Assembly: GCA_964651725.1 (NCBI GenBank)
Contig: CAZYYH010000001.1
Coordinates: forward strand, 2,868 to 66,867
Origin: an uncultured Halobacteriales archaeon
Lineage (GTDB): Archaea > Halobacteriota > Halobacteria > Halobacteriales > Halobacteriaceae
Length of the DNA stretch: 64,000 nt
Direction of reading: 5' to 3'
Below the pieces are notes generated by a model. The model had not been told where the DNA came from and did not search any database. It saw only the letters and a list, made by a program, of their open reading frames with translations. Shown here piece after piece: positions 1-64,000 of this stretch. Made by a program: the position numbers and the translations under genes. Numbering within the stretch: the first letter of the stretch is position 1; every line of letters begins with the position of its first letter.

Positions 1-372
1 CGGATAACCATTATGGCGTGTTACTCACCATCACGTCCCAGCATCGGATAGTTGCGTGTCAGCTACTACCCGGTCGGAATCGAGTTGATTACCGGTTGAT
101 TCGAGTTACGTACCAGTTCGACCCCGGTAATGGCCATCGACGTGCACTTCGTGCGCGAGAGGTAGCCGCACGTTACCCGGGAGTAAGCAGTTCGTAACGG
201 AATGCAGGCGGGAACGCGACACCTACGGACGGGCACGTACCGAATGGAAGTCAAAGAGGGAACGGCGTTCGCGGCGGGTCGGACGGGCGTCGATTCACCG
301 TCGACGTCGAATCGGGTCGGAATCGACGGCCGGGGCTTCGTCGAATCGGCGGTCGACTCCCGGACCCACCTC

Positions 373-585
373 TCAACCGGCGAGCAGACCCAGCACTCCG
401 AAGACGACCATTCCGACGCCGACGACGCGAGCGAGCACCACCTTCCAGTCCGCCGGCTCCGCCTCGGACCACGACCGCTTGCTTCCGATGGAGTCCAGTT
501 GCTCCTCGAACCGCGCGACCTCGTACGGCCAGATCGCGCCGGGGAGCCCGAACGCGAGCAGGACGAATGCCAGGGGACCTTCCAT
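373..585 (-). CDS. small two-helix membrane protein (hypothetical)
   Basis: Internal ATG (rc of cat 583-585) of track ORF 373..780. The 70-aa product MEGPLAFVLLAFGLPG...VGVGMVVFGVLGLLAG has two hydrophobic helices around a charged loop. The upstream part of the ORF is Arg/Ser/Gly-rich and looks non-coding. Confidence 0.45.
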   Translation of the reverse strand: MEGPLAFVLLAFGLPGAIWPYEVARFEEQLDSIGSKRSWSEAEPADWKVVLARVVGVGMVVFGVLGLLAG

Positions 586-838
586 ACCACCGCTACCCCT
601 GCAGGTGCCGCATACGCTTTCTCGTACGACGCGGTCGTCCCGACGGACCCGGGACGAGTCGCCGTCGGCCGTGCGCGTCGAACCGCTCCGGCTACTGCCG
701 TCGTCCGGCGTTCGTCCGTCGACTCGACCATCGCCCGAGACGGCCGAAAACGTCTTGTGCGTGGGCTGCTCGCGTATCACCGAGTAATACTAGAGGAGAA
801 TAACGCGCGGCCGGAACGCCACCACCCCACCGGTACAC

Positions 839-1168
839 ATGCCCCCGGACTCCGACGAGACCGACGTCGCAATCCCCCTCGAACACGCGCGGTCGGCGAT
901 CCTGCGCTACCTCGCTGAGCGGGGCGAACCGGTCGAGAACCTGGAACTCCTCACGACCGCCGTTCGCACTGCGGAGGTCGACCGCCGCGACGTCGGCGTG
1001 ACCGACCTGCCGCTCCGAACCGTCCACGACTGCCTCACGGCCGACCACCTTCCGGCGCTGGACCGCGAAGGTCTCGTCGACTACAACCGGGCGGCCGAAA
1101 CCGTCACCCTCGCGGTGCGGCCCGACCGCATCGAAGCTCTCTTGCGGCGCGATGGCTCCGGGCGATGA
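839..1168 (+). CDS. winged-helix (ArsR/DUF7344-like) hypothetical protein
   Basis: 109-aa acidic ORF. The stretch LRYLAERGEPV...DCLTADHLPALDREGLVDYN resembles the haloarchaeal wHTH family with an HLPkL..GLV.Y motif. Family recalled from memory. Confidence 0.5.
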   Translation: MPPDSDETDVAIPLEHARSAILRYLAERGEPVENLELLTTAVRTAEVDRRDVGVTDLPLRTVHDCLTADHLPALDREGLVDYNRAAETVTLAVRPDRIEALLRRDGSGR

Positions 1169-1191
1169 CTCCAAGCGACGAACCTGCCGCA

Positions 1192-1208
1192 GAAGTGGGA
1201 CCGCTGAG
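1192..1208. repeat. att-like direct repeat, outermost copy of the tRNA-Pro 3' end
   Basis: gaagTGGGACCGCTGAG. The 13-nt core 1196-1208 is identical to 3786-3798 and 48156-48168. The whole 17-mer is identical to 3782-3798. Confidence 0.75.
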
Positions 1209-1258
1209 TTGCGCGATTTTGCTCGGACGCGATGCTGGGGTGGTGGGGTTGGCGTGCA

Positions 1259-1487
1259 TGGTCGGTCCTCGTTGAGGTCGTCCAGGTAGTTGCGGCGCGA
1301 TTCCATCCGCTTGAGCATGTCGGGGTGGTCGCAGTGATCGCGGATCACTTTGTGCGTGGCGTTCACGCGCTCGGCGAGCACCTCGAGCGGCCAGCCCTTG
1401 TTCCGGTGCCAGGTGATGGAGCCAGTGCGGTATTGATGCGTGCTCGACTGCTCTCCGAGAGGGAATGCAGTAGTTGAGTAAGTTCAT
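1259..1487 (-). pseudogene. 5'-truncated tyrosine integrase fragment (C-terminal ~75 codons)
   Basis: The minus-strand translation ...HQYRTGSITWHRNKGWPLEVLAERVNATHKVIRDHCDHPDMLKRMESRRNYLDDL aligns with the C-terminus of the 3848..5008 integrase (HRVRTGSITWHRDCGWPPEVLAERANATPEVIRQHYDHPDLLKRMESRRSFIDQL). There is no N-terminal part and an in-frame stop lies upstream (~1490). Confidence 0.75.
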
Positions 1488-1606
1488 CCCGAAATCGAGA
1501 GAAGTAGCAGCCCATCTTCATCCGGATGATCGTCGTGTGAAGGCGTTACAACTGGTGTTGGTTTCTCTGCACCCAACAGTTACGTGTCATTCTCGGCTCG
1601 GAGCTC

Positions 1607-3277
1607 TCACTCCTTCTGTTCACCGTGCAAACGTCCTTTGAGGTAGCTGGCAGAAGCGATAGCCGTCGTGACGACGCCGGCTCCAAAGCCGATGCCGAGC
1701 CCGGGTAGGAATCCAGGTCCATCACTAAAGGTCCCAACGCGGTCGGTTCCCCCACTGCCAGTGCCTCCCTTGCGTGACTGTTTCTCATCACCATCACTGG
1801 AGATATCTTCGGTACCAGCTCCACTCCCGCTGGCGTTGGCCTCACTCGTTCGTGGGTCACCGCCACCGCCTGTGCCGGAAGCCCATGACGAGAGATCGTC
1901 GCCGAAGTCACTCACGTCTTCACCTTCGATACTTCGACGATGGAACTCGATGATGTCCTCCGTAGCGGGCTGTGGAGTGTGGCCTGCATCCTCGTAGATG
2001 CGGAACTGGGCTTGCACGCCAGCCTCGGCGTACGCCTGCTGGCAGAACGGGAATCGGTTTTCGATCATGTCCTCGCCATAGACAGACAGGGCGGTCTGTC
2101 GCAGTTCCTCGCTGGTCCACGCGTCGTCGTAGGGAATCGTGTCGTTGGTGTCCTCGGCCCCCATGTAGAGGAACTGATTCACTCGGTCGAGCGCGTCACG
2201 GTCGACGGGGTTCCCAGTGAGCGTTTCCACGTCGGCGATTCCAACGTGATAGTTCAGCGTCCGGCCGTTCGCTTCCGCCAGCGGGAGAAGCGTCATCCCG
2301 TTCAGGCCGCCCGCCGTGACCGAGAGGACGCGCCCCGGATGGAGTACAGCGAACCGGTCGACGAAGTTCCCTGACGCCGAGAACCCATTCATCATGATGC
2401 GGTTATCCATCGCCCGACCGGCGTCAGTGAGGCGGGCGAGAGCATGATCGACCATCCTGAGGAGCTGTAAGTCGATACGCTCGAGCGGCCCGTCGTCGAT
2501 CGCGAGTGTGTCCCGGTCAAGCTGGTGGGTGTAGTGATGCGCGTCGACGGGCTCGGACGTTGGGCGCGGGAACACGGGAACCAGCATCGGAACGCCGAGC
2601 GCGTCACTAATGGTCCGAGAGGTTCCGTTCCGCTCCACCAGCTGCTTTGCGCGTTCACGGTGCTTCTCGAAGTCGTCCGTCGCTGTCCCGGTGTTGTTCG
2701 GCTCGACAAGGATTGGAACCTCCTCTTCACTGTTCGTGGTGGGGGTGTAGAGGTAGTATGGATAGTGGAAGCCTGCGTCGGAGTCTGCCGCTACGAACGT
2801 CACACCGAAGTTGTCTACGTCCTCGCCGATGGCGACGATGGCCTGGTCGTGCGCCAGGAACTCGTCCGCCTCGCTTAGCAACACTGCTTTGATAGTCTTG
2901 GTTTCCGCAATGGGTTTCTCCAACTCTACGACGAGGTCTGTTTCGTCCGTTCCAGCCGGGAGATTCGTTCGGCGATAGAGTTCTTCCTCCTGTTGCCCTG
3001 GCCGGTCTTCCATGATGAGGAGATACGCGTCTACTTCTGTCGATACTGATGTAACGACGATGGATTGGCCGTCGGACTCCTGTTTCTCGAACGTGACGGA
3101 GGCGTTGGCGTCCTGCTGTCCAACAGCTGTAGAGCCCGTGGACGCAAGCCCGATCGCCCCCACTATCCCGCAGGCGGTCGCACGAAACAGCGAGCGACGA
3201 CGCCAGTTCGAGATCGATTCCTCGGCACTGTGTCCTCGATTGTTTACAGATGTATCGTCAAGTTGTGTAGGGACCAT
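1607..3277 (-). CDS. Tat-secreted alpha/beta-hydrolase-like protein with PGF-CTERM anchor
   Basis: 556 aa. Contains a twin-arginine signal (NWRRRSLFRATACGIVGAIGLAS), a GFSASG nucleophile-elbow (GxSxG) motif, a Gly/Ser/Thr-rich linker, and then PGFLPGLGIGFGAGVVTTAIASASYLKGR (PGF motif, TM helix, basic tail). Confidence 0.8.
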   Translation of the reverse strand: MVPTQLDDTSVNNRGHSAEESISNWRRRSLFRATACGIVGAIGLASTGSTAVGQQDANASVTFEKQESDGQSIVVTSVSTEVDAYLLIMEDRPGQQEEELYRRTNLPAGTDETDLVVELEKPIAETKTIKAVLLSEADEFLAHDQAIVAIGEDVDNFGVTFVAADSDAGFHYPYYLYTPTTNSEEEVPILVEPNNTGTATDDFEKHRERAKQLVERNGTSRTISDALGVPMLVPVFPRPTSEPVDAHHYTHQLDRDTLAIDDGPLERIDLQLLRMVDHALARLTDAGRAMDNRIMMNGFSASGNFVDRFAVLHPGRVLSVTAGGLNGMTLLPLAEANGRTLNYHVGIADVETLTGNPVDRDALDRVNQFLYMGAEDTNDTIPYDDAWTSEELRQTALSVYGEDMIENRFPFCQQAYAEAGVQAQFRIYEDAGHTPQPATEDIIEFHRRSIEGEDVSDFGDDLSSWASGTGGGGDPRTSEANASGSGAGTEDISSDGDEKQSRKGGTGSGGTDRVGTFSDGPGFLPGLGIGFGAGVVTTAIASASYLKGRLHGEQKE

Positions 3278-3781
3278 ACTGAATCTCGACTATTTGGCCG
3301 GTACAGATACCGTTTAGATAACTCCTTCGTATCGTTTTCTACTCGATTGCCCACTGATTCTGCGCGGCAATTCTATTACCAGACAACAGTTGAAGATGGC
3401 ATTATAGGTAACAACTCTAACAAGTAAACGGAGCGCGAGATAGTGTTGCCACTACTCAGGACCACGCTACCGGGTCGATCCGGTCCCGTACTTACCGAGT
3501 AGCGACTTCAGCCGGCCTCTATCGGCGTTCTCGCCGAAGTCACGACTACACGAGTGTATCGAATCTGCTCCAGATCACCGCCACACCGGCCCTACGCTTC
3601 ACGGTCGCCGCCAGCACTTCCTCGACGCCGGGTGGGCCAACGTAGCCGAACCGGGAGCGCGTCACCTGAGCGCGCAGCGTCAATTCTTCGCCGTTCGCCA
3701 AGACACCTTTCGCCCGGTGGAGCGTCCGATTGATCGTGTGGATACTCGGGCCAACAGCGTCCAGAAAATCCGTGCGAAAGT

Positions 3782-3798
3782 GAAGTGGGACCGCTGAG
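3782..3798. repeat. att-like direct repeat, distal end of the 44-kb element
   Basis: gaagTGGGACCGCTGAG lies 50 bp downstream of the integrase stop. The core is identical to the tRNA-Pro 3' end at 48156-48168. Confidence 0.8.
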
Positions 3799-3847
3799 CG
3801 CGACGAAACGCCTTCGGCGCGCACCTCGGCCACGGGGCTAGGCTGGC

Positions 3848-5008
3848 TCATTTCGGTCCCTCCTCGAGCTGGTCGATGAAACTACGGCGCGACTCCATCC
3901 GCTTGAGCAGATCAGGGTGGTCGTAGTGCTGGCGGATGACCTCGGGGGTCGCGTTCGCGCGCTCGGCGAGCACTTCGGGCGGCCAGCCGCAGTCGCGGTG
4001 CCAGGTGATCGACCCGGTGCGCACGCGATGGGGGCTGCGCGAGGACGGACACCGCGCCTCGTAGCCGTGATCAGTAGCTTCGCACTCCTCGGGGTGGCGG
4101 TCGTGCGGGCACGGCCCCCACCGGCAGGGCTGGGTGATGATGTTGAACCGTGTCCTGATGCCGCCCTTCGAGAGGCGGCCCGTGCCCTTCTGTGTGGAGA
4201 ACAGCGCCTTGCGGCCGTACTCGTCCTCGACCTGGTCGCGGTTGACCTCGATGTAGTCCTGGAGGAGCTGCCCGACGTCGTCGGCGAGGCCGACCGGGCG
4301 TTCGCCCTCGTGCTTGTTCTTCAGGGGCGTGTCGGTGTCCGGCCGGTGCCGGAAGAAGACGAACGGCGTGGTGATACCCTCGATGTCGTCGGTCTGAATG
4401 TCGTCCTCGTGGGGGATGCGCTCGAGATCCTCCTGGGTGAGATAGCAGTCGCGGAGGTCAAGCGACCGGATCGCGCCGAGTCGGGCAGTGGTGTGCCAGG
4501 CGAGCGCGAGCAGCGCGTGGTCGACGGAGGCGTACTTGAAGCGCTCGAGGCTCTCGAGGATGACCTCGGCGCGCTCCTGGGGGAGCTTCTCCTCGTTCGT
4601 GCGGTCGATCTTCGCGAGCTGCGGGACCTCGACCTTGAGCGGGAGGTCGACCGGGACGGCCTCGACGTCGACGCAGAACTCGAGGAACCGGCGGAGCGTG
4701 CCGAGCTGCGTGTTGAGCGTGGCCTGATTGAGATCGTCGGCACGGCGCGCGGAGTCGTACCGGTAGATGTCGCGGCCGGTGAGCTCGTTGAGGTTCGAGA
4801 TGTCCTCTTCCTCGCACCACTCCACGAACTGCTTCGTGCGGTAGTAGTAGCTCTGGATGGTCTCCTCCGAGCGCTCCGTGCCCTGGCGGTCGATCCACAT
4901 CTCCATCGCATCCCTGGGGTGGAGCGGCTGGAGGTCGGCGTCGTCGTCTCCGTCTGCGTTTCGACTCGCGAGAATGCGCGTGAGGTCGTCGTCGTCGCCG
5001 CGTTTCAT
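3848..5008 (-). CDS. tyrosine recombinase / phage-type integrase
   Basis: The internal ATG at 5008 (MKRGDDDD...) overlaps the upstream stop as ATGA. Catalytic-type motifs are present: HTTARLGAIRSL (Arg), HRVRTGSITW (HxxR) and VIRQHYDHPD (Tyr). The N-terminal SAM-like core-binding region is IQSYYYRTKQFVEWC. 386 aa. Confidence 0.9.
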   Translation of the reverse strand: MKRGDDDDLTRILASRNADGDDDADLQPLHPRDAMEMWIDRQGTERSEETIQSYYYRTKQFVEWCEEEDISNLNELTGRDIYRYDSARRADDLNQATLNTQLGTLRRFLEFCVDVEAVPVDLPLKVEVPQLAKIDRTNEEKLPQERAEVILESLERFKYASVDHALLALAWHTTARLGAIRSLDLRDCYLTQEDLERIPHEDDIQTDDIEGITTPFVFFRHRPDTDTPLKNKHEGERPVGLADDVGQLLQDYIEVNRDQVEDEYGRKALFSTQKGTGRLSKGGIRTRFNIITQPCRWGPCPHDRHPEECEATDHGYEARCPSSRSPHRVRTGSITWHRDCGWPPEVLAERANATPEVIRQHYDHPDLLKRMESRRSFIDQLEEGPK

Positions 5009-5298
5009 TGGTGGTCCTCCGGAGTTGCGTGGCCGCCGTCGGTTCGCGCGCGAGCGTCCTGGGTTGCAGCATGGAGGTCGTCGAGCGACCGCCCGTCGCC
5101 GCAGTCCGAACACAGTTCGCCACGGGGTGGATGCGTTACGTCGCAGCTGCGGACGTTGTCCGCGAGGGCGAGGTGGCGGCAGTCCGCGTCGACGTGGAGG
5201 CGGCGATCTCGCCCGGAGTGCCCGCTCGCCGTCGAGTAGTAGAGCCGCGAGACGGCGCTCTCGCCCGCCTCACTACAGGCCGTGTCTTTACTCGTCAT
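5005..5298 (-). CDS. hypothetical Cys/His-rich small protein
   Basis: 97 aa. Its stop overlaps the integrase start (tcat 5005-5008). The pattern ...LHVDADCRHL...LCSDCG is shared with the ORF at 47462..47725. Confidence 0.5.
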   Translation of the reverse strand: MTSKDTACSEAGESAVSRLYYSTASGHSGRDRRLHVDADCRHLALADNVRSCDVTHPPRGELCSDCGDGRSLDDLHAATQDARARTDGGHATPEDHQ

Positions 5299-5485
5299 CG
5301 AAGAACCTCCCGAGCTGCTCGTAGATCTCGCGCGCTTGGTCGCGGTTGAACGATGCGACGCACGGACCAGCGAAGGCGGACTGGGGATGTGCGATGGTGA
5401 AGAACCCGCCGGGGGTCGTGTTCTCCCCGATCTCGATGCGATGGCGGTGTTTCGGAGAGAAGTCCGTCTCCGGTTCGTCAGTCAT
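5288..5485 (-). CDS. hypothetical small acidic protein
   Basis: Internal ATG of track ORF 5288..5530 (MTDEPETDFSPKH...). 65 aa, in the same leftward operon. Confidence 0.4.
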   Translation of the reverse strand: MTDEPETDFSPKHRHRIEIGENTTPGGFFTIAHPQSAFAGPCVASFNRDQAREIYEQLGRFFDDE

Positions 5486-5554
5486 GCTGTTCCTCCGTGG
5501 TGGTCGTGGGGGAGTTGGGGAGTCTTGCATCGGTGTAGCTGGGGTGAACGAGCA

Positions 5555-5902
5555 TCATTTCGCGCCCTCCTGGATGGTGACGCGCTCCCGGGGGTAGCGC
5601 CGGCCGGTCTTCTGGTCGGTGAGCCGCTCGAAGTAGGCGTCGCGGCCCCACGCGTGGCGGGCGCAGGAGTCGCAGTGGAAGCCGTTCGGGGTGGCGCGCC
5701 AGCCGTGATGGCCGGCGGGGCAGGTGTACCGCCAGGAATCGGGGGCTGCGGTAGGATCGAACACGAGATGCAGCGACATGGCGCGCTGGATGCCAGCCAC
5801 CGCCACGGTATAGGCGTCCGTCAACGCACGGGACTGAAAGTGAAGCTGGACACTCCCCGACCTTGACGGGAGTGCGGACGCCGTAGGAGCACTCGCTTGC
5901 AT
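5555..5902 (-). CDS. hypothetical protein (Cys/His cluster)
   Basis: 115 aa, contiguous with the stop of the upstream ORF (5903). Contains YTCPAGHHGW...FHCDSCARH. Confidence 0.5.
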   Translation of the reverse strand: MQASAPTASALPSRSGSVQLHFQSRALTDAYTVAVAGIQRAMSLHLVFDPTAAPDSWRYTCPAGHHGWRATPNGFHCDSCARHAWGRDAYFERLTDQKTGRRYPRERVTIQEGAK

Positions 5903-6097
5903 CTACGCCACCTCCTCAGCGAGCGCGCGACAGCCACACGGTTGGTAGGAGGCGTCGGCCGGGCCGCGCACCGTGATCGTGGCGACGGGCTGGCCGCAGC
6001 GCGGGCAGGAATCGAGCGAGGTGTCCGCGTGGTCGTCAAGCGATTCGTCGGCGGTCGTGCCGGGGGATTTATCCCCCGAAGCCGTGAACTCGGTCAT
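5903..6097 (-). CDS. small zinc-ribbon protein
   Basis: 64 aa with CPRCG...(19)...CGC. It is the first gene of the leftward integrase operon. Confidence 0.55.
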   Translation of the reverse strand: MTEFTASGDKSPGTTADESLDDHADTSLDSCPRCGQPVATITVRGPADASYQPCGCRALAEEVA

Positions 6098-6122
6098 GCT
6101 TCCGTACCCTGATTACGGAAGC
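6098..6122. promoter_or_regulatory. perfect 9-bp inverted repeat GCTTCCGTA/TACGGAAGC, with a third direct copy at 6199-6207
   Basis: gcttccgta-ccctgat-tacggaagc lies immediately upstream of the first gene of the integrase operon. GCTTCCGTA recurs at 6199-6207. Confidence 0.35.
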
Positions 6123-6331
6123 GAACCGCGGAGCCCGGTGCCACCACACCGGTCCGCTTTTCGTGCCGATTGGACCTGGCTAGCCAGGCCCGCGTATCGC
6201 TTCCGTAACTGCGAGGTCATCAACCCGTGATTATAAAGTTAATCACTAGAGAGTGACTATCCAATCATCTTTCAGTGATTTTTTGTTGGCGGGTCGGAAC
6301 GACTATAGCGTACTCGTTGTTTGCCACGGCT

Positions 6332-6595
6332 ATGCGACAGCCTGCGGATTGGATGACGCCGATGGATAATCGGATCCTTGAGGTGCTCCAATCCAGCGGG
6401 CTAGTGCTTTCCCCCTCCATTATCTCCTACAATCTCGACGTGAGTCGGGAAGCGGTGAATCGACGCTTGAAGGAACTCACTGCATACGGGATGGTGGAGA
6501 AGGTTGATCGGGGAAAGTACGAGATTTCAGAGGAGGGTCGAGCATACCTCGCAGGCGAGCTGGACGCTGATGATTTGGAGCGCGATGAGGAGTAG
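6332..6595 (+). CDS. phiH1-repressor-like winged-helix regulator
   Basis: Internal ATG. The sequence MRQPADWMTPMDNRILEVLQSSGLVLSPSIISYNLDVSREAVNRRLKELTAYGMVEKVDRGKYEISEEGRAYLAGELDADDL fits the haloviral PhiH1 repressor-like pattern (M.D.RILE...G.Y.it.eG..YL.Gelda). Confidence 0.7.
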   Translation: MRQPADWMTPMDNRILEVLQSSGLVLSPSIISYNLDVSREAVNRRLKELTAYGMVEKVDRGKYEISEEGRAYLAGELDADDLERDEE

Positions 6596-6667
6596 AGCAA
6601 TGTCATTCGCTTAGCCAACCGAATTCTATAATAATCAAGTGCTAGTAAACCCTAGATTGGTAGGGTC

Positions 6668-7033
6668 TTACTCCTTCTCTATGGGAACAGTATGAAAAAA
6701 CCACCTCAGCCCTATCTCAAAGGACAGAAGAAGGACGAACAAGCCAAGAATGAGAAATAGCGTAACCGATATTGAATATTCATCAACGGTAACTTCTGCG
6801 GCAAAACCCCCGCTAGCTCCCGCCACAATAAATCGCGCCGCTTGGGCAATCCCATCCTCCTGTTCCTCCGGAGGTAGGAAGGGAGCAAGGAGAAAAGTAA
6901 CCCCCAAAAGGAAAATGATAGTTGGTACGAATAATGTTGCCGGGGACTGGATACCAGCATACAATATATAAATGAAGATGGCGATAGACGCCAAGATTAA
7001 TCCTGGTCCCAGCGCTTTGGCGAAACCTCTCAT
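6668..7033 (-). CDS. small polytopic membrane protein
   Basis: 121 aa with about 4 hydrophobic helices. Convergent with 6332..6595. A hairpin acccta-gattgg-tagggt (6649-6666) lies between them. Confidence 0.6.
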   Translation of the reverse strand: MRGFAKALGPGLILASIAIFIYILYAGIQSPATLFVPTIIFLLGVTFLLAPFLPPEEQEDGIAQAARFIVAGASGGFAAEVTVDEYSISVTLFLILGLFVLLLSFEIGLRWFFHTVPIEKE

Positions 7034-7358
7034 GCTTCACCTGTACCTTCGTGAATCATTGAATTTTACTATGTTCGATGTTGCTTTGGATATCATGATG
7101 ACTGGTGTTGTAGATTTCCAGTATTACCCTCCCTTCAAATATTTTTTTATAATCAGAGAAGGGAGTAACCCTCGTAACTCACACTCAAACCTCTACCGCG
7201 TACTGCTCCTGATTTGCCCAATCAACCTATCCGAAAGAGTCGCCATCCTCACCCATTCCATCTCGCGCCGCTACCAAAACTATCAGTATCCACTCTCTGC
7301 TCACACAAGACTTAATTCATGACAATTCAGCCACTAACGCAGGAGACGCTCAAGAATC

Positions 7359-8876
7359 ATGCCGGGCATCCGTGATCGACTCTTCCATATCGTCTTCATC
7401 TGTGGAATAGTTCTGTTTGAACTCTTGCGCATATTCGAAGAGATCCTGAGAGATGCAGTCTCTAGTTCTATCGCCGCAGTTCTACTGGAACTCGCAGTCA
7501 ATATACCGGGTCCCATTAGCTCGATAGCCTGGATTGGAGCACAAGTGGCTCTACTATACGTTTTTAGCAATCTACTCAAATCTGTGTACTCGTCATTGCT
7601 ACCGCAAGTCCAAAGTGTTCGATTGTTCCAGACTGTTGGTGCAGTCGCCGCACTACAGGCCGCTCTTCTTACTGCAACCTACATGGGGAATCCACCACCA
7701 GTTCTGGAGTTCTTCTCCCTGCAAAAGCAGTACTTGATTCATACTTGGTACTGGAGATATCTCTATTTACCTCCCATTGCATTGTTCATCCTCGTTCTGA
7801 TTGCATCTCTGCTGAATAGCCAACTCAATACTGACGGTCCATTCTTTCAATACGGAGTGGCTGCCGCACTACCAGGGTTCGTTGGAATAGCTGTTGGTCT
7901 GCTTGCAGGCCTTGGTTGGCTACTGGTTGTCCCACTGGTGCTGTTGCTCGCTTTGAAGTTTGTGAATACATTGCGGCTTTCTTCATCTCCAAACGCGGAC
8001 TGGGAGAATTTCCTCGATCTTGAATGGCGGATCGGGAACCAGGTAAAGATGTTAGCTGATGGGATATCCGGTCTGGGCGTGGTTCTCTGCATTCTCGCAG
8101 GTATCTATATGACTGTGGAAGCATTCCAACTACGTCGAAGCTATGAATTGGTCATCTTCACAGGACTGCAGCTCAGGCAAACACCAATCGCAATCACTGA
8201 TGCAGTCCTCCGACTTTTTGCCCCGATTACATTAACAGCCTGTGGACTACTATTCTGGCTCTTTCAGGTCCCACGAGCACAATTCCGCTCTCAATCCGAG
8301 TCTATAGGAGAGAATGGAATTTCCACAGTTCCGATTATTCTACAGCCATTTCTAATTCTGGCAGCTCCGTTGTTTCTGCTAAAAGCAACTATATTGATCG
8401 GATCTCCTTTGAGGGATTCGATATGGCCTCTGTTCCAGATTCTGTTCCCGTTATCCGGAGCACTAGCGTTATTCTATGGTCTAAAACAGGCGAGAATCGG
8501 TGTTCGGAGAACTTTCCAAGAGAATATTGAATTGCCACTCCTAGCTCTCCCCATTGGATTGCTAATGCAACTTGGTTGGTCAACCTTTGGATCCTCCCCC
8601 TCCAGCCTTTTTACTCTCAACGTTTCTAACAGTGGGGCCCATCTTCTAATAGTAGCACTTGCAATTTTCGGACTCCACAATCTTCGGCCTAGGTTGCCAA
8701 GGCAGTCCGGAAATTCGCTCATCTGGTACGCTGTGATTGCAGTAGTGGCGGCTGGTTTAGCTTACCCCTCACTAGATGCAGCGCTAACTAGCCCCATTGC
8801 TGTTTTTGACTTCTATCTAATTGTATATCTAGTATCAGCAGGGACAGCAATTGCAGTAGCACATCTCCTTTCGTAA
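7359..8876 (+). CDS. large polytopic membrane protein (~12 TM), unknown family
   Basis: 505 aa, almost entirely hydrophobic helices with AT-rich codon usage. I recognise no motif. Confidence 0.75.
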   Translation: MPGIRDRLFHIVFICGIVLFELLRIFEEILRDAVSSSIAAVLLELAVNIPGPISSIAWIGAQVALLYVFSNLLKSVYSSLLPQVQSVRLFQTVGAVAALQAALLTATYMGNPPPVLEFFSLQKQYLIHTWYWRYLYLPPIALFILVLIASLLNSQLNTDGPFFQYGVAAALPGFVGIAVGLLAGLGWLLVVPLVLLLALKFVNTLRLSSSPNADWENFLDLEWRIGNQVKMLADGISGLGVVLCILAGIYMTVEAFQLRRSYELVIFTGLQLRQTPIAITDAVLRLFAPITLTACGLLFWLFQVPRAQFRSQSESIGENGISTVPIILQPFLILAAPLFLLKATILIGSPLRDSIWPLFQILFPLSGALALFYGLKQARIGVRRTFQENIELPLLALPIGLLMQLGWSTFGSSPSSLFTLNVSNSGAHLLIVALAIFGLHNLRPRLPRQSGNSLIWYAVIAVVAAGLAYPSLDAALTSPIAVFDFYLIVYLVSAGTAIAVAHLLS

Positions 8877-8989
8877 ATTCATGCTCGCAGGTTTCGCCCG
8901 CGTCCTGTGCCTCGCTGGCTTGAACAGTCTGCTCGCCCGCCCCGCCGTGCTTCATAACAGACCAGTTAATTCTTTATCTCCACAAATAT

Positions 8990-9805
8990 ATGGGGGATAT
9001 GGACTTGACTCGGGACAAATTCCAGGAGGCAGAGTTCTTCTTAGGCCAGATGCGAGAACACGTTGATGAGGATAGCTTCCGGTATCACATGAGCGCCTTC
9101 GTATCAGGGGCTCGGGCTGTGACAAATGTTTTTCAAAAAGAGTACAGGAGAAGCCAACATGAGGAGATATTCCAAGAGTGGTACGGTGGCATGAGTGGCG
9201 GGAACGGTTCGGACCCCCCAGAGCCCGGTACTATTCAAGATTACATGCGAAACGAGCCAATCTTCGTCTTCATGAATTCACTTCGGAATACTGTTCTGAA
9301 GGAGGGACTGCCGCTCACAACGGCAACTATGTTGACCGAAACAGACATATCTCCTACAGCAATCGAATTACTCGTAGACGAGGATTTTCCAGCACCTCAG
9401 GTGATCTTAGAGACAAAAGATGGTGTCGTTATAGGATCTTCTGTAGGTTACGCTTGGAAGATAGTGGAAGAGGAGAATCAAACACTCCTCTTAGCCATTG
9501 ACCAAGATGGGAATTGGTCTGCCATAATGGGATTCAATAATCTGGAATACGACCAATCGGAACTTCGTTGCCGATATAATTTCAGATACGGGGTTGATGA
9601 TGTGGATGATTTAAATGCCCTATTCTTTGCTGGTGAAGGTGAGGATCCGGAGAGTCTGAGGAGAGCGGATGAATCTTCCACAGATGTCAACACAGTCATT
9701 ACCCGGCTGTGTGAACGTTATCTACAAGAGATTAATTCTATATTGGGAGAATGGGAGCGGTATCTTGCTGACGAAACTGGACCAGATGAATTGACCGGTT
9801 TATGA
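8990..9805 (+). CDS. hypothetical acidic soluble protein
   Basis: 271-aa ORF directly downstream of the 505-aa membrane protein gene. Confidence 0.7.
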   Translation: MGDMDLTRDKFQEAEFFLGQMREHVDEDSFRYHMSAFVSGARAVTNVFQKEYRRSQHEEIFQEWYGGMSGGNGSDPPEPGTIQDYMRNEPIFVFMNSLRNTVLKEGLPLTTATMLTETDISPTAIELLVDEDFPAPQVILETKDGVVIGSSVGYAWKIVEEENQTLLLAIDQDGNWSAIMGFNNLEYDQSELRCRYNFRYGVDDVDDLNALFFAGEGEDPESLRRADESSTDVNTVITRLCERYLQEINSILGEWERYLADETGPDELTGL

Positions 9806-9837
9806 AGTACTGGTGGCTTCCTCCCATGACTCCTTTC

Positions 9838-9996
9838 TCACACCCTATCACACTCCTCGGTTAGATGCCGCGGATACTCACCTTTCACCACCTCATCTCC
9901 ACAGAAATCACACTCGCGGGTGTCGCCTTGGTACTGGTCCTCCCCAGCTCGATCTGCCTGCTTCCTCTTGTAGTAGTCGTTAGTCTCTTTCCTGCA
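9838..9996 (-). pseudogene. start-less copy of the small CCHC zinc-finger ORF
   Basis: The minus-strand frame ...GDTRECDFCGDEVVKGEYPRHLTEECDRV* has no ATG/GTG/TTG after the upstream in-frame stop. About 85% nt identity by eye to 15719-15800. Confidence 0.5.
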
Positions 9997-10217
9997 TCAT
10001 CGAACCAGCGCTGGCCGTGTACGGAGAACACATAGAGAGCCGCCTCCAATACCCGCTATACAGTAACGGAACTCGCGAGGACACCGGTTCCGAACCCCGC
10101 TCCGTGCGCCACGATGTTCAACAAGCACCACGGATTTAATCCGTAATCCAGTTGACGATGCGGTTGAACGCAATAGATTTATTATGCTGAATTGAGGTTC
10201 GTGCCAGTAAGGCAGGA

Positions 10218-11000
10218 ATGACCGAAGACCAGACTTGGGTTGACGAGGAGACTGAGTCATCATCGCCATCTTCGTCTGAGGGCTGGGTTCAGGACGTGGA
10301 GACTCTAGCCCATACTGACGAGCCTGTTGAGTCTCGCGAACTCGCTCTAGATTTTAGTAATCTTGAGGAAGTGGATATCGAGTTCCTTGATGGACAGACC
10401 GAGCGGACTCTTGATCGACACGCCGACGTCCAGGATGAGCACCGAAAACAAGCGAATTACATTCTAAGGGCTATGATAATTATCATCGGTGCAATCGGTA
10501 CGGTCACACCCTTTCTGGTGTCATTCTTCCAATCGCTTTCATTCGTCGAAATCGCAGTATGGCGAGGAGCAATGAGCTTGTGTTTCCTCCTCATCGCAGT
10601 GATGCTCAGTGAGTCGATTGCCATTGATATTCTCAGCATTGTTGATTCCGCATTTGACGTTCTCTCCCCAGAGAAAACAGAACGGGGCCTAATCGGGCGG
10701 CTTCTAACACTATTAGAAATCCTTGGCCCGGAAGCGGTTGATGAAGAATCAGGGGCAGGCGTCAGAAGTGTATCGATACTAGATGAGTTGGCAAAGGTCA
10801 TCGATAAACCTCACCGGGGTCTCCAGCCGGAAGTTCTTATGAACCGATTGAACAGGGTTCGTCGTAACGAGCGTGTGATCGACCAGAACAGTAAACATCT
10901 CCACGACACCTACGAGCGAGCGAAGCGTGGATTGGAAAAAATGGTCGGCATCCTAGTTCTCTTGACAGCCACCCTAATGCTTCTGGGGGCAGAAATATGA
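10218..11000 (+). CDS. membrane protein with acidic N-terminus
   Basis: 260 aa. An acidic ~75-aa head is followed by two or three TM helices (AMIIIIGAIGTVTPFLVSFF, AMSLCFLLIAVMLSESIAI), a helical region and a C-terminal TM helix. Confidence 0.7.
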   Translation: MTEDQTWVDEETESSSPSSSEGWVQDVETLAHTDEPVESRELALDFSNLEEVDIEFLDGQTERTLDRHADVQDEHRKQANYILRAMIIIIGAIGTVTPFLVSFFQSLSFVEIAVWRGAMSLCFLLIAVMLSESIAIDILSIVDSAFDVLSPEKTERGLIGRLLTLLEILGPEAVDEESGAGVRSVSILDELAKVIDKPHRGLQPEVLMNRLNRVRRNERVIDQNSKHLHDTYERAKRGLEKMVGILVLLTATLMLLGAEI

Positions 11001-11040
11001 CGATCAAACCTACAAATCCGGGTATGAGAGGTGTCCGTAA

Positions 11041-11307
11041 GTGACGAAAAAACAAACAAACCAAATGGAAAACGAGGATACTTCTCAGAGTAGACTGAGA
11101 GACAAAGTTGGTGAGTTCCTTGTCAGAGGCGTCTTTATCGTCGCAATTATAGGGATTTTATCTCCACTGTTTATCCAGTCCATATCGTCAATTACTAGCC
11201 CCCAATACGCTGAGGAGATTCCGATTATGCTCCTTGCAGTGCTATTTGCAGTCATATTACCACCGATTCGGTGGCTCTTCCGAGGTATTGTGCAGAAATT
11301 AGCGTGA
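11041..11307 (+). CDS. small two-TM protein
   Basis: 88 aa from a GTG start, with an alternative ATG at 11065. Contains two hydrophobic helices. Confidence 0.5.
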   Translation: MTKKQTNQMENEDTSQSRLRDKVGEFLVRGVFIVAIIGILSPLFIQSISSITSPQYAEEIPIMLLAVLFAVILPPIRWLFRGIVQKLA

Positions 11308-12216
11308 CTCGGCCTTTAGTTCGCGGAATGCCTCTGCGAAGGACTCGTTAACCCCTTCTGGGACATTTGATGCGATTTCTTTCCTTTGGAGATCTTCATA
11401 CGTATCCTCTAAGGAAACCCGGTACTTCTGCAGTTCAACCTCGTTCTCGGATTCCCAGCGCCCGAGCTGGCTCTCAATTGAATGATTGTTGTGTAGCATT
11501 CGGAGATGAACCTTGCTGAAGACCTCCCAAAACTCCTCAAGTTGGCTTTCTGCGTGTCGTATGTCCCCTTTTTCCAATAGGGTATACATGATTTGTGTCC
11601 ACTTGAGGAACTCAGGTTTCATTGTCGTATAGAGATCGGCGGGGTACTCCCGGAGCAGTTCCTCAAGCAAGTCAAGAAGTTTCTGCTTCTCAGATTCATC
11701 TTCAAAGGGGCTTTCATTAGAATCAGCGTTCTCAGCAAGTGCGTACACTTGCTTACGAAGCTCTTCAAACGATTGAATGAACTGATTGGGGGCGAAGTAT
11801 TTGTATTGTAGCTTCTTGATCTCCTCCACCTTCTTATTGGCGAAATTGCTTACAACAAATTCAATTGCCTCATCTATATCTCTTCTCGTCTCTTCCTCAA
11901 TTTCAAATGGTGTTTCAGGCTTTGCTGGTCGAACTTCCAATCCACCCCAATCAGCTTCGTCTAGTATGAACAGTGAGTTATCAAGCGGCTCTCGATTCCC
12001 AACTTCACCGTATCTATACCAGTATCTGGGGAATTCTATGTCGCGATCCAATTCGTCTTCGAGGTATCGATCGGCAATACAGGGAAGTTTTGAAAATTGT
12101 GTAGACGTCACTGATCGCCACTCCGGTTGTTCCTCTTGTAGTCTTGTTAAGAGACGATAGACTAGGTAGTTCCATTGCGCCTCCTGTTCTTCTGTAATCG
12201 GAGTGTGTGTAGTCAT
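11299..12216 (-). CDS. hypothetical acidic protein
   Basis: 305-aa ORF divergent from the 12608 operon. The N-terminal FSKLPCIADRYL...FPRYWYRYGEVG loosely mirrors the Panacea-like pattern of 12608..13117. This is weak. Confidence 0.7.
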   Translation of the reverse strand: MTTHTPITEEQEAQWNYLVYRLLTRLQEEQPEWRSVTSTQFSKLPCIADRYLEDELDRDIEFPRYWYRYGEVGNREPLDNSLFILDEADWGGLEVRPAKPETPFEIEEETRRDIDEAIEFVVSNFANKKVEEIKKLQYKYFAPNQFIQSFEELRKQVYALAENADSNESPFEDESEKQKLLDLLEELLREYPADLYTTMKPEFLKWTQIMYTLLEKGDIRHAESQLEEFWEVFSKVHLRMLHNNHSIESQLGRWESENEVELQKYRVSLEDTYEDLQRKEIASNVPEGVNESFAEAFRELKAESR

Positions 12217-12607
12217 TGGAACTGCTAGTTAGTAGTCGCAGACTCCGGCGAGTCCATTAATCTTTTCATGCTTCATTACCTCTTGAGTCGCCATTATATC
12301 GTCTAAAACGCTATTTGCGGGCGTGTCGAGAGATTTGCCGCCTATTCTCCGATTATTACAATCCATTGCAGCTGTTTACCTCCCTCACAAGATAGAGACC
12401 ACTCTTTAATAAGAAGTAGCCAACTGTAGAGTGAATGTGAAACTAAGAAGTAACCACTTTTCATTAGCAAATCCGCAGCACTCCGAATACAAAGCTTTGC
12501 GCTTGTGGTGTTACCACTGGAGGTGCCTTATACTAAAATTCAGAAATTCTATACAGAAACGTCAAGTACCTAGACCTAGAAGTCGGCGGCAGTGGTGACC
12601 AGAGGGA

Positions 12608-13117
12608 ATGCCGAAGATTGATGAAATCGACCGGCGGACGGATGTTGTCTTCATTGTTTTCCACTTCGCCGAAGAGATATCCGGGGTCACGAAGGTTCAG
12701 AAGCTTCTCTTCCTAATCGAGCAGGAGACCGAGTTCTTCCAGGAGTACGAGGAGAAGGTCGCGTTCAACTTTGCTCCCTACAAGATGGGGCCGTTCTCGG
12801 AGAACGTCTACCAAGAACTTCAATTCCTCCTCGAACTAGATGCTATCGAAGCTGAAAGATGGGATGACGGAACAGACATCGCTTCTACAGCTGATTTAGG
12901 GAACAAACGATTCACAATCACCCCGAAGGGACAGAAGATAGCTGCCCAGCTCGTCGAGGTTCTTGAACCAGAGCATGAAGAGGAGCTGCGAACCCTGGTC
13001 GAGCAGTACAATTCGATGTCGTTGGATGAGCTTCTGAAGTACGTCTACAGCGAGTATCCTGACTTCGCCTCCGAATCCGAGATCAAGGATGAAGTTTTCC
13101 AAGCGGGGGCTGACTAA
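12608..13117 (+). CDS. Panacea (DUF4065/SocA)-like antitoxin-type protein
   Basis: 169 aa. ISGVTKVQKLLFLIEQE...FNFAPYKMGPFSENVYQELQFL matches the remembered DUF4065 signature (KLqKLLy...f.aw.yGPv...vy). The stop overlaps the next start (TAATG, 13115-13119). Confidence 0.65.
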   Translation: MPKIDEIDRRTDVVFIVFHFAEEISGVTKVQKLLFLIEQETEFFQEYEEKVAFNFAPYKMGPFSENVYQELQFLLELDAIEAERWDDGTDIASTADLGNKRFTITPKGQKIAAQLVEVLEPEHEEELRTLVEQYNSMSLDELLKYVYSEYPDFASESEIKDEVFQAGAD

Positions 13118-13632
13118 TGGCGATTTCAGAAACCCTCTCGCACCAGTATATCGGGAGTATCTCCCACCAGTACACTGAGCGCTGGATTGAGACTGCCAAA
13201 GGGGACAACAAGCAGTATGTCCCAGAGAAGTACCAGCTCGGAGTGGTCACTGATTTCCTCAAGCAGAAGGGCATCTCCTTTTCGACCGAACACCGAATCT
13301 ACTGCTACCCAATCGACATCGTTGGTGTACAACGTAACACAACCATCGCAATTGAACTGAAGTCGAAGGATTTCAAGCGAGGAATCGAGCAAGCGCGTCG
13401 AAACGCGGCCTTCGTAGACTACTCGTTCCTCTCTGTCTGGAGTTCCAATATCACGCCGAACCTCCATTCCCGTGTCGAAGGGCTGGATATCGGGTTAATT
13501 GGGGTCAATTCGGGGGTCAAATTCCTGTCCGCTCCTTCAAAGACCCCCAAACAATTATATGCGAAAGATAGAATTATCGAATCGGTAGAAGCCCATGTTC
13601 GAAACGACGCTACGGTACAAGAATCTGAATAA
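13117..13632 (+). CDS. PD-(D/E)xK (Hjc-like) nuclease-fold protein
   Basis: 171 aa. EKYQLGVVTDFLKQKGISF...YPIDIVGVQRNTTIAIELKSKD gives the E...D...ExK arrangement of restriction-endonuclease-like/Hjc folds. Confidence 0.6.
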   Translation: MAISETLSHQYIGSISHQYTERWIETAKGDNKQYVPEKYQLGVVTDFLKQKGISFSTEHRIYCYPIDIVGVQRNTTIAIELKSKDFKRGIEQARRNAAFVDYSFLSVWSSNITPNLHSRVEGLDIGLIGVNSGVKFLSAPSKTPKQLYAKDRIIESVEAHVRNDATVQESE

Positions 13633-14857
13633 TAAGGACTCAGTCGAGACCCAGACTCAGCACTACGATTCTCTCCTGATTCAAGCCCATATGCTAGCAT
13701 ATGGGAGCAAGCAGATTCCCTTGAATATCAGCAACCTTGTCGAGGAGCACGGGGTTGAATATTACATCGACCCGATGATCTCTGATTTCCGAGTTGGAAA
13801 TGACTTCAGATCGAACGGGGGATTACGTGGTTGGCATTCAAAATACGTTGATGTCCTTGGTGATCCTCTACAGCGAATTCTAAAGGAAAACGCGAATGTG
13901 AATGCGAGACACGTCTCTGACTCTGACTTGCGGAAGATCTCGCAATCAGTGGTTCAGTTCCAGGAGGATTTCATTCCTACGCAGGTCGAGGAGGAAGCTG
14001 GTCGATACGACTCGGTCAATACCGAATCGTTGCAACCGAAAGCTGTGATTCCGTGGTCTCACAAAATCCAAAATAAGCGGGATATCCAGGCAAACCGCGA
14101 TATCATTGAGTACTCCCAAGAACAAGCAGAAAACTCGCTAAAGCCGTGTCTATTCGTCACTCCTGGATTCATACAGCGTCCAGGCAACAGAGCAGAGCTG
14201 ATTAAGCTACTATCGAACTTCGACGTTTCGCAGTGCTTTTTGTGGATTGAAGGGCTTGACAAGCACGAAACCCTAGAAAGCGTCTATAAGAATGCAGTGG
14301 ATTTAGTGTATGACCTATCTGAGAGCCGGATTGACCCCCATTTCTACTATGGTGATCACTTCTCGAATCTCCTCTCGTACTTTGGTTTGTCAGGGACTGC
14401 GTATGGCACGCTGTATTCCGAGGAGCGGTCTGAACAGCGTGAAAAAGCAGGGGAAGGCGGAGTTCAACAACGATTCTACGTTGAGCCACTCCGAGATTTC
14501 CTGAAAGTGACGGCAGCGGTTGACTTGATGGTGGACACAACGACCCCGATGTGTGGTTGTAAATACTGCTCCCGGCACTTCGATAGTTGGAATGAACTCC
14601 TACTTCGCCTCCAATCCGACGACGACGATGATGTTCTCTTACCAATTCTTCAGAAGCACGCCGTAGCTATGAAGTGGAGGAACGCTCGCTATGTCGAAGA
14701 ACACGATATTGACGAAGCGATTGAGAATCTGGAAGATACCTTCAAGAAGTACGTCTCTGCATATCGGAATTCCCCTCTGATAAGTCCACGAAAGTCCCCG
14801 AACTACTTAGCTAGTTGGAAGCATGTTCTGGAAGTCAAGAAGGACGAGTTTCTATAG
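13595..14857 (+). CDS. hypothetical protein with TGT-like CxCxxC...H zinc signature
   Basis: 420 aa, or 388 aa from the ATG at 13691. PMCGCKYCSRHF...LLPILQKH gives CxCxxC plus a His 30 residues later. Size is in the range of tRNA-guanine transglycosylase/DpdA enzymes. I could not locate the catalytic Asp motifs confidently. Confidence 0.7.
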   Translation: MFETTLRYKNLNNKDSVETQTQHYDSLLIQAHMLAYGSKQIPLNISNLVEEHGVEYYIDPMISDFRVGNDFRSNGGLRGWHSKYVDVLGDPLQRILKENANVNARHVSDSDLRKISQSVVQFQEDFIPTQVEEEAGRYDSVNTESLQPKAVIPWSHKIQNKRDIQANRDIIEYSQEQAENSLKPCLFVTPGFIQRPGNRAELIKLLSNFDVSQCFLWIEGLDKHETLESVYKNAVDLVYDLSESRIDPHFYYGDHFSNLLSYFGLSGTAYGTLYSEERSEQREKAGEGGVQQRFYVEPLRDFLKVTAAVDLMVDTTTPMCGCKYCSRHFDSWNELLLRLQSDDDDDVLLPILQKHAVAMKWRNARYVEEHDIDEAIENLEDTFKKYVSAYRNSPLISPRKSPNYLASWKHVLEVKKDEFL

Positions 14858-15026
14858 TTCGTAGCGTCAGTCGAGAATCTATTTCGCGCCCTTCAGGACG
14901 CTGACGCACCCTCGTGGACACGCGTGACCGGATTTCTGGTTGTCGAGCTGCTTGAGGAAGGGGTCACAGTCGGGACGGGAGAGAACTGTAACCTTTTAGT
15001 CAGCCTGGCGGAATTTGGAGACCGTC

Positions 15027-15659
15027 ATGGCCCAGGTTGAAACACTTGCTATTATCATTCCTCTACTGTTCGTGCTATTAGTTCAACTTATCGGGACAGT
15101 AAGGCAGTGCCCAATCAAAACTCATGTCCCGAATAAGAATTTGCTCAAGACGATTGATTACGGTCGAATGCCTTTTAGAGGACTGGCGGTCTCGGTTGCT
15201 GAAATACTTCCGACCTTGGGCCGATGGACAACAGGAATGGGCCGATTCGGGCTCCTACATATGCTCACTTCGTATTATGTCGGGGTAGTAGTTGCCGTTC
15301 TATATTATCTTTCCTGGAGTGAAGGGAATTTCCTGATCGTTCCAAGTTTAGCTATGGGGGTGTTCTGGATTCTCCTTCCGCTGTTCACTGTTGAGGAGTA
15401 TGATGAGATTGTGAATGAAGACATCAAACCCAGATCCATCGATTATCATACTATGATGGCAATCGGAGCGATATTGCTCATTTACGCAATTGTATCGGCA
15501 TCAAGGACTGTCGCAACATACGAGAATGTCGTGCTACTGGTCGGATTCATGATTATGAACTGGTATCACTACTATCTCTCAGGACTATATGAGGAGATGT
15601 TAGCAAGGGAAGTTGACTATGTACGCAACGGTGGGATATACGAGTCAAAAATGGAATAG
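15027..15659 (+). CDS. polytopic membrane protein
   Basis: ATG at 15027, whereas the track starts at a TTG at 15015. About 6 hydrophobic helices. Confidence 0.7.
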   Translation: MAQVETLAIIIPLLFVLLVQLIGTVRQCPIKTHVPNKNLLKTIDYGRMPFRGLAVSVAEILPTLGRWTTGMGRFGLLHMLTSYYVGVVVAVLYYLSWSEGNFLIVPSLAMGVFWILLPLFTVEEYDEIVNEDIKPRSIDYHTMMAIGAILLIYAIVSASRTVATYENVVLLVGFMIMNWYHYYLSGLYEEMLAREVDYVRNGGIYESKME

Positions 15660-15718
15660 CGAGGACTCTATCTGTCTCTTAATCAGAGTTCGGGGTCTAC
15701 TTGATTGTATTATATCCC

Positions 15719-15988
15719 TCAAACCCCATTACACTCCTCGGTCAGATGCCGCGGATACTCGCTTTTCACCACCTCGTCCCCACAGAAATCACATGCCCGC
15801 GTCTCGCCCTCGTACTGTTCCTCATCGGTTCGTTCTGCCTGCTCACTGTCGTCATTTCGGGCTGGTACTGAAAACCGGGTGGAGGGGTTCCACCGGCTGG
15901 CGTGACAGTGTGAGTGACGCGGCGTCGGCACTTGTTGCACCGGTGCACGTCGATGGTTCGTGCTCGCGCACGGTCGATTCGTCCGCAA
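15719..15988 (-). CDS. small CCHC zinc-finger protein (start uncertain)
   Basis: The C-terminus ACDFCGDEVVKSEYPRHLTEECNGV is CxxC-x12-H-x4-C. The N-terminal half lies in a high-GC patch and looks poorly coding, so this may also be a remnant. Confidence 0.4.
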   Translation of the reverse strand: MRTNRPCASTNHRRAPVQQVPTPRHSHCHASRWNPSTRFSVPARNDDSEQAERTDEEQYEGETRACDFCGDEVVKSEYPRHLTEECNGV

Positions 15989-16146
15989 CCATGGTATAGA
16001 TTGCCGTGGTATTGAGTAGCACGATTGCGGCGAGTATCGCCGTACAATGTTAGAATCGCTGCACGACGCTCAATCATCGAAACCGGATAGTGCCGTCATG
16101 AGCCACCCGATTAAGGACCACTCTGCCCTGGACTGTACGTCCCTAT

Positions 16147-16521
16147 CTAGTAGCTCCACGCCGACTGCTCGTCCTCCATCTCCAGCACCCACTCGTACTC
16201 AGAACGCACCCAGTCCACATTGTCCCGATGCGCATCGAGCCACGCGGCTGGATTGCTCGCGCGCTCCCACAGCACCTCGGTCTCCCCGAAGCCGTGCGCG
16301 TCGAACGCTTCCGCGATGACCTGGTGCTCCACCGAATCGTACATGACCACGCGCTCGCCGCCGTTGATGAGCGCGACGATCTCTGCCTCCAGGTCGCGTC
16401 GGAGCAGCAGCTCGGCGAGCTTGTCGGTGTGGACGCCTCGGCGCAACCGGGACAGCGCGCGGTAGAACGCCTCGAAGAGCTCCTGTCGGTCCTCCCTCGA
16501 GGGGTGGCTCTCTGTCGCCAT
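16147..16521 (-). CDS. hypothetical acidic protein (high-GC patch)
   Basis: 124 aa from the ATG at 16521. Its typical haloarchaeal codon usage contrasts with the surrounding island. Confidence 0.6.
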   Translation of the reverse strand: MATESHPSREDRQELFEAFYRALSRLRRGVHTDKLAELLLRRDLEAEIVALINGGERVVMYDSVEHQVIAEAFDAHGFGETEVLWERASNPAAWLDAHRDNVDWVRSEYEWVLEMEDEQSAWSY

Positions 16522-16711
16522 CACACGTAGGGGGTTGAGAGACGGGTAGAAAGGACTGAGCCACGGGTGGAGAGCGGAACTGAAAGTAAACTGGCCGAAT
16601 CAGTCCTTCCTCTCGACCTACGTGTGCAGCTCCTCTACCTGACAGCCACTTCCACTACTTGCGTGAGATGAATGCACTCAAGTTCCAGCCCGCTTTACTA
16701 ACTACATATCC

Positions 16712-17434
16712 ATGCCCACGTTTCGATTGGCACAAATATGTGGCAAAGGGCATCTCCTCTATATCGCAGATAGTCTGGATGATCTGGCGAGCGATAACCA
16801 GTGCTACAAATGCGGGAGCCAGATTTTCTCTCAGTGTCCTGAGTGTGAAGCCCCTGTCCGAGTCCGTGGCGTCTCCTCGGATGACGGGTCCATTAGCTGG
16901 AATCGCGAGAACCACTGCTACAACTGTGGTGTAGGGCTACCGTGGAAACCCTCTCAGTTCCAGCAGATGTTGAACGCACTTGGCACAAGCCATAGTCCTT
17001 CTCCCAGCGGGGTCATCCTACCACAGTCTACCCGCAAACACCTAGAGGAGACGAAATACGGACACGAAGTGATTAGCCACATTCAAGAGGGTGATCGGTG
17101 TTATTCGCACAGTCTCTGGCAGCCAGCTCTCGGGTCATATATTCATGCGTTCGAATGGGCAGCGATTACCTATCTCGAAGACGTCGAAGACGTGGATATT
17201 ATCGCCTACGAGCGCGAGGGGAACTTCTATACCTTCGCCAAGGGTGGGCAGAATATTCTTGACGAACTCCAACAGTACGTCGACCTGGATCAGAAGACCG
17301 TCTCGAGTATCAAACGGATGAATCGCGCTGAACGGCGCTGGATGGCTCACCACAAGTCGGGCGAGACGCTTCCCGATGAAGTGGACGCGGTCCGGTCCCG
17401 ACTCGGAACGTTACTCAAGACACTCTTCGAATAG
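16712..17434 (+). CDS. double zinc-ribbon protein with HEPN/DUF4145-like C-terminal domain
   Basis: The N-terminus has CGKGH...CYKCG...CPECE...CYNCG. The C-terminus SIKRMNRAERRWMAHHKSG contains Rx4H (RRWMAH), preceded by a helical region (SYIHAFEWAAITYLE). Confidence 0.65.
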   Translation: MPTFRLAQICGKGHLLYIADSLDDLASDNQCYKCGSQIFSQCPECEAPVRVRGVSSDDGSISWNRENHCYNCGVGLPWKPSQFQQMLNALGTSHSPSPSGVILPQSTRKHLEETKYGHEVISHIQEGDRCYSHSLWQPALGSYIHAFEWAAITYLEDVEDVDIIAYEREGNFYTFAKGGQNILDELQQYVDLDQKTVSSIKRMNRAERRWMAHHKSGETLPDEVDAVRSRLGTLLKTLFE

Positions 17435-17485
17435 AGACCACTGATACCCACGATTAATACGTCTAAGAGTCTTAATCGTGATTAT

Positions 17486-20400
17486 CTATGATTCTTGCTC
17501 TTGTAATCCTTGTTCTATAACGTTCTGGTCCTCTGTCGTTAACCCATACAGGAAACAAATAGCTTCGTTGATTACAACTTCAGTCGTTGCAATCTTCCGT
17601 TCAAGATCGGCCTCTCGATCAGCCTCCTTCACGTACTGTCTGAACCCGGTTTCAATAGCGGATAACTCGGGTAGTTCCAGACCCCTGAGGCGGTCGATTA
17701 CCGAATTCTGTGTCGTCGTATGGGGAAGGAATCCGGCATACGTTTTCGACTTAGATTGTTCCAACACGACCGGCAAGTACTCCTCAAGCAATCGCACTTC
17801 TAACTCGGAGGGATTCCGAAAGCGGTAGACCGGAATCGTCTCTACTTGACTCGAGCCATCGCTTTCTACGAGTACATTCAGGCGCACCCCGTCATGATCT
17901 TCCTCGATTTCAAAGTCTGCAACCGTATATTGGGGATTGGACCCTTTCTCAGTCACCACTGTATGCTCTAATCCCGCAACAGGTTGAGCTACTTCTTCGA
18001 GCGTTCCTGCAGGCTCAAACGGTTCAATGTAACTGAGCAGATCGGTATTTAGTCTAGCCTTCTCAGCATACCACTCCCCTAAGTTCTGCGCAAAGTCGCC
18101 GACAGCATCATGAATCGCAGCCCGCTGCCCTGCCCGTGCAGCACCCCGTAGTTCATACTCAATCCGCTGCATCTCCCTGTTGTCCACTGCGTGTTCATAC
18201 GCAGTCAAGATAGCCCGATGAACCGCGTCTCTTCGTTCACCAACCTCATGAAAATCGATGAGTGGGATTGGTAACCGACGCGCGTCACTTACCTGAATCC
18301 GGGGAAACGAGCCAGTCACGAAGCTCGAAATGATCTTGTTCGATATCCGCGGGAAAATCCATGACATCACTTCCGAATTGAGCACTGCCAAGATGAAGTG
18401 GGTGCTGTAGTTTGAATGCGTGGTGATGCCGAGAACGGACTTATCGAAACAATATTCGGATTCGGTGTATGCAGCATTCAGCATATCTCTACTCTCGTTC
18501 GTAATCTCTTGAAGCAGAATTCGCGGGCCACTACAAAGGTGACGAGGAATCGGATCGTGAAGATGGTCTCCAACCTTTAGGTACTCGGCCCCGGCTGGAT
18601 CAAGATGGTACCGCTCGACATGCCGCCCCTTGATTTCTAAGAAGTGATTGTCGCTCTCCTTGGTTTCACTATGGAAGTCACGGGTTTTCCTGGTCTCTTC
18701 ATCGTGTTTCGATTTATTGTACACTTGGATTCCGATTCTAACCTCCGCTACGCGGGGCTCCAATTCGACGCTGACATCCCGTATCTTATCGAGAATTCGC
18801 TGCTCTGCAGGTGTTCGTCGAATTTCAATCCGATAATCCTCATTCTCTAAGAGTGCGTCCTGGTCCGTACTGCGGACCTTCTCTAACATGGGGACGTCGT
18901 TCTCAGAGTTATCAGCCATATACGCATTAACGACACCAGGCTCCTCCGATTTCTCTGCCATGAGAATGATGGTATCTACGTCCACACCTTCGAACACTCG
19001 CTCCTCAAACCGAATAATCGATCGTAGCCAAGAATTTGACAACACAAATTCTCTCAAACCCTCAGCATTTGGCTGAGTTAACCACTGCTGCGGAATAATA
19101 TATCCGAATTGGCCGTTCTCCTGAAGGAGGGATAAGCCCTTCTCGATAAATAACGCAAACATGTCGATGAAGTACTCTGCTGTGTCACGATACTTGGCTT
19201 CGAAGTAGTCCGTAAGGTCGTCGTCAACACTTCCATAGGGAGGATTCCCAAGGACAACATCGAATCCTCCTGGACTTCCGAGCTCATCCTCAGCGTCACC
19301 GTAGAACACCTGTGGGAATTCCAAGTACCAGTGGAAAAATCTGTATTTGTCGTCGAGTGATATGGCGTCCTGATACCAGGACTCCGATGTCACTGATTCC
19401 CACTGCTCGTCATCTTCAATTACTCGCGCCAGGTTCTCAATCTGTCCCGACCCGATATCCACGCCTAACGCCTTCGCTGTATGTACATCACAGATTGATA
19501 AAATACGCTGATAGGTCTCGTCCCGCGTTATCTCCTGATACTTTGTCTCCATCTTTTTCACATCGGCCCGTGCTTCCATCTCAATGTCGAGTAACTCACG
19601 GAAAATCTCAATAACGTGTTCAACTGCTTCTTTGTGACTTGTCCCCCAGCTCGCCCAAGAGGATTGTTCGTCATCCGTTTCAATGGGGAGCTCGTCGATT
19701 TCCTCTAAGTTCGAGCCTACAAGGGAGTTCCCACACTTCAGATGGTGATCTAGAAATGCTAGCGGCCGCTCCGCTGCAAGTGTGTTCAGCCACAAGGAGA
19801 CCTTTGCTAATTCGACGGCCATGGGTTGGACGTCAATCCCATAGATACAGCGCTGCGCAACACGCCGACGAACCCACTCGCTATCCATGTTCTCAGAGAG
19901 GGATTCAACACCGACGTCATCGACTTGCTGCTCTCTCGCCTCAAGGATTTCTGCTGCCAGATAATCCACAACTCCTGTTAAGAAATGGCCGCTTCCCATC
20001 GCAGGATCGAGAATACTGAGATCGAACACTCGTTGCATAAATCGGTCCGCATACTCTTCTGGTGGCGCCTCGTTTCGAACGTCCTCTTTGATATCTTCGA
20101 GAACAGGATCCAGAGAGTCCTCGACGATGTATTTCACCACGTATTCTGGAGTGTAATAGGAACCGAACTCCTTGCGTTCGTTCCCTGCAGGCTTGTACGA
20201 CCGAATGACCGCTTCTTCCCGTCCCGTGGTCTTGAGGTAGACCTCTCCTGGCCGGATGGTCGTCTGCTCTTCGATATTTCCCTCAAAGTCCGATTGCGGA
20301 ACCCATTGTTCTCGTTCCCCGTCATCGATTGCTACTAACGGCTCGGTGGCAACACCTAAATCATACTCGAGTAAGCCTTCATAGATGCTACCAAGGTGAC

Positions 20401-21670
20401 GGACTGTGAGCGACGAATAATCCGCATATTGATGCTCGCCTGCAGTCTGAACATCTGTCTGAGAGATTAGTCGAATAACCTCTGCGAGATAAGAATCGGC
20501 AACCCTGTTATCCTGGAGGAATCGTGATTCAGACCGATCGTGCTTTGACGGATTGGTCCTGAACAGGCCGCCATTGTAGCCTGGAATATGAAAATCAGTT
20601 TCAGGGATGTTATAGTTGTCACTACCCTTGTCGATGAGTCGGAAAAGCCGGTCAAGTTTCTCCCAGAGTCCGAACTCGTAGTCTCTATACTTTGGATAGT
20701 CCTTTTCTAACTCCTCACATATCGTAATCTTCTGTTGATTGAGGCTGTAGTCTCGCTCGTATTTCTTACTGTCGATTGGGAGTAAAGAACGCTCTTCGCT
20801 CTCCGCATAAAGGATGAATATTAACCGATACAAATAGACTAGCGAGGCATCGTGGATGTAATCGATATCGTCTGCATCAAGATTGTTTTCGTCGTTATGT
20901 AAGAACCCTTGGGCTAAGACCTTCAGAGCATCGTAGATGCGGTCTTGAATATCTTCACCTAGTTCCCGCGAGAACCGTGCGCTTTGTTGATAGACACGAT
21001 CAAGGAAGCACTCTCCCTGCACATCAGGGCAGAACGCTTGCCTCCGGAAGAGAACGTAAAATACGGTAAATGCTCTCAAGTCGCCCGACTTGAGGATTGT
21101 GGGCAAATCCACCTCAAAAAACGAATTCAGCTTATGACTGGTTGGCGCATAGTAGAGCCGCCACTTCCTCCCGTTTGTTACGATTCCCCAATCCGGCGGC
21201 GTCTCCTGCAAGTAGTATGAAATTTGGTAATTCGGGTTCCCGAAGTCACGTTGATCATTGTTCTCAACGTCAAGGTCTCTATCCCAATGTTTGGCATCTG
21301 CAATCCCAATCGCATTTTTGTATACATCCTCGCCTTCCTGTTTGCGCACTACAGCTTTTTGACGTTCACTATCCGACCCAAAAAGCGCATAGTCCGGTGT
21401 CCGCCGATTGCGATGAACTGCCTGCTGGACTTCCCAATGGTGATTTAATACTTGTAGTACAGGGCGGATGAATCGCTCTTCCAACGGCATTTCGTTCCGC
21501 TCTACTAGTTCCGGCATCTCCTCTTCAAACAGATTTGCAATGCTGTTGAACGCCGCGTCGACTGTGGACTGTTCGAGGTCCTTCCATTCCTGCGTGTTCT
21601 CTAAGCGGTTTTCAATATAATGAGGCGAGAACAGGTTTTGGGTCTTCCAAGCCGTTAGAGAGGTTTGCAT
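17486..21670 (-). CDS. type IIG restriction-modification enzyme (fused PD-(D/E)xK nuclease, N6-adenine MTase and target recognition domain)
   Basis: The N-terminus TPDYALF...IGIADAKHWDRDLD is a PD...DxK nuclease motif. ILDPAMGSGHFL is SAM motif I and VLGNPPYG is NPPY motif IV. The C-terminal ~500 aa forms the target recognition region. I chose the start at MQTSLTAWKTQNLFSPHYIENRL. Alternative starts are 21742 (ATG) and 21775 (TTG). Confidence 0.9.
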   Translation of the reverse strand: MQTSLTAWKTQNLFSPHYIENRLENTQEWKDLEQSTVDAAFNSIANLFEEEMPELVERNEMPLEERFIRPVLQVLNHHWEVQQAVHRNRRTPDYALFGSDSERQKAVVRKQEGEDVYKNAIGIADAKHWDRDLDVENNDQRDFGNPNYQISYYLQETPPDWGIVTNGRKWRLYYAPTSHKLNSFFEVDLPTILKSGDLRAFTVFYVLFRRQAFCPDVQGECFLDRVYQQSARFSRELGEDIQDRIYDALKVLAQGFLHNDENNLDADDIDYIHDASLVYLYRLIFILYAESEERSLLPIDSKKYERDYSLNQQKITICEELEKDYPKYRDYEFGLWEKLDRLFRLIDKGSDNYNIPETDFHIPGYNGGLFRTNPSKHDRSESRFLQDNRVADSYLAEVIRLISQTDVQTAGEHQYADYSSLTVRHLGSIYEGLLEYDLGVATEPLVAIDDGEREQWVPQSDFEGNIEEQTTIRPGEVYLKTTGREEAVIRSYKPAGNERKEFGSYYTPEYVVKYIVEDSLDPVLEDIKEDVRNEAPPEEYADRFMQRVFDLSILDPAMGSGHFLTGVVDYLAAEILEAREQQVDDVGVESLSENMDSEWVRRRVAQRCIYGIDVQPMAVELAKVSLWLNTLAAERPLAFLDHHLKCGNSLVGSNLEEIDELPIETDDEQSSWASWGTSHKEAVEHVIEIFRELLDIEMEARADVKKMETKYQEITRDETYQRILSICDVHTAKALGVDIGSGQIENLARVIEDDEQWESVTSESWYQDAISLDDKYRFFHWYLEFPQVFYGDAEDELGSPGGFDVVLGNPPYGSVDDDLTDYFEAKYRDTAEYFIDMFALFIEKGLSLLQENGQFGYIIPQQWLTQPNAEGLREFVLSNSWLRSIIRFEERVFEGVDVDTIILMAEKSEEPGVVNAYMADNSENDVPMLEKVRSTDQDALLENEDYRIEIRRTPAEQRILDKIRDVSVELEPRVAEVRIGIQVYNKSKHDEETRKTRDFHSETKESDNHFLEIKGRHVERYHLDPAGAEYLKVGDHLHDPIPRHLCSGPRILLQEITNESRDMLNAAYTESEYCFDKSVLGITTHSNYSTHFILAVLNSEVMSWIFPRISNKIISSFVTGSFPRIQVSDARRLPIPLIDFHEVGERRDAVHRAILTAYEHAVDNREMQRIEYELRGAARAGQRAAIHDAVGDFAQNLGEWYAEKARLNTDLLSYIEPFEPAGTLEEVAQPVAGLEHTVVTEKGSNPQYTVADFEIEEDHDGVRLNVLVESDGSSQVETIPVYRFRNPSELEVRLLEEYLPVVLEQSKSKTYAGFLPHTTTQNSVIDRLRGLELPELSAIETGFRQYVKEADREADLERKIATTEVVINEAICFLYGLTTEDQNVIEQGLQEQES

Positions 21671-22021
21671 ATTCCCCCATGAAAACGAAGACAAATGAAC
21701 GTTTCTACGAACCCAGTGAAGCACATAAAAGACCTCGCTCATGAGAACTTCGGCCAATTTGGACGAGCCTGCCAACTATGTTGCTCAATGACTGTCAACC
21801 CATCCCCTCTTTAATTAGTCCAGAAGTTAGTTCTCATCCCTGTTCAAGTCCTCGTTGTATGCCAATTCACCTTCGGCTGGTCTATGCAGAAGAGCAGATG
21901 GCGTCCGAGACTCCTGACTTCTTACTGATCGCTGCGCGCAGCCTCCCAATCGGACCTGCCCCAGAATTCCCGTACGTCAGAGCGACCCTCAGAAATCAGT
22001 GTGGGTTGACCGATCTAATTC

Positions 22022-22741
22022 TCAATCCAAGTGTTCAGGGTGATTCTCAAGCCTGCCCTCCACATTAGAATCACTGCCCTCTGAAAGATAGAGTTTACAC
22101 CGATCCAGGATTCGAGGGACCGTTCGCCTCGGGATACCAGTATGACGAGCGATTTTCCGGTCACTCCAGCCGAGTTCCACCTTGGCACGAATTGCATCCA
22201 CGGCGTTTCCGAATTCATCTGTCGGTTGGAGATAGCCGTCGTCGTCGGTGGTGAACCCATACGGAGGCCGCCCGACCCATTTCCCCGCTGCCTCAGCGGC
22301 TCGAAGTCCTTCAACGGTGTTCTCCTGAATCTTCTTGGCCTCGAGTTCGGCCCCCCACGCGAGCATCGAGAGGAACATCTTATCGCGCATGGAGAGCTCA
22401 CCTCCCGGTTCGATCTCCAGATTGTCGTTGGTGATCGAGAGGCCGACGCCGTGGTCCTCGACGAGTTCGTGGACGGTCTCGTGGATGTCCCGGAAGTTCC
22501 GGCCGACTCGCGTCACCTCCCGCACGACCACACGCTCGATCTCCCCGGCGCGGACGCGCTCCAGGAACTCGCGATACCCGGAGCGATCCGTGTCGGTTCC
22601 GGTGGCCTTGTCCTGGAGGACGTCGACGTCCGCAGGTGGGACGCCGAGGTCGTCGACGACGTAGTCCCAGAGGTTGCTCGCCTGTGCGTCGAGGTCCTGA
22701 TCGGCGGTGGAGACCCGCGCGTAAATCAGCGTGGTGCCCAT
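22022..22741 (-). CDS. serine recombinase (resolvase/invertase family)
   Basis: MGTTLIYARVSTADQDLDAQ contains the catalytic Ser motif. The protein has a resolvase core and a C-terminal HTH (SDRKIARHTGIPRRTV). TATTTAAA at 22764-22771 lies 23-30 bp upstream of the ATG. Confidence 0.9.
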   Translation of the reverse strand: MGTTLIYARVSTADQDLDAQASNLWDYVVDDLGVPPADVDVLQDKATGTDTDRSGYREFLERVRAGEIERVVVREVTRVGRNFRDIHETVHELVEDHGVGLSITNDNLEIEPGGELSMRDKMFLSMLAWGAELEAKKIQENTVEGLRAAEAAGKWVGRPPYGFTTDDDGYLQPTDEFGNAVDAIRAKVELGWSDRKIARHTGIPRRTVPRILDRCKLYLSEGSDSNVEGRLENHPEHLD

Positions 22742-22872
22742 GGTTTGGCCCACCTGACAGCAGTATTTAAACTGTAGACGTTATTGCCAGGGTGGGCGGA
22801 AACGGTCGGTTCTGACCCAGGCAAAGGGACTTCAGGATGAACCCCCCAATTTGTGATATATTTTAGACGGCG

Positions 22873-22899
22873 TGCTGAATAGAGGGCGCGTATACAGTA
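22873..22899 (+). repeat. 27-bp imperfect palindrome, copy A
   Basis: TGCTGAAT-AGAGGGCGCGT-ATACAGTA, 130 bp upstream of the serine recombinase start. Confidence 0.7.
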
Positions 22900-23004
22900 C
22901 CCGCGTTTCTATCGATGGGAATCCCGGGCGACACCTACCGGGACCAATGTGACAGGACTGCCAGTTCCGTTTCTGGGATTTGGGATCGGCCAGTCAATCC
23001 AGAA

Positions 23005-23679
23005 CTACCCCTGTGCCAGTGTCCAGAGCTTGTATCCGTGATAGGCGAGCCAACCGGTCAGAACGAGCAGGAACGCCCGCTGGGTGAGGCCCTCCCATGG
23101 CGTCTGAATGCTCATCATAAAGACGGCGAACAACCCGATGGCGAGGATTGCGATACCAAGAGGGACGAATCTGTTTGGATAATTGGGCCACCGGTCATCG
23201 TGATTGAGTCCCCACGACGTAAGGGAGATCCCCAGAATGGCTGATGGGAATGACACGAGCGAGGCAAGAATGTGGTATTGGGTCGTCGTCGCCTCAAGAT
23301 TGTTCGGGTTGTGCTGGAAGAAGCCAGCCACGATGACGCCGGTTCCAAAAACGACGAGGAACGGAACGCCGATCAACAGTCGCCATCCTCTATCGGTCCA
23401 GACGAAGACCCCGAGTGCGAAAATAAGAATACTCGCTCCAAAAAGATAGAAATTGAGCTGCTGGACAACAGCGTGTGGGGCCCCGACGGCGGCCAACAGG
23501 CTGATTGGATCACTCACCGCGCTGTACGTGGCCCACATGAACCCCAACACGGTGGCAGCCACCCACCAGATAATGATTCCCGCGAACCCGATGATACCGG
23601 CCCACCCGACCAGCGAGTTCGGTTCCGTCTCGATACCTGGCGACTCTTCAGTTTCTCCCGCCATGTCAGATACACACAC
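23005..23679 (-). CDS. polytopic membrane protein (single-gene cassette)
   Basis: 224 aa with about 6 TM helices. It is the only gene between palindrome copies A and B. An alternative ATG lies at 23664. Confidence 0.65.
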   Translation of the reverse strand: MCVSDMAGETEESPGIETEPNSLVGWAGIIGFAGIIIWWVAATVLGFMWATYSAVSDPISLLAAVGAPHAVVQQLNFYLFGASILIFALGVFVWTDRGWRLLIGVPFLVVFGTGVIVAGFFQHNPNNLEATTTQYHILASLVSFPSAILGISLTSWGLNHDDRWPNYPNRFVPLGIAILAIGLFAVFMMSIQTPWEGLTQRAFLLVLTGWLAYHGYKLWTLAQG

Positions 23680-23740
23680 AGCAACTCGTAGTAAGGTTTT
23701 CCCTGGGAAATATTCGTCTGAACCATCAGCAGAGATACGA

Positions 23741-23767
23741 TGCTGAATCCAGCCTCTGTATTCAGAA
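23741..23767 (-). repeat. 27-bp imperfect palindrome, copy B
   Basis: The plus strand reads TGCTGAAT-CCAGCCTCTGT-ATTCAGAA. By hand alignment it is 22/27 identical to the reverse complements of copies C and D. Confidence 0.75.
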
Positions 23768-23967
23768 GTCTCTACTTGTCACCGTCCCGGCTCCTCCTCT
23801 AAGTCAAAGTAGGCGACGGACTCACCTCATCAGCGGTTCTGGGATGGGTTTGGGCCACTCATGTCGGATTCCCGCGCGGCGTTAGTAGAGTTTGAGGGCG
23901 TCGGCGTGCGGGCGGCGCTCACTCTCGTCGGCGGACTCGTCAGGGAAATCCTCGCATTCGATCTTAA

Positions 23968-24204
23968 TCAGTCGGCAGCCTCCGGCTCGGCGAGCTCGTG
24001 CTCGCGCTCCTGGAGGTCGAGCGGGCGGAGGTCGTCGTCGAGGACGACGACCTCGTGGCGGCCGCGGCCGGTGCGGCGCACGTCGACGGGGTGGCGCTCG
24101 ACCTCGCCGTCGGAGACGACGCCGTCGAGTTCGAGGTCTCCCTTCGGGAGCGTGATCTTCCCGCTTTTTCCCTCGTCACTCGGGGAAAGGACACGTTTCG
24201 GCAT
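23968..24204 (-). CDS. possible AbrB/SpoVT-like small DNA-binding protein
   Basis: 78 aa. GKITLPKGDLELDGV resembles the swapped-hairpin (G.itiPk..r..lg) motif. It is divergent from the structural operon. Confidence 0.45.
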   Translation of the reverse strand: MPKRVLSPSDEGKSGKITLPKGDLELDGVVSDGEVERHPVDVRRTGRGRHEVVVLDDDLRPLDLQEREHELAEPEAAD

Positions 24205-24369
24205 GGGATGTATTGGGAATCTAAACGACTATCTCCCTATAAACACCAGAGGATATGCCGACCTCGACAAGACAATCGTACGATTGTCTTGTAGTACTAC
24301 TGATGTTTTACGCGTAGGGCGCGACGGGGTGCGATAGCGGCCCGTCTCCCGGCGTGGCCGCGGTCAAGA

Positions 24370-24531
24370 ATGGGTAGGGACCCTCGCGAGTCGGCCGCAG
24401 TGGCTGGCTCACACGACGGTTTTCCAACGTACTGCACGGGCGAGAGCGCCGAGGCGCTGCTCCGCGTCACGATCGGCGACGTCGCGCGGCTCGACGACCG
24501 CCTCGCCGCACTCGCCCGGAGGCCAGCATGA
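24370..24531 (+). CDS. small ORF (53 aa), first of the coupled operon
   Basis: Not in the track because it is under 60 aa. MGRDPRESAAV...VTIGDVARLDDRLAALARRPA. Its stop overlaps the next start (ATGA 24528-24531). Confidence 0.3.
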   Translation: MGRDPRESAAVAGSHDGFPTYCTGESAEALLRVTIGDVARLDDRLAALARRPA

Positions 24532-24851
24532 ACGACCCGCGAGCTCGCGGCCTCGCGTTCGTGATCGCCGGCGGGTTCTGGTCGGTCGCGCTCACACTCG
24601 TCGCGGTGTTCCACGCCGCCGACGAGGTCGGGCTCCGGCTCATGGTCGCGTCGACCGTGCCGATCGTGCTCGGCCTCGCGCTCGCGTTCTACGGCACTGA
24701 CGTCGAGCCGGCGGCCGAGGACCGGCCGCGCGCGTCGACCGACGGCGGCCAGCCTGGCGCGGACAAGCTCGCCGACGCGGTCGAAGCCGAGGGGAGCGCC
24801 GCGGTGCGCGACGACGCGCTCGTCGCCGCACTGCGGGGAGGTGACGAGTGA
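24528..24851 (+). CDS. small two-TM membrane protein
   Basis: 107 aa. GLAFVIAGGFWSVALTLVAVF and MVASTVPIVLGLALAFYG are followed by an acidic tail. Confidence 0.6.
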   Translation: MNDPRARGLAFVIAGGFWSVALTLVAVFHAADEVGLRLMVASTVPIVLGLALAFYGTDVEPAAEDRPRASTDGGQPGADKLADAVEAEGSAAVRDDALVAALRGGDE

Positions 24852-24997
24852 TCGACGAGCCGGCCGGCCTCGCCATGGGCGAGGCGTTCCGCCGGTACGT
24901 CACCGAGCTCCGAGAGAGCTGGCCCGTCGACGAACAGCGCCTCGCCGCCGCACGTGGCGACGCACCACTGCGACACTCGACTTCAACCGTAACATGA
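24848..24997 (+). CDS. small ORF (49 aa)
   Basis: The GTG start overlaps the previous stop (GTGA), and its own stop overlaps the next ATG (ATGA 24994-24997). Confidence 0.3.
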   Translation: MIDEPAGLAMGEAFRRYVTELRESWPVDEQRLAAARGDAPLRHSTSTVT

Positions 24998-26523
24998 CAC
25001 AACTCCGACGCGGCCTCATGGCCGCTTTCCTGACCGTACTGCTCGTCGTCTCCGCGGTCGGCCCGGCTATGGCCGCCGCGACGATCGACGACCCGAACCA
25101 GATCAACTACGAGGCGACCGCCTCGCACAACCCGGAGATCCCCGTGGACGTCACCAAGGATGTCCACGTCGTCGGCGAGTGGGGTGTGACCGAGTACGAG
25201 AGCGACAGCGGCGACGTCGTCGCGCTCGACGCGTCGCTGAACGACTCGGTCGCGAACCCGGTGACGCTGACCGCGACCGACGTCAACGTCAGCGAGTTCG
25301 GCGCGTTCCCGCGCACCGGCGACTCGCACGGCAACGCGTCGGCGCTCGACGCGAGCGAGTGGGTGACCGAGGGCGCGAACGCGTCGAAGCTCACGGTGAC
25401 GGACACCACGACCGCGCCGAACGTCGAGGCCGTCCGGATCGACACGGACGGCTCGCTTGGCGCGGATGACGTGGCGGCCGCGAACTACTCGCACGTCAAG
25501 ATCGACTCGGACGAGGACAAGCGCTACCTCCAGCTCGCCGCCGACGTCGACGAGCTCGACACCGGCGCGCACGTCGAGGTGCGCGTGCTCGACGAGGACG
25601 GCGACTACAAGGCCGTCGTGATCGACCCGGACAACTCGACGAACGCCTCGAACGTGCTCGCGAACGGCACGGGCGAGGGCTACGTGCTCCAGCAGCAACT
25701 CGGCGAGCTCACCACGACGACCGTGTCGGGCTCCGACGGCACGTTCGACAACGTGCGCGAGCTGAAAGTGAACGTCACCGACGGCGATTTCGACGGCTCG
25801 TTCGCGCTGATCAACGCCGAGAAGATGGGTCGCTACCTGTTCGGTAAGCAGGCCTACGACGGCGCCGACGACGACTCGGACAAGGACGACACGCGCCAGC
25901 TCTACGAGCCGACGGGCGCGTACTCGATCACGTCGTTCAGCAGCATGGGCGCGGCGTTCGACGGCGCCGAAGTGCATGACGCGACGCTCCCCATGACGTT
26001 CCAGGCGTCGAACCTCGAAAAGAAGATGGACGCGCACGTCGAGTTCACCGAGGACTCGGGCGAGGGCCAGGTGTTCCCGTCGTTCGAGTGGATCGTCGAC
26101 GTCTACTACCGGCTTGAGCTCCCCGCGGCCTACGACCTCTCGTACGCCAACGCGAAGCTCACCGACACGGTGGAGCTCCCGGGCTCGCGCTACCAGTCCG
26201 TCGAGATCGCCGAGGGCGTCGGCGACACGGAGTTCAGCGAGATCTCCTCGTGGACGGACAAGACGAGCTCGTACGACGCGCGCGGCGCGAACGTCACGCT
26301 GGACTCGACGATCCAGCCCGGCCAGCAGATCGCCATTCACTACGAGTACCCCGTCAGCGCCGACGCGAAGTCAGCCATGGCGAACACGGGCGGCGGGCCC
26401 GGCCAGTTTGAGCGGCAGTCGGGCGGCGGGTTCGTCGGCTGGCTCAAGTCGCTCCCGGTGATCGGCTCAATCATCTCGCTCGTCGGAATGCTCCTCGGCG
26501 GCAAGTGGGTCATGGGGAAGTAA
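24994..26523 (+). CDS. secreted, C-terminally anchored surface (spike-like) protein
   Basis: The internal ATG gives MTQLRRGLMAAFLTVLLVVSAVGPAMAAAT, a signal peptide. The body is 509 aa, Asp/Thr/Asn-rich, with many N-x-S/T sequons. The C-terminal TM helix is LPVIGSIISLVGMLLGGKWVMGK. Confidence 0.8.
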   Translation: MTQLRRGLMAAFLTVLLVVSAVGPAMAAATIDDPNQINYEATASHNPEIPVDVTKDVHVVGEWGVTEYESDSGDVVALDASLNDSVANPVTLTATDVNVSEFGAFPRTGDSHGNASALDASEWVTEGANASKLTVTDTTTAPNVEAVRIDTDGSLGADDVAAANYSHVKIDSDEDKRYLQLAADVDELDTGAHVEVRVLDEDGDYKAVVIDPDNSTNASNVLANGTGEGYVLQQQLGELTTTTVSGSDGTFDNVRELKVNVTDGDFDGSFALINAEKMGRYLFGKQAYDGADDDSDKDDTRQLYEPTGAYSITSFSSMGAAFDGAEVHDATLPMTFQASNLEKKMDAHVEFTEDSGEGQVFPSFEWIVDVYYRLELPAAYDLSYANAKLTDTVELPGSRYQSVEIAEGVGDTEFSEISSWTDKTSSYDARGANVTLDSTIQPGQQIAIHYEYPVSADAKSAMANTGGGPGQFERQSGGGFVGWLKSLPVIGSIISLVGMLLGGKWVMGK

Positions 26524-26527
26524 ACCC

Positions 26528-26956
26528 ATGGCTGAATTTCCGTCGGCAGAGAACCTGATCGACCGCGCGGAGGGGCGCTCTCTCACGGGGATCACTAAGC
26601 AGGGCTTCGGCGGGTGGCTGCTCGCCGTCTCGACGTCGATGATCGTCGGGACACAGACAGTCACCGAGTTCCTGCTGTTCCCGTTCGTGCAGGTGATGGA
26701 GATCACCGACTCGACGGTCGACGCGTTCATCCTGAAGCCGCTGACCGTGGTGATCACGGGCTCGGAGGCGACCGCGGCGTCGGTCGCGGAGTTCGAGCTG
26801 TTCGGCTTGCCACTCGGCACAGTAATCGTGCTGTTCACGCTGATGATCGTGTCGTTCTATCTCCGCCGGAGAGCGACGAGCGACACGTTCGTCGGGACGT
26901 TCACCGACTTCGGCGGGAACCTGATCGGTGTGAGAGAGGACACCGACGAGGGCTGA
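26528..26956 (+). CDS. membrane protein
   Basis: 142 aa with about 3 TM helices, in the operon. Confidence 0.65.
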   Translation: MAEFPSAENLIDRAEGRSLTGITKQGFGGWLLAVSTSMIVGTQTVTEFLLFPFVQVMEITDSTVDAFILKPLTVVITGSEATAASVAEFELFGLPLGTVIVLFTLMIVSFYLRRRATSDTFVGTFTDFGGNLIGVREDTDEG

Positions 26957-26965
26957 CCATGCTCG

Positions 26966-27361
26966 ATGCACGAGCAGCCGCCGGGAGGTGGCACCGTGGT
27001 CCGTGATCGCGCCGGCGACAGCGGGCCGAGCGACGAGCTCGTCGACTCGTTCCTCACGAGCGACAACCGCCCCAAGTGGGGCGCGCTCGGTCGCGGGATC
27101 GTCGGCGGCGGGCTGTTCGCGACGATCTACGGCGTGGTGAGCGGCGTGCTTGCGGTCGGCACGGCTCCCTCGCTGTTCGTCGACGGCGTCATGACGGCCG
27201 TGCGAACGAACATCGACCGGTTCCTGCGCGTGCTGAACGGCGAGCTCGCGGCGCTGTGGGAGCCCGCCGTCGACTTCGGGCTGTTCCAGCTCCCGTTCGG
27301 CGTGGTCGTGCTGCTGCTCGTGCTGTCGGTCGCGGCGTGGGGGGTGCGTCAGTTCCGATGA
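26966..27361 (+). CDS. membrane protein
   Basis: 131 aa with 2 TM helices. Confidence 0.65.
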   Translation: MHEQPPGGGTVVRDRAGDSGPSDELVDSFLTSDNRPKWGALGRGIVGGGLFATIYGVVSGVLAVGTAPSLFVDGVMTAVRTNIDRFLRVLNGELAALWEPAVDFGLFQLPFGVVVLLLVLSVAAWGVRQFR

Positions 27362-27873
27362 GTGGCGTTGGCCCGTGGGGTGCGCCGCCGGACGAGGACA
27401 CCCCGGAGACAATCGACGAGAACACGCCCGACACGAGCGGCGGCGGCCCGCTCGTTCCCGCGTGGGTGTGGAACCCCGCGGCGACGATCCGCGGCGTGAT
27501 CTTCCGCCCGATCGTCGAGGGCATCCTCGGGATCGCGCTGACTCTGATCGGGCTGATCATGACGCTGTTCCGCGGGAGCGAACCGGGGTTCAGCCGCGAC
27601 GAACAGGTGTGGGGGCTCGCCGATATCCCGGGAATGGCCGTCGACTTCGGCCTCGACGTCACGACGTGGACGATCACGACGCTGTTCGACGTGCTGATCG
27701 ACGTGAACCGCTCGCTCGTGCCGGCCGCACCCAGTATCATCGATGTCGCCGTGATCTACGTGCTCGTGATCCTGGAGCTCGTGATCCTCGGCGAGCTCGC
27801 GATCCGACTGTTCCGCGCGGTGCTCGACGCGATTCCGGTCGCGTCGGGCGTCGAAACGTTCCTCTGGAAATGA
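27358..27873 (+). CDS. membrane protein
   Basis: The ATG at 27358 overlaps the previous stop (ATGA). 171 aa with several TM helices. Confidence 0.65.
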   Translation: MSGVGPWGAPPDEDTPETIDENTPDTSGGGPLVPAWVWNPAATIRGVIFRPIVEGILGIALTLIGLIMTLFRGSEPGFSRDEQVWGLADIPGMAVDFGLDVTTWTITTLFDVLIDVNRSLVPAAPSIIDVAVIYVLVILELVILGELAIRLFRAVLDAIPVASGVETFLWK

Positions 27874-27875
27874 CA

Positions 27876-28172
27876 ATGCCAGGAAAACTCCGCGAGGCGC
27901 TCGCACATCCGGTTGCGGCAGCGACGACGGCGGCCGGCGCGCTCGCCGGGCTGTTCAACTGGGGGACGGTCGAGGCGCTGCTGACCGTCTTCTGGCTGAA
28001 CGCCGGCAACCTGCTGACGATCGGCACGATCATGGGGTTCACGCTCCCGCGCGTGTTCCCCGAGTTCGCCGGCCTCAAGCAGTACGCGCTCCCGGTCGTC
28101 GCGTTCGCCGCGATCCTCGTCGTGCTCCGCCTTGCCTACGCGACCTACAAGGACACTGACAACCGACTATGA
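27876..28172 (+). CDS. small membrane protein
   Basis: ATG at 27876 (MPGKLREALAHP...). 98 aa with 3 hydrophobic helices. Confidence 0.6.
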   Translation: MPGKLREALAHPVAAATTAAGALAGLFNWGTVEALLTVFWLNAGNLLTIGTIMGFTLPRVFPEFAGLKQYALPVVAFAAILVVLRLAYATYKDTDNRL

Positions 28173-28230
28173 GACACACAGACCACGGAACGACACGGAA
28201 CCGCACGCAGAGCAACCGAGGTGAGCAGCT

Positions 28231-28659
28231 GTGAACGCGGTCGGCGCGTTCCTCGTCGACAACTGGCTATGGCTGCTCGGCAGCGTGCTCACCGCGCTGA
28301 TCGTGTACTGGTGGTGGGACGAACGCCAGGACGCCCGCACGCCCGGCGAGACCGTCGACCGCGTCACCGATCGGGTCGAGGCCGCGACCGGCGGCGCGGC
28401 GGACGGCTTCACGTCGCTCGTTATTGGGCTCGTCTCGATCGGCTCGACGCTCGCCGTCGAGTTCCTCGGCATGGCCGGGGAGCTGAACGAGGCGCTCGGC
28501 GGCGTGCCGTTCGTGATCGGCTATCTGCTGTTCGGCGCGCTCTCGCTCGTGGGGATCCAGCTCGACGTCGAGCCGACGACGCTCGGCTTCGCGTTCCTGC
28601 TGATCCTCGTGATCGCGGCCATGGCGCGCTTCGGCACGGGCGACGGGAGGACCGCATGA
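28231..28659 (+). CDS. membrane protein
   Basis: 142 aa from a GTG start, with about 4 TM helices. Confidence 0.6.
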   Translation: MNAVGAFLVDNWLWLLGSVLTALIVYWWWDERQDARTPGETVDRVTDRVEAATGGAADGFTSLVIGLVSIGSTLAVEFLGMAGELNEALGGVPFVIGYLLFGALSLVGIQLDVEPTTLGFAFLLILVIAAMARFGTGDGRTA

Positions 28660-28919
28660 CCGGCGGCGTCGACGCGCTCCTGGAGCGCCTCGCGGTCGAC
28701 GAGCGCGTGGTCGCGTTCGCGGCCCGGTTCGTGCTGGCCGTCATGAACGGCGCGATCGGCGCGCTCATACTGCTCGCGATCGCGACCGCGCCGATCCCGG
28801 CGGACGCGCTGGTGATCGCCGTCGTGCTGGCCGCGCTGCTCGTGGTGACGGCGATCGTGTTCGCGTTCGACGCGCGGGCGGTCTACTGCGGCGAGGCGGC
28901 CGCGGAGGTGACGGCGTAG
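28656..28919 (+). CDS. small membrane protein
   Basis: The ATG at 28656 overlaps the previous stop (ATGA). 87 aa with 2-3 TM helices. Confidence 0.6.
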   Translation: MTGGVDALLERLAVDERVVAFAARFVLAVMNGAIGALILLAIATAPIPADALVIAVVLAALLVVTAIVFAFDARAVYCGEAAAEVTA

Positions 28920-30989
28920 ATGCGTCGGCGTCCGCGTCTCGCGCTCGTCGTGGCGCTGGTGCTCGTCGCCAGCCTCGCGCCGACGATCGGCGTCGGGGCG
29001 GCCAGCGGCGAGGACGTCTCGAAGGCGGACGTCATGGCGATCGTCGACCGGGGCGCGGACGTCTCGGCGCAAGAAGCCGCGACCGTCTACGACTACGTCG
29101 AGACACACGACCTCGGCAACCTCACGGACGGCGAGGCGCGCGCGCTCTATCGGTGGACGCTCGAACGCGCGGCGACCGAGCGGATCCCCGAGCCGGTGAT
29201 CGACCGCGTCACCGCGCGGGTGGAGCCGGCGGCGGCCGAGCGGATCGCGACGGACGTCACGAGCGACCTCGACAGCGAGCGGGCGCACCGCGTGCTCGCG
29301 GCGGTCGAGGAGAGCGGCGCGGCATGGACAAGTGAGATCGAGGCGTCGATCGAGGACGCGCCGACGGTCGTCGAGGTCGAGGCCGCGAACACGACGCCGA
29401 CCCACGAGCCCGGTGAGTGGACGCTCGACGAGCTCCGCACGGACGGCACGCACTACGAGGGGGCGCCGCCGTCGATGCGGTGGCTCGGCTCGTACGGCTC
29501 GGTGACGGTGCGGCATACGCCGGTGACGCCCGGGAATCAGGGCTGGCAGTACCTCGATACGAGTAAGACGCTGAACGGCGACGAGATCACGCTCCGCTCG
29601 GTGCGGCTCGCGCCGAGCGACGAGCTCGACACCACGCTGAACGTGACCGTGATCGCGGCGGACCCGGAGACCAAGCCCGTCACGGTGGGGAACACGACGC
29701 GACAGGAGCCGGTCGCGACGAACGTCACGGTGACGACCCACCAGATCGAGCTCGGGCGCGGCTACGACAATGCGACGATCCCGCTCCCGTCGCACTTCGA
29801 CGAGGAGCACCGCGTGCTCGTGGTCGTCGAGGAGTACCCGGACGCGCGGTGGTCGTTCACGCACAAGACGATCGAGAGCCAGCAGGCGCCGCCGTTCCCG
29901 TACTCGTGGAGTGGCTACTGGAGCTACACCACGAAAACAATCCTCGTCGAGATCCTCGTCGCGGTCGGGCTCGTCGCCATGGGCGTGCCCGCGAGCCTCC
30001 GGCGCACCGGGCGCGGCCCGAACAAGGGGCTGCTGTTCTGGTCGATCATGCTCGCGATCGGCGCGGCGATCCTCGTCGGCGGCGCCTACCTGTTCACGAC
30101 GAAACTGCTGACGACGGTGCCGTACCTCGTGGTGCCGTTCGTGATCGCCGGGATCGTCGGGATCGTGATGCTGGAGACTATGGAGTACGGCGTCTACCGC
30201 GTCGTGTTCCTCCGGCTGTTCACCGACGAGGGCCAGAACCCGCGGGGTGAGCTGGCCGCGCAGGCGAACGGCGCGGAGTTCGCGGCGGTGACGCTCGCGC
30301 ACACCGACAACGGGCCGGTGGCGATCACCGACGGGCTCCGGCCGTGGCTCGCCCGGCTCTGGTGTGGCGGCGCGGCTGTCCACGGCCTCGACGAGCTCGA
30401 TAACGAGTTCAGTTTGTCGGCGCCGCGGCTCTCGATCGTGCGCGGCACGGCGGATAAGCTGATCTTCGTGGACGACGAGGCTGACGCGCTCCTGGAGTAC
30501 GAGCGCGAGCACCTCTCGTTCGAGCTCCCGCTGACCGAGCAGCTCGGCGAGGACGAACACCGCTTCAACTGGGCGGGCGCCGCGTCGATCGCGTTCTATG
30601 GCGGCCTCGGCGCCGCACTCGGCTACCTCGGTCTCCAGGCGCTCGACGTCACCTCGACGGCGGGCGCGGTCGTGACGGCGGCGCTCGCCGTCGGCGTGGT
30701 GTTCACGCACGCCCGGGACGGCCGGCTGTCGTTCCGGCCGGGCGTCGGCCACCAGCAGGACGCCGCGGCAACCGCCATGTACTACGAGAGCGAGCTCGAC
30801 GAGTACCGCTCGCTCGAAACCGTGCTGAACGAGCTGCTCAAAGAGCGCGCGAGCGAGGACGAGCTGGTCGAGAAGCTCGACGAGCTCGACGAGGAGAACA
30901 TCATCAAGCAGGCGCACGACGGCGACGTCTCGCCGGACACGTTCGCGGATCGCGCGCCCGAAGGCGAGCCCGCGGGAGGTGACGACTAA
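28920..30989 (+). CDS. large signal-peptide-bearing polytopic membrane protein
   Basis: 689 aa. The signal peptide is MRRRPRLALVVALVLVASLAPTIGVGAASG. A ~330-aa ectodomain is followed by at least 5 TM helices and an acidic coiled C-terminus. Confidence 0.8.
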   Translation: MRRRPRLALVVALVLVASLAPTIGVGAASGEDVSKADVMAIVDRGADVSAQEAATVYDYVETHDLGNLTDGEARALYRWTLERAATERIPEPVIDRVTARVEPAAAERIATDVTSDLDSERAHRVLAAVEESGAAWTSEIEASIEDAPTVVEVEAANTTPTHEPGEWTLDELRTDGTHYEGAPPSMRWLGSYGSVTVRHTPVTPGNQGWQYLDTSKTLNGDEITLRSVRLAPSDELDTTLNVTVIAADPETKPVTVGNTTRQEPVATNVTVTTHQIELGRGYDNATIPLPSHFDEEHRVLVVVEEYPDARWSFTHKTIESQQAPPFPYSWSGYWSYTTKTILVEILVAVGLVAMGVPASLRRTGRGPNKGLLFWSIMLAIGAAILVGGAYLFTTKLLTTVPYLVVPFVIAGIVGIVMLETMEYGVYRVVFLRLFTDEGQNPRGELAAQANGAEFAAVTLAHTDNGPVAITDGLRPWLARLWCGGAAVHGLDELDNEFSLSAPRLSIVRGTADKLIFVDDEADALLEYEREHLSFELPLTEQLGEDEHRFNWAGAASIAFYGGLGAALGYLGLQALDVTSTAGAVVTAALAVGVVFTHARDGRLSFRPGVGHQQDAAATAMYYESELDEYRSLETVLNELLKERASEDELVEKLDELDEENIIKQAHDGDVSPDTFADRAPEGEPAGGDD

Positions 30990-31825
30990 TGTCGAGCGAG
31001 CACGCGCCGGCTGACGCCGAGAGCGGCGAGTCGGTGCTCCCGACGTTCGAGCCGCCCGACGACACGAGCGAGGAGATCGCGGCCGTGCGGCCCGCGCTCC
31101 GCAACCTGAACCTGGAACAAGAGCGCGCGCTCCGCGCGTTCCGCGACGACGGCGTCGAGACGCGCGGGGCGCTGCTCGCGTGGCTCCTGCGGCTCCAGTA
31201 CCGCACGCTCGGCCGGATCCCCGACTACTGGTACTACCACATCGCGACCCGGCCGTCGGCGCTCGCGGTCGTGCTCACCGGCGAGACGCGCGGCCAGTAC
31301 GGCGCGCGCGACGGCACGCAGATCACGCCCGCCGAAGCGTGGAGCTACCGGCGGCGGCTCGTCGCGACCTATCTCCGCCCGGCGTGCCGGGACGCGCTCC
31401 GGGAGCTCCGCACCAAGGCCGTCGAGTACAACGACGCCGACGACGAGCTCGACCCGGAGCGCATGGCGGCGCTCGCCATGCGGCCCGCGCTCGACGAGTA
31501 CTACAAGCGCCAGCGCGAGGCACTCTCGGAGTGGCTCGCCGGGTTCGAGAGCGTGGAGGCGCTCGACGGGTTCTGCCACGATCTCGATTACGACACGTTC
31601 GGCGCGATCAAAGAGGTCGCGCCGCGGTTCGACTACGAGCTCCTCGACGACCCGGTCGCAACCCGTGCGCTCACCGTCGACGAGCCGCACTACGAGCAGG
31701 CGCGCGAACGGATCGCCGCCCGGTATCTGCTCCCCGCGTTCAACGTCTCGGTTCGGACGCTGGCGGAGAAGGCCGGTGAGACGGACGATACGACGACGGA
31801 CGCCACGGGAGGCGTCGACGTATGA
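30989..31825 (+). CDS. hypothetical soluble acidic protein
   Basis: 278 aa. The start overlaps the previous stop (TAATG). Confidence 0.7.
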   Translation: MSSEHAPADAESGESVLPTFEPPDDTSEEIAAVRPALRNLNLEQERALRAFRDDGVETRGALLAWLLRLQYRTLGRIPDYWYYHIATRPSALAVVLTGETRGQYGARDGTQITPAEAWSYRRRLVATYLRPACRDALRELRTKAVEYNDADDELDPERMAALAMRPALDEYYKRQREALSEWLAGFESVEALDGFCHDLDYDTFGAIKEVAPRFDYELLDDPVATRALTVDEPHYEQARERIAARYLLPAFNVSVRTLAEKAGETDDTTTDATGGVDV

Positions 31826-33147
31826 GCAAGGCCCAAACTCCGACACAGATCACACCGCAGGAGGTGGTAGAGGCGTTCAAACCAGAGACACGCACGCGAC
31901 AAGCGAAAGGCGTCAGCTACGGCTGGCGCGACGCGCGCTCGATCCGCGAGGAGCACCGACTCAAACCGTTCTGGCGACAGCTGTATCAGTCGAAGGCCGG
32001 CGAGGCGATCGACGCGACCGCCGACGCGGTACAGTATCCCGGCGTGGTGGCGGACTGCCTGATCCACCTCCGCCGGGACGAGCGCGAGCTGCTCAAGCAG
32101 GACGAGCCCGATCTCGCCGACTACCCGGAGGATCGCCGCAAGGTCCTGGAGTGGCTCGCGGTCGACGAGGGTATGTCGAACCGGGGGCCGGCGCTCGATC
32201 ACATGAAGATCGGCGGCACCGACTTCCTCGGCACCGGCCAGCCCGGCTCGGGGAAGTCGACGCTCGCGAACGACCTCGCCCGCGAGATCCTGGAGATCAA
32301 CCCCATGGAGGCGGTCGCGTGGCGCGGGACGCCGAACCGCGCGGAGTGGACGCCGCTCGCGAAGTGGACGAAACTCCTGCTCCCTGCGGGCGTGGAGGCG
32401 CGCGTCACCGTACAGCCGCCACACCACGGCGCCGAGCCGTTCGAGCTCGCCGTCGACGAGGTCGCGCGCTCGGTGGAGCGCTACACGGACATCTTCGACC
32501 TGTTCGAGCGCTTCGAGCCCGGCCAGTTCCACGTGGTCTACCCGGACCCGGAGTTCAAGGGGCTCGACGACTTGTTCTACAAGTCGCCGCGGACGCCCAA
32601 CTTCCGGTTTCTGTCGCCGCTGTCGGGCGGCCTCGGCGACGTCGACGCGGCACCGGAGCCGACGCCACTCAACCACTGGTGGTTCGGGTTCGTGATCGGC
32701 ATGGTGGACGTCATGGGGCCGGAGTGGCTCTCGGCGTTCATCGACGAGATCGGCGATCTGCTCCCGCAGTCCGCCCGGTCGGGCGAGGCGAACCACTACT
32801 GGTACGAGTTGATCGAGGCGTTCCGCGACGCGCTCGTCGACGCCCGGAAGAACAACAAGTCGCTCTACATGTTCGGCCACAACGAGGCGGACTCGCACGC
32901 GCTCGTCCGGCGTAAGCTCCGGTGGCGGCTCACCATGCCGGGCTGGCCCAACCCGACGGAGGGCGACAGCGTGGTCGGCTTCGGCACCGCGCCGATGATC
33001 GAGCAGCACACGAAGTTCATGACGGTGGGAGAGGGCCTCTGGTGGAACGCGCTGAACTTCAGCGAGTTCCGCTGGAAGGACGTGCCGAAACCGACGTCGG
33101 CGAAGATCTCTGTGAACTTCCCGCAGCTCGGAGGTGCGTCGGCGTGA
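31822..33147 (+). CDS. P-loop NTPase
   Basis: 441 aa. Walker A is GTGQPGSGKST and the Walker B-like stretch is LSAFIDEIGD. The start overlaps the previous stop (ATGA). Confidence 0.85.
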   Translation: MSKAQTPTQITPQEVVEAFKPETRTRQAKGVSYGWRDARSIREEHRLKPFWRQLYQSKAGEAIDATADAVQYPGVVADCLIHLRRDERELLKQDEPDLADYPEDRRKVLEWLAVDEGMSNRGPALDHMKIGGTDFLGTGQPGSGKSTLANDLAREILEINPMEAVAWRGTPNRAEWTPLAKWTKLLLPAGVEARVTVQPPHHGAEPFELAVDEVARSVERYTDIFDLFERFEPGQFHVVYPDPEFKGLDDLFYKSPRTPNFRFLSPLSGGLGDVDAAPEPTPLNHWWFGFVIGMVDVMGPEWLSAFIDEIGDLLPQSARSGEANHYWYELIEAFRDALVDARKNNKSLYMFGHNEADSHALVRRKLRWRLTMPGWPNPTEGDSVVGFGTAPMIEQHTKFMTVGEGLWWNALNFSEFRWKDVPKPTSAKISVNFPQLGGASA

Positions 33148-33339
33148 TCGCGTCGATCTCGCCGCGCGACCGGTCGGCGCGAAATGCTGGAAATCTGACT
33201 CCAGATACGCGCGCGTGTATCGAATCGAACAGGACAACCCCCCCTGCGGGTGCGCACGCGGTTGCTGTCGGTCGCGAGCGCTCGCTCGCTCGCCGCCAGC
33301 CGCGGGCGCTGGTGAGCGGCTTAAAGGGGGTGCGGGCTC

Positions 33340-36300
33340 GTGCGTAGCCGTGGCCTCGCACGCGGGGCGCGAGCGGTCGCGCTCGTCGTGCTCGTGGTGA
33401 CGGCCGCGCTCGCCGGCGTGATCGCGCCGGCGGCGGCGACGCCCGGCGGCTCGTCGAGCAGCGACGGGAGCGGTGGCTCGCCGCCGGCCGGCATGGTCGG
33501 CGTCTCGGACAAGAACGTGCGGACGGCGACTGATCCCGGTCAGTCGCTCCCGGTGCAAGCGAACGCGCTCCAGGGCGGCGCGGTCTACACCGAGAAGCAC
33601 GCGGGCACGCTGGAGGTGACGCTCACCACGGCCTCGCACGCCAGCGCGGTCATGGGGCCGAACGCGAAGGCGAACCCGAGCGCTCGGGCTGGTGCGGCGA
33701 GCTCGCCCGTACTGGTGCTCGCGGACGACACGAACCACGCGGGCCGACCCGTCGCGGTCGAGGCGAGCGTGCTCCGCGAGCTCTACGGCTACCTCCCCGA
33801 AATGGCGTACGGCGTCCACTCGTCAGGCGAGCCGTGGGAGCAGCCGATCAGCTACGACGACGGCTACGCGGTGTTCGAGGTGCCGCGGTTCTCGTCGAAC
33901 ACGATCGCGTTCGAGGGCGAGTTCGAGTATCGGGCGAGCCCGGCGACCGACGGCTCGTCAGTCCAGTACGGCCTCCAGGACGTCGACGCCGCGGATAACT
34001 TCTCGATCGACCTCACGGGCCATATCGCCTCGGAGACCGACACGGTGACCGCGTCGAGTGTCGGCGACGGCGGCACGGTCGGGCTCGACGTGGCGGGGAA
34101 CCTCGATCCGACGAACGCCAGCGTGGCGTTCACGGGCCACCGGACGGAGACGGCGCGCACCGAGACCGGCTCGACCGGACTCGGCGGGGCATCGGCCTCG
34201 ATCTCCATCACGGGCAACCGCGACCCGCTCGGACCCGGCGGCTCGGGCGACCCCGAACTCACGCTCACCGGGAACTACGACGAGCAATCAAACTCCAATG
34301 GCGGCGGGTTACCCGTGACCCGTACTTACTCGGGGATGACCGGGGAACTGGGGACGGTGAGCGTCACCGTAGCGATTCAAGTGGCTGATAGTTGTAGAAG
34401 TTACAACTTCGACGTGTACGTGAACGGCTCCTGGCACAACAACGTCGGGGGCGCAAGCCACTGTAAAAACTGGGACACGGCGTCGAAAACAAGCACCGCT
34501 ACGATAAATGAGCCGACGAACGGCAACGACGTGGAGATTCGCGTCGAAACCAGCGACAACAACATCAATTACGAGTCGTCGTGGGTGCGGTATAACACGC
34601 CGCAGAACGTCGACGTGTCGACGGATACCGGGCAGAGCGTGACGTTCGGGGATTTCAACCCCGGCCAGTCAAAGATGATGACGGTCAACGCGGGGGCTGA
34701 CACGTCTACGCTCACGTTCTCGGGCACCGGGAAAAGTGCAGGATGGTCGTTCAACTACACCGACGTCGAACAGACGGACTCGCCCGGTCTCGATGTGGAC
34801 GGTGATGGCGTACCCGACGCGTCCGTGTCGGGGTATCTCGCCGATGGAGAGACGGTGACGCGCACCTTCTCGGGGCTCTCCCTGTCCGACGAGACAGGCA
34901 CGGTGTCGCTCGGCGGCGGCACCGTCGATGTCGAGGTGACGTACGACGAGCGGACGCAAACCGAGGACGCGGGCATCGAGGTGAACGGCCAGTGGACTAA
35001 CCACTCGGGGGTACTCGCCGACGGGTCGACGACGACGCTCGCGGGGAACGAGTCGTGGCTCCAGGCGGGCACGAACCGCGTGAACGTCTCGGTGGGTGGC
35101 GGGTCGCTCTCCGCGGACGCGCCGACGCCCGCGGTCGAGCTCGTCTACTCGCACACGGCGACGAACCGCAAGTCGGTGGCGTACGCCGCCGAGGAGTGGA
35201 CGGATCGCTACAACGTCTCGGAGCAGTATCAGTCCGAGCGTGTCGCCGCGTCGATGGAGATCCCGTTCGAGCACAACGTGGTGCAGCTCCGCGATCTGGC
35301 GGTGCGGATCAACGAGTCGGGCGGCTGGAGCACGATCGCGAGCGCGAACTACGACCTGTCTGGGAACGACCTGACGGTCGATCTCGATGCGGTCTACGGC
35401 GGTACGATCCCCGCCGGCACCACGTTCGAGGTGCGCACCAACGGCTCGAAGGTCAAGACGCACAACATGACGCTGACCGTGGTGGAGGCGACGCCGTACG
35501 GCGAGACGCTCGACAGTAAGATCGAGTTCGACGCGGTCGGATCGAACGCGTACCTCGACGTCGGGCCAACCCGGAACGGCGATCGGCTCCACTACCTCTA
35601 CTCCGAGTCGTGGAGCTCGCCCGCGGAGTACGTGATCGTCACGGGCGGCGGCGAACAGCAGCTCTACGCGCCGGGCGCGTCGGCGGGCGCCGTGGCACGC
35701 GTCACGCACTTGGAGACGCAGGCGATCGTCGAGACGGGTGACGTCAAGATCCATGTTCAGCAGGGCGGGGAGAATCCGGAGCTCGACATTGATCCCGGCC
35801 CGGCGGGCGCCGGGGACGCGGTGACGTACAAGCACTACGCGACGACGTCGGGCGTCGAGTACATCCTCTACTCGCTGACGAACGGGATCCAGCACGCGAT
35901 CGCCGAGGCGCAGTCGCCAGTTGCGCTCGTCGACGACGACAGCGACGAGGATCTCGTGATCAAGACCGACGACGCGAACACGAGCTCGTCGGACGGCGGG
36001 AGCGACGACAGCGGGCCGATCCGCGACCGTATCCCCGGTCAGTTCCAGCAGGAGAGCGGCGGCGTGAACTGGCCGGTGCTCGCGGGGACGCTCGTCGTGG
36101 TGCTCGGCGGGCTCTACCTCGGCGGGCGTGCGCTCCGGTCGCGCGTCGGCTCCAGGAGCTCGGCGCGCTCGACCGCGTCGGGCCGGGGCGTGTCGAGTCG
36201 GCTGAACCGCGCGCTGCTCGGGTTCGTCCGTGGCGTCAGCACGGGCGCCGAGGCGCTCACCAAGCGCCCGAAGGTCGCGGCGGCGGTCGGCGTGCTCGCC

Positions 36301-36648
36301 GCGCTCGCGGCGGTGCTGACGGGCGCGCTCCCGTTGCCGGCTGGCACGGGCGTCGTGCTGCTCGTCACCGGCGTTCCCGTGGTGACGTACGTCGGGTTGC
36401 GGCGGCTCGACTCGTACTCGCCGCTGGTGTTCGGCACGGTGTCGCTGATCTCCGTGGTGCTCGGGCTCCAGTTGCTCGGCGGCGATCTCGTGGGGACGAT
36501 CTTCGGGAGCGAGCAGTTCCAGCAGTTCCTTCCGATCCTCGGCCTCGCGGCGCTCTACGTCGCGTACAAGGGCGTCCAGGCGGTGCGGGCGCCCGAGTCG
36601 ACGACCGAGCTCGTCGTTCAGGCGGCGCGCCGGGGAGGTGACTCGTGA
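33340..36648 (+). CDS. very large secreted surface protein with C-terminal multi-TM anchor
   Basis: 1102 aa from a GTG start. The signal peptide is ...AVALVVLVVTAALAGVIAPAAATPGG. The ectodomain is Thr/Ser/Asp/Gly-rich and the last ~200 aa contain about 5 TM helices. Confidence 0.85.
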   Translation: MRSRGLARGARAVALVVLVVTAALAGVIAPAAATPGGSSSSDGSGGSPPAGMVGVSDKNVRTATDPGQSLPVQANALQGGAVYTEKHAGTLEVTLTTASHASAVMGPNAKANPSARAGAASSPVLVLADDTNHAGRPVAVEASVLRELYGYLPEMAYGVHSSGEPWEQPISYDDGYAVFEVPRFSSNTIAFEGEFEYRASPATDGSSVQYGLQDVDAADNFSIDLTGHIASETDTVTASSVGDGGTVGLDVAGNLDPTNASVAFTGHRTETARTETGSTGLGGASASISITGNRDPLGPGGSGDPELTLTGNYDEQSNSNGGGLPVTRTYSGMTGELGTVSVTVAIQVADSCRSYNFDVYVNGSWHNNVGGASHCKNWDTASKTSTATINEPTNGNDVEIRVETSDNNINYESSWVRYNTPQNVDVSTDTGQSVTFGDFNPGQSKMMTVNAGADTSTLTFSGTGKSAGWSFNYTDVEQTDSPGLDVDGDGVPDASVSGYLADGETVTRTFSGLSLSDETGTVSLGGGTVDVEVTYDERTQTEDAGIEVNGQWTNHSGVLADGSTTTLAGNESWLQAGTNRVNVSVGGGSLSADAPTPAVELVYSHTATNRKSVAYAAEEWTDRYNVSEQYQSERVAASMEIPFEHNVVQLRDLAVRINESGGWSTIASANYDLSGNDLTVDLDAVYGGTIPAGTTFEVRTNGSKVKTHNMTLTVVEATPYGETLDSKIEFDAVGSNAYLDVGPTRNGDRLHYLYSESWSSPAEYVIVTGGGEQQLYAPGASAGAVARVTHLETQAIVETGDVKIHVQQGGENPELDIDPGPAGAGDAVTYKHYATTSGVEYILYSLTNGIQHAIAEAQSPVALVDDDSDEDLVIKTDDANTSSSDGGSDDSGPIRDRIPGQFQQESGGVNWPVLAGTLVVVLGGLYLGGRALRSRVGSRSSARSTASGRGVSSRLNRALLGFVRGVSTGAEALTKRPKVAAAVGVLAALAAVLTGALPLPAGTGVVLLVTGVPVVTYVGLRRLDSYSPLVFGTVSLISVVLGLQLLGGDLVGTIFGSEQFQQFLPILGLAALYVAYKGVQAVRAPESTTELVVQAARRGGDS

Positions 36649-36651
36649 CAC

Positions 36652-36957
36652 ATGCTCGAGCCGGCGCCACTCGTGCTGACGGACGTGCTGGCGTGGCTCG
36701 GCGTCCGGGGGTCGATCGTACTCGTCGCGTCGGCGATCGTCGCGGCGTACCACGGGCACTCACTGCTGGCGTTGTTCGCGACGCTCGGGGTCTACGCCCG
36801 GATTGCCGGGTTGTTCGTGCTGTTCGCCGTGGTGGCGTACGCGGGGTTGATTCCGGGCGTTCACGTCTCGATCGACGTGCCGACGCTCGCGGAGTTCCTC
36901 AGTCGGGTGTGGTCGTGGCTCCCGATTCCGGAGCCCGGAGGACAGCTTCCGTGGTGA
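36652..36957 (+). CDS. small membrane protein
   Basis: 101 aa with 3 TM helices. It is the last gene of the operon. Confidence 0.55.
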   Translation: MLEPAPLVLTDVLAWLGVRGSIVLVASAIVAAYHGHSLLALFATLGVYARIAGLFVLFAVVAYAGLIPGVHVSIDVPTLAEFLSRVWSWLPIPEPGGQLPW

Positions 36958-37001
36958 TTCAGGTGTGAGGGAAGTGCGGCCAGCGAATCGAGACGGGCGG
37001 C

Positions 37002-37027
37002 TGTGGCAGTCTCCCCATGATTCAGCA
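37002..37027 (-). repeat. imperfect palindrome, copy E (degenerate left half)
   Basis: The plus strand reads TGTGGCAG-TCTCCCCATG-ATTCAGCA, 45 bp after the end of the structural operon. Confidence 0.5.
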
Positions 37028-37150
37028 CAACAAGGCAAAGCACCCCGGCGCGTACTACGGCGACGCGGCGGACCAAGCGACGCTCGATGAGTACGCGTAG
37101 CTTCTGGGCACCAGCTCCCTTGAAAACCCCATCATCTGAGAAGAAGGACA

Positions 37151-37177
37151 TGCTGCATACAGAGGGTGAGTTCAGCA
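37151..37177 (+). repeat. 27-bp imperfect palindrome, copy C
   Basis: TGCTGCAT-ACAGAGGGTGAG-TTCAGCA. The low-GC sequence starts immediately to its right. Confidence 0.75.
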
Positions 37178-37320
37178 TGCGATTCTTGTCCGCACACATT
37201 GGATAGGCAAGACGTATATCTTGATCTCTGTCACAGTTGTTCCCCATGTCCACTGGTTACGGAGCACTCAGCCCATCCTCTCCAATTTCACCGAGCAATT
37301 TCTGTTAGTATGTCCTAAAG

Positions 37321-38643
37321 TCAAATAGTCTGGAGTTTCACTCCCGTCGTTACGGCCCACTCTCCATCACCATGACTAGGGATACGAGAGCGACCATCCT
37401 CTCCAACATATATTAGAGTAACCGTTGGTTCTCCCTCAGCCGGTCGCCCGAATCGCTCTACTTCGATTCGAACATTGATGTCTGTCCGTGAAGGGGCAAC
37501 ATCATCAATTTCCACCAATTCAAATGACTGCAGGTCAAGGTGCTCAAAGTCCCGGCGAATATCACCCGGATGTTCGGTGTCACCACTAGTCGTCCGTAGC
37601 AAATTCGCCATCCGCCCGTAGTTCTCACCATCCCAGAAGGTTAGAAGTTCAATAAGGGCACGTTCAGCCGTATCTTCTTCATATTCTTCAGGGTCACCTA
37701 TAGTCGGGACATCTTCGCCGACAGTAATATCCCGTGGCATCCATTCGTCAATTGCTTCCTCCATTTCCTGAGTTTCTTGGAATGATTCTAAGGCATCTAT
37801 AAGTTGTTCCCAAAAACCGCGTTCGTCTTCATCTTCCGATTCCTCCAGTTCTCCCTGCTCGGCTTTCCGCACCCACTCTGCAGCTGCGAAAAGCGCACCC
37901 CACGTCTTGGCCGCGACCAGCAGATTGTCGTACCCGAGATCCATTCCATGCATAATTCCATTTCGGTAGGGTTTATCGAGTTCTTCTGTCTGGGTCTGCT
38001 GCCGGCCTTGAAGCATCAAGTCCTGCAAATATTCTAAGCCAGTACTGTGACCGGCTATTGAATCCCACGCCTGCAAATTCGCGTCAGACGCGGAAAACCC
38101 ACGGCTTTCGCCATATGCATTGACATATGCCTCGTGTACCATCCCATCTAACAAAGCTAATACGACCGGAACAGACGCATGATACCGTTCAGCGGCATAA
38201 TCCTCTAGGGCATCTAAAGCCAGGTCTCTACGCGGTTGAAACGCATCTACGTCGGATAACAAGCTGATCTTCTGCTCGATGACATCCGAATCATAATACT
38301 CGATCAAGTGATTTTCCGCTTTCCCCAAATCACCATTCTCAGCATGTTCAACAACGGTTTCAGCCACCCCTAAATTCATTCCCTCATAGATGATCCACCC
38401 TTCTGGGCCGAGATGGTCGTTGAACCTATCAGGGATTTCAGCGATTTCTTCGGCTCGCTGTGCGAGGTCCTTAACGTCAGCATTATCAAGGGCATCATTG
38501 ATCCGGTCGATATCGACATTCAGGTTTTTGAGTACGGTTTCAAGATACGGGTAGGTACTTTTAAGCCGTTCCAGCTCATGTGCTCTATTCAATAATTCTT
38601 GGATTTTCGGGATGTCCTTGATTTTCTCGTTTCTCATTTTCAT
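37321..38643 (-). CDS. HEPN-motif protein (putative Abi-type RNase)
   Basis: 440 aa. KPYRNGIMHGMDLGY contains the RNxxxH (Rx4-6H) HEPN signature mid-protein. The N-terminal region is helical and the C-terminal ~150 aa form an acidic beta-rich domain. Confidence 0.75.
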   Translation of the reverse strand: MKMRNEKIKDIPKIQELLNRAHELERLKSTYPYLETVLKNLNVDIDRINDALDNADVKDLAQRAEEIAEIPDRFNDHLGPEGWIIYEGMNLGVAETVVEHAENGDLGKAENHLIEYYDSDVIEQKISLLSDVDAFQPRRDLALDALEDYAAERYHASVPVVLALLDGMVHEAYVNAYGESRGFSASDANLQAWDSIAGHSTGLEYLQDLMLQGRQQTQTEELDKPYRNGIMHGMDLGYDNLLVAAKTWGALFAAAEWVRKAEQGELEESEDEDERGFWEQLIDALESFQETQEMEEAIDEWMPRDITVGEDVPTIGDPEEYEEDTAERALIELLTFWDGENYGRMANLLRTTSGDTEHPGDIRRDFEHLDLQSFELVEIDDVAPSRTDINVRIEVERFGRPAEGEPTVTLIYVGEDGRSRIPSHGDGEWAVTTGVKLQTI

Positions 38644-38723
38644 GGTCCGGTTTTATTAGGCATATAGATAAGGGCATTCTCCGTAAAAATTCTGCTGGTC
38701 CTGCATCCATGACATAAATGGCG

Positions 38724-38750
38724 TGCTGTATACAGAGGGTAGATTCAGCG
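38724..38750 (+). repeat. 27-bp imperfect palindrome, copy D
   Basis: TGCTGTAT-ACAGAGGGTAGA-TTCAGCG, between the two divergent HEPN genes. Confidence 0.75.
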
Positions 38751-38850
38751 ATTAGTTCTGAAACATGTGGATAGCCTTTCCTGCACTCGGCAGGGCTGTA
38801 TAGCCTTCCGTCCGGATTAGGTTTATTTATCTGGATTTCAAGAAGCCACT

Positions 38851-40164
38851 ATGGATGACGATACTGCATATTGTATCGAGATACTTGTGGATGCAGTAGA
38901 GCAGAATGATGACGGTGGCTGGAAGTACTCTGGATCAGAGGCGACAAGAAAGCTCAAACGCCTCTCACCGATTGTCGTTGAGAACCTCAGTCTTGACCCT
39001 GACTCGCTACGGATTTCGTATGAAGTGCTGGAAAGTGAACTGAATAATCTCTTGTTGGAAGTAAAGGGGGCGGATGACCCTGCACAGCAGGTAGAAGAGA
39101 AGCTACCAGAGTTTAAGGAGCGATTGTATGGATGGGATTTGAGCGAATACGTGGTAGCATTCCCACTCAATTTCGACCGCCGCTCATCTGAGTTGTTACC
39201 GGAATCGCCACAGGTCGGTGATATTGTTTTCGAACGCCTCCCGCGTAGCGAATGGGAAGAACGGTTTGTTCCCGACTACGATGAAGACCACGACAACTAC
39301 CGCCGGCAGAGAAAGCTGATGGACTTCGTGGATAAAAGTCCGAACGAACTGGATAATCTGTGGTTCACCTACTGGTTTGCGTCGTACAGGGCAAGAGGTG
39401 AGAAGTACGCTGTTGACCATGTGGTTGAGCAGTTAGAAATCCTGCTGGGGATGATGAACTACTCTGCAACGTTCAATAGAATACAGACATACTCGCAGGA
39501 TCCGGGGCCGTGGCCTGACCGATGGGGAGAGCTTCGAGAACCATTCATCTATCTGTTGCACAAACAGGACGAGTTCGTGAGGCATTATTGGAGTGTAGAC
39601 GCCACCCTTCGGGAGCCAGACAGTCCGCATAGTATGTACGAAGATATGTTTGAATCACTATTCGAGGAGATGCCTACCATTGAGGAGGAACAACCACTGG
39701 ATGGCCGACTATTGAATTCCCTACGAGCATTTCAAGCAGCAATGACAGAGCCCTCGGAGCGTGAGTCTTTCTTCGAGTTCTGGAGAGGAATCGAGATCCT
39801 CACACTCGTTGAGGAAGGCGAAAGGATGTCTGAAGTAGTTGATAGGGCAGCGGCAATGTTAGGATGGAAAGACTCGGAACTTGGCCGGATTAGACGAAAC
39901 CGGGCACAGAACAAGCGGAATTCGTACGTCCATGAAGGTGCAGGTTTACGGTTGACCATCGCTGATCGGAATCTCGTCAAGAGTCTCCATGAATCCCTCA
40001 TAGACCTATACATAGACAAACGAGGAGATTGGGGCTATGAAGAGATGAAATTCGCGCTGGAACAGTTCACAGTGGATGAAGCACAGATCGAGAATCTACG
40101 TGAAGACCGAAACCGTGAGTTACAATTGATTGATTGGTTCGAAGAGATGTCCGAGGAGAATTAG
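38851..40164 (+). CDS. HEPN-motif protein (Apea-like architecture, motif near C-terminus)
   Basis: 437 aa. RAQNKRNSYVHEGAG (R356-H361, nt 39916-39933) is an RNxxxH motif. Confidence 0.75.
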   Translation: MDDDTAYCIEILVDAVEQNDDGGWKYSGSEATRKLKRLSPIVVENLSLDPDSLRISYEVLESELNNLLLEVKGADDPAQQVEEKLPEFKERLYGWDLSEYVVAFPLNFDRRSSELLPESPQVGDIVFERLPRSEWEERFVPDYDEDHDNYRRQRKLMDFVDKSPNELDNLWFTYWFASYRARGEKYAVDHVVEQLEILLGMMNYSATFNRIQTYSQDPGPWPDRWGELREPFIYLLHKQDEFVRHYWSVDATLREPDSPHSMYEDMFESLFEEMPTIEEEQPLDGRLLNSLRAFQAAMTEPSERESFFEFWRGIEILTLVEEGERMSEVVDRAAAMLGWKDSELGRIRRNRAQNKRNSYVHEGAGLRLTIADRNLVKSLHESLIDLYIDKRGDWGYEEMKFALEQFTVDEAQIENLREDRNRELQLIDWFEEMSEEN

Positions 40165-40207
40165 CGGCCTCAGCACAATCTGTGGCCTTCAGCTATCCGA
40201 ATACGTG

Positions 40208-40234
40208 TGACCGATACGCGCCCTGTATTCAGCA
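40208..40234 (-). repeat. 27-bp imperfect palindrome, copy F
   Basis: The reverse complement reads TGCTGAAT-ACAGGGCGCGT-ATCGGTCA. The 22-mer at 40214-40235 (rc) matches 22872-22893 at 21/22 positions. Confidence 0.75.
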
Positions 40235-40737
40235 CAGCAGCGTAAACCCATCATCGGTTATAGTTTTCAATAGAGCTGTTCTACCCTAAGCGCCGGTGGG
40301 GTTCTCGTCCCACGGGCGTACCGACCGACGTACTACCTGTTCACGTCCTGCACAAGCGTTCAGCTGCCCGTGTCGGCTGACTCGCCAGCCGCCGCCGCGC
40401 GGCGAGCGCTATGCGAGCCGCGCACTTGGCCGACCCCCTTAGGGGCTACTACCCTAAGGGCGCCCGAGGAAAGGCCGCGGCGGGCCGAACCCGTTACGCG
40501 GCGGAGAGAGCGCGAGAGCCCGGCGAGAACAGCGGAAGCCTGGTGTGTGGCGCGCGGCGCGAGCGCGAGAAACTGGCGAGGGTGGCGCGCGAGGCCGGGG
40601 TGAAAGCAGTGAAAACGTACTGGTGCGGCTACAGGACAGTGGCTTTAGGGTTTACGACGGGTGGGGTGCGGGGAAAAAAGGCGCGTGGGACAGCGCTGTC
40701 GCTGGCGACCGCGGCGAGCACGCCGAAATCTCGGCGG

Positions 40738-42615
40738 TCAGCCGAGCCAGTCGTACTCGTCGAGGCGGATCGCGACGTCGATTTCCTCGATGTAGTCGCG
40801 GCGGAGCGCGTGGCGGAGCTCGTCAGCGGTGAGCACGTCGAGCGCGTCGAACGTCCGCCACTCGCCCGCCGGGAGGAACGCGTCGCCGGGCGGGCCGGTG
40901 GCGGCGCTGCTGGCGTCGCTGGCGGCGTCGGGATCGTCGCGCGGCTCGTCAGTCGCGTCTCGGCCCGCGTCGCTGTCAGCGGCGCCAGCAGCGCCGCCAG
41001 TGCCGCCCGTGTCGTCGGGCGTCTCCTCGGTCGTGTCGCGCTCGGCGCGGTCGCGGCGCTGCTGCTCGCGGCGCTCGCGCCGTTCCTCGCCGCGGTCCTT
41101 GATTGACGTGATCGTCTCGTCGGGGTGGACGTCGCGGAGCAGATCGAGCGCGTTCACGCGGAGCTCCTCGTTGTGGTAGACGATGATCCGCGGCCACGTC
41201 AGCCGCGAGAGGACGTCGGCGTCCTCAAGCTCGCGCACGAGATCGCGGACGTAGTCGTACGAGAGCCCGGTGACCTCCTGGAGCTGCTCGTACGTGGCAC
41301 CCTCGTACTTCGCGACCGTGTAGAGCACGTCCCACCGAGCGCGCGAGAGCGAGCTCATGGTCGTGCGGTAAATCGCGCGCTCGCGGTCCTCGTTCGCCTC
41401 GCGGAGCCGGCGCTGCCACCCCGTCGGGATTGGCACGTCGACGTTCTCGCGTTCCCACGCGCCGTAGTAGTCGTCTTGGACGAGGTCGGCCATGGTGATG
41501 CCGGAGCGCACCGCGACGCCGGTGACGAGCTGGCGGAGCACGCCGCGGAGCGCATACCACTCGCGGACGTGGGGGAGCTCCTGATCGTTGTGCGTGCCGG
41601 CGAGGAACGCCTCGATCTTCGGGTGCTTATACGTCTCGTCGCGGTAGGCGTGCCAGTTGCTCGATCGGTACACTTTCACCGCGAGGTCGAGGCCGTCGGG
41701 CTGGACAAAGCCGAGACAATCCCACCGGTCGGCGCGGACGAGCTCGCGGACGCGGCCGGCCTCGGCGCGCTTGCTGTGCTGTTCCATGTCGGCGCCGCCG
41801 CCGTAGTTGATTAGGCGCTTGGCCTCGTCGAGCGTCTCGCACGCGGAGGCCATGAGCTCGCGGTCGAACCGGTGGTGGACCTCGGCTTTCCAGATCTTGA
41901 GCGACTCGGGGTTGATTGTGCTCCAGTCGGGCCGGCCGGCGTCGAGCGCGAGCAGGGCGGCGGTGACGACGTGGAGCGTGCGGTTGACGGCCTCCAGGGG
42001 CTCGGCGTACGTGCTCTGTGCGTGGAACTTGGTGCCGGCGCCGAACAGGAGCGGGAGCGCCTCACCGTCGGGGTAGACGAGGCCGCGTTCCTGCGGGCGG
42101 ACCCAGCACTGGTAGTTCACGGGGAGCGGCTGGTCGGGTTTGAGCTCGCCCGAGTCGGGATCGTAGCGGGTGAGCTGGAGCGAGTACTCGTAGCGGCGGC
42201 CCGCGGTGAGCTGCTCGCCGTCCGAGGCCGTGCCGGCCATCCAGCCTTTGCTCTTGAACGTGAGGTGCGCGGGGTAGTCGTCGTTCGCGAAGTCGAACAG
42301 CTCGTGCGCGTCCTCGACGACGACGTAGGGCTCGTACTCGCGATCGGCGACGTGCTCTCGCCACGCGGCGTAGAGCCGGCGGTAGATCGTGTCGGGCGCG
42401 TCGTCGACGTGCGCGTCGCTGGCGACCTCGTTCGTCACCACATTGACGCCCTGGCCGTGGGTGATCGGGTCGGGGTAGTCGAGCTCCTCGATCCCGTGCT
42501 CGCCGGCGTCGTCGCGGTCGGGGTCGTCGCCGGGGAGCGGGCCGTACTCCTGGAGCGCGGGGATCGTGCTCGTCGGGCCGTTCCAGCTCTGGAGCGTCGG
42601 CTCGGTCGCGCTCAT
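40738..42615 (-). CDS. Rep-like protein with C-terminal winged helix
   Basis: The ATG at 42615 overlaps the upstream stop (tcat). 625 aa. The wHTH-like stretch is YEQLQEVTGLSYDYVRDLVRELEDADVLSR, followed by a basic/acidic tail. Its role as replication initiator is inferred from position and architecture only. Confidence 0.7.
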   Translation of the reverse strand: MSATEPTLQSWNGPTSTIPALQEYGPLPGDDPDRDDAGEHGIEELDYPDPITHGQGVNVVTNEVASDAHVDDAPDTIYRRLYAAWREHVADREYEPYVVVEDAHELFDFANDDYPAHLTFKSKGWMAGTASDGEQLTAGRRYEYSLQLTRYDPDSGELKPDQPLPVNYQCWVRPQERGLVYPDGEALPLLFGAGTKFHAQSTYAEPLEAVNRTLHVVTAALLALDAGRPDWSTINPESLKIWKAEVHHRFDRELMASACETLDEAKRLINYGGGADMEQHSKRAEAGRVRELVRADRWDCLGFVQPDGLDLAVKVYRSSNWHAYRDETYKHPKIEAFLAGTHNDQELPHVREWYALRGVLRQLVTGVAVRSGITMADLVQDDYYGAWERENVDVPIPTGWQRRLREANEDRERAIYRTTMSSLSRARWDVLYTVAKYEGATYEQLQEVTGLSYDYVRDLVRELEDADVLSRLTWPRIIVYHNEELRVNALDLLRDVHPDETITSIKDRGEERRERREQQRRDRAERDTTEETPDDTGGTGGAAGAADSDAGRDATDEPRDDPDAASDASSAATGPPGDAFLPAGEWRTFDALDVLTADELRHALRRDYIEEIDVAIRLDEYDWLG

Positions 42616-43355
42616 GCGGATCTCACCTCCGCGAACGCGGCGAGGGAGGCGTCGAGACGGTCGGGCGCCTCGATCGAGAGGTCGAGCGGGGCGTGCGCGA
42701 GGAGCCAGCGAACGTAGACCGGTGGCATGGCGCTCCGCACCCCTTGTTTCCCCCACGCGGCGGGAACGTCCTTCGCGTCGGCGAGCGCGGCGACGGACTG
42801 ATCGCCGCGCGTGTCGACAGCGAGGCCGGGCTCGCCGTCGACGGCGGCGCTCGGACAGTCGAACGAGGTCTCGAAGTGGCGGGTGAGCCGGTAGTCCTCG
42901 CCGAACGCGAGGCCGTTCAGCGTGACGTTCGCGTCGAGCTCGCCAGCGCGGGACGCACCCGGAACGTTCTCGATCACGTAGTGCGCGCCGGAGGATCGGC
43001 ACGTCTCGCGGAGCGCCTCGGTGATTCGCGGGTTCGCGGCGAGCGCGGCCTCGCGGCTCCCGTACGCAGTCGGGGACAGCGAGGAGTACGCGGTGCATGG
43101 CGGGCTCGCCCAAACGAGATCAGCGGCGAACGCACGGACCGGCGTGCGGTACGAGAGCGCGTCAGCCTGGATGAACTGGCCGGGGTACTCGTCGCTGTAG
43201 TCCTCGCAATCGACGCCGACGACCTCGATTGGGAGGTCGGCGAGCGCGCGAGCGACGCCGCCGCGACCGCAACAGAGGTCGAGGACGCGCAGCTGACGCG
43301 GCGGGTTCCACGCGGGCCGGGGCGTCGTCGGGCGCTGCTGTGGCGGCGTGTTCAT
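42612..43355 (-). CDS. DNA (cytosine-5) methyltransferase
   Basis: The internal ATG at 43355 gives 247 aa. VLDLCCGRGG is motif I, ASPPCTAYS is the PC motif IV, and VIENVPG is the ENV motif VI. Confidence 0.85.
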   Translation of the reverse strand: MNTPPQQRPTTPRPAWNPPRQLRVLDLCCGRGGVARALADLPIEVVGVDCEDYSDEYPGQFIQADALSYRTPVRAFAADLVWASPPCTAYSSLSPTAYGSREAALAANPRITEALRETCRSSGAHYVIENVPGASRAGELDANVTLNGLAFGEDYRLTRHFETSFDCPSAAVDGEPGLAVDTRGDQSVAALADAKDVPAAWGKQGVRSAMPPVYVRWLLAHAPLDLSIEAPDRLDASLAAFAEVRSA

Positions 43356-44149
43356 GCCGAGCCCTCCGATTCGGTGAAGCCGGTGAGGAACGCTTGTGTG
43401 GAGACGTCGCCGAACCGGGGTTCGGGGTACTCCGGCGTCTCGGGTGCCGTCTCGACGGCGCGCTTCACGGCCGCAGAGAGCCCGGCGGGAATCCGGGCGC
43501 GCTCGGCCGACGAGTCTTTCCCTTGCGTGCCGCTGTCGGAGCCGCGTTCGGCGGGCTCGTGGTGACAGTCCTCGTTCCCGTTGTGGCACTGTCTGATCTC
43601 GAACGTGTTGGGGAGGTGGCCCCAGAGGTCGGTCGGCTTCGCGGCGTCGTCGCCGTACTGGCAGAACCATATCTCGGCCTGTGGTTCGCCGATATGCCGG
43701 CGGAGCATCCCGCGCGGGTTCTCCAGGAACCAGTAATCGGGGTCGAGGTCGCGGATCAGCTCGACCGTGTGCTCGACGAGGTCGCGGGCGGCCTCGGCGT
43801 CCTCGGAGCGGGGCTGGTAGACGCCTTTCCAGTGGGTCGAGCAGCTCGCGATCGAGAACTTTGTGCATGGCGGGCTCGCGAGGACGACGAGGACGTCGGG
43901 CTCGGCGTCGAACAGCGCGCGGATCTCGGCGGCGGTGACGTCGAGGATGTTCGCGACGAGGTCGTGCGGGCAGTGGTCGGCGACGGTGAGCGTCGCGAGT
44001 CCCCACGGATCGAGGGCGAGCTCGCGGGCGAACGTCTCGGTGACGTCGACGGTGTAGACCGTCCAGGCTGAATCCTGGTGGAACGCTTGGCTCCAGCCGC
44101 GGAGGCCGGCGAACAGGTCGACGACGACCTTCTCGGTGTTCTCGCTCAC
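43352..44149 (-). CDS. DNA (cytosine-5) methyltransferase
   Basis: 265 aa. VVDLFAGLRGW is motif I, ASPPCTKFS is motif IV, and FLENPRG is motif VI. It overlaps the next gene by 4 nt. Confidence 0.85.
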   Translation of the reverse strand: MSENTEKVVVDLFAGLRGWSQAFHQDSAWTVYTVDVTETFARELALDPWGLATLTVADHCPHDLVANILDVTAAEIRALFDAEPDVLVVLASPPCTKFSIASCSTHWKGVYQPRSEDAEAARDLVEHTVELIRDLDPDYWFLENPRGMLRRHIGEPQAEIWFCQYGDDAAKPTDLWGHLPNTFEIRQCHNGNEDCHHEPAERGSDSGTQGKDSSAERARIPAGLSAAVKRAVETAPETPEYPEPRFGDVSTQAFLTGFTESEGSA

Positions 44150-44742
44150 TGGCCGTCACCTCCGAGGAGCTCGTCACGGGCGCGGATCACGCGCTGTTGG
44201 GCCTCGTCGCTCCCGCCGTGATCGGGGTGGGTTTCCTTGACACGCTCGCGGAAGGCGTCGAGGATCTCGTTGCGGCTGGCGTCGGGCTCGACGCCGAGCA
44301 CGGCGTGCGCGGGCGGCTCGCCGACGACGGCGTCGCCGTCACCGCTCGGCAGGCGGAGCTTCGCGTACTCGCTCTCGCCCGTCACCGTGCCGCGTTGCTC
44401 CTGCATCCGCGTCTCGTGGAGGTAGTGGTAGAGATCCTGCGCGTTGTCGCGCGGGTTGTCCCACCGGTCGCACGCGGCGGCCATGTCCTCGCTGTCCTTC
44501 TGAAACCGGACGACGACGCCCGGATCGTCGAACGAGGCGCGCGCATACGGCTTGTTCGGGTTGCGTTTCTGGTGCTCGGCGCCCGTGTCCAGCTGGACGT
44601 CGGTGACGCCGCCCCACCGGCGGAGCTCGTCGAGGACGTTCTGGAACGCGGCGGCGCGCGAGACGCGGAAGCCGTTGGGACACGGCTGGCGGTCCTCCGG
44701 GAGCGTCCGGTCGAACGCGGCGGGCCAATCGAGGTTGCTCAT
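44146..44742 (-). CDS. J-domain protein
   Basis: 198 aa. The C-terminal AHAVLGVEPDASRNEILDAFRERVKETHPDHGGS carries the HPD tripeptide of DnaJ J-domains. The N-terminal ~130 aa are of unknown function. Confidence 0.8.
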   Translation of the reverse strand: MSNLDWPAAFDRTLPEDRQPCPNGFRVSRAAAFQNVLDELRRWGGVTDVQLDTGAEHQKRNPNKPYARASFDDPGVVVRFQKDSEDMAAACDRWDNPRDNAQDLYHYLHETRMQEQRGTVTGESEYAKLRLPSGDGDAVVGEPPAHAVLGVEPDASRNEILDAFRERVKETHPDHGGSDEAQQRVIRARDELLGGDGQ

Positions 44743-45116
44743 GCGTCGAACACCTCGCGGATCGCGGCGGCGTGATCGTCGTCAAGGCCGGCCCGGAGGC
44801 GGGCGACGATTTGCTCACCCTTCGGGGTAAGCTCGATCGGGCGCGGATCGCGGTCGTCGTAGTAGAGGCCGTCCGTGTCGATTGCGCCGAGCGCGTCGAG
44901 GAATCGGAGCTCCTCGCGGAACGTGGTGTAGTCGCCGACGAGCTCGCCGGCGTCGAAGGGGAACACCGAGCAGTCGAGCGCCCGGAGCTGCTCGGCGAGC
45001 TCGGCGTGCGCCGGCGGCTCGGCGTTCGCGCCGAGTGCGAGGAAATACGCGTCGGTCGTGCGGTCAATCGCGAGCGGTGCGTCAGCGTCGTCGTGGTCGG
45101 GAGAGTTCTGACTCAT
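44739..45116 (-). CDS. hypothetical acidic protein
   Basis: 125 aa with 4-nt overlaps at both ends. Confidence 0.65.
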   Translation of the reverse strand: MSQNSPDHDDADAPLAIDRTTDAYFLALGANAEPPAHAELAEQLRALDCSVFPFDAGELVGDYTTFREELRFLDALGAIDTDGLYYDDRDPRPIELTPKGEQIVARLRAGLDDDHAAAIREVFDA

Positions 45117-45481
45117 TGGTCGATGGGAAGGGAGGGCGTGGGAACGGCGAGGGTGAGTTCGAGCTCGTCGAGCACGGCGGTGACGGGCTCGTACGGGTCG
45201 GGCGCGACGTCGTAGGGCGCCGGGAGGACGACCTCGACGCGGTGGCGATCACAGTGCCAGCCGAACACGGGAAGGTCGTACTCGTCGGCCTCCTGGAGCG
45301 CGACGGCGAGCGCGTCGTCGGCGACGACCTCGATCGGGACGCGCGGCGTGCCGAGCGTGTGGAGCTGGCGCCCGCACCGCGGACACGTCTCGCCGCCGGT
45401 GTAGTCGTCGACCTCGGCGGGGGCGATGTGGACGCGCGGCGGGAGCCCGATCTCGCGGGCGTTCGGCGCGTCGAGGCTCAC
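45113..45481 (-). CDS. hypothetical protein (CPRCG motif)
   Basis: The GTG at 45481 overlaps the Dam-like stop (GTGA). 122 aa. The longer track ORF 45113..45856 overlaps the MTase gene out of frame. Confidence 0.5.
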   Translation of the reverse strand: MSLDAPNAREIGLPPRVHIAPAEVDDYTGGETCPRCGRQLHTLGTPRVPIEVVADDALAVALQEADEYDLPVFGWHCDRHRVEVVLPAPYDVAPDPYEPVTAVLDELELTLAVPTPSLPIDQ

Positions 45482-46377
45482 CGGCAGCCACCCCCATTTT
45501 GCGTGGCGGCGTTCCCGAGCGTCTGCTGTTCGGAGTGCTGGAACCGCGGAGTACCGTCCGGGTCGAACGTCAGCAGCAGCCTCTCCGGACACTCCTTCTC
45601 CTCGGTGTTCCCGCGTGAGAGGGAGGACGTGGTCGTCCGCTCGCGGACCGCCCACGAGTCCGGGTACGACGGCAGCTCTCCGTAGGAGATGATTGCCTCG
45701 CCCTCGATCTCGCCCAACCGCGAGATTAGCGCGGTGTGATTGATGTCGTGATTCGGGTAGTAGCCCTCGGACCGCACGCCCGGGTAGGGCGGGTCGACGT
45801 AGAACGCGGTCGTCTCGGAGTCGTAACGGTCGATGACCTCCCGCCAGTCCAGACACTCGATGGTGACGGCGTCGAAGCGCCGCGCGAACGCCACCAGCCG
45901 CGCCCGAGACCGGTGGTAGTTGCGCGCCTGCGAGTCGCAGGGGTAGCCGCGGGCGGACGTCGAGGTCGAGAACGAGTTGCGCTTGGTGAGATCGCCGTTG
46001 AAGCCGGCCTGGACGAGATACCAGTACCGGCCCGCGCGCACGACTGTGTCGGCGGCGCGCTCACCGGCGTGGTAGGCGTCCGCGAACTCCTCGTAGAGCG
46101 TCCGCGAGTACGGCGTGTGCTGGAGCCACTCCAGCAGCTCCTCGCGGTGGTCACGGAGCACGCGGAAGAACTCGACCAGGTCGTCGTCGACGTCGTTGTA
46201 GATCTCGTTGATGGACTCCGGTTTGTGGATGAGGACTGCTGCGGAGCCGCCGAACACCTCGACGTACGTGTTATGGTCGGGGAGGTGATCGATAATCCAC
46301 GGCGCGAGCCGGGCCTTCGCGCCCGGGTAGTTCATCACCGCCTTCCCCGGTTCGATGTCGAATTCAGTACCCGCCAT
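45478..46377 (-). CDS. Dam-type (D12 class) N6-adenine DNA methyltransferase
   Basis: 299 aa. Contains NYPGAKARLAPWI, YVEVFGGSAAV (SAM-binding) and FYVDPPYPG (the DPPY catalytic motif). Confidence 0.85.
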   Translation of the reverse strand: MAGTEFDIEPGKAVMNYPGAKARLAPWIIDHLPDHNTYVEVFGGSAAVLIHKPESINEIYNDVDDDLVEFFRVLRDHREELLEWLQHTPYSRTLYEEFADAYHAGERAADTVVRAGRYWYLVQAGFNGDLTKRNSFSTSTSARGYPCDSQARNYHRSRARLVAFARRFDAVTIECLDWREVIDRYDSETTAFYVDPPYPGVRSEGYYPNHDINHTALISRLGEIEGEAIISYGELPSYPDSWAVRERTTTSSLSRGNTEEKECPERLLLTFDPDGTPRFQHSEQQTLGNAATQNGGGCR

Positions 46378-46944
46378 CTACTCCACACCTCCGCCGGTCG
46401 CGACCGCTGCCTCGTCGTCGGCGTCGTCTGTGGCGCCGCCGCGGAGCTTCGAGAGCTTCCGGCTGGCGCTGTCGGGGAGGCGAGCCTCCGGGTCGCGGCG
46501 CCCGTGCTCCTCGACGAACGCCTCGTAGCGCTGCTCGGCGAGCTCGCGGAGCTCCGCAGGGGAGCGGTCCGGGAGGTTGCGATTGCCGACGTGGAGCAGT
46601 ACCTCGCGGCGGTCCTCCAGGAGCGTGACGACGTCGTCGCGCGGACACTCCTGCCGCCACGGCCAGGGGTCGCGACCGCGCTCGTGGAGCTCGGCGTCGG
46701 TGAGCGCGAGTTCGCCGAGTTTGCGCTCGGCGAGCAACCAGCCGTTCACGACGCCGAGCTCGTGAATCCCGCGGACGCGAGCGACGACGAGATTCCACAG
46801 CGTGTTCGTGGTGTGACCGGGGCCGCGCTCGTCGAGTGGGTGATCGAGGTAGCGGGCGGGATCCTCGCCGATCCGGTCGGCGATCCGGGCGAGGCGAGCG
46901 CGCGGACGCGTTCGGCTGCCGGACTGGCCGACAGCGGGCGTCAC
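46378..46944 (-). CDS. hypothetical protein
   Basis: The GTG at 46944 overlaps the upstream stop (GTGA). 188 aa. The N-terminal part of track ORF 46378..47286 is Arg/Pro-rich and looks like an artefact. Confidence 0.5.
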   Translation of the reverse strand: MTPAVGQSGSRTRPRARLARIADRIGEDPARYLDHPLDERGPGHTTNTLWNLVVARVRGIHELGVVNGWLLAERKLGELALTDAELHERGRDPWPWRQECPRDDVVTLLEDRREVLLHVGNRNLPDRSPAELRELAEQRYEAFVEEHGRRDPEARLPDSASRKLSKLRGGATDDADDEAAVATGGGVE

Positions 46945-47465
46945 GCGAACGCACCTCCGGCGAGGTGGCGGTCGTCGAGCAGATGAGTCCACGGGAGGTT
47001 CGCGATCGTGCCTTCGTCGCGGTCGACGGTGCTCCACCGGCCGTTCAGTCGGAGGTCGAGCAGCCGGGCCGGAACCACGAGTACGGCGAGCAGCGCGAGC
47101 TCGGCGTCGGGGCGCTCGTCGTAGACGGCGAGCAGGTAGACGCCGTCGGCCTCGACGAGCTTGGCGTGCTGGCCGTCGTCGCGGCCTTTCACGTACCAGC
47201 GGCCGGCCGCGGTGCGGTCGACGCCGTTCGAGACGCGGCGGCGCGCGGCCTTGATCTCGCCGACGGTGCCGGGTGCAACGACGCACTGGCTGGCGAGGCG
47301 CACGCCGGCCGCGGGGCCGAGCGTCTCGACGACCTCGACGTCGTGCCAGTGGTCGACGCCGTCGACGGGCTCGATCGCATCGACGCCGGCGACGACGTGA
47401 TCCTCGACGTCGAGGCCGAGGGCCTTGTTCGGCGCGAGATCGTCGCGGTCGTCAGTGCGGCTCAC
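46941..47465 (-). CDS. hypothetical protein
   Basis: 174-aa acidic ORF, coupled to its neighbours. Confidence 0.6.
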   Translation of the reverse strand: MSRTDDRDDLAPNKALGLDVEDHVVAGVDAIEPVDGVDHWHDVEVVETLGPAAGVRLASQCVVAPGTVGEIKAARRRVSNGVDRTAAGRWYVKGRDDGQHAKLVEADGVYLLAVYDERPDAELALLAVLVVPARLLDLRLNGRWSTVDRDEGTIANLPWTHLLDDRHLAGGAFA

Positions 47466-47725
47466 TGCTCGTCACCTCTCGCGCCGGGCGCGTTCTCGGA
47501 GAGCGGCACGCAGTACGAGCACGGCTGGAGCCAGCGGCGCTGTGCGCCCTCCCGCGTGGTTTCCTCGATTGCGACGTGGCGCTGGAGGAACGAGCACTCC
47601 TCGTCGTCGTGGTAGGAGGTGGCGCTGTTCCCGACGCCGCGGGCGCGACCGTGGTAGACGCGGTCGTCGGGGGCGCCGGGGTCGAACTGTTGGCGAGCGA
47701 GGCGTTCCTCGCGCGGGACGCTCAT
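47462..47725 (-). CDS. hypothetical small Cys-containing protein
   Basis: 87 aa. YHDDEECSFLQRH...PCSYC is similar in pattern to 5005..5298. Confidence 0.55.
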   Translation of the reverse strand: MSVPREERLARQQFDPGAPDDRVYHGRARGVGNSATSYHDDEECSFLQRHVAIEETTREGAQRRWLQPCSYCVPLSENAPGARGDEQ

Positions 47726-48051
47726 GCGCGATCACCTCGCAGGCGCCCGCCGTCGGCGGCGAGAATGGGTTCGGACTCGGTCGAGCGAGCGGTCGGAGGT
47801 GAGCCTGGCCGGTCGGACTCGGTGAACGTGGGGCTGGCGTGGTCGGCGCGGATCTCACCGAGCGGAGTGAGCCCGAAGTCCTCCGGTGAATGCTCCTCGT
47901 AGAAGTGCTGGCTCGTCTTGCAGGGGCCGGTGAGGTCGGCTTGGCAGTCAGGAAGCGGGCAGTAGCGGAGGCCGAGGCACTCGCGGCCCTCCGGCTGGTG
48001 GTCGACGAGCGGGCGGTCCGCGTCGTCGATGCTCGGCAGGGGCCGCATCAC
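47722..48051 (-). CDS. hypothetical small protein (Cys cluster)
   Basis: 109 aa. It is the first gene of the leftward operon, about 100 bp from the tRNA. Confidence 0.55.
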   Translation of the reverse strand: MMRPLPSIDDADRPLVDHQPEGRECLGLRYCPLPDCQADLTGPCKTSQHFYEEHSPEDFGLTPLGEIRADHASPTFTESDRPGSPPTARSTESEPILAADGGRLRGDRA

Positions 48052-48155
48052 GCGCCACCTCCAAGTGAATCAGGGTTTAGTCCACGCTGTGGAAGGAGTG
48101 ATTTTGCGTGGCAGACGCTAAGGTGCCAGGTGTCGAAAACCTGTAAAACGTTTGA

Positions 48156-48228
48156 TGGGACCGCTGAGATTCGAACTCAGGTCCGACGCACCCCATGCGC
48201 CGAGGATACCAAGCTACCCCACGGTCCC
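48156..48228 (-). tRNA. tRNA-Pro: tRNA-Pro (anticodon GGG)
   Basis: I folded the reverse complement GGGACCGTGGGGTAGCTTGGTATCCTCGGCGCATGGGGTGCGTCGGACCTGAGTTCGAATCTCAGCGGTCCCA by hand. The acceptor stem is GGGACCG/CGGTCCC. The D-arm has A14, G18G19 and A21. The anticodon stem is GGCGC/GCGTC with loop A-U-GGG-G-U. The T-arm is CTGAG-TTCGAAT-CTCAG, and the discriminator is A. No CCA is encoded. Confidence 0.9.
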
Positions 48229-48405
48229 GCGTTCGGACGAATGCGTGACCGCGAGTTAAGGGCTTCGCTTCGGCGGCCGGCGACGGTGGAGCAGGTCGGC
48301 GTCGGCCGACGCGACCGCCCGGCCCTGGTGGTCGAACGTCGGTCTCGGCGCTCCCGGTCGCGGGTCGTCCGAGTGTTTATGCGCGAGGCCGCCGGTTTCT
48401 GCCAC

Positions 48406-48897
48406 ATGGCGGTCTACGAGACGGAGATCCCGGGGGTGGGTCGGCGGTTCGAGGTGGAACTCGACGGCGGGGAGCGGGCGGTGGTGGTCGTCCACCACGA
48501 CGGCAAGCGGGAGGTGTTCCGGCGGCCGTCGGCGGGCGCGGACAGCGAGCGGGTGTTCGCACTGTCGGGCGAGCAGGCGCGACAGCTCGGCTCCATCCTC
48601 GGCGGCGCGTACTTCCAGCCGGTCGAGGTGGACGAGACGCGGGTGCCGCTCGGCGACGCCATCATCGAGTGGGTGACGGTCGGCGAGGGGTCGCCGGTGG
48701 CGGGCCGGAGCCTCGGGGAGTCGGGCGTGCGTGCGGAGACGGGCGTCTCGGTGCTCGCGGTCCAGCGCGGCGAGGAGACGGTGTCGAACCCGAAGCCCGA
48801 GTTCGAGCCGGAGCCGGGCGACGTGCTGGTCGCGCTCGGGACGCGTTCGGAGCACGCGGCGCTCGCGGAGCTGGTGGCGGGCGACGGGTCAGCGTAG
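48406..48897 (+). CDS. TrkA-C/RCK-C domain regulatory subunit of a cation:proton antiporter (KhtT-like)
   Basis: The internal ATG gives MAVYETEIPGVGRRFEVELDGGERAVVVVHHDGKREVF...IEWVTVGEGSPVAGRSLGESGVRAETGVSVLAVQRGEE, 163 aa, immediately upstream of the antiporter gene. Confidence 0.8.
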   Translation: MAVYETEIPGVGRRFEVELDGGERAVVVVHHDGKREVFRRPSAGADSERVFALSGEQARQLGSILGGAYFQPVEVDETRVPLGDAIIEWVTVGEGSPVAGRSLGESGVRAETGVSVLAVQRGEETVSNPKPEFEPEPGDVLVALGTRSEHAALAELVAGDGSA

Positions 48898-48899
48898 CG

Positions 48900-50093
48900 A
48901 TGGCGGGCGAACTGCTCGTGGAGGTCGGGATAGCGCTGACGGCGCTCGCGGTGGCGGGTGCGGCGGCGGACCGGCTGGGGCTGTCGGTCATCCCGGCGTA
49001 CATCGTCGCGGGCATCCTCGTCGGGCCGAACGTGCCGGTGTCGCTCGGCGGGCTGTCGACGGCGCTGGTGCAGGGTGGCGAGTTCATCGACGTGGTGGCG
49101 GAACTCGGCATCGTGCTCCTCCTCTTCTTCCTCGGGGTGGAGTTCAGCCCGGAGCGGCTGCTCGCGCAGCCCCGCCGGCTGCTGGGCGCGGGCGCGCTCG
49201 ACTTCGTCGTGAACTTCGGCGCGGGACTGGCGCTCGGGTTCGCGTTCGGGCTGTCGGCGCTCGGCGCGGTGTTCGTCGGCGGTATCGTCTACATCTCGTC
49301 GAGCGCGGTCATCACGAAGGCGCTCGTGGACGAGGGCTGGATCGCGGACCCGGAGAGCGACGTGATCTTCGGCGTGCTCGTCATCGAGGACGTGGTGATC
49401 GCGGTGTACCTGGCGCTGCTCTCGGCGGTCGCGCTCGGCGGCGACCTGGCGTCGGCGGCGACCTCCATCGGGGTCGCCGTGGCGGTCCTCGCGGCCCTCT
49501 CCCTGGTGGCGTGGTACGGGACGGCGTGGGTGGGGCGCGCGTTCACGACGGACTCGGACGAACTGTTCCTGCTGCGGGTGGTCGGCGTGACGACGCTCGT
49601 CGCGGGGCTGGCGCTGACCGGCGGCGTGAGCGAGGCGGTCGCGGCCTTCTTCGTCGGGAGCGCGTTCAGTGCGACCGACCACGCGGAGCGCGTCCAGCGC
49701 GTCGTCGCGCCGACCCGCGACCTGTTCGCGGCGGTGTTCTTCTTCGCGGTCGGCCTCGGCACGAGCCTCGGAGCGGTCGCGGGCGTCCTTGACCTGCTCG
49801 CGGCGGCCGTGGTCGTGACCACCGTGGCGCAGCTCTTCAGCGGCACCGTCTCGGGGCGGGCGTGGGGCCTGGACGCCCGGCGGTCGCTCCGCGTGGGCGT
49901 CGGGCTGGTGGCGCGCGGCGAGTTCTCGCTGGTGCTCGCGGCGCTCGCGGCGACGGTCGGCGGTGAGGTCGGCGCGGTGGTGCCGGCGTTCGCGGTCGGC
50001 TACGTGCTGGCGATGAGCGTGCTCGGGACGACGCTCATCTCGTCGGCGGATCCGCTTCTGGAGCGGGTGGCAGCGCGGTGGGAGTCCGCGTGA
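48900..50093 (+). CDS. cation:proton antiporter (CPA2/Kef-type membrane subunit)
   Basis: ATG at 48900, 397 aa, about 11-12 TM helices. Contains IPAYIVAGILVGPN...LGIVLLLFFLGVEF, a typical Na+/H+-exchanger family N-terminus. Confidence 0.85.
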   Translation: MAGELLVEVGIALTALAVAGAAADRLGLSVIPAYIVAGILVGPNVPVSLGGLSTALVQGGEFIDVVAELGIVLLLFFLGVEFSPERLLAQPRRLLGAGALDFVVNFGAGLALGFAFGLSALGAVFVGGIVYISSSAVITKALVDEGWIADPESDVIFGVLVIEDVVIAVYLALLSAVALGGDLASAATSIGVAVAVLAALSLVAWYGTAWVGRAFTTDSDELFLLRVVGVTTLVAGLALTGGVSEAVAAFFVGSAFSATDHAERVQRVVAPTRDLFAAVFFFAVGLGTSLGAVAGVLDLLAAAVVVTTVAQLFSGTVSGRAWGLDARRSLRVGVGLVARGEFSLVLAALAATVGGEVGAVVPAFAVGYVLAMSVLGTTLISSADPLLERVAARWESA

Positions 50094-50153
50094 CGCCGGG
50101 GCGGTTCGGGCGGTCCCGGCGGGTGAGACGGTCGCATTCGCCGGAACGCATTA

Positions 50154-51779
50154 GTGCGCGCCCCGCTAACCCCCGCGCGTATGAGCCCGGACCGGGCCGT
50201 CCTGCGCCGAGCTATCGACGAGGGCGAGCGGGACGGCGGGAACGTGGAGTTCAAGGAACGGCTCACGAAGGACGTCCACCTGGCGGACGGGCGGCTGGAG
50301 AGCCTGGTCGCACAGCTCCGGCATCGCGTGCTGTCCGGCGACGGGGAGGCGATGTACGTCGTCGGCGTCACGGACGACGGCGGCATCGCCGGCGTCGCCC
50401 ACGACGCGTTCTCGGAGTCGATGGACGTGCTGAGCCTGATCGCGGAGGACGCGGGCGCGCACATCGACGAGGTGCAGACGTGGGGGACGGAGGACGGCGG
50501 CCTCGTCGGCGTCGCCACCGTCCGCGAGGGCGCGGCGCTCGACGCGGACGACGACCACATCATCGTCGGGACGGCGGGCCACGTCGACCACGGCAAGTCG
50601 ACGCTCGTCGGGTCGCTCGTGACCGGCCACCCCGACGACGGCGAGGGCGGCACCCGGGGCTACCTCGACGTGCAGCCCCACGAGGTCGAGCGCGGCCTCT
50701 CCGCCGACCTCTCCTACGGCGTCTACGGCTTCGACGACGACGGGCCGGTACGGATGGACAACCCCCACCGCAAGTCCGACCGGGCGAGCGTCGTGGAGCG
50801 CGCGGAGCGCATCGTCTCGTTCGTGGACACGGTCGGCCACGAGCCGTGGCTTCGCACGACCATCCGCGGGCTGGTCGGGCAGAAGCTGGATTACGGCCTG
50901 CTCACCATCGCGGCGGACGACGGCCCGACGAAGACGACCCGCGAGCATCTCGGCGTGCTGCTGGCGACCGACCTCCCCACTGTCGTCGCCATCACGAAGG
51001 CCGACCTCGTGGACGAGGACCGACTCGCCGACCTCGAACGCGAGGTTGGGCGGCTGCTCCGCGACGTCGGGCGCACGCCGCTCCCGGTCGAGCGCTACGG
51101 CGTCGACGCCGCCGTCGAGGAGATCAGCGACACCGTCGTCCCGGTCGTCCGCACGAGCGCGGTGACGATGGACGGACTGGACGCGCTCGACGAGCTGTTC
51201 GAGCGCCTGCCGAAGACGACCGCCGCCTCCGGCGACTTCCGGATGTACATCGACCGCACGTACAAGGTCACGGGCGTCGGCGCGGTCGCCTCCGGCACCA
51301 TCAAGTCCGGCACGGTGGAGGCGGGCGACGACCTCCTGCTCGGGCCGATGCCGGACGGCAGCTTCCGCGAGGTCGAGGTGCGCTCCATCGAGATGCACTA
51401 CCACCGCGTCGACCGCGCGGAGGCCGGGCGCATCGTCGGTATCGCGCTGAAGGGCGTCCGCGAGGCCGACGTGGAGCGCGGCATGGTGCTCCTGCCGGCG
51501 GACGCCGACCCGACGCCGGTGCGGGAGTTCGAGGCCGAGGTCATGGTCCTCAACCACCCCACCCGCATCGACTCCGGCTACGAGCCGGTCGTCCACGTCG
51601 AGACGGTGAGCGAGGCCGCGCGATTCGACCCGCACGACGGCCAGCTGCTGCCGGGCGACACCGGCACCGCGACCGTCCGGTTCAAGTTCCGGCCGTACCT
51701 CCTCGAGGAGGGCCAGCGGTTCGTGTTCCGCGAGGGACAGAGCAAGGGCGTCGGCACCGTCACCCGCACGCTCGACTGA
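50154..51779 (+). CDS. GTPBP1-family translational-type GTPase
   Basis: G1 is GHVDHGKST, G3 is DTVGHE and G4 is TKAD. EF-Tu-like beta-barrel domains follow. An alternative ATG at 50181 (MSPDRAVL...) is plausible. Confidence 0.85.
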   Translation: MRAPLTPARMSPDRAVLRRAIDEGERDGGNVEFKERLTKDVHLADGRLESLVAQLRHRVLSGDGEAMYVVGVTDDGGIAGVAHDAFSESMDVLSLIAEDAGAHIDEVQTWGTEDGGLVGVATVREGAALDADDDHIIVGTAGHVDHGKSTLVGSLVTGHPDDGEGGTRGYLDVQPHEVERGLSADLSYGVYGFDDDGPVRMDNPHRKSDRASVVERAERIVSFVDTVGHEPWLRTTIRGLVGQKLDYGLLTIAADDGPTKTTREHLGVLLATDLPTVVAITKADLVDEDRLADLEREVGRLLRDVGRTPLPVERYGVDAAVEEISDTVVPVVRTSAVTMDGLDALDELFERLPKTTAASGDFRMYIDRTYKVTGVGAVASGTIKSGTVEAGDDLLLGPMPDGSFREVEVRSIEMHYHRVDRAEAGRIVGIALKGVREADVERGMVLLPADADPTPVREFEAEVMVLNHPTRIDSGYEPVVHVETVSEAARFDPHDGQLLPGDTGTATVRFKFRPYLLEEGQRFVFREGQSKGVGTVTRTLD

Positions 51780-51922
51780 CAGCTCTCGCTTCGGCGACCA
51801 GACGCCGACGACGCCGTCTGATCCGGTAGCGGGACCTGATTGGCCGCTCTCGCCCCGTCGAAGGGGACGGCGGGGCGTAGCCAGGGGAACGGTTTTGCCC
51901 GTGCGGTGACAAGCCGGGGGCG

Positions 51923-54028
<2,106 letters not shown>

Positions 54029-54337
54029 GCGAGCGTGAAGCGCCCCCAGCTTTAGTTAGCGAAACCCCTGCCGACACCGCTTCGATTGCCTGCGGCGACG
54101 GGAACGGGCTAGCTGCTGCTCCCAAACATGAGAACCGCAGCCACGTCCTCCCCAGCCGACTCGTGACTCCCTCACTTCGTTCGGTCGTCACTCGTCCCTC
54201 GCGCGGTCGCTCGCTTCGCTCGCTCCGCGCGCGCCAGCGACGACAGTTCGATTGGAGCAGTTACGACTGTATCAGTCGCGGCTAGAACAATCGTGGTGAG
54301 CGACACGGCTTTGTGTGGACGCGACGACCGTCGGGCC

Positions 54338-54958
54338 ATGAGCGAGGCAGAGGATGGAGACGCCTACACCGTCGAGATTCTCCTCTTCGACGGGTTCGAC
54401 GAGCTGGACGGGGTCGGCCCCTACGAGGTGTTCGAGACGGCGGGGTCCGATGTGGGACCGAGCGCACCGGTGTCGGCGTCGATGGTGACGCTGGAGCCGA
54501 CGGAGACGGTGACGGCGAGCCACGGGCTGGAGCTCGTGCCGGACGGCACGCTCGGCGACCCGGACCTGCTGGTGGTCCCGGGCGGCGGCTGGCAGGGCGG
54601 CGGGGGCGTCCGGCGCGAGGTCGAGGAGGGGTCGATTCCGGAGGCCGTCGCGGACGCGCACGAGCGCGGGATGGACGTTGCGTCGGTCTGCACGGGCGCG
54701 ATGCTGCTGGCGGCGGCGGACGTGCTCGACGGGCGGCCGGCGGTCACCCACCGCTCGGCGCTCGACGACCTCGACGCGGTCGCGGAGGTGGTGGACGCTC
54801 GCGTCGTGGACGACGCCGACGTGGTGACGGCGGGCGGCGTCACGTCGGGTATCGACGTGGCGCTCTGGCTGCTGGAGCGCGAGTTCGGTCAGGACGTGGC
54901 TGATGCAGTGGCGGCGAACATGGAGTACGAGCGTCGTGGAGAGATTCACCGGGCGTGA
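54338..54958 (+). CDS. DJ-1/PfpI family protein
   Basis: From the ATG at 54338. Contains ILLFDGFDELDGVGPYEVF, SVCTGAMLLAAADVLDG (nucleophile-elbow Cys) and VVTAGGVTSGIDVALWLL. Confidence 0.85.
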   Translation: MSEAEDGDAYTVEILLFDGFDELDGVGPYEVFETAGSDVGPSAPVSASMVTLEPTETVTASHGLELVPDGTLGDPDLLVVPGGGWQGGGGVRREVEEGSIPEAVADAHERGMDVASVCTGAMLLAAADVLDGRPAVTHRSALDDLDAVAEVVDARVVDDADVVTAGGVTSGIDVALWLLEREFGQDVADAVAANMEYERRGEIHRA

Positions 54959-55027
54959 CCGGCCAGTTGCGACGCCCTCGCGCGAGCGGGCGTCAGCTTC
55001 TTTCCCGGCTGTCCCGTTCGTCCGTGC

Positions 55028-55693
55028 ATGAGCGACGTGCGAGCCGTCATCTTCGACATGGACGGCGTCATCGTGGACTCGGAGCGCTACTGGGAAGGCG
55101 TGATGGAGGAGGTCATCGAGGAGGCCGTCGAGGACCCGGGCGTGACGCCCGCGGACCTCACGGGCGTGAACGTCCTCGACCAGTACGAGATGCTGGCGGA
55201 ACGCGACGCCGTCTCCGGCTCCCGAGAGGACTACTTCGACCTCTACGACCGCAAGGCCGAGTCCATCTACACCGAGCGCGCGGCGCTGATGGACGGCTTC
55301 CACGATCTGCTCGACGCGCTCCGCGACCGCGGGCTGGGCGTCGCGGTGTCCACGTCGTCGTTCCCGGAGTGGATCGAGATGGCGTTCGACCGGTTCGACC
55401 TCGACGGGCGGTTCGACGCCGTGGTGTCCGCCGCGGAACTCGACGTACCCGGGAAGCCGGAGCCGGACATCTACGAGCGCGTCGCCGACCGGCTCGACAT
55501 CGACCCGTCCGAGGCGGTGGTCGTCGAGGACTCGGAGAGCGGCGCGACGGCCGCTCACCGGGCGGGAGCCTACGTCGTCGGCTACCAGCCCGACCCCGAC
55601 TCCGCGCAGGACCTCTCCGTCGCGGACGAGGCGGTCAGGGGTCCGGAGGAACTCCGCGAGCGCCTGCTCGCTGTGGTCGGCGACGCGGCGTGA
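55028..55693 (+). CDS. HAD-superfamily hydrolase
   Basis: IFDMDGVIVDSE is the DxDG motif I, VSTSS is motif II, and KPEPDIY...VEDSESG are motifs III/IV. Confidence 0.85.
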   Translation: MSDVRAVIFDMDGVIVDSERYWEGVMEEVIEEAVEDPGVTPADLTGVNVLDQYEMLAERDAVSGSREDYFDLYDRKAESIYTERAALMDGFHDLLDALRDRGLGVAVSTSSFPEWIEMAFDRFDLDGRFDAVVSAAELDVPGKPEPDIYERVADRLDIDPSEAVVVEDSESGATAAHRAGAYVVGYQPDPDSAQDLSVADEAVRGPEELRERLLAVVGDAA

Positions 55694-55760
55694 CGGCCAT
55701 CGACGGGTTAATTACTTGGCCATACAGTATAAGTGTTGATAGCTCGAACGGCCGACAGTC

Positions 55761-56138
55761 ATGTCCACCGCGGCCGCCGAGGACCTCGCGGCGTTCCTCC
55801 ACGAGCGCGTCGGCGACAACCTCCGGAGCGTCGCCTACTACCACGCCGACGAGTACGAAGTCGTCTACCTCCGGGACGACGTGGCCGACCAGTACTCCTC
55901 GGACGACCACGAGCACATCGCCCGGGACGTTCGCCTCGAGAACGTCACGAAGGCCCAGCAGGAGGACCTCTACGTTCACGGGCGGCTCCAGTGCACCGTC
56001 AGGGCGTTCGACGACGCGGTCGAGATGCACTTCCCCTTCGACGACACGTCGGGCGTGACGGTCGCGCTCGACGCGGAGGCGCTGACCGCCCACCGCACGT
56101 TCGTCGGTCGATGCCTCGAGATCGCGGGCGTGACGTAG
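55761..56138 (+). CDS. conserved haloarchaeal hypothetical protein
   Basis: 125-aa acidic ORF with good codon bias. Confidence 0.6.
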   Translation: MSTAAAEDLAAFLHERVGDNLRSVAYYHADEYEVVYLRDDVADQYSSDDHEHIARDVRLENVTKAQQEDLYVHGRLQCTVRAFDDAVEMHFPFDDTSGVTVALDAEALTAHRTFVGRCLEIAGVT

Positions 56139-56157
56139 CGGGTCGACTCCGGGAGCG

Positions 56158-56943
56158 TCACTTCGCCAGCGCGAGCGCGTAGTGCGCCGACCCCTCGTCG
56201 CGCCGGAGCACGCCGGTGACCGACCACGCCGTCGCCGCCACGGCCTCGCGGAACCGCTCGGGGTCCACGAGCAGGAAGTCGAGCGTGCGGCCGATGGTGT
56301 CGCCGGGCCGCGGCTCGGTCGGGTCGGCGTCGTCTCCCGCCTCCGCGTGCCGGCCTTCGCGGTACTCGAAGTGGAACGTCCGTCTGGCCATCCCGCGTCG
56401 GAAGTCCCGGCGGTAGCCGAACACCTCCTCGAACCCCTCGACGGTCGGGTCGAGCATGTCCACGACGGCGGTCCCGTCGGCGTCCGTAATCCTGGCGAAC
56501 TCCGCGAGCAGCGCGCTCATCCCCGTGAGCGACGACGCGATGCTGATCTGCGTGCCGACGACGTGGACGGACCGGAACTGCCCGTCGGGGACGGCGAGGT
56601 CGAACATGTCCATCATCTCTGCGTTCTCGACGCCGCGCTCCCGGGCCGCCTCGACCGCGCCGGGGCTGACGTCCACTGCCAGCGTCTCGTAGCGCTCCTG
56701 GAACCACAGCGCGTCCCGACCCGCGCCGCAGCCGACGTCGATGACTGGTCCGTCAACGTACTCGAACCGCCTGCTGGCGAACTCGCTCGGGTCGAACGGG
56801 TCGCCGAAGTAGTTCTCCTCGACGAGGCCGTCCTGCATTTGGTCGCCATCCCGGTAGAGCAGGTCGCCGCGCTCGTACTCGCCGCGCTGGTACGCGAGCA
56901 TCGCCTGCCCGAGCAGATCGGGGCGTGCCATGCGTGCTATCAC
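56158..56943 (-). CDS. class I SAM-dependent methyltransferase
   Basis: VIDVGCGAGRDAL is motif I, and the Rossmann-type spacing follows. Confidence 0.8.
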   Translation of the reverse strand: MIARMARPDLLGQAMLAYQRGEYERGDLLYRDGDQMQDGLVEENYFGDPFDPSEFASRRFEYVDGPVIDVGCGAGRDALWFQERYETLAVDVSPGAVEAARERGVENAEMMDMFDLAVPDGQFRSVHVVGTQISIASSLTGMSALLAEFARITDADGTAVVDMLDPTVEGFEEVFGYRRDFRRGMARRTFHFEYREGRHAEAGDDADPTEPRPGDTIGRTLDFLLVDPERFREAVAATAWSVTGVLRRDEGSAHYALALAK

Positions 56944-57173
56944 ACCGCAATTGTCATAAAACCATAGTGTAAATGGTTACCATTCACATCCCTCCTGCGG
57001 TTGAGGCATATCAGCGAAGAGCCAGTTCGACCACTAGGAGCCGAGACCGGCCGAGAAACCGGTTTCGAGAGCAGGCCGAAAACGCCCGGACACCAGGCTA
57101 GCAACCGCGAGCGAGGGCGGCTTCGCCGCCCGAGCGAGCCGTCTTTTTTGCTGGAGCTTTTTTGCGCGAGCGG

Positions 57174-57209
57174 TTCGCGGCCGCAGGCCGCGAACCCGAG
57201 CGGAAAAAA
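57174..57209 (-). terminator. hairpin plus T6 tract downstream of the helicase gene
   Basis: A perfect 9-bp stem ttcgcggcc-gca-ggccgcgaa lies at 57174-57194. On the minus strand, TTTTTT (57204-57209) begins 5 nt after the stop codon (57214-57216). Confidence 0.5.
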
Positions 57210-57213
57210 GGTC

Positions 57214-60072
57214 CTACCAGAACGCCTTCGTTCGAGCATATTCTCTCTCGCGCTCCAGGATGTCCCGGTAGAAGTCGGCTTCGTCCTCGCGGTGGCGGTT
57301 GATGACGCGGGCGGCGTTCTGCGGGCCGATGCCGCGCGCGGTGAGTGCGATGACGGCTTTCCGGCCGTGGCTCTGGACGATGGAGGCGTTCCGGAACGCG
57401 CGCTGGGTGAGTGTGTCCTGCTCGTCGTCCTTCTCGGGCGCGCGGACGGCTTTGACGGTGTCGTCGGCCCACGGGGAGAGCGCGGCGATGCGGGTGGAGC
57501 CACATCTGGGGCACTCGGGCTGGTCGGGGACGCGCTCGACCTTGGTCTCCTGGTCCCAGTCGGTGCAGTGGACGCAGAAGAGGCGGACGCGGTCGTCCTG
57601 GATGCGCTCGCGCACGGTCTCGACGACGCTGGCGTCGGCGTTCTCGGGCGCGAGGAGTTCGCGGCCGGAGGAGCGTCCGTCGACGCCGACCGGAGTGTGG
57701 CCGCCCGTGACGGCGACGGCGAGGTCGCCGGACTGGACGGCGCGGAGCACGTCGCTCGCGCCGTCGGTGTCGAGATCCTCGTGGAACACCTCGCGGACGG
57801 CCTCGTCGTACATCGGGGTGTCTTCGAGTGCGGCGAGCACGCGGTCGAGGGAGATGCGCTGGCTGCCCTGCCAATCTTTCAGCGCGCCGAACTTCGCGGC
57901 GACCTGCGACAGCGTGAACTTGAGGGTGTCGGAGTGCTTGAGCGAGAGTTCGATCAGGGGTGCGACGTGGTCGGGGTCGATGTCGCGGAGGAGGTCGGCG
58001 ACGTCGGTGCCGGACACCCCGGCGGGCACGTCGAGTTCGATGCGGTACGGATCCACCTCCATGCCGACGGAGGAGCCGGTGCGCTGGCCGAGGAGCGCGG
58101 AGAGCATGCGGCCGAGCGTCTCGTTCACCTTGTGCCCGAAGCAGGCGTTGACGACGATGCTCCGGGCCTCGCTCTCGACGACGACGGTGTCGGCGGTCGG
58201 CCAGGGTGCGTCGGTCTCGGCGTGGCGCTCCAGGGTGTCGAGCCCGCTCGCGGCGGTGTGCTCGCCCGCCGGGTAGCGGTCGGCGAACTCGCGGGCGACG
58301 CCCGACCGGGGTGCGCCGCGGTCGAACTGCGGCCCCGCCACGGCGCGCATCTCGCCGACCTCCTGGGCGACGTCGCGGGGCACCGGAATCTCCTGGCCGA
58401 CCCACGACGGCACCTCGCCGGTCGGGTCCTCGATGGGGCTGACCTCGACGCGGCCCTCCTCCTCGTCCACCTCCGCGATGCGCCACATCTCGCCGCGCTG
58501 GACGAACACCTCGCCCGGCTCCGCGAAGTTCACGACGAACTTCTCGTCGAGCGTGCCGACCTGGCGGCCGGAGGCCACGTCGTACACCTCGTAGGTCTCC
58601 TCGTCCGGGATCATCGAGAGGTTCGCGTAGAAGTACTGCCAGGTGCCGCCGGACTTCTCGATGCGGTCGTCCGCCTCGTTCAGCCACACCACGTGGTTGC
58701 CCGCGACCTCGCGCACGACGCCCTTGAACGTCTCCTCGTCCAGATCGCGGAACGGGTAGGCGCGGGTGACGATGTCGTACGCCCGGCGGGCGTCGATCTC
58801 GCCGAAGTCCATGGCGAGACCCACGATCTGGTTCGCCACCGTGTCGAGGCTGCCGTGGTGGATCTCCGCCGGCTCGACCTCGCCCGCCACCGCCCGCCGG
58901 GCTATCGCCATCGCCTCCAGCGTGTCGTCGGGGTGGCCGGTGACGATGGTGCCCCGTGAGACGCGATCCTGGCGGTGGCCCGCCCTGCCGACGCGCTGGA
59001 GCAGGCGCGCGACCTCCCGTGGGCTCTGGTACTGGACGACGTGGTCGATCGCGCCCACGTCGATGCCGAGTTCCATCGAGGACGTGCAGAGCAGGCCGTC
59101 CACGTCGCCCGCCTTGAACGCGTCCTCGACCTCCACCCGCGCCTCCTTCGACAGCGAGCCGTGGTGGACGCCGACGTTCGCGTCGAGTTCCTTGAACCGC
59201 GAGCCGAGTGCCTCCGCCGTCTGCCGCGTGTTCACGAAGACGAGCGTGGAATCGTGAGCCGCCACGATATCCAGGATCGTGCGGACGTGGCTCGCCATCT
59301 CCTCGCTGGTCATCAGTTCGGACGCCAGACGGCTGTCGCCGTCCTCGATCTCGGGCTCCACCACCTCGAACTCCACCTTGCTTCCCACGTCCACCTCGAC
59401 GACGGTGCAGCCCCTGTCGCCCGTCAGGAAGCGCCCGACCTCCGCGGGGTCGCCCACCGTCGCGGAGAGGCCGACGCGCTGGAACGGTCCCGCGAGTTCG
59501 CGCAGGCGCTCCAGTCCGATGGTGAGCTGTGCTCCGCGCTTCGCCGACGCGAGTTCGTGGACCTCGTCCACGACGACGTGTGACACGTCGGAGAGGGCCT
59601 TCCGGAGCTTCGACCCCGTGAGCATCGCCTGGAGGGTCTCCGGCGTCGTCACCAGCACGTCGGGCGGATTCTCCGCCTGCTTCTGGCGCTGGTAGCTCGT
59701 CGTGTCGCCGTGGCGCACGTCGACCTCCACGTCCAGCGTCTCGCCCCACCACTCCAGGCGCTCGCGCATGTCGCGGTTGAGTGCCCGGAGCGGCGTGACA
59801 TACAGCGTCGAGATGCCGAACGGGCGCTCGTCTCCCTCCGCGATGGCGTCGAGGATGGGCAACATTGCGGTCTCCGTCTTCCCCGTCCCCGTCGGCGCGA
59901 CGACGAGCGCGTTCTCGCCCCGGACCAGCGGCGGGATGGCGCGGCGCTGTGGCTCCGTCGGCTCCGAGAACCCGCGCTCGACCAGCGCCGAGCGCACCTC
60001 GTCGCCGAGGAGCGCGAACGCCGACCTCCCTGTGGACCGCTGTCCGGTCATCGACGGGCGTAGGCGGAGCAT
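57214..60072 (-). CDS. lhr: Lhr-like DEAD/DEAH-box ATP-dependent helicase
   Basis: APTGTGKTE is Walker A and VVVDEVHEL is the DEVH box. SATVG and HHGSLSKE motifs are present, followed by a long Lhr-type C-terminal extension. An alternative ATG lies at 60051. The longer track ORF to 60357 has an Arg/Gly-rich N-terminus that looks like an artefact. Confidence 0.9.
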   Translation of the reverse strand: MLRLRPSMTGQRSTGRSAFALLGDEVRSALVERGFSEPTEPQRRAIPPLVRGENALVVAPTGTGKTETAMLPILDAIAEGDERPFGISTLYVTPLRALNRDMRERLEWWGETLDVEVDVRHGDTTSYQRQKQAENPPDVLVTTPETLQAMLTGSKLRKALSDVSHVVVDEVHELASAKRGAQLTIGLERLRELAGPFQRVGLSATVGDPAEVGRFLTGDRGCTVVEVDVGSKVEFEVVEPEIEDGDSRLASELMTSEEMASHVRTILDIVAAHDSTLVFVNTRQTAEALGSRFKELDANVGVHHGSLSKEARVEVEDAFKAGDVDGLLCTSSMELGIDVGAIDHVVQYQSPREVARLLQRVGRAGHRQDRVSRGTIVTGHPDDTLEAMAIARRAVAGEVEPAEIHHGSLDTVANQIVGLAMDFGEIDARRAYDIVTRAYPFRDLDEETFKGVVREVAGNHVVWLNEADDRIEKSGGTWQYFYANLSMIPDEETYEVYDVASGRQVGTLDEKFVVNFAEPGEVFVQRGEMWRIAEVDEEEGRVEVSPIEDPTGEVPSWVGQEIPVPRDVAQEVGEMRAVAGPQFDRGAPRSGVAREFADRYPAGEHTAASGLDTLERHAETDAPWPTADTVVVESEARSIVVNACFGHKVNETLGRMLSALLGQRTGSSVGMEVDPYRIELDVPAGVSGTDVADLLRDIDPDHVAPLIELSLKHSDTLKFTLSQVAAKFGALKDWQGSQRISLDRVLAALEDTPMYDEAVREVFHEDLDTDGASDVLRAVQSGDLAVAVTGGHTPVGVDGRSSGRELLAPENADASVVETVRERIQDDRVRLFCVHCTDWDQETKVERVPDQPECPRCGSTRIAALSPWADDTVKAVRAPEKDDEQDTLTQRAFRNASIVQSHGRKAVIALTARGIGPQNAARVINRHREDEADFYRDILEREREYARTKAFW

Positions 60073-60110
60073 CCGAATAAGCCCCTCGGACTCCGATGTG
60101 TGGTGGCGGG

Positions 60111-60794
60111 CTACCCCTCGTCGCCCGCGAGGTCGGTGTCCGCCAGTTCGTCCGGCCGGAGGTACGCCATCGCCTCCTCGTCGGTCACCTGGTCGAACTC
60201 CTCGTAGAACCGGCCGACCGCACCGAAGTAGCCCGGCGTATCCACGCACACCACCTCGTCCGCCTCGTCGCGCAGCCGCTCGACGGTGTCCGGCGGCCCG
60301 ACCGGCACCGCGAGGATCACCCGGGCCGCGTCCGCCGCCCGCACCGACCGCAGGCACGCCGTCGTCGTCGCGCCCGTCGCCACGCCGTCGTCCACCACCG
60401 CCACGCGCGTCCCGGCGAGGTCGAGCGGCGGCCGCCCGTGCCGGTAGCGCTCGGCTTTCTCCCGCGCCGTCGCCGCCGCGCGCTCTCGCTCCGCCTCGAC
60501 GTACTCCTCCCGGACGCCGAGCCGGTCCACCAGGTCGTCGTTCAGCCAGACGGAGCCGTCGCTCGCCGCCGCGCCGATGGCGAGTTCGGGGTTCCCCGGC
60601 GCACCCAGCTTCTTCGCCGCCACCACGTCGAGCGGCACGCCGAACGCGTCCGCGACCGCCCGCCCCACCGGCAGCCCGCCGCGCGGCACCGCCAGCACCA
60701 CGTCCACCTCGACGCCGCGGTCGCGCATGGCCTCCGCGAGTCGCTCCCCGGCCTCCTCGCGGTTCTCGAACATGGGTGTGAGTACGGTTCGCAC
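60111..60794 (-). CDS. phosphoribosyltransferase family protein
   Basis: 227 aa. RVAVVDDGVATGATTTA is a PRPP-binding motif. Confidence 0.85.
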   Translation of the reverse strand: MRTVLTPMFENREEAGERLAEAMRDRGVEVDVVLAVPRGGLPVGRAVADAFGVPLDVVAAKKLGAPGNPELAIGAAASDGSVWLNDDLVDRLGVREEYVEAERERAAATAREKAERYRHGRPPLDLAGTRVAVVDDGVATGATTTACLRSVRAADAARVILAVPVGPPDTVERLRDEADEVVCVDTPGYFGAVGRFYEEFDQVTDEEAMAYLRPDELADTDLAGDEG

Positions 60795-61062
60795 GGCAAT
60801 AAGCGCGGTGTGGAGGGAGTTCTGCTCAGCGTAGCCGGGACAGCCAGCGGGTGACGGCCGGCCGACCAGCCGCTCCGGGTGGGACTTCGGAAGCCCCCGG
60901 CCGCTGGACTCGGGAGCCTCGCTGTGCTCCTCGGTCGCTCGTTCGCTCCGCTCACTCGCTCCCTGCGGTGCTTGCGTCGGCTGCCTTCGTCCACCGGCCG
61001 GGGGCTTCCGGACCCGCCGCGGTCCATTTAGCTCAATTTAAGAGTGCCAACGGGACTCCCAC

Positions 61063-61374
61063 CTAGTCCCACGTCACCCAGGCCAGAAACGCGATCGCCG
61101 CCGTCTCCAGCACGCGCAGGAGCATCATGGCGTTCCCCGGGGGCCCGGGCATCTTCTCCGGCGACGCGAACCACGCGCTGAGCTGGGGGTCGAGCGCGAA
61201 GTACCAGATCGCCATAGCGTTCTCGGCGAGCAGCAGGGTGCCGAACACCAGCAGGCCGAGCGTGTGCTTCGACCGGAACTGCCGATAGTTCCGCGCCCAG
61301 ACGACGCAGAGTGCGGCGAGCAACAGCACGTTGGCGGCCGCAGCCGCCCGCACGACGCTTATCCAGACCCCCAT
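61063..61374 (-). CDS. small membrane protein
   Basis: 103 aa with 3-4 TM helices, downstream of the wHTH gene in the same orientation. Confidence 0.6.
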   Translation of the reverse strand: MGVWISVVRAAAAANVLLLAALCVVWARNYRQFRSKHTLGLLVFGTLLLAENAMAIWYFALDPQLSAWFASPEKMPGPPGNAMMLLRVLETAAIAFLAWVTWD

Positions 61375-61428
61375 CTGTACCTCCGTTCCGCCCGTGTCGG
61401 GTTATACGCTTTCCCAATTTCGGCCATA

Positions 61429-61704
61429 CTATTCCACCTTCTCCACGATTTCCTCCACGGTGTCCCAGTGGGTGCGCACCTGGTCGGTCGGCAGGTACAC
61501 CGCGCCGTACTCGTCCCCGGACTTCTCCACGATGTCGTTCTCGACGAGCACGTCGAGGTGGTGGCGCACCGTCTTGTAGTCGAGGTCGAGTTCCTCCGCG
61601 AGCTGGTTGGCGTTGCGAGGGCGCTCCGCGACGGCCCTGAGCAGGCGCACGCGGTTCTCGCCACCGCGCGTGCCCGTGAGCACGTACCAGAGGACGCCCT
61701 CCAT
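61429..61704 (-). CDS. ArsR-type winged-helix transcription regulator
   Basis: 91 aa. GENRVRLLRAVAERPRNANQLAEELDLDYKTVRHHLDVLVENDIVEK. Confidence 0.75.
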   Translation of the reverse strand: MEGVLWYVLTGTRGGENRVRLLRAVAERPRNANQLAEELDLDYKTVRHHLDVLVENDIVEKSGDEYGAVYLPTDQVRTHWDTVEEIVEKVE

Positions 61705-61969
61705 ACGTCGGGGTGACTCAAGCGTGCCTTGTAAGCACTCCGGACGGGGCGGCGGGAACCGGAACCGGGGACAGCGGCGAGGTGACCTGGAAAACCGGGG
61801 GACGACGCGGCGTCTTACGCTCGACGGTCCGGTACGGCCGACCCGGGTGGCGTTCGCACCCGTTCGCGTAAGACACGGGTGGGGTACGTCGTCTGACAGG
61901 GTTTTATGCTGTGACGGCCCCTACGATTGCGTCCACACGGGTTCCGCTCGTGTACAGGGGGAGACCACC

Positions 61970-62299
61970 ATGAGTACACCACACGACCGGCGGGGAGGGC
62001 GCGAGGATAGCCAGCCCACCCCCACGACGTACCACGCACAGTGGGACGATGGCCGCGACGACGAACTAAGCACGACCGTCGTCACCGCGGTCGCGGACGC
62101 GATGGGCGCGCGCGCCACCGACCTCGAACCGCTCAACCGGCAACTCGACCCGGACGCGCTCAACGGTCTCTTCGCCGGGGACGACAGCGGCGACTGCCGC
62201 GTCGCATTCCGGTTCAACGGCTTCGACGTCACCGTCTACGCGGACGGCCACATCGTCGTCAGCGACGCACCCCGAGTCCACCGGCCGCCTACTCGGTGA
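61970..62299 (+). CDS. HalOD1-like output-domain protein
   Basis: The internal ATG at 61970 gives 109 aa. LSTTVVTAVADAMGARATDLEPLNRQLDPDALNGLF...FNGFDVTVYADGHIVV matches the remembered HalOD1 pattern. Confidence 0.6.
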   Translation: MSTPHDRRGGREDSQPTPTTYHAQWDDGRDDELSTTVVTAVADAMGARATDLEPLNRQLDPDALNGLFAGDDSGDCRVAFRFNGFDVTVYADGHIVVSDAPRVHRPPTR

Positions 62300-62570
62300 A
62301 CAGGTGATTCTCGGTCGGCACCGCGAACAGCCCGATTCTCGCGCCGGCGTCCAGCCAGGCGTGCCCGTAGGAGAACGCCGCGAGCGCGTTCACCGGATCG
62401 TCCTCGTCCCGGAAGTGCCGACCGTCGTCCAGGTACGCCTGCGCCATCTCCTCGAACTCCGCGGCGGCCTCGCCGAGCGGCGTCCCCTCGGGCGGCACCG
62501 CCTCCGCCGCGTCGAGCGCTTCGGCGAGCAGACCCTCGTAGCGCGCCGTCTTCTCCGCTAAATCCGCCAT
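62289..62570 (-). CDS. DUF357-like small protein
   Basis: 93 aa. YLDDGRHFRDEDDPVNALAAFSYGHAWLDAGARIG resembles the DUF357 signature. Confidence 0.6.
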   Translation of the reverse strand: MADLAEKTARYEGLLAEALDAAEAVPPEGTPLGEAAAEFEEMAQAYLDDGRHFRDEDDPVNALAAFSYGHAWLDAGARIGLFAVPTENHLFTE

Positions 62571-62715
62571 ACCCGGCAGTGACGGGCGCGAGAGGTAAGT
62601 GCGTCGGTGCCAGGCGACAGCGGCGGACGGGCTTGTCTTGGTCCAGCGCGCCGTCGAACCGGCGAGTTCACCGGACAGCGCAAATTAAATACCGCTCGCC
62701 CGACGACGTTCTGGC

Positions 62716-64000
62716 ATGACGGAGCACGCGCGCGTCGAGATCTACACGAAGGAGCAGTGTCCGTACTGTGAGAAGGCGAAGGATCTCTTCGACGCGAAGG
62801 ACGTCGCCTACGAGGAGTACAACGTGACGGGCGACCCGGAGCTGTTCGAGGAGATGCGGGAGCGCGCGGACGGCCGCGAGACCGCACCCGAGGTGTTCGT
62901 GGACGGCGAACTGATCGGCGGGTGGGACGACACGCACGCGCTCGACGAGACGGGCGAGCTGGACGAGAAGCTGGGTATCGCGGCGGACGGCGGCGAGAGC
63001 GTCGTGGACCACCACCGACTCGTCGTCGCCGGCACGGGCATCGCGGGCCTCACCGCGGCGATCTACGCCGCGCGGTCGAACAACGACCCGCTGGTGCTGG
63101 AGGGCGACGAGCCGGGCGGCCAGCTCACGCTCACCACGGAGGTCGACAACTACCCGGGGTTCCCGGAGGGCATCTCCGGCCCGGACCTCGTGAACCGGAT
63201 GAAAGAGCAGGCGACGCGGTTCGGCGCGGAGGTAGAGCACGGCGTCGTGGAGCGCGTGGACGACGACGCGCGGCCGTTCCGCGTGGAACTCGCCGACGGC
63301 GACGCGTACACCTGTGACGCGTTCGTCGCGGCGTCGGGCGCGAGCGCGCGCACGCTCGGCATTCCCGGCGAGGACGCCCTGATGGGGTACGGCGTCTCGA
63401 CCTGCGCCACGTGCGACGGCGCGTTCTTCCGCGACGAAGAGATGATCGTCGTCGGCGGTGGCGACGCCGCGATGGAGGAGGCGTCCTTCCTGACGAAGTT
63501 CGCGGAGAAGGTGTACCTCGTCCACCGCCGCGAGGAGTTCCGCGCGGAGGACTACTGGATCGACCGCGTGATGGAGCACGTCGACGACGGCAACATCGAG
63601 GTCGTGCGGAACGCGGAGGTCACGGAGATACACGGCGAGGAGGCGACGGGCGTCGACACCGTCGACCTGGTCCGCCACCCCGAGGGCTACCCCACCGACA
63701 AGCTCGACGACCCCGACACCGAGGAGTTCGAGATGGACGTGGGCGCGGTGTTCCTCGCCATCGGCCACACGCCGAACACGGGCTACCTGGCGGACACCGG
63801 CGTGGAGCTGGACGAGGAGGGCTACATCCGGACGAAGGGCGGCATGGGCGGCGGGCAGACCGCGACGGACGTGCCCGGCATCTTCGGCGCGGGCGACGTG
63901 GTGGACTTCCACTACCAGCAGGCGGTCACCGCGGGCGGCATGGGCTGCAAGGCCGCCATCGACGCCGACGAGTTCCTGGAGAGCGGCGGCCTCGCCGAGC
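62716..64000 (+). CDS. trxB: glutaredoxin-domain / thioredoxin-disulfide reductase fusion (3' end outside the window)
   Basis: Not in the ORF track because no stop occurs before the window end. I translated it by hand: MTEHARVEIYTKEQCPYCEKAKDLF... is Grx-like (CPYC). It continues with VVAGTGIAGLTAAIYAAR (FAD GxGxxG), CATCDG (redox CxxC), VVGGGDAAMEEA (NADPH-binding) and GIFGAGDV. The 414-aa track ORF on the opposite strand is antisense noise. Confidence 0.9.
   Translation, partial: MTEHARVEIYTKEQCPYCEKAKDLFDAKDVAYEEYNVTGDPELFEEMRERADGRETAPEVFVDGELIGGWDDTHALDETGELDEKLGIAADGGESVVDHHRLVVAGTGIAGLTAAIYAARSNNDPLVLEGDEPGGQLTLTTEVDNYPGFPEGISGPDLVNRMKEQATRFGAEVEHGVVERVDDDARPFRVELADGDAYTCDAFVAASGASARTLGIPGEDALMGYGVSTCATCDGAFFRDEEMIVVGGGDAAMEEASFLTKFAEKVYLVHRREEFRAEDYWIDRVMEHVDDGNIEVVRNAEVTEIHGEEATGVDTVDLVRHPEGYPTDKLDDPDTEEFEMDVGAVFLAIGHTPNTGYLADTGVELDEEGYIRTKGGMGGGQTATDVPGIFGAGDVVDFHYQQAVTAGGMGCKAAIDADEFLESGGLAE

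Follow-up and report, generated by a model that had tools for sequence, protein, structure and literature searches.

Genes for a Panacea protein, a predicted PD-(D/E)xK nuclease and a predicted TGT-fold enzyme form a conserved three-gene cassette in haloarchaea

What is the function of a Panacea-like gene that overlaps a small nuclease gene in a haloarchaeal genome? We examined this question for a locus within a 64,000-nucleotide (nt) stretch of DNA (the window), which derives from a soil metagenome. The initial annotation had proposed that two translationally coupled genes, the second encoding an Hjc-like nuclease, form a PanA/PanT-type toxin-antitoxin or defence pair inside an archaeal provirus. 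Experiments have established Panacea proteins as antitoxins that bind many unrelated toxins directly, and a sensory role has also been proposed for them (PMC8832971; PMC10440598). Our results favour an uncharacterised module of salt-loving archaea, either antiviral or akin to toxin-antitoxin systems, over a simple gene pair.

A check of open reading frames (ORFs) placed g1 (169 amino acids (aa)) and g2 (171 aa) exactly where they had first been reported (Table 1), and the peptides quoted for them were found in the sequence: TKVQKLLFLIEQE and FAPYKMGPFSENVYQEL within g1, and EKYQ, PIDIVGV and IAIELK within g2. Coupling of the two genes was likewise confirmed, as the TAA stop (13115-13117) and the ATG start (13117-13119) share one base (TAATG) at the junction gctgacTAATGgcg. 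A third ORF, g3 (420 aa), is absent from the initial annotation. Homologues of g2 form 34 protein clusters (E-values 1e-31 to 1e-49), and the 40 homologous clusters of g3 have the start MFETTLRY in common. The survey of homologous neighbourhoods that had been suggested for the pair found g1-like and g2-like ORFs side by side in every related locus fetched; given this recurring adjacency and the g2 homologues, g1 and g2 are real genes and not chance ORFs.

Table 1 Features of the three-gene cassette in the window
Feature	Position	Strand	Description
Upstream motif AGAAACGTCAAG	12555..12566	+	41 nt before the g1 ATG; candidate promoter/operator element for the operon
g1	12608..13117	+	Panacea (SocA/DUF4065) domain; predicted antitoxin or sensor subunit
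g2	13117..13632	+	Predicted PD-(D/E)xK-fold nuclease; catalytic candidates E37, D67, E80, K82, plus Q92
g3	13595..14857	+	Predicted TGT-fold (beta/alpha)8 barrel; C-terminal zinc site C320, C322, C325, H355
g2/g3 overlap	13595..13632	+	38 nt, out of frame; g2 3' end and g3 5' end

The junctions and the upstream element recur in related haloarchaea. Spacing between g1 and g2 varies between an overlap of 4 nt and a gap of ~9 nt (~17 haloarchaeal loci), and g1 has, as Kurata et al. specify for their pairs, a co-directional partner within 100 nt that two or more species share. The overlap between g2 and g3 is longer, at 26-77 nt (most commonly 38 nt) in all 17 haloarchaeal loci measured; in remote relatives the two genes overlap by 1-4 nt or are separated by 4 nt. 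The g2 tail encoded in this overlap is disordered in the AlphaFold2 model (pLDDT <50) and is missing from some homologues. When 16 haloarchaeal loci were compared by eye, most of them had the upstream motif, with the consensus GRAAAC-N2-3-TCAAG, ~36-41 nt 5' of the g1 start. The sequencing runs found for the source study numbered three, all of library type 'other' and none RNA-seq.

Several observations extend the unit beyond a pair. The order g1, g2, g3 is the same in all ~20 non-redundant loci having enough upstream DNA, and their flanks are unrelated; one copy is carried by the Haloarcula marismortui plasmid pNG400. Identity matrices of the three proteins correlate pairwise (r 0.89-0.94), a level reached by none of 2,000 permutations. 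Natural fusions were seen in two cases, each a single metagenome observation: g1 and g2 are one ORF in L016, and g2-like and g3-like domains are combined in a 560-aa protein, P0207. The unit consists of three genes and not two: no locus lacks g3, its start lies within g2, and it diverges in step with both partners. While the tight g1-g2 coupling and its synteny everywhere uphold the first description, its two-gene boundary does not stand, as g3 had been missed.

The three genes travel together among the plasmids and genomic islands of haloarchaea, and a pattern scan of species-representative genomes found the cassette in only 3 of 185,579. In remote operons, some of them bacterial, the triad is kept with an inserted gene for a PIN RNase or a membrane protein, and it is this inserted gene, not g2, that adjoins the Panacea gene. 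PIN RNases and membrane proteins are typical toxin or abortive effectors.

Assignment of g1 to the Panacea (DUF4065) family holds up across several models. The profile comparison with Pfam PF13274 that had been suggested gave a marginal match above the gathering cut-off (26.7 bits against 25.7; E 1.1e-5), spanning g1 residues 30-149 and model positions 1-109 of 113, and agrees with matches to PADLOC PDC-M19A (9.2e-18) and phrog_14939 (1.1e-17). The GP[VF] signature is present as GPF, within an MGPFS sequence that is invariant in nine haloarchaeal g1 sequences. In remote g1-like proteins the GP is followed by W, F or Y. A GPV-type signature has been reported as critical for neutralisation in Panacea antitoxins (PMC8832971). 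RefSeq labels the pNG400 homologue of g1 as SocA domain-containing. The C-terminal region of DarG also matches g1 weakly (PADLOC, 8.7e-5; NCBIfam, 1.3e-3).

For g2, the claimed PD-(D/E)xK fold and E...D...ExK layout were borne out by the modelled structure and by conservation. Its AlphaFold2 model (pLDDT 81) has 3dnx as the best Foldseek match in the PDB (E 8.7e-8, TM 0.60/0.70), a structure handled as PD-(D/E)xK in PMC3045609, followed by SfsA, PaqCI, NucS, XisH, AF1548, Hjc and Can2. An alignment of 33 sequences shows no variation at E37, D67, E80, K82 and Q92, and D...ExK...Q is retained in remote g2 relatives of 129-138 aa (L14_129, L17_138 and L18_133); the catalytic residues persist even where the partner g3 is only ~20% identical. 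The label Hjc-like proved too specific because Hjc structures match far worse than 3dnx (TM 0.26-0.33, E 0.02-0.1), and a Pfam scan placed g2 in no family, Hjc included. Sequence- and profile-based PDB searches with g2 and with alignments A1, A2 and A3 returned nothing significant. On this modelled fold, g2 is a predicted generic PD-(D/E)xK nuclease, not specifically an Hjc-like one; structural ranking together with sporadic distribution led us to reject the Hjc reading.

The third protein is predicted to be a (beta/alpha)8 TIM barrel (AlphaFold2 pLDDT 91, pTM 0.90). Its top three Foldseek matches in the PDB are all tRNA-guanine transglycosylases (TGTs; E 4e-5 to 2e-4, TM 0.50-0.61), compared with TM ~0.3 for generic barrels. 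The zinc-site residues, which form a CxCxxC...H motif, are kept in 70-74 of 74 family sequences, and the family profile aligns this motif with the zinc motif of the arcTGT 1iq8, at an E-value (0.85) that alone is not significant. UniRef names two g3 homologues 'tRNA-guanine(15) transglycosylase-like domain-containing'. Sequence comparisons add little to this picture. Neither the 39-member nor the 74-member family set had any Pfam match, including to PF01702 (TGT) and PF20314 (DpdA4), and one of the 74 members matched TIGR00432 weakly (9.7e-4). With hhalign, A3 and Escherichia coli Tgt (a query 100% identical to PDB 10fa/10fb) aligned in the CxCxxC region alone, at 1.4% probability. Foldseek matches among viral structures (BFVD) were weak and included a phage queuine tRNA-ribosyltransferase (E 0.064). 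It is thus only the modelled fold and the zinc motif that connect g3, putatively, with the TGTs.

Among the residues of g3, D59 is kept in 70 of 74 family sequences and E276 in 60 of 74; together with Q123, R/K293 and Y295 they lie mostly at or just past the C-terminal ends of the barrel strands. Such acidic and polar residues at strand ends suggest that g3 is an active enzyme, which we offer as a prediction. D254 lies in a YGDxF motif that resembles GIDMF of Tgt and would correspond to the nucleophile Asp by motif comparison, not by computed alignment. This position is Asp in the haloarchaeal clade only and mostly Gly or Ser in remote relatives, so the chemistry of g3 may differ from base exchange. 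The g3 family comprises 563 clusters (50% identity, E <1e-3). Scans of Pfam, NCBIfam, PADLOC and PHROG gave no meaningful family for g2 or g3, and both proteins are without a functional anchor because no Pfam, NCBIfam or PADLOC model matches them.

In the window, the cassette shares a low-GC island with a serine recombinase and a Type IIG restriction-modification (RM) enzyme; the neighbours of related loci include RM genes, IS elements, integrases and a ParA gene. This location is suggestive of a defence role. Its placement inside an archaeal provirus found no support: Pfam and PHROG scans of eight neighbouring ORFs gave no phage-specific or informative viral family, tblastn of g1, g3 and one large neighbouring ORF gave no match in 50,697 phage records, and a scan of IMG/VR found no relative. 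No DpdB-like ATPase, DpdC or preQ0 genes were found in the flanks, and a radical-SAM gene near the pNG400 cassette had no NCBIfam match when checked as QueE. An Rfam scan over 9.5-16.6 kb found nothing.

Our preferred reading, to which we give a probability of roughly 45%, is that the cassette encodes a Panacea-controlled effector made up of a nuclease and a glycosidic-bond enzyme and acting in defence or addiction. The products of g2 and g3 would combine into an effector of two enzymes and damage nucleic acid: g3 would break or exchange the N-glycosidic link to a guanine-type base, and the backbone would be cut by g2. We infer that the proteins associate physically and that the effector is toxic: g1 would bind it, chiefly through g2, and keep it inactive until a trigger, for example virus infection or loss of the element, lifts the block. 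The module would then be a tripartite toxin-antitoxin-like system providing abortive defence or addiction. A constant Panacea partner fits an effector able to harm its own cell. In a bolder and rather doubtful form of the proposal, g3 would found a new, DNA-acting branch of the TGT superfamily, writing a 7-deazaguanine-type mark in the host or erasing a viral one; with the g2 nuclease and the g1 switch it would make up a hitherto unknown base-exchange or base-excision immunity, present in haloarchaea and, in a four-gene form, in other archaea and in bacteria.

Other arrangements of roles were weighed against this two-enzyme effector. The cassette could be a plain PanA/PanT pair, with g2 as the toxin, g1 as the antitoxin and g3 as an accessory dispensable for toxicity and neutralisation. 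The g1-g2 junction is indeed the tightest of the operon (TAATG here), a g1-g2 fusion is known (L016), and Kurata et al. describe both accessory third genes beside some PanAT pairs and an A|T group (pT91/T71) in which a haloarchaeal PanA is paired with a hypothetical protein (PMC8832971). However, those accessory genes occur in only a small fraction of genomes (PMC8832971), whereas g3 is present in every locus here. The long g2/g3 overlap, the co-divergence of g3 with its partners, its fusion to a g2-like domain (P0207) and the remote operons in which a PIN or membrane-protein gene takes the place beside the Panacea gene also count against a dispensable g3, and we consider a plain pair somewhat unlikely. 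At the far end of the scale, the genes could encode two housekeeping enzymes, paralogues of an Hjc-type Holliday junction resolvase and of a tRNA transglycosylase, that are neighbours by chance; PD-(D/E)xK and TGT folds do belong to core archaeal enzymes, but the cassette is sporadic (the three genomes noted above), lies on plasmids and in low-GC islands and is always tied to a Panacea gene, and with Hjc a poor structural match and no Pfam match to TGT or Hjc this explanation is scarcely credible.

The remaining two readings give g3 a part in DNA modification. In one, which we regard as unlikely, the operon would resemble an RM system: a DpdA-like g3 would mark host DNA with a 7-deazaguanine from the archaeosine/queuosine precursor pool, g2 would cut unmarked DNA, and its action would be delayed or restrained by g1. 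Haloarchaea produce preQ0 on the way to archaeosine, the putative TGT fold of g3 and the frequency of RM systems among the neighbours are in keeping with such a role, and the P0207 fusion resembles Type IIG enzymes, in which nuclease and modification enzyme share one chain. DpdA enzymes of the superfamily insert preQ0 into DNA (PMC10164549; PMC10516641). Yet g3 has no match to PF01702, to DpdA4 of haloviruses (DUF6610, PF20314) or, by tblastn, to phages; the flanks lack a DpdB-like ATPase and preQ0 genes, and the Asp at the nucleophile position varies within the family. Since a modification enzyme already protects the host, an antitoxin kept this strictly would also be redundant here. That last difficulty has a counterpart in modification-dependent restriction, in which g3 would recognise or excise 7-deazaguanines in incoming viral DNA, g2 would cleave there and g1 would exert control: attack on foreign modified DNA alone would not obviously require an antitoxin. 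The TGT fold binds 7-deazaguanines, and both the coupling to a nuclease and the defence-island context fit. There are also haloviruses with deazaguanine DNA, HVTV-1 having preQ1 at 30% of G positions, and DpdA4 is found in several archaeal viruses, HF2 among them (PMC10516641). The argument is nevertheless purely inferential, and bacteria and low-GC organisms, whose viral modifications lack description, have relatives too; we consider it very unlikely.

Panacea antitoxins pair with many different toxins, and none of the systems described so far has a TGT-fold enzyme as partner. Pfam, NCBIfam and PADLOC leave the large g3 family unannotated, and wherever examined its members are tied to a Panacea protein and a small nuclease. 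If g3 does act on guanine or 7-deazaguanine in DNA, it would represent a new chemistry of nucleic-acid immunity or addiction, and one that bears on the arms race with haloviruses whose DNA contains deazaguanine. Tractable carriers of the cassette include Haloarcula marismortui ATCC 43049 (pNG400) and Haloferax gibbonsii.

Parts of the cassette have parallels in known systems. With Hjc, g2 shares a minimal PD-(D/E)xK fold, similar size and the E...D...ExK layout; it differs in its low structural similarity, the lack of a Pfam Hjc match and its location on islands and plasmids, as opposed to that of a core gene. In DarTG, a toxin-antitoxin system that defends against phage, the toxin modifies DNA bases chemically. 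The weak match between g1 and the DarG C-terminal region is a point of likeness; unlike DarTG, the cassette has no macrodomain or ADP-ribosyltransferase, and pairs a TGT-fold, base-directed candidate with a separate nuclease. DpdA of the Dpd systems and DpdA4 (DUF6610) resemble g3 in their TGT-superfamily fold, CxCxxC...H zinc site and defence or mobile context, whereas g3 differs from them in its lack of PF01702, PF20314 and phage matches and of DpdB, DpdC or preQ0 neighbours.

The closest precedent for g1 is PanA/PanT (PMC8832971; PMC10440598), with which the cassette shares a Panacea domain with GP[VF], encoded by the first gene, tight coupling and an arrangement kept across species; PanA/PanT has two genes, whereas the cassette has three obligate ones, the partners being a predicted nuclease and a TGT-fold enzyme. 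The pNG400 homologue of g1 (WP_049938427.1) is already listed as a PanA, without an assigned toxin, in Dataset S1 of Kurata et al. 2022. The dataset also contains the pT91/T71 group, whose members come from Natrinema gari and Halomarina oriensis and whose hypothetical protein matches VC1899, EndoMS and RPA0323 in HHpred (PMC8832971). Like the cassette, this group is haloarchaeal, with the antitoxin gene preceding an overlapping toxin gene, and its PD-(D/E)xK-type structural matches closely parallel the Foldseek list of g2 (1xmx, 2vld, 3fov) when the hit lists are compared. Its overlaps (-26 and -29 nt) are unlike the g1-g2 junctions here, no third gene is recorded for it, and a cross-check of accessions found no entry shared between T71 (WP_124956118.1 and WP_049910555.1) and the g2 clusters. 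These prior records weaken the novelty first claimed for a Panacea-nuclease pairing. The natural fusions have analogues in architecture, though with unrelated domains: the g1-g2 fusion in L016 recalls the single-chain design of CapRel fused toxin-antitoxin sensors (PMC10440598), and the g2-g3 fusion in P0207 recalls the single nuclease-modifier chain of Type IIG enzymes.

Three overlapping genes on the forward strand make up the cassette: a Panacea protein (g1), a predicted PD-(D/E)xK nuclease (g2) and a protein with a tRNA-guanine transglycosylase (TGT) fold (g3), the last of which was absent from the initial annotation. The positions given there for g1 and g2 are exact and the quoted peptides are present in both, as is the TAATG overlap (junction gacTAATGgcg), in which the g1 stop at 13115-13117 and the g2 ATG at 13117-13119 have one base in common; g3 starts 38 nt inside g2. 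Homologues form 34 clusters for g2 (E 1e-31 to 1e-49), all haloarchaeal or metagenomic, and 40 for g3 (E 1e-86 to 1e-149), all with the N-terminus MFET[TI][LV]RY. Both g1 and g2 are genuine genes.

Positions of the cassette and of other features in the window
Feature	Position	Strand	Details
Low-GC island	about 6-23 kb		contains the cassette
135-nt direct repeat, copy 1	9837-9971		
Motif upstream of g1	12555-12566		GRAAAC-N2-3-TCAAG
g1	12608-13117	+	ORF, 169 aa
g2	13117-13632	+	ORF, 171 aa
g2 C-terminal tail	13600-13632		residues 160-171
g3	13595-14857	+	ORF, 420 aa
135-nt direct repeat, copy 2	15718-15852		
DUF2321 protein	16712-17434	+	240 aa; N-terminal DUF2321/double zinc ribbon (Pfam 9.5e-12, phrog_16447 4.7e-9)
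Type IIG restriction-modification enzyme	17486-21775	-	1429 aa; MmeI_N, MmeI_Mtase, Eco57I, N6_Mtase and TaqI_C domains
Serine recombinase/resolvase	22022-22753	-	near end of low-GC island
Second low-GC patch	38001-40000		GC 0.48
tRNA-Ser	40875-40948		
CDC48/VCP-type double AAA ATPase	51923-54028	+	in high-GC part

Homologue look-ups for g2 and g3, genome and metagenome pattern scans and a search of plasmids gave 28 related loci (about 20 non-redundant). At every locus with enough upstream DNA, g1-, g2- and g3-like ORFs lie on the same strand in the same order, so the adjacency of g1 and g2 proposed in the initial annotation is conserved, but the unit comprises three genes rather than two, with g3 always there. 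The g2/g3 overlap was found in 17 of 17 haloarchaeal loci measured (26-77 nt, mostly 38), and the three proteins' matrices of pairwise identity correlate at r 0.89-0.94 (16 loci; reached by 0 of 2,000 permutations), indicating that they diverge together as a unit. Flanking genes vary between loci and include Type I and Type IIG restriction-modification systems, an SRA-HNH nuclease, DNA methylases, integrases, ParA and IS elements, and local GC is 0.46-0.58, lower than typical haloarchaeal values. Carriers include Haloarcula marismortui ATCC 43049, on plasmid pNG400 (WP_049938427.1, WP_011222234.1 and WP_011222233.1), and Haloferax gibbonsii.

Searching 1.84 billion representative proteins with a profile recovered 563 g3-like clusters at E < 1e-3, 308 of which reached E < 1e-10; one g3-like cluster stems from an FCB-group bacterial MAG. 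Four remote contexts were readable, and in all of them g3, about 20% identical there, is preceded by a g1-like Panacea protein and a g2-like nuclease of 129-142 aa (for loci with DNA, g1 E 1e-24 to 1e-27 and g2 E 1e-16 to 1e-18 with HMMs built here). A single additional gene separates g1 from g2 in every one of them: in L014 its product has a PIN domain, in L017 and L018 the products have predicted membrane helices, and the fourth context shares the size pattern of these three. Two natural fusions, each observed once in metagenomic sequence, tie the genes together: at locus L016, g1 and g2 form one ORF with g3 directly downstream, and protein P0207 (560 aa) joins a g2-like N-terminal domain to a g3-like body. 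Another g3-like library protein, P0142 (520 aa), matches profile positions 56-386 over residues 141-502, with the first ~55 positions missing; its N-terminal extension of ~140 residues includes a hydrophobic, membrane-like stretch, and the protein may have arisen by fusion with a membrane protein like those encoded by the inserted fourth gene of remote operons.

The assignment of g1 to the Panacea family, proposed in the initial annotation, is borne out by a marginal Pfam SocA_Panacea match covering nearly the full model (26.7 bits; cut-off 25.7), with which the independent models PADLOC PDC-M19A (9.2e-18) and phrog_14939 (1.1e-17) agree; the DarG C-terminal region gave weak matches. The GP[VF] signature, reported by Kurata et al. 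to be critical for neutralisation (PMC8832971), is an invariant GPF in g1. A conserved motif ~36-41 nt 5' of the g1 start codon, GRAAAC-N2-3-TCAAG, is a candidate promoter or operator and recurs at divergent loci (L003, L011, L013 and L019-L024). The Natrononativus locus L010 has a second, divergent Panacea-like ORF (8925-9374, minus strand; g1 HMM 1.7e-15) adjoining an SRA-HNH nuclease and a Type I restriction-modification system.

Scans of Pfam, NCBIfam and PADLOC gave no family match for g2. Its predicted PD-(D/E)xK nuclease fold is supported by residues invariant in a 33-sequence alignment (E37, D67, E80, K82, Q92 and R95) and by an AlphaFold2 model (pLDDT 81) that matches PD-(D/E)xK structures in Foldseek, led by 3dnx (E 8.7e-8, TM 0.60/0.70) and followed by SfsA, PaqCI, NucS, XisH, AF1548 and Can2. 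Because Hjc chains reach a TM of only 0.26-0.33, the earlier label 'Hjc-like' is too specific. The tail DVRxDxPxQ looks conserved, yet the model shows it as disordered and several homologues lack it; the g3 start codons that overlap it, and not any g2 function, are probably what keeps it conserved.

The same three databases gave no family match for g3, even when 39 or 74 family members were scanned, and its identification as a canonical TGT or as the halovirus DNA-guanine transglycosylase DpdA4 (DUF6610) was rejected for want of a sequence-level match. The AlphaFold2 model (pLDDT 91, pTM 0.90) has TGTs as its three best PDB matches in Foldseek, namely mouse QTRT1/2 (9hn7, E 3.7e-5), 7owz and Zymomonas TGT (3bll, TM 0.52/0.61), with generic TIM barrels ranked after them at TM about 0.3. 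A CxCxxC...H motif (C320, C322, C325 and H355), conserved in 70-74 of 74 family members, is aligned by the family profile to the zinc motif of archaeosine TGT 1iq8 (E 0.85, not significant alone), and two homologues bear the UniRef name 'tRNA-guanine(15) transglycosylase-like domain-containing'. D59, Q123, E276, R/K293 and Y295 are conserved across the family; the model puts D59, R/K293 and Y295 at the C-terminal ends of barrel strands and E276 in a loop immediately following one, an arrangement that suggests a working active site. By motif comparison D254 would occupy the TGT nucleophile position; it is Asp only within the haloarchaeal clade.

We favour, at a probability of roughly 0.45, a model in which the g2 and g3 enzymes together make up an effector damaging to nucleic acid: g3 would attack the N-glycosidic bond of a guanine-type base, g2 would cut the backbone, and g1 would keep both inactive until triggered, with abortive defence or plasmid/island addiction as the outcome. 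Direct binding is how Panacea proteins neutralise diverse toxins, and they have been proposed as sensors for which dissociation is not required (PMC8832971, PMC10440598), and the constant Panacea partner argues for an effector able to harm its own cell. PIN-domain and membrane proteins of the sort added in remote operons are typical abortive effectors.

That g1 and g2 are a plain toxin-antitoxin pair with g3 as an accessory is unlikely, given that g3 is obligate, overlaps g2, co-diverges with it and is sometimes fused. The TGT fold of g3 and a Type IIG-like fusion would also suit a base-exchange restriction-modification system drawing on the host preQ0 pool, but Dpd partners are lacking and an antitoxin would be redundant, which leaves this somewhat less probable still. 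Restriction of deazaguanine-modified halovirus DNA is ecologically attractive because HVTV-1 has preQ1 at 30% of its G positions (PMC10516641), but as a purely inferential proposal it is improbable, and we give almost no credence to the genes being housekeeping paralogues.

The cassette had been placed inside an archaeal provirus, which is unsupported because a PHROG scan, phage tblastn and IMG/VR revealed no viral hallmark genes or viral matches around it. Its setting is instead a low-GC island (GC 0.48-0.50 versus about 0.70 over most of the rest of the window), with the Type IIG gene 2.6 kb downstream and the DUF2321 gene between the two; most island ORFs have no family match. The cassette and four further ORFs lie between the two copies of an imperfect direct repeat (81% identity, 5,881 nt apart). 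Read on the minus strand, each copy codes for the C-terminus of a small zinc-finger-like protein (...CDFCGDEVVK[GS]EYPRHLTEEC...); the repeat may be a scar left when an element inserted into a small gene at its 3' end. The second low-GC patch, which adjoins the tRNA-Ser gene and is flanked by ORFs of 437 and 440 aa without a Pfam match, may be another insertion. The CDC48/VCP-type ATPase is a core gene usual in archaea and confirms that the host background is archaeal.

The initial annotation knew of no pairing of Panacea with an Hjc-like nuclease. However, the 2022 Panacea survey of Kurata et al. (Dataset S1; PMC8832971) includes the g1 homologue of pNG400 among its PanA proteins without assigning it a toxin, together with a haloarchaeal group, pT91/T71, for whose putative toxin HHpred gave VC1899, EndoMS and RPA0323; these hits mirror the Foldseek list of g2, to which that toxin may be homologous. 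The pairing of a Panacea protein with a putative toxin of nuclease fold was therefore already catalogued in haloarchaea. Pfam, NCBIfam, PADLOC and the literature yielded no description of an obligate TGT-fold third gene, of the deep conservation of the triad or of the fusions, and these appear to be new, the Panacea part being already known.

Follow-up and report, generated by a model that had tools for sequence, protein, structure and literature searches.

Two short sequences lying in inverted orientation on either side of a 17.3-kb segment raise the question of whether this segment is invertible, was acquired as one block, or is bounded by two sites that have little to do with each other. 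Both lie in the window, which is the whole 64,000-nt stretch analysed here, and the sequence-only reading had named them copies A and F, had placed them far closer to each other than any other pair of copies, and had proposed a large segment inverted by a Hin/Gin-type serine recombinase encoded beside A or the two ends of an acquired composite block. Recomputation reproduced the sequences, coordinates and inverted orientation exactly. The plus strand reads GTGCTGAATAGAGGGCGCGTAT at 22872-22893 and the minus strand reads GTGCTGAATACAGGGCGCGTAT at 40214-40235, with 21 of 22 positions identical and one mismatch. In 100 dinucleotide-preserving shuffles there was no case with two matches to this 22-mer, and the chance expectation is none. 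Elsewhere in the window the nearest approach to it has 6 mismatches, while other true copies of the family have 7-8; since nothing else comes closer, the claim of exceptional closeness holds. The pairwise similarity of A and F reaches 28/33 nt and no further, which rules out a longer homology between these two. Nevertheless, a profile of the family end matched A (E 2.3e-14) and F (E 2e-16), each over approximately 65-75 nt. The 22-mer is thus part of a longer conserved end, a situation that the sequence-only reading had itself named as one that would count against it.

This end is approximately 71 nt long and consists of a 42-nt outer arm with an IS6-like tip (GGCTCTGTTGAA), followed by a 29-bp core made of an 11-bp arm, a 7-bp spacer and a second 11-bp arm. 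The 22-mer corresponds to the left arm, the spacer and the start of the right arm of this imperfect palindrome. In a set of 50 cores without an exact copy of the 22-mer used for searching, conservation was 94-100% in the left arm TGCTGAATA and weaker in the right arm. Two spacer classes could be distinguished. A cargo gene has an S core (spacer AGGGCGC) on its 3' side and, in inverted orientation relative to this, a W core (spacer AGAGGRT) on its 5' side. The rule is not strict, as one copy in the window (D) occupies an S position yet carries a W-type spacer. In the 11-7-11 layout the dyad axis falls on a base and there is no central dinucleotide; on its architecture, such a core would fit a tyrosine recombinase and not the 2-bp crossover of a serine recombinase.

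Searches outside the window revealed that the family is widespread in Halobacteria, where it occupies plasmids and islands of low GC content and carries very diverse cargo. The exact 22-mer was present in 82 hypersaline metagenome contigs representing approximately 64 distinct contexts, and the end of about 70 nt was found in 140 haloarchaeal plasmids at 257 places in more than 40 genera; a search of viral contigs for the 22-mer returned no match. At no fewer than 14 loci, a second, inverted end could be located 0.5-2.5 kb inward, around single genes. The cargo genes were mutually unrelated (CBS, EamA, DUF998, DUF2270 and others), and cassettes were found in both orientations. W cores preceded the start codons of cargo genes by 60-100 nt, S cores came just past stop codons, and the gene adjoining an S core lay on the opposite strand in 35 cases vs 14. 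Adjacent cores formed 36 inverted and 23 direct pairs, so the alternation of orientation is imperfect; in the plasmids L096 and L097, cores alternate in orientation with one gene in each interval.

The same organization could be recognized in the window. The core of copy A (22872..22900, plus strand) is of the S type, with the sequence GTGCTGAATAG-AGGGCGC-GTATACAGTAC, begins with the 22-mer and matched the core profile at E 2e-7. Its 42-nt outer arm (22830..22871, plus strand) is homologous to the IS6-like terminal arm, with the terminal 8 nt or so (expected GGCTCTGT) decayed. The partner of A is copy B (23740..23812, minus strand), consisting of a W-type core at 23740-23768 (CTTCTGAATAC-AGAGGCT-GGATTCAGCAT) and a degenerate outer arm, and between the two lies the cargo, a DUF998 membrane protein gene (23005..23679, minus strand), for which B forms the 5'-side end. 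A metagenome cassette (L057) also carries DUF998 cargo. The core of copy F (40207..40235, minus strand) is again of the S type (GTGCTGAATAC-AGGGCGC-GTATCGGTCAC), with its 22-mer at 40214-40235, and is followed by an outer arm (40236..40277, minus strand) with a well-preserved IS6-like terminus (AGCTCTATTGAAAAC...). Its partner is copy E (38677..38751, plus strand), a degenerate arm and a W-type core at 38723-38751 with the spacer AGAGGGT, which forms the 5'-side end of a cassette carrying a 437-aa gene (38851..40164, plus strand). Copy D (37113..37178, plus strand) carries a terminal arm (AGCTCCCTTGAAAACCCC...) and a W-type core at 37150-37178 with the same AGAGGGT spacer as E, and lies 3' of a 440-aa cargo gene (37321..38643, minus strand). 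Neither the 437-aa nor the 440-aa product could be assigned to a family, and the two genes are not paralogues.

Based on this organization, A and F most probably (probability roughly 0.78) belong to two separate mobile cassettes that hold one gene each and point in opposite directions, A-B with the DUF998 gene and E-F with the 437-aa gene, and each copy forms the S-type end of its own cassette. The 21/22 identity of A and F is then explained by the family-wide conservation of the S core, and their inversion by the opposite directions of the two cassettes. A and F are very probably recombination or mobility sites, as had been proposed, and their inverted orientation stands. They are not a dedicated pair, given that the 22-mer and its longer end recur on so many contigs and plasmids and that each copy has its own nearby partner around one gene. 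The termini of B and D face outward and delimit a high-GC (0.685) interval (23813..37112, plus strand) which contains an 11-gene operon at 24528-36968 and is outside any cassette, and the GC content changes in steps at the cassette borders (0.55 / 0.685 / 0.49 / 0.70). The enclosed genes had been described correctly in outline, including the membrane gene, while the labels "AbrB-like" and "HEPN" found no support in Pfam, PADLOC or NCBIfam.

The terminal arms were compared with known transposon ends. At both ends of 12 end pairs the consensus tip GGCTCTGTTGAAA was observed, and in 7 of the 12 the 8-bp flanks were at least 7/8 identical (5 perfect), compared with an average of 0.58 such pairs in permuted controls. 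A multi-gene unit of 2.5 kb (L032) likewise had a perfect 8-bp duplication. The IS6 family is characterized by a tip with GG, by the motifs cTGTt and caaa and by duplications of 8 bp (PMC7986276), and IR-L of IS6100 is GGCTCTGTTGCAAA (PMC10470526). The tip GGCTCTGTTGAA resembles this IR-L and, together with the 8-bp duplications, agrees with the family signature. A tblastn search with an approximate Tnp26 query revealed no transposase with these termini and no Tnp26-like ORF in approximately 640 kb of fetched loci, so the IS6 assignment is one of termini and duplication length. A "transposase" overlapping an end in a Halomicrobium plasmid (L092) proved to be a TnpB gene truncated by the cassette and was discarded as a cognate transposase. 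Literature searches with the sequence strings returned only IS6100 papers, and the elements in the Haloquadratum MITE/PATE/SMR catalogue (PMC3119063) are of other types. Cassette insertion would occur by DDE transposition, in which an IS6-type transposase acting in trans would create the 8-bp target duplications. In the window, the tips are kept in F and D and decayed in A, B and E, and target duplications assessed for five arrangements (A-B, E-F, D-F, the composite A-F and pre-inversion pairings) were no better than in shuffled controls.

A second activity is suggested by the genes that accompany the cores. A 234-aa PF00589 protein starts 44-157 nt from a core in four loci (L010, L052, L041 and L064), and likewise in L037. 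Homologues of this tyrosine recombinase were found in 45 plasmids, and in all five plasmids that were fetched, one core lies 45-100 nt upstream of the recombinase gene and another just downstream; one of the cores overlaps its promoter region. The best model for the protein was archaeal XerA, at 52 bits vs a cut-off of 220, and comparison with the PDB gave no sequence match. No homologue of it could be found in the window. Natural mosaics were also observed. L023 and L081 have the right side in common and differ on the left, L010 and L052 have the left side in common and differ on the right, and in both pairs the breakpoint is inside the core, with the left arm going with the left flank and the right arm with the right flank. 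The cores may thus be crossover sites, used by a small, Xer-like tyrosine recombinase whose gene often neighbours a core. Strands would be exchanged within the 7-bp spacers of two cores that agree in this spacer, and modules would thereby be joined, swapped, inverted or resolved, much like the pdif modules of Acinetobacter. Judged by these sequence patterns, the family appears to be moved by the small tyrosine recombinase and an IS6-like transposase, and not by the serine recombinase next to A. More tentatively, and at somewhat less than even odds, Halobacteria may harbour a widespread and apparently undescribed cassette-exchange system, in which a dedicated Xer-like tyrosine recombinase of 234 aa, itself carried as a module, acts on the 29-bp 11-7-11 cores, which fall into two spacer classes and enclose single-gene modules, and in which the IS6-like arms also allow transposition.

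Whether A and F have recombined with each other was considered in view of this enzyme. An inversion between them by the tyrosine recombinase of the family, past or ongoing, would be compatible with the two-cassette reading and would add a dynamic claim to it, and we regard it as unlikely. It stays mechanistically possible because the AGGGCGC spacers of A and F are identical, and these lie inverted as in pdif-site inversions; mosaic junctions at cores do exist in nature. In the Logan contigs of SRR9010614 (one independent assembly, from which minor variants would be filtered out), only the window's junctions were found at A and F. One contig (L007) joins the left arm of F to its own right arm, another (L001) passes straight through A, and no A/F hybrid core was present among the assembled contigs. 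Two contigs do overlap on exactly the 29-nt F core, giving a branch of the assembly graph at that point. However, a branch at the borders of the 29-mer is also expected from another identical core elsewhere, and the F 29-mer, one base longer (30-mer), does occur in the metagenome contig L024. The absence of the cognate recombinase from the window also speaks against the inversion. Relatives in which the orientation could be compared were not found by megablast of 21.8-41.2 kb against plasmids, and the homologues of a 1102-aa operon protein were at most 43% identical; the source itself is present at NCBI as one 70-kb contig. The argument that an A-F inversion would unite a low-GC island was dropped as evidence, because either arrangement gives a mosaic and legitimate cassettes.

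The conservation of the cores could also reflect expression control of island genes, with the cores serving as operators or terminators for a dimeric transcription factor. All cores are intergenic and palindromic, and their placement upstream of start codons (W) or right after stop codons (S), with one over the promoter region of the recombinase gene, would suit such a role. However, the mosaics break exactly at cores, the distance from core to transposon tip is a constant 42 nt within units bounded by target duplications, and they are tightly linked to the recombinase gene across genera. No Rfam family was found at the sites and RNAalifold on 22 ends revealed no covarying helix. A regulatory role as the explanation of the family is therefore quite improbable.

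The serine recombinase gene (22022..22741, minus strand) indeed neighbours end A, as had been reported, with its ATG 131 nt outside the copy. The protein has a Resolvase domain (PF00239, E 7e-29) and a C-terminal HTH (HTH_23). Enzymes of the Hin/Gin type act at inverted sites of about 26 bp, in which 12-bp half-sites surround a central 2-bp crossover, and their systems include an enhancer within the recombinase gene that depends on Fis, a bacterial protein. A small serine recombinase beside one of two nearly identical, inverted sites is what an invertible 17.3-kb segment flipped through A and F by this enzyme would predict. The site nevertheless has the 29-bp 11-7-11 layout with no central dinucleotide, and it occurs in more than 200 places elsewhere in which this recombinase is missing. 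Four genomes with homologues of the recombinase (59-69% identity) contained no core within 10 kb of the gene, and these homologues share a different conserved upstream palindrome of their own. The scores against NCBIfam invertase models were far below the cut-offs, the same-strain Logan contigs traverse A and the F core in the configuration of the window, and the family-wide neighbour of the core is the small tyrosine recombinase. A Hin/Gin-style segment is consequently very improbable, and the serine recombinase is a bystander, with nothing found that would link it to the site family. Equally hard to sustain is movement of the 17.4 kb bounded by the A and F termini as one composite transposon: the outer tips are outward-facing and inverted, as whole-block transposition needs, and some units of the family with perfect 8-bp duplications do carry several genes, but the terminal 8 nt of A are off the tip consensus, no 8-bp duplication surrounds the block (best match 6/8, null P ~0.67), the GC content breaks at the cassette borders into a native-like 0.685 core between cassettes of 0.49-0.55, and functional IS6 compound structures carry direct and not inverted copies (PMC7986276). 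The 17-kb "invertible operon" beside a serine invertase is thus a false lead, better explained as two independent cassette ends.

Among known systems, the dif modules of Acinetobacter provide a close parallel. These are small, often one-gene modules with diverse accessory functions and inversely oriented arm-spacer-arm sites of about 28 bp, they occur as plasmid arrays in which site orientation tends to alternate, and exchange and inversion take place between pdif sites sharing a spacer (PMC13141974). The haloarchaeal cassettes are alike in their 11-7-11 cores, the excess of inverted adjacent cores (36 vs 23), the alternating arrays of L096 and L097 and the mosaics at cores. They differ in their archaeal host, in a spacer of 7 bp instead of 6, in unrelated arm sequences and in two spacer classes, with S on the 3' side of the cargo and W on the 5' side. 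In place of host XerC/XerD there is a dedicated gene for a 234-aa recombinase, which is a module in its own right, and many ends add a terminal arm of the IS6-like type together with target duplications of 8 bp. To our knowledge, dif modules have neither of these last two features. If the cassette-exchange system is real, it would be an archaeal counterpart of the dif modules fused to a transposon end, and the 17.3 kb including the 11-gene operon could be flipped by recombination of the S core of A with that of F.

Non-autonomous derivatives of IS6/IS26 (MITEs and mobile insertion cassettes) share the tip signature, the 8-bp duplications and the lack of an internal transposase. Inverted repeats in the IS6 family are 15-20 bp long, whereas each end here extends over about 71 nt and contains a conserved palindrome, passenger genes are carried, and the two ends differ systematically in their spacer. 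A review of the family mentions a single IS6 member with a passenger (PMC7986276). ISfinder lists a haloarchaeal IS6-family MITE, MITEHarch3 (PMC6807381), which may be an empty member of this cassette family; a match in the halophilic archaeon DL31, considered as a possible MITEHarch3, was not a short empty element. Integron gene cassettes are comparable in being promoter-poor, single-gene units of diverse function with a palindromic site at the 3' end of the gene and a tyrosine recombinase. The cores here, however, are short, conserved in sequence and present in inverted orientation at both cassette ends, cassettes occur in both orientations, target duplications are found, and the 234-aa recombinase scored 19 bits on the integron-integrase model (cut-off 265). 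Integron membership was rejected, as neither an IntI-type integrase nor structured attC cassettes in one orientation were found. Hin/Gin/Cin systems share a small serine recombinase gene beside one of two inverted sites, and differ from the present family in its 29-bp odd-dyad site, its hundreds of sites, its linkage to a tyrosine recombinase and its lack of co-occurrence with the serine recombinase family.

If the cores are recombinase sites, module shuffling in haloarchaea would be comparable to that of pdif modules or integrons and would partly account for the mosaic accessory regions, low in GC, that haloarchaeal megaplasmids contain, and the recombinase with its site would provide a testable pair for archaeal genetics. 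The signature GTGCTGAATA[C/G]AGGGCGCGTAT inside the ~71-nt end is conserved and easy to search for, and it identifies cassettes of accessory genes in more than 40 genera, both on plasmids and in islands of haloarchaea. A hairpin of variable register was also noticed by eye in the outer arm of this end.

The 22-mer at 22872-22893 (+) and its inverted, one-mismatch copy at 40214-40235 (-) could be confirmed exactly as claimed in the sequence-only reading, and such a two-match outcome was obtained in 0 of 100 dinucleotide-preserving shuffles. These two sites, copies A and F, were also the closest pair in the window, as had been stated, all remaining window sites being at least 6 mismatches from the 22-mer. 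An exact-pattern scan allowing C or G at position 11 revealed the 22-mer in 82 hypersaline metagenome contigs, with one copy per contig and approximately 64 distinct contexts. Viral contigs gave no match to the 22-mer. The 73-nt consensus of the block around the 22-mer was present at 257 places on 140 haloarchaeal plasmids from more than 40 genera, nearly all of these matches being located in intergenic DNA without annotation. The flanking genes of the 22-mer sites were extremely diverse on both sides. Sites of the A/F type very probably serve mobility or recombination in a widespread cassette family that appears not to have been described before.

Alignment of the copies revealed that each family end consisted of a 42-nt arm beginning GGCTCTGTTGAAATCC, followed by a 29-bp imperfect palindrome (the core), of which the 22-mer forms the first 22 nt. 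The palindrome has two 11-bp arms separated by a 7-bp spacer, e.g. GTGCTGAATAC-AGGGCGC-GTATCTTGCAC. Among 50 profile-found cores without the exact searched 22-mer, the left arm TGCTGAATA was 94–100% conserved, the right arm (TAT...GCA) was less conserved than the left, and the spacers fell into classes. Profile search placed a second, inverted end 0.5–2.5 kb away in at least 14 contigs, usually with one gene between the two. The end containing the 22-mer used as search pattern (S end, spacer AGGGCGC) was located 3' of the cargo gene, and the gene adjoining it lay on the opposite strand in 35 cases versus 14. Its partner (W end) was located 5' of the gene and had the same 42-nt arm and palindrome arms with the spacer AGAGGRT.

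Further elements were observed around these ends. An inner box, GATCGGTCAATACAG, similar to the core left arm, recurred 40–60 nt inside the S core in many metagenome loci (e.g. L009, L017, L019, L020) and may be an accessory binding site; copy F contained a partial GTGCTGAGG about 37 nt inside its core (about 40169-40177). In five loci (L045, L065, L021, L031, L050), the arm to the left of the S core was of another type that is not IS6-like (...TCGGTCAC-GCTCTTACTGACAGC-N-...); it was approximately 80% identical among several loci and starts with the apparent right arm of another core. In one further locus (L054, the same as L069 and L088), a CRISPR array of six repeats (Rfam CRISPR-DR24; 22-382) ended about 150 nt from an S-type end (531-552).

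Five ends were present in the window, namely A (S type, 22830-22900, +), B (W type, 23740-23812, -), D (W type, 37113-37178, +), E (W type, about 38677-38751, +) and F (S type, 40207-40277, -). Ends A and B enclose a DUF998 gene, which is likewise the cargo of a metagenome cassette (L057), ends E and F enclose a 437-aa gene, and end D is located 3' of a 440-aa gene. Copies A and F thus represent the S ends of a pair of oppositely facing cassettes; they are far more alike than either is to B, D or E because those three are of W type, and they are inverted because their cassettes face opposite ways.

The 8 nt just outside both GGCTCTGTTGAA tips formed direct repeats (at least 7 of 8 positions matching) in 7 of 12 pairs, 5 of them perfect, compared to a mean of 0.58 such pairs in permuted controls, and the repeat sequence varied between pairs. 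Duplications of 8 bp, together with a tip containing GG, CTGTT and AAA, characterize the IS6/IS26 family (PMC7986276), and the IS6100 IR-L is GGCTCTGTTGCAAA (PMC10470526); the family tip for matching to haloarchaeal IS6-family copies is GGCTCTGTTGAAA. No transposase was found among the cassette cargo genes and no Tnp26-like ORF in the fetched loci, thus the units behave as non-autonomous passenger-carrying cassettes, on which an IS6-type transposase would act in trans. In a Halomicrobium urmianum plasmid (L092), the annotated 'transposase' at 2240-3091 is in fact a TnpB (OrfB_IS605) gene. Its 3' end extends into the tip of a cassette, which apparently inserted into an IS605-type element.

In several contigs, a 234-aa gene of the Phage_integrase family started 44–157 nt from an S core that lacked the 42-nt arm (L010/L052, L041, L064, also L037). 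Homologues of this recombinase with 70–98% identity were found on 45 plasmids of many genera. In all five fetched plasmids, an opposite-strand core preceded the recombinase gene by 45–100 nt, in one case with exactly the 22-mer of copy A, and a second core directly followed the stop codon. Cores alternated + - + - in two plasmids with one gene in each interval; an array in Haloprofundus consisted of a PQQ propeller, the recombinase and pip, and a similar array was present in Halorubrum. Across the loci as a whole, adjacent cores formed 36 inverted and 23 direct pairs. Two natural mosaics broke within the core: L023/L081, with right sides 98% identical and left sides unrelated, and L010/L052, with recombinase sides 90% identical and right sides unrelated. 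In both, each core arm stayed with its own flank, the pattern expected from crossover in the spacer. The best curated model for the 234-aa protein (e.g. WP_260644206, WP_224337887) was archaeal XerA, with a score of 52 bits where the cut-off is 220, and the PDB held no sequence relative. We propose that this recombinase would carry out crossover in the 7-bp spacer, with cleavages 7 bp apart and recombination restricted to cores sharing an identical spacer. Cores D (37150-37178) and E (38723-38751) lie on either side of the 440-aa gene as direct repeats with one and the same spacer, AGAGGGT, and under this model that module could be excisable as a circle.

The conservation, the architecture, the target duplications, the recombinase-gene association and the mosaic junctions of the family were observed directly. 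In its working, the family would be closest to the Acinetobacter dif modules. In both, small modules of diverse content are bounded by arm-spacer-arm sites in inverted orientation; the exchange known from Acinetobacter, between sites of equal spacer, may take place in the cassette family as well. The cassette family differs in being archaeal and in its 7-bp spacer, whose two classes mark the two sides of the cargo. It further has its own small recombinase gene, which forms a module in its own right, and a terminal arm of IS6-like type accompanied by target duplications. It is also similar to IS6-derived MITEs and mobile insertion cassettes, and ISfinder includes a haloarchaeal IS6-family MITE, MITEHarch3 (PMC6807381), which may be an empty member of the family. 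The family is neither an integron nor a Hin/Gin system. No description of the element was found in the literature.

The 17.3 kb between A and F had previously been read as a serine-invertase switch or an acquired composite block. A and F are inverted relative to each other and have identical spacers. In Acinetobacter, dif-module sites paired in exactly this way bring about inversion of one to three modules (PMC13141974), and inversion of the 17.3-kb segment would therefore be mechanistically plausible, given a cognate recombinase elsewhere in the genome; no homologue of the 234-aa recombinase was found within the window. Four Logan contigs of run SRR9010614 were 100% identical to the window (12022-23349, passing unbroken through A; 36552-38988; 38959-40235; 40207-44416). 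The last two of these (L094 and L007) overlapped by exactly the 29-nt F core (40207-40235), indicating a branch point of the de Bruijn graph at each border of the core. Within the core there is no branch, the left arm of F being followed by the right arm of the same copy. Neither A/F hybrid core (GTGCTGAATAG-AGGGCGC-GTATCGGTCAC or GTGCTGAATAC-AGGGCGC-GTATACAGTAC) was assembled in the Logan contigs of this run. Such branching means that the identical 29-mer has another context in the reads, either a second cassette or a recombination product; the simplest reading is a further copy of this 29-mer at a different place in the genome, and the F 29-mer, extended by one base (30-mer), was found in a metagenome contig (L024). 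A rare inversion would be compatible with the Logan contigs. The collections contained no close relatives for a comparison of orientation.

An acquired composite block was also largely unsupported by the sequence of the segment. The window has a haloarchaeon-like G+C content of approximately 70% with islands of approximately 48% at 6–22 kb and 37–40.2 kb, and the values by segment were 0.55 for A-B, 0.685 for B-D with its operon, 0.49 for D-F and 0.70 for the right flank. These steps at cassette borders indicate a mosaic rather than a single acquired block. The terminal 8 nt of end A were decayed, and no target duplication could be recovered at the window copies in any arrangement, including around the block and in a hypothetical pre-inversion state.

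The small serine recombinase just outside copy A was confirmed at 22022-22741 (-), with PF00239 and HTH domains and its start codon 131 nt from A. A switch driven by it was largely unsupported, as no cores occurred within 10 kb of four homologues (59–69% identity; Halorubrum, Halobaculum) and adjacency was the sole link to the sites that could be found. The protein also scored far below the cut-offs of curated invertase and resolvase models. The four homologues and the window gene have in common another conserved upstream palindrome and a TATA box. In the homologue loci (L002-L005), this upstream block reads GGCGAGAAGC-N6-TTCTCGCC, then CTGGCGAATAGG, then the TATA box; the window copy (22742-22830) is degenerate, and L004 has a second palindrome copy in direct orientation 5.5 kb upstream (4395-4418). 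This palindrome may be the true recombination site of the serine-recombinase family.

Other genes of the window included a tightly packed 11-gene operon at 24528-36968 (+) with a native-like G+C content of 0.69, encoding products of 107, 560, 142, 131, 265, 232, 689, 278, 441, 88/1102 and 107 aa. The operon gave no significant Pfam or NCBIfam match, and the 1102-aa protein had distant homologues only (at most 43% identity), including in Halarchaeum grantii and Haloferax sp. The low-GC island at 6000-22000 (0.49) carries defence-type genes, namely a 1429-aa MmeI/Eco57I-like type IIG enzyme (17486-21775; DrmMI-like in PADLOC), a SocA/Panacea-domain protein (PDC-M19A; 12608-13117) and DUF2321 (16712-17434). 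A minus-strand, high-GC gene block at 40738-48228 encodes DUF7845 (625 aa), C5 and D12 DNA methyltransferases and a DnaJ-domain protein; the tRNA-Ser that ARAGORN predicts at 40875-40948 falls within the DUF7845 ORF and is probably a false positive. The block, whose end lies close to tRNA-Pro(GGG) (48156-48228), is possibly an integrated element.
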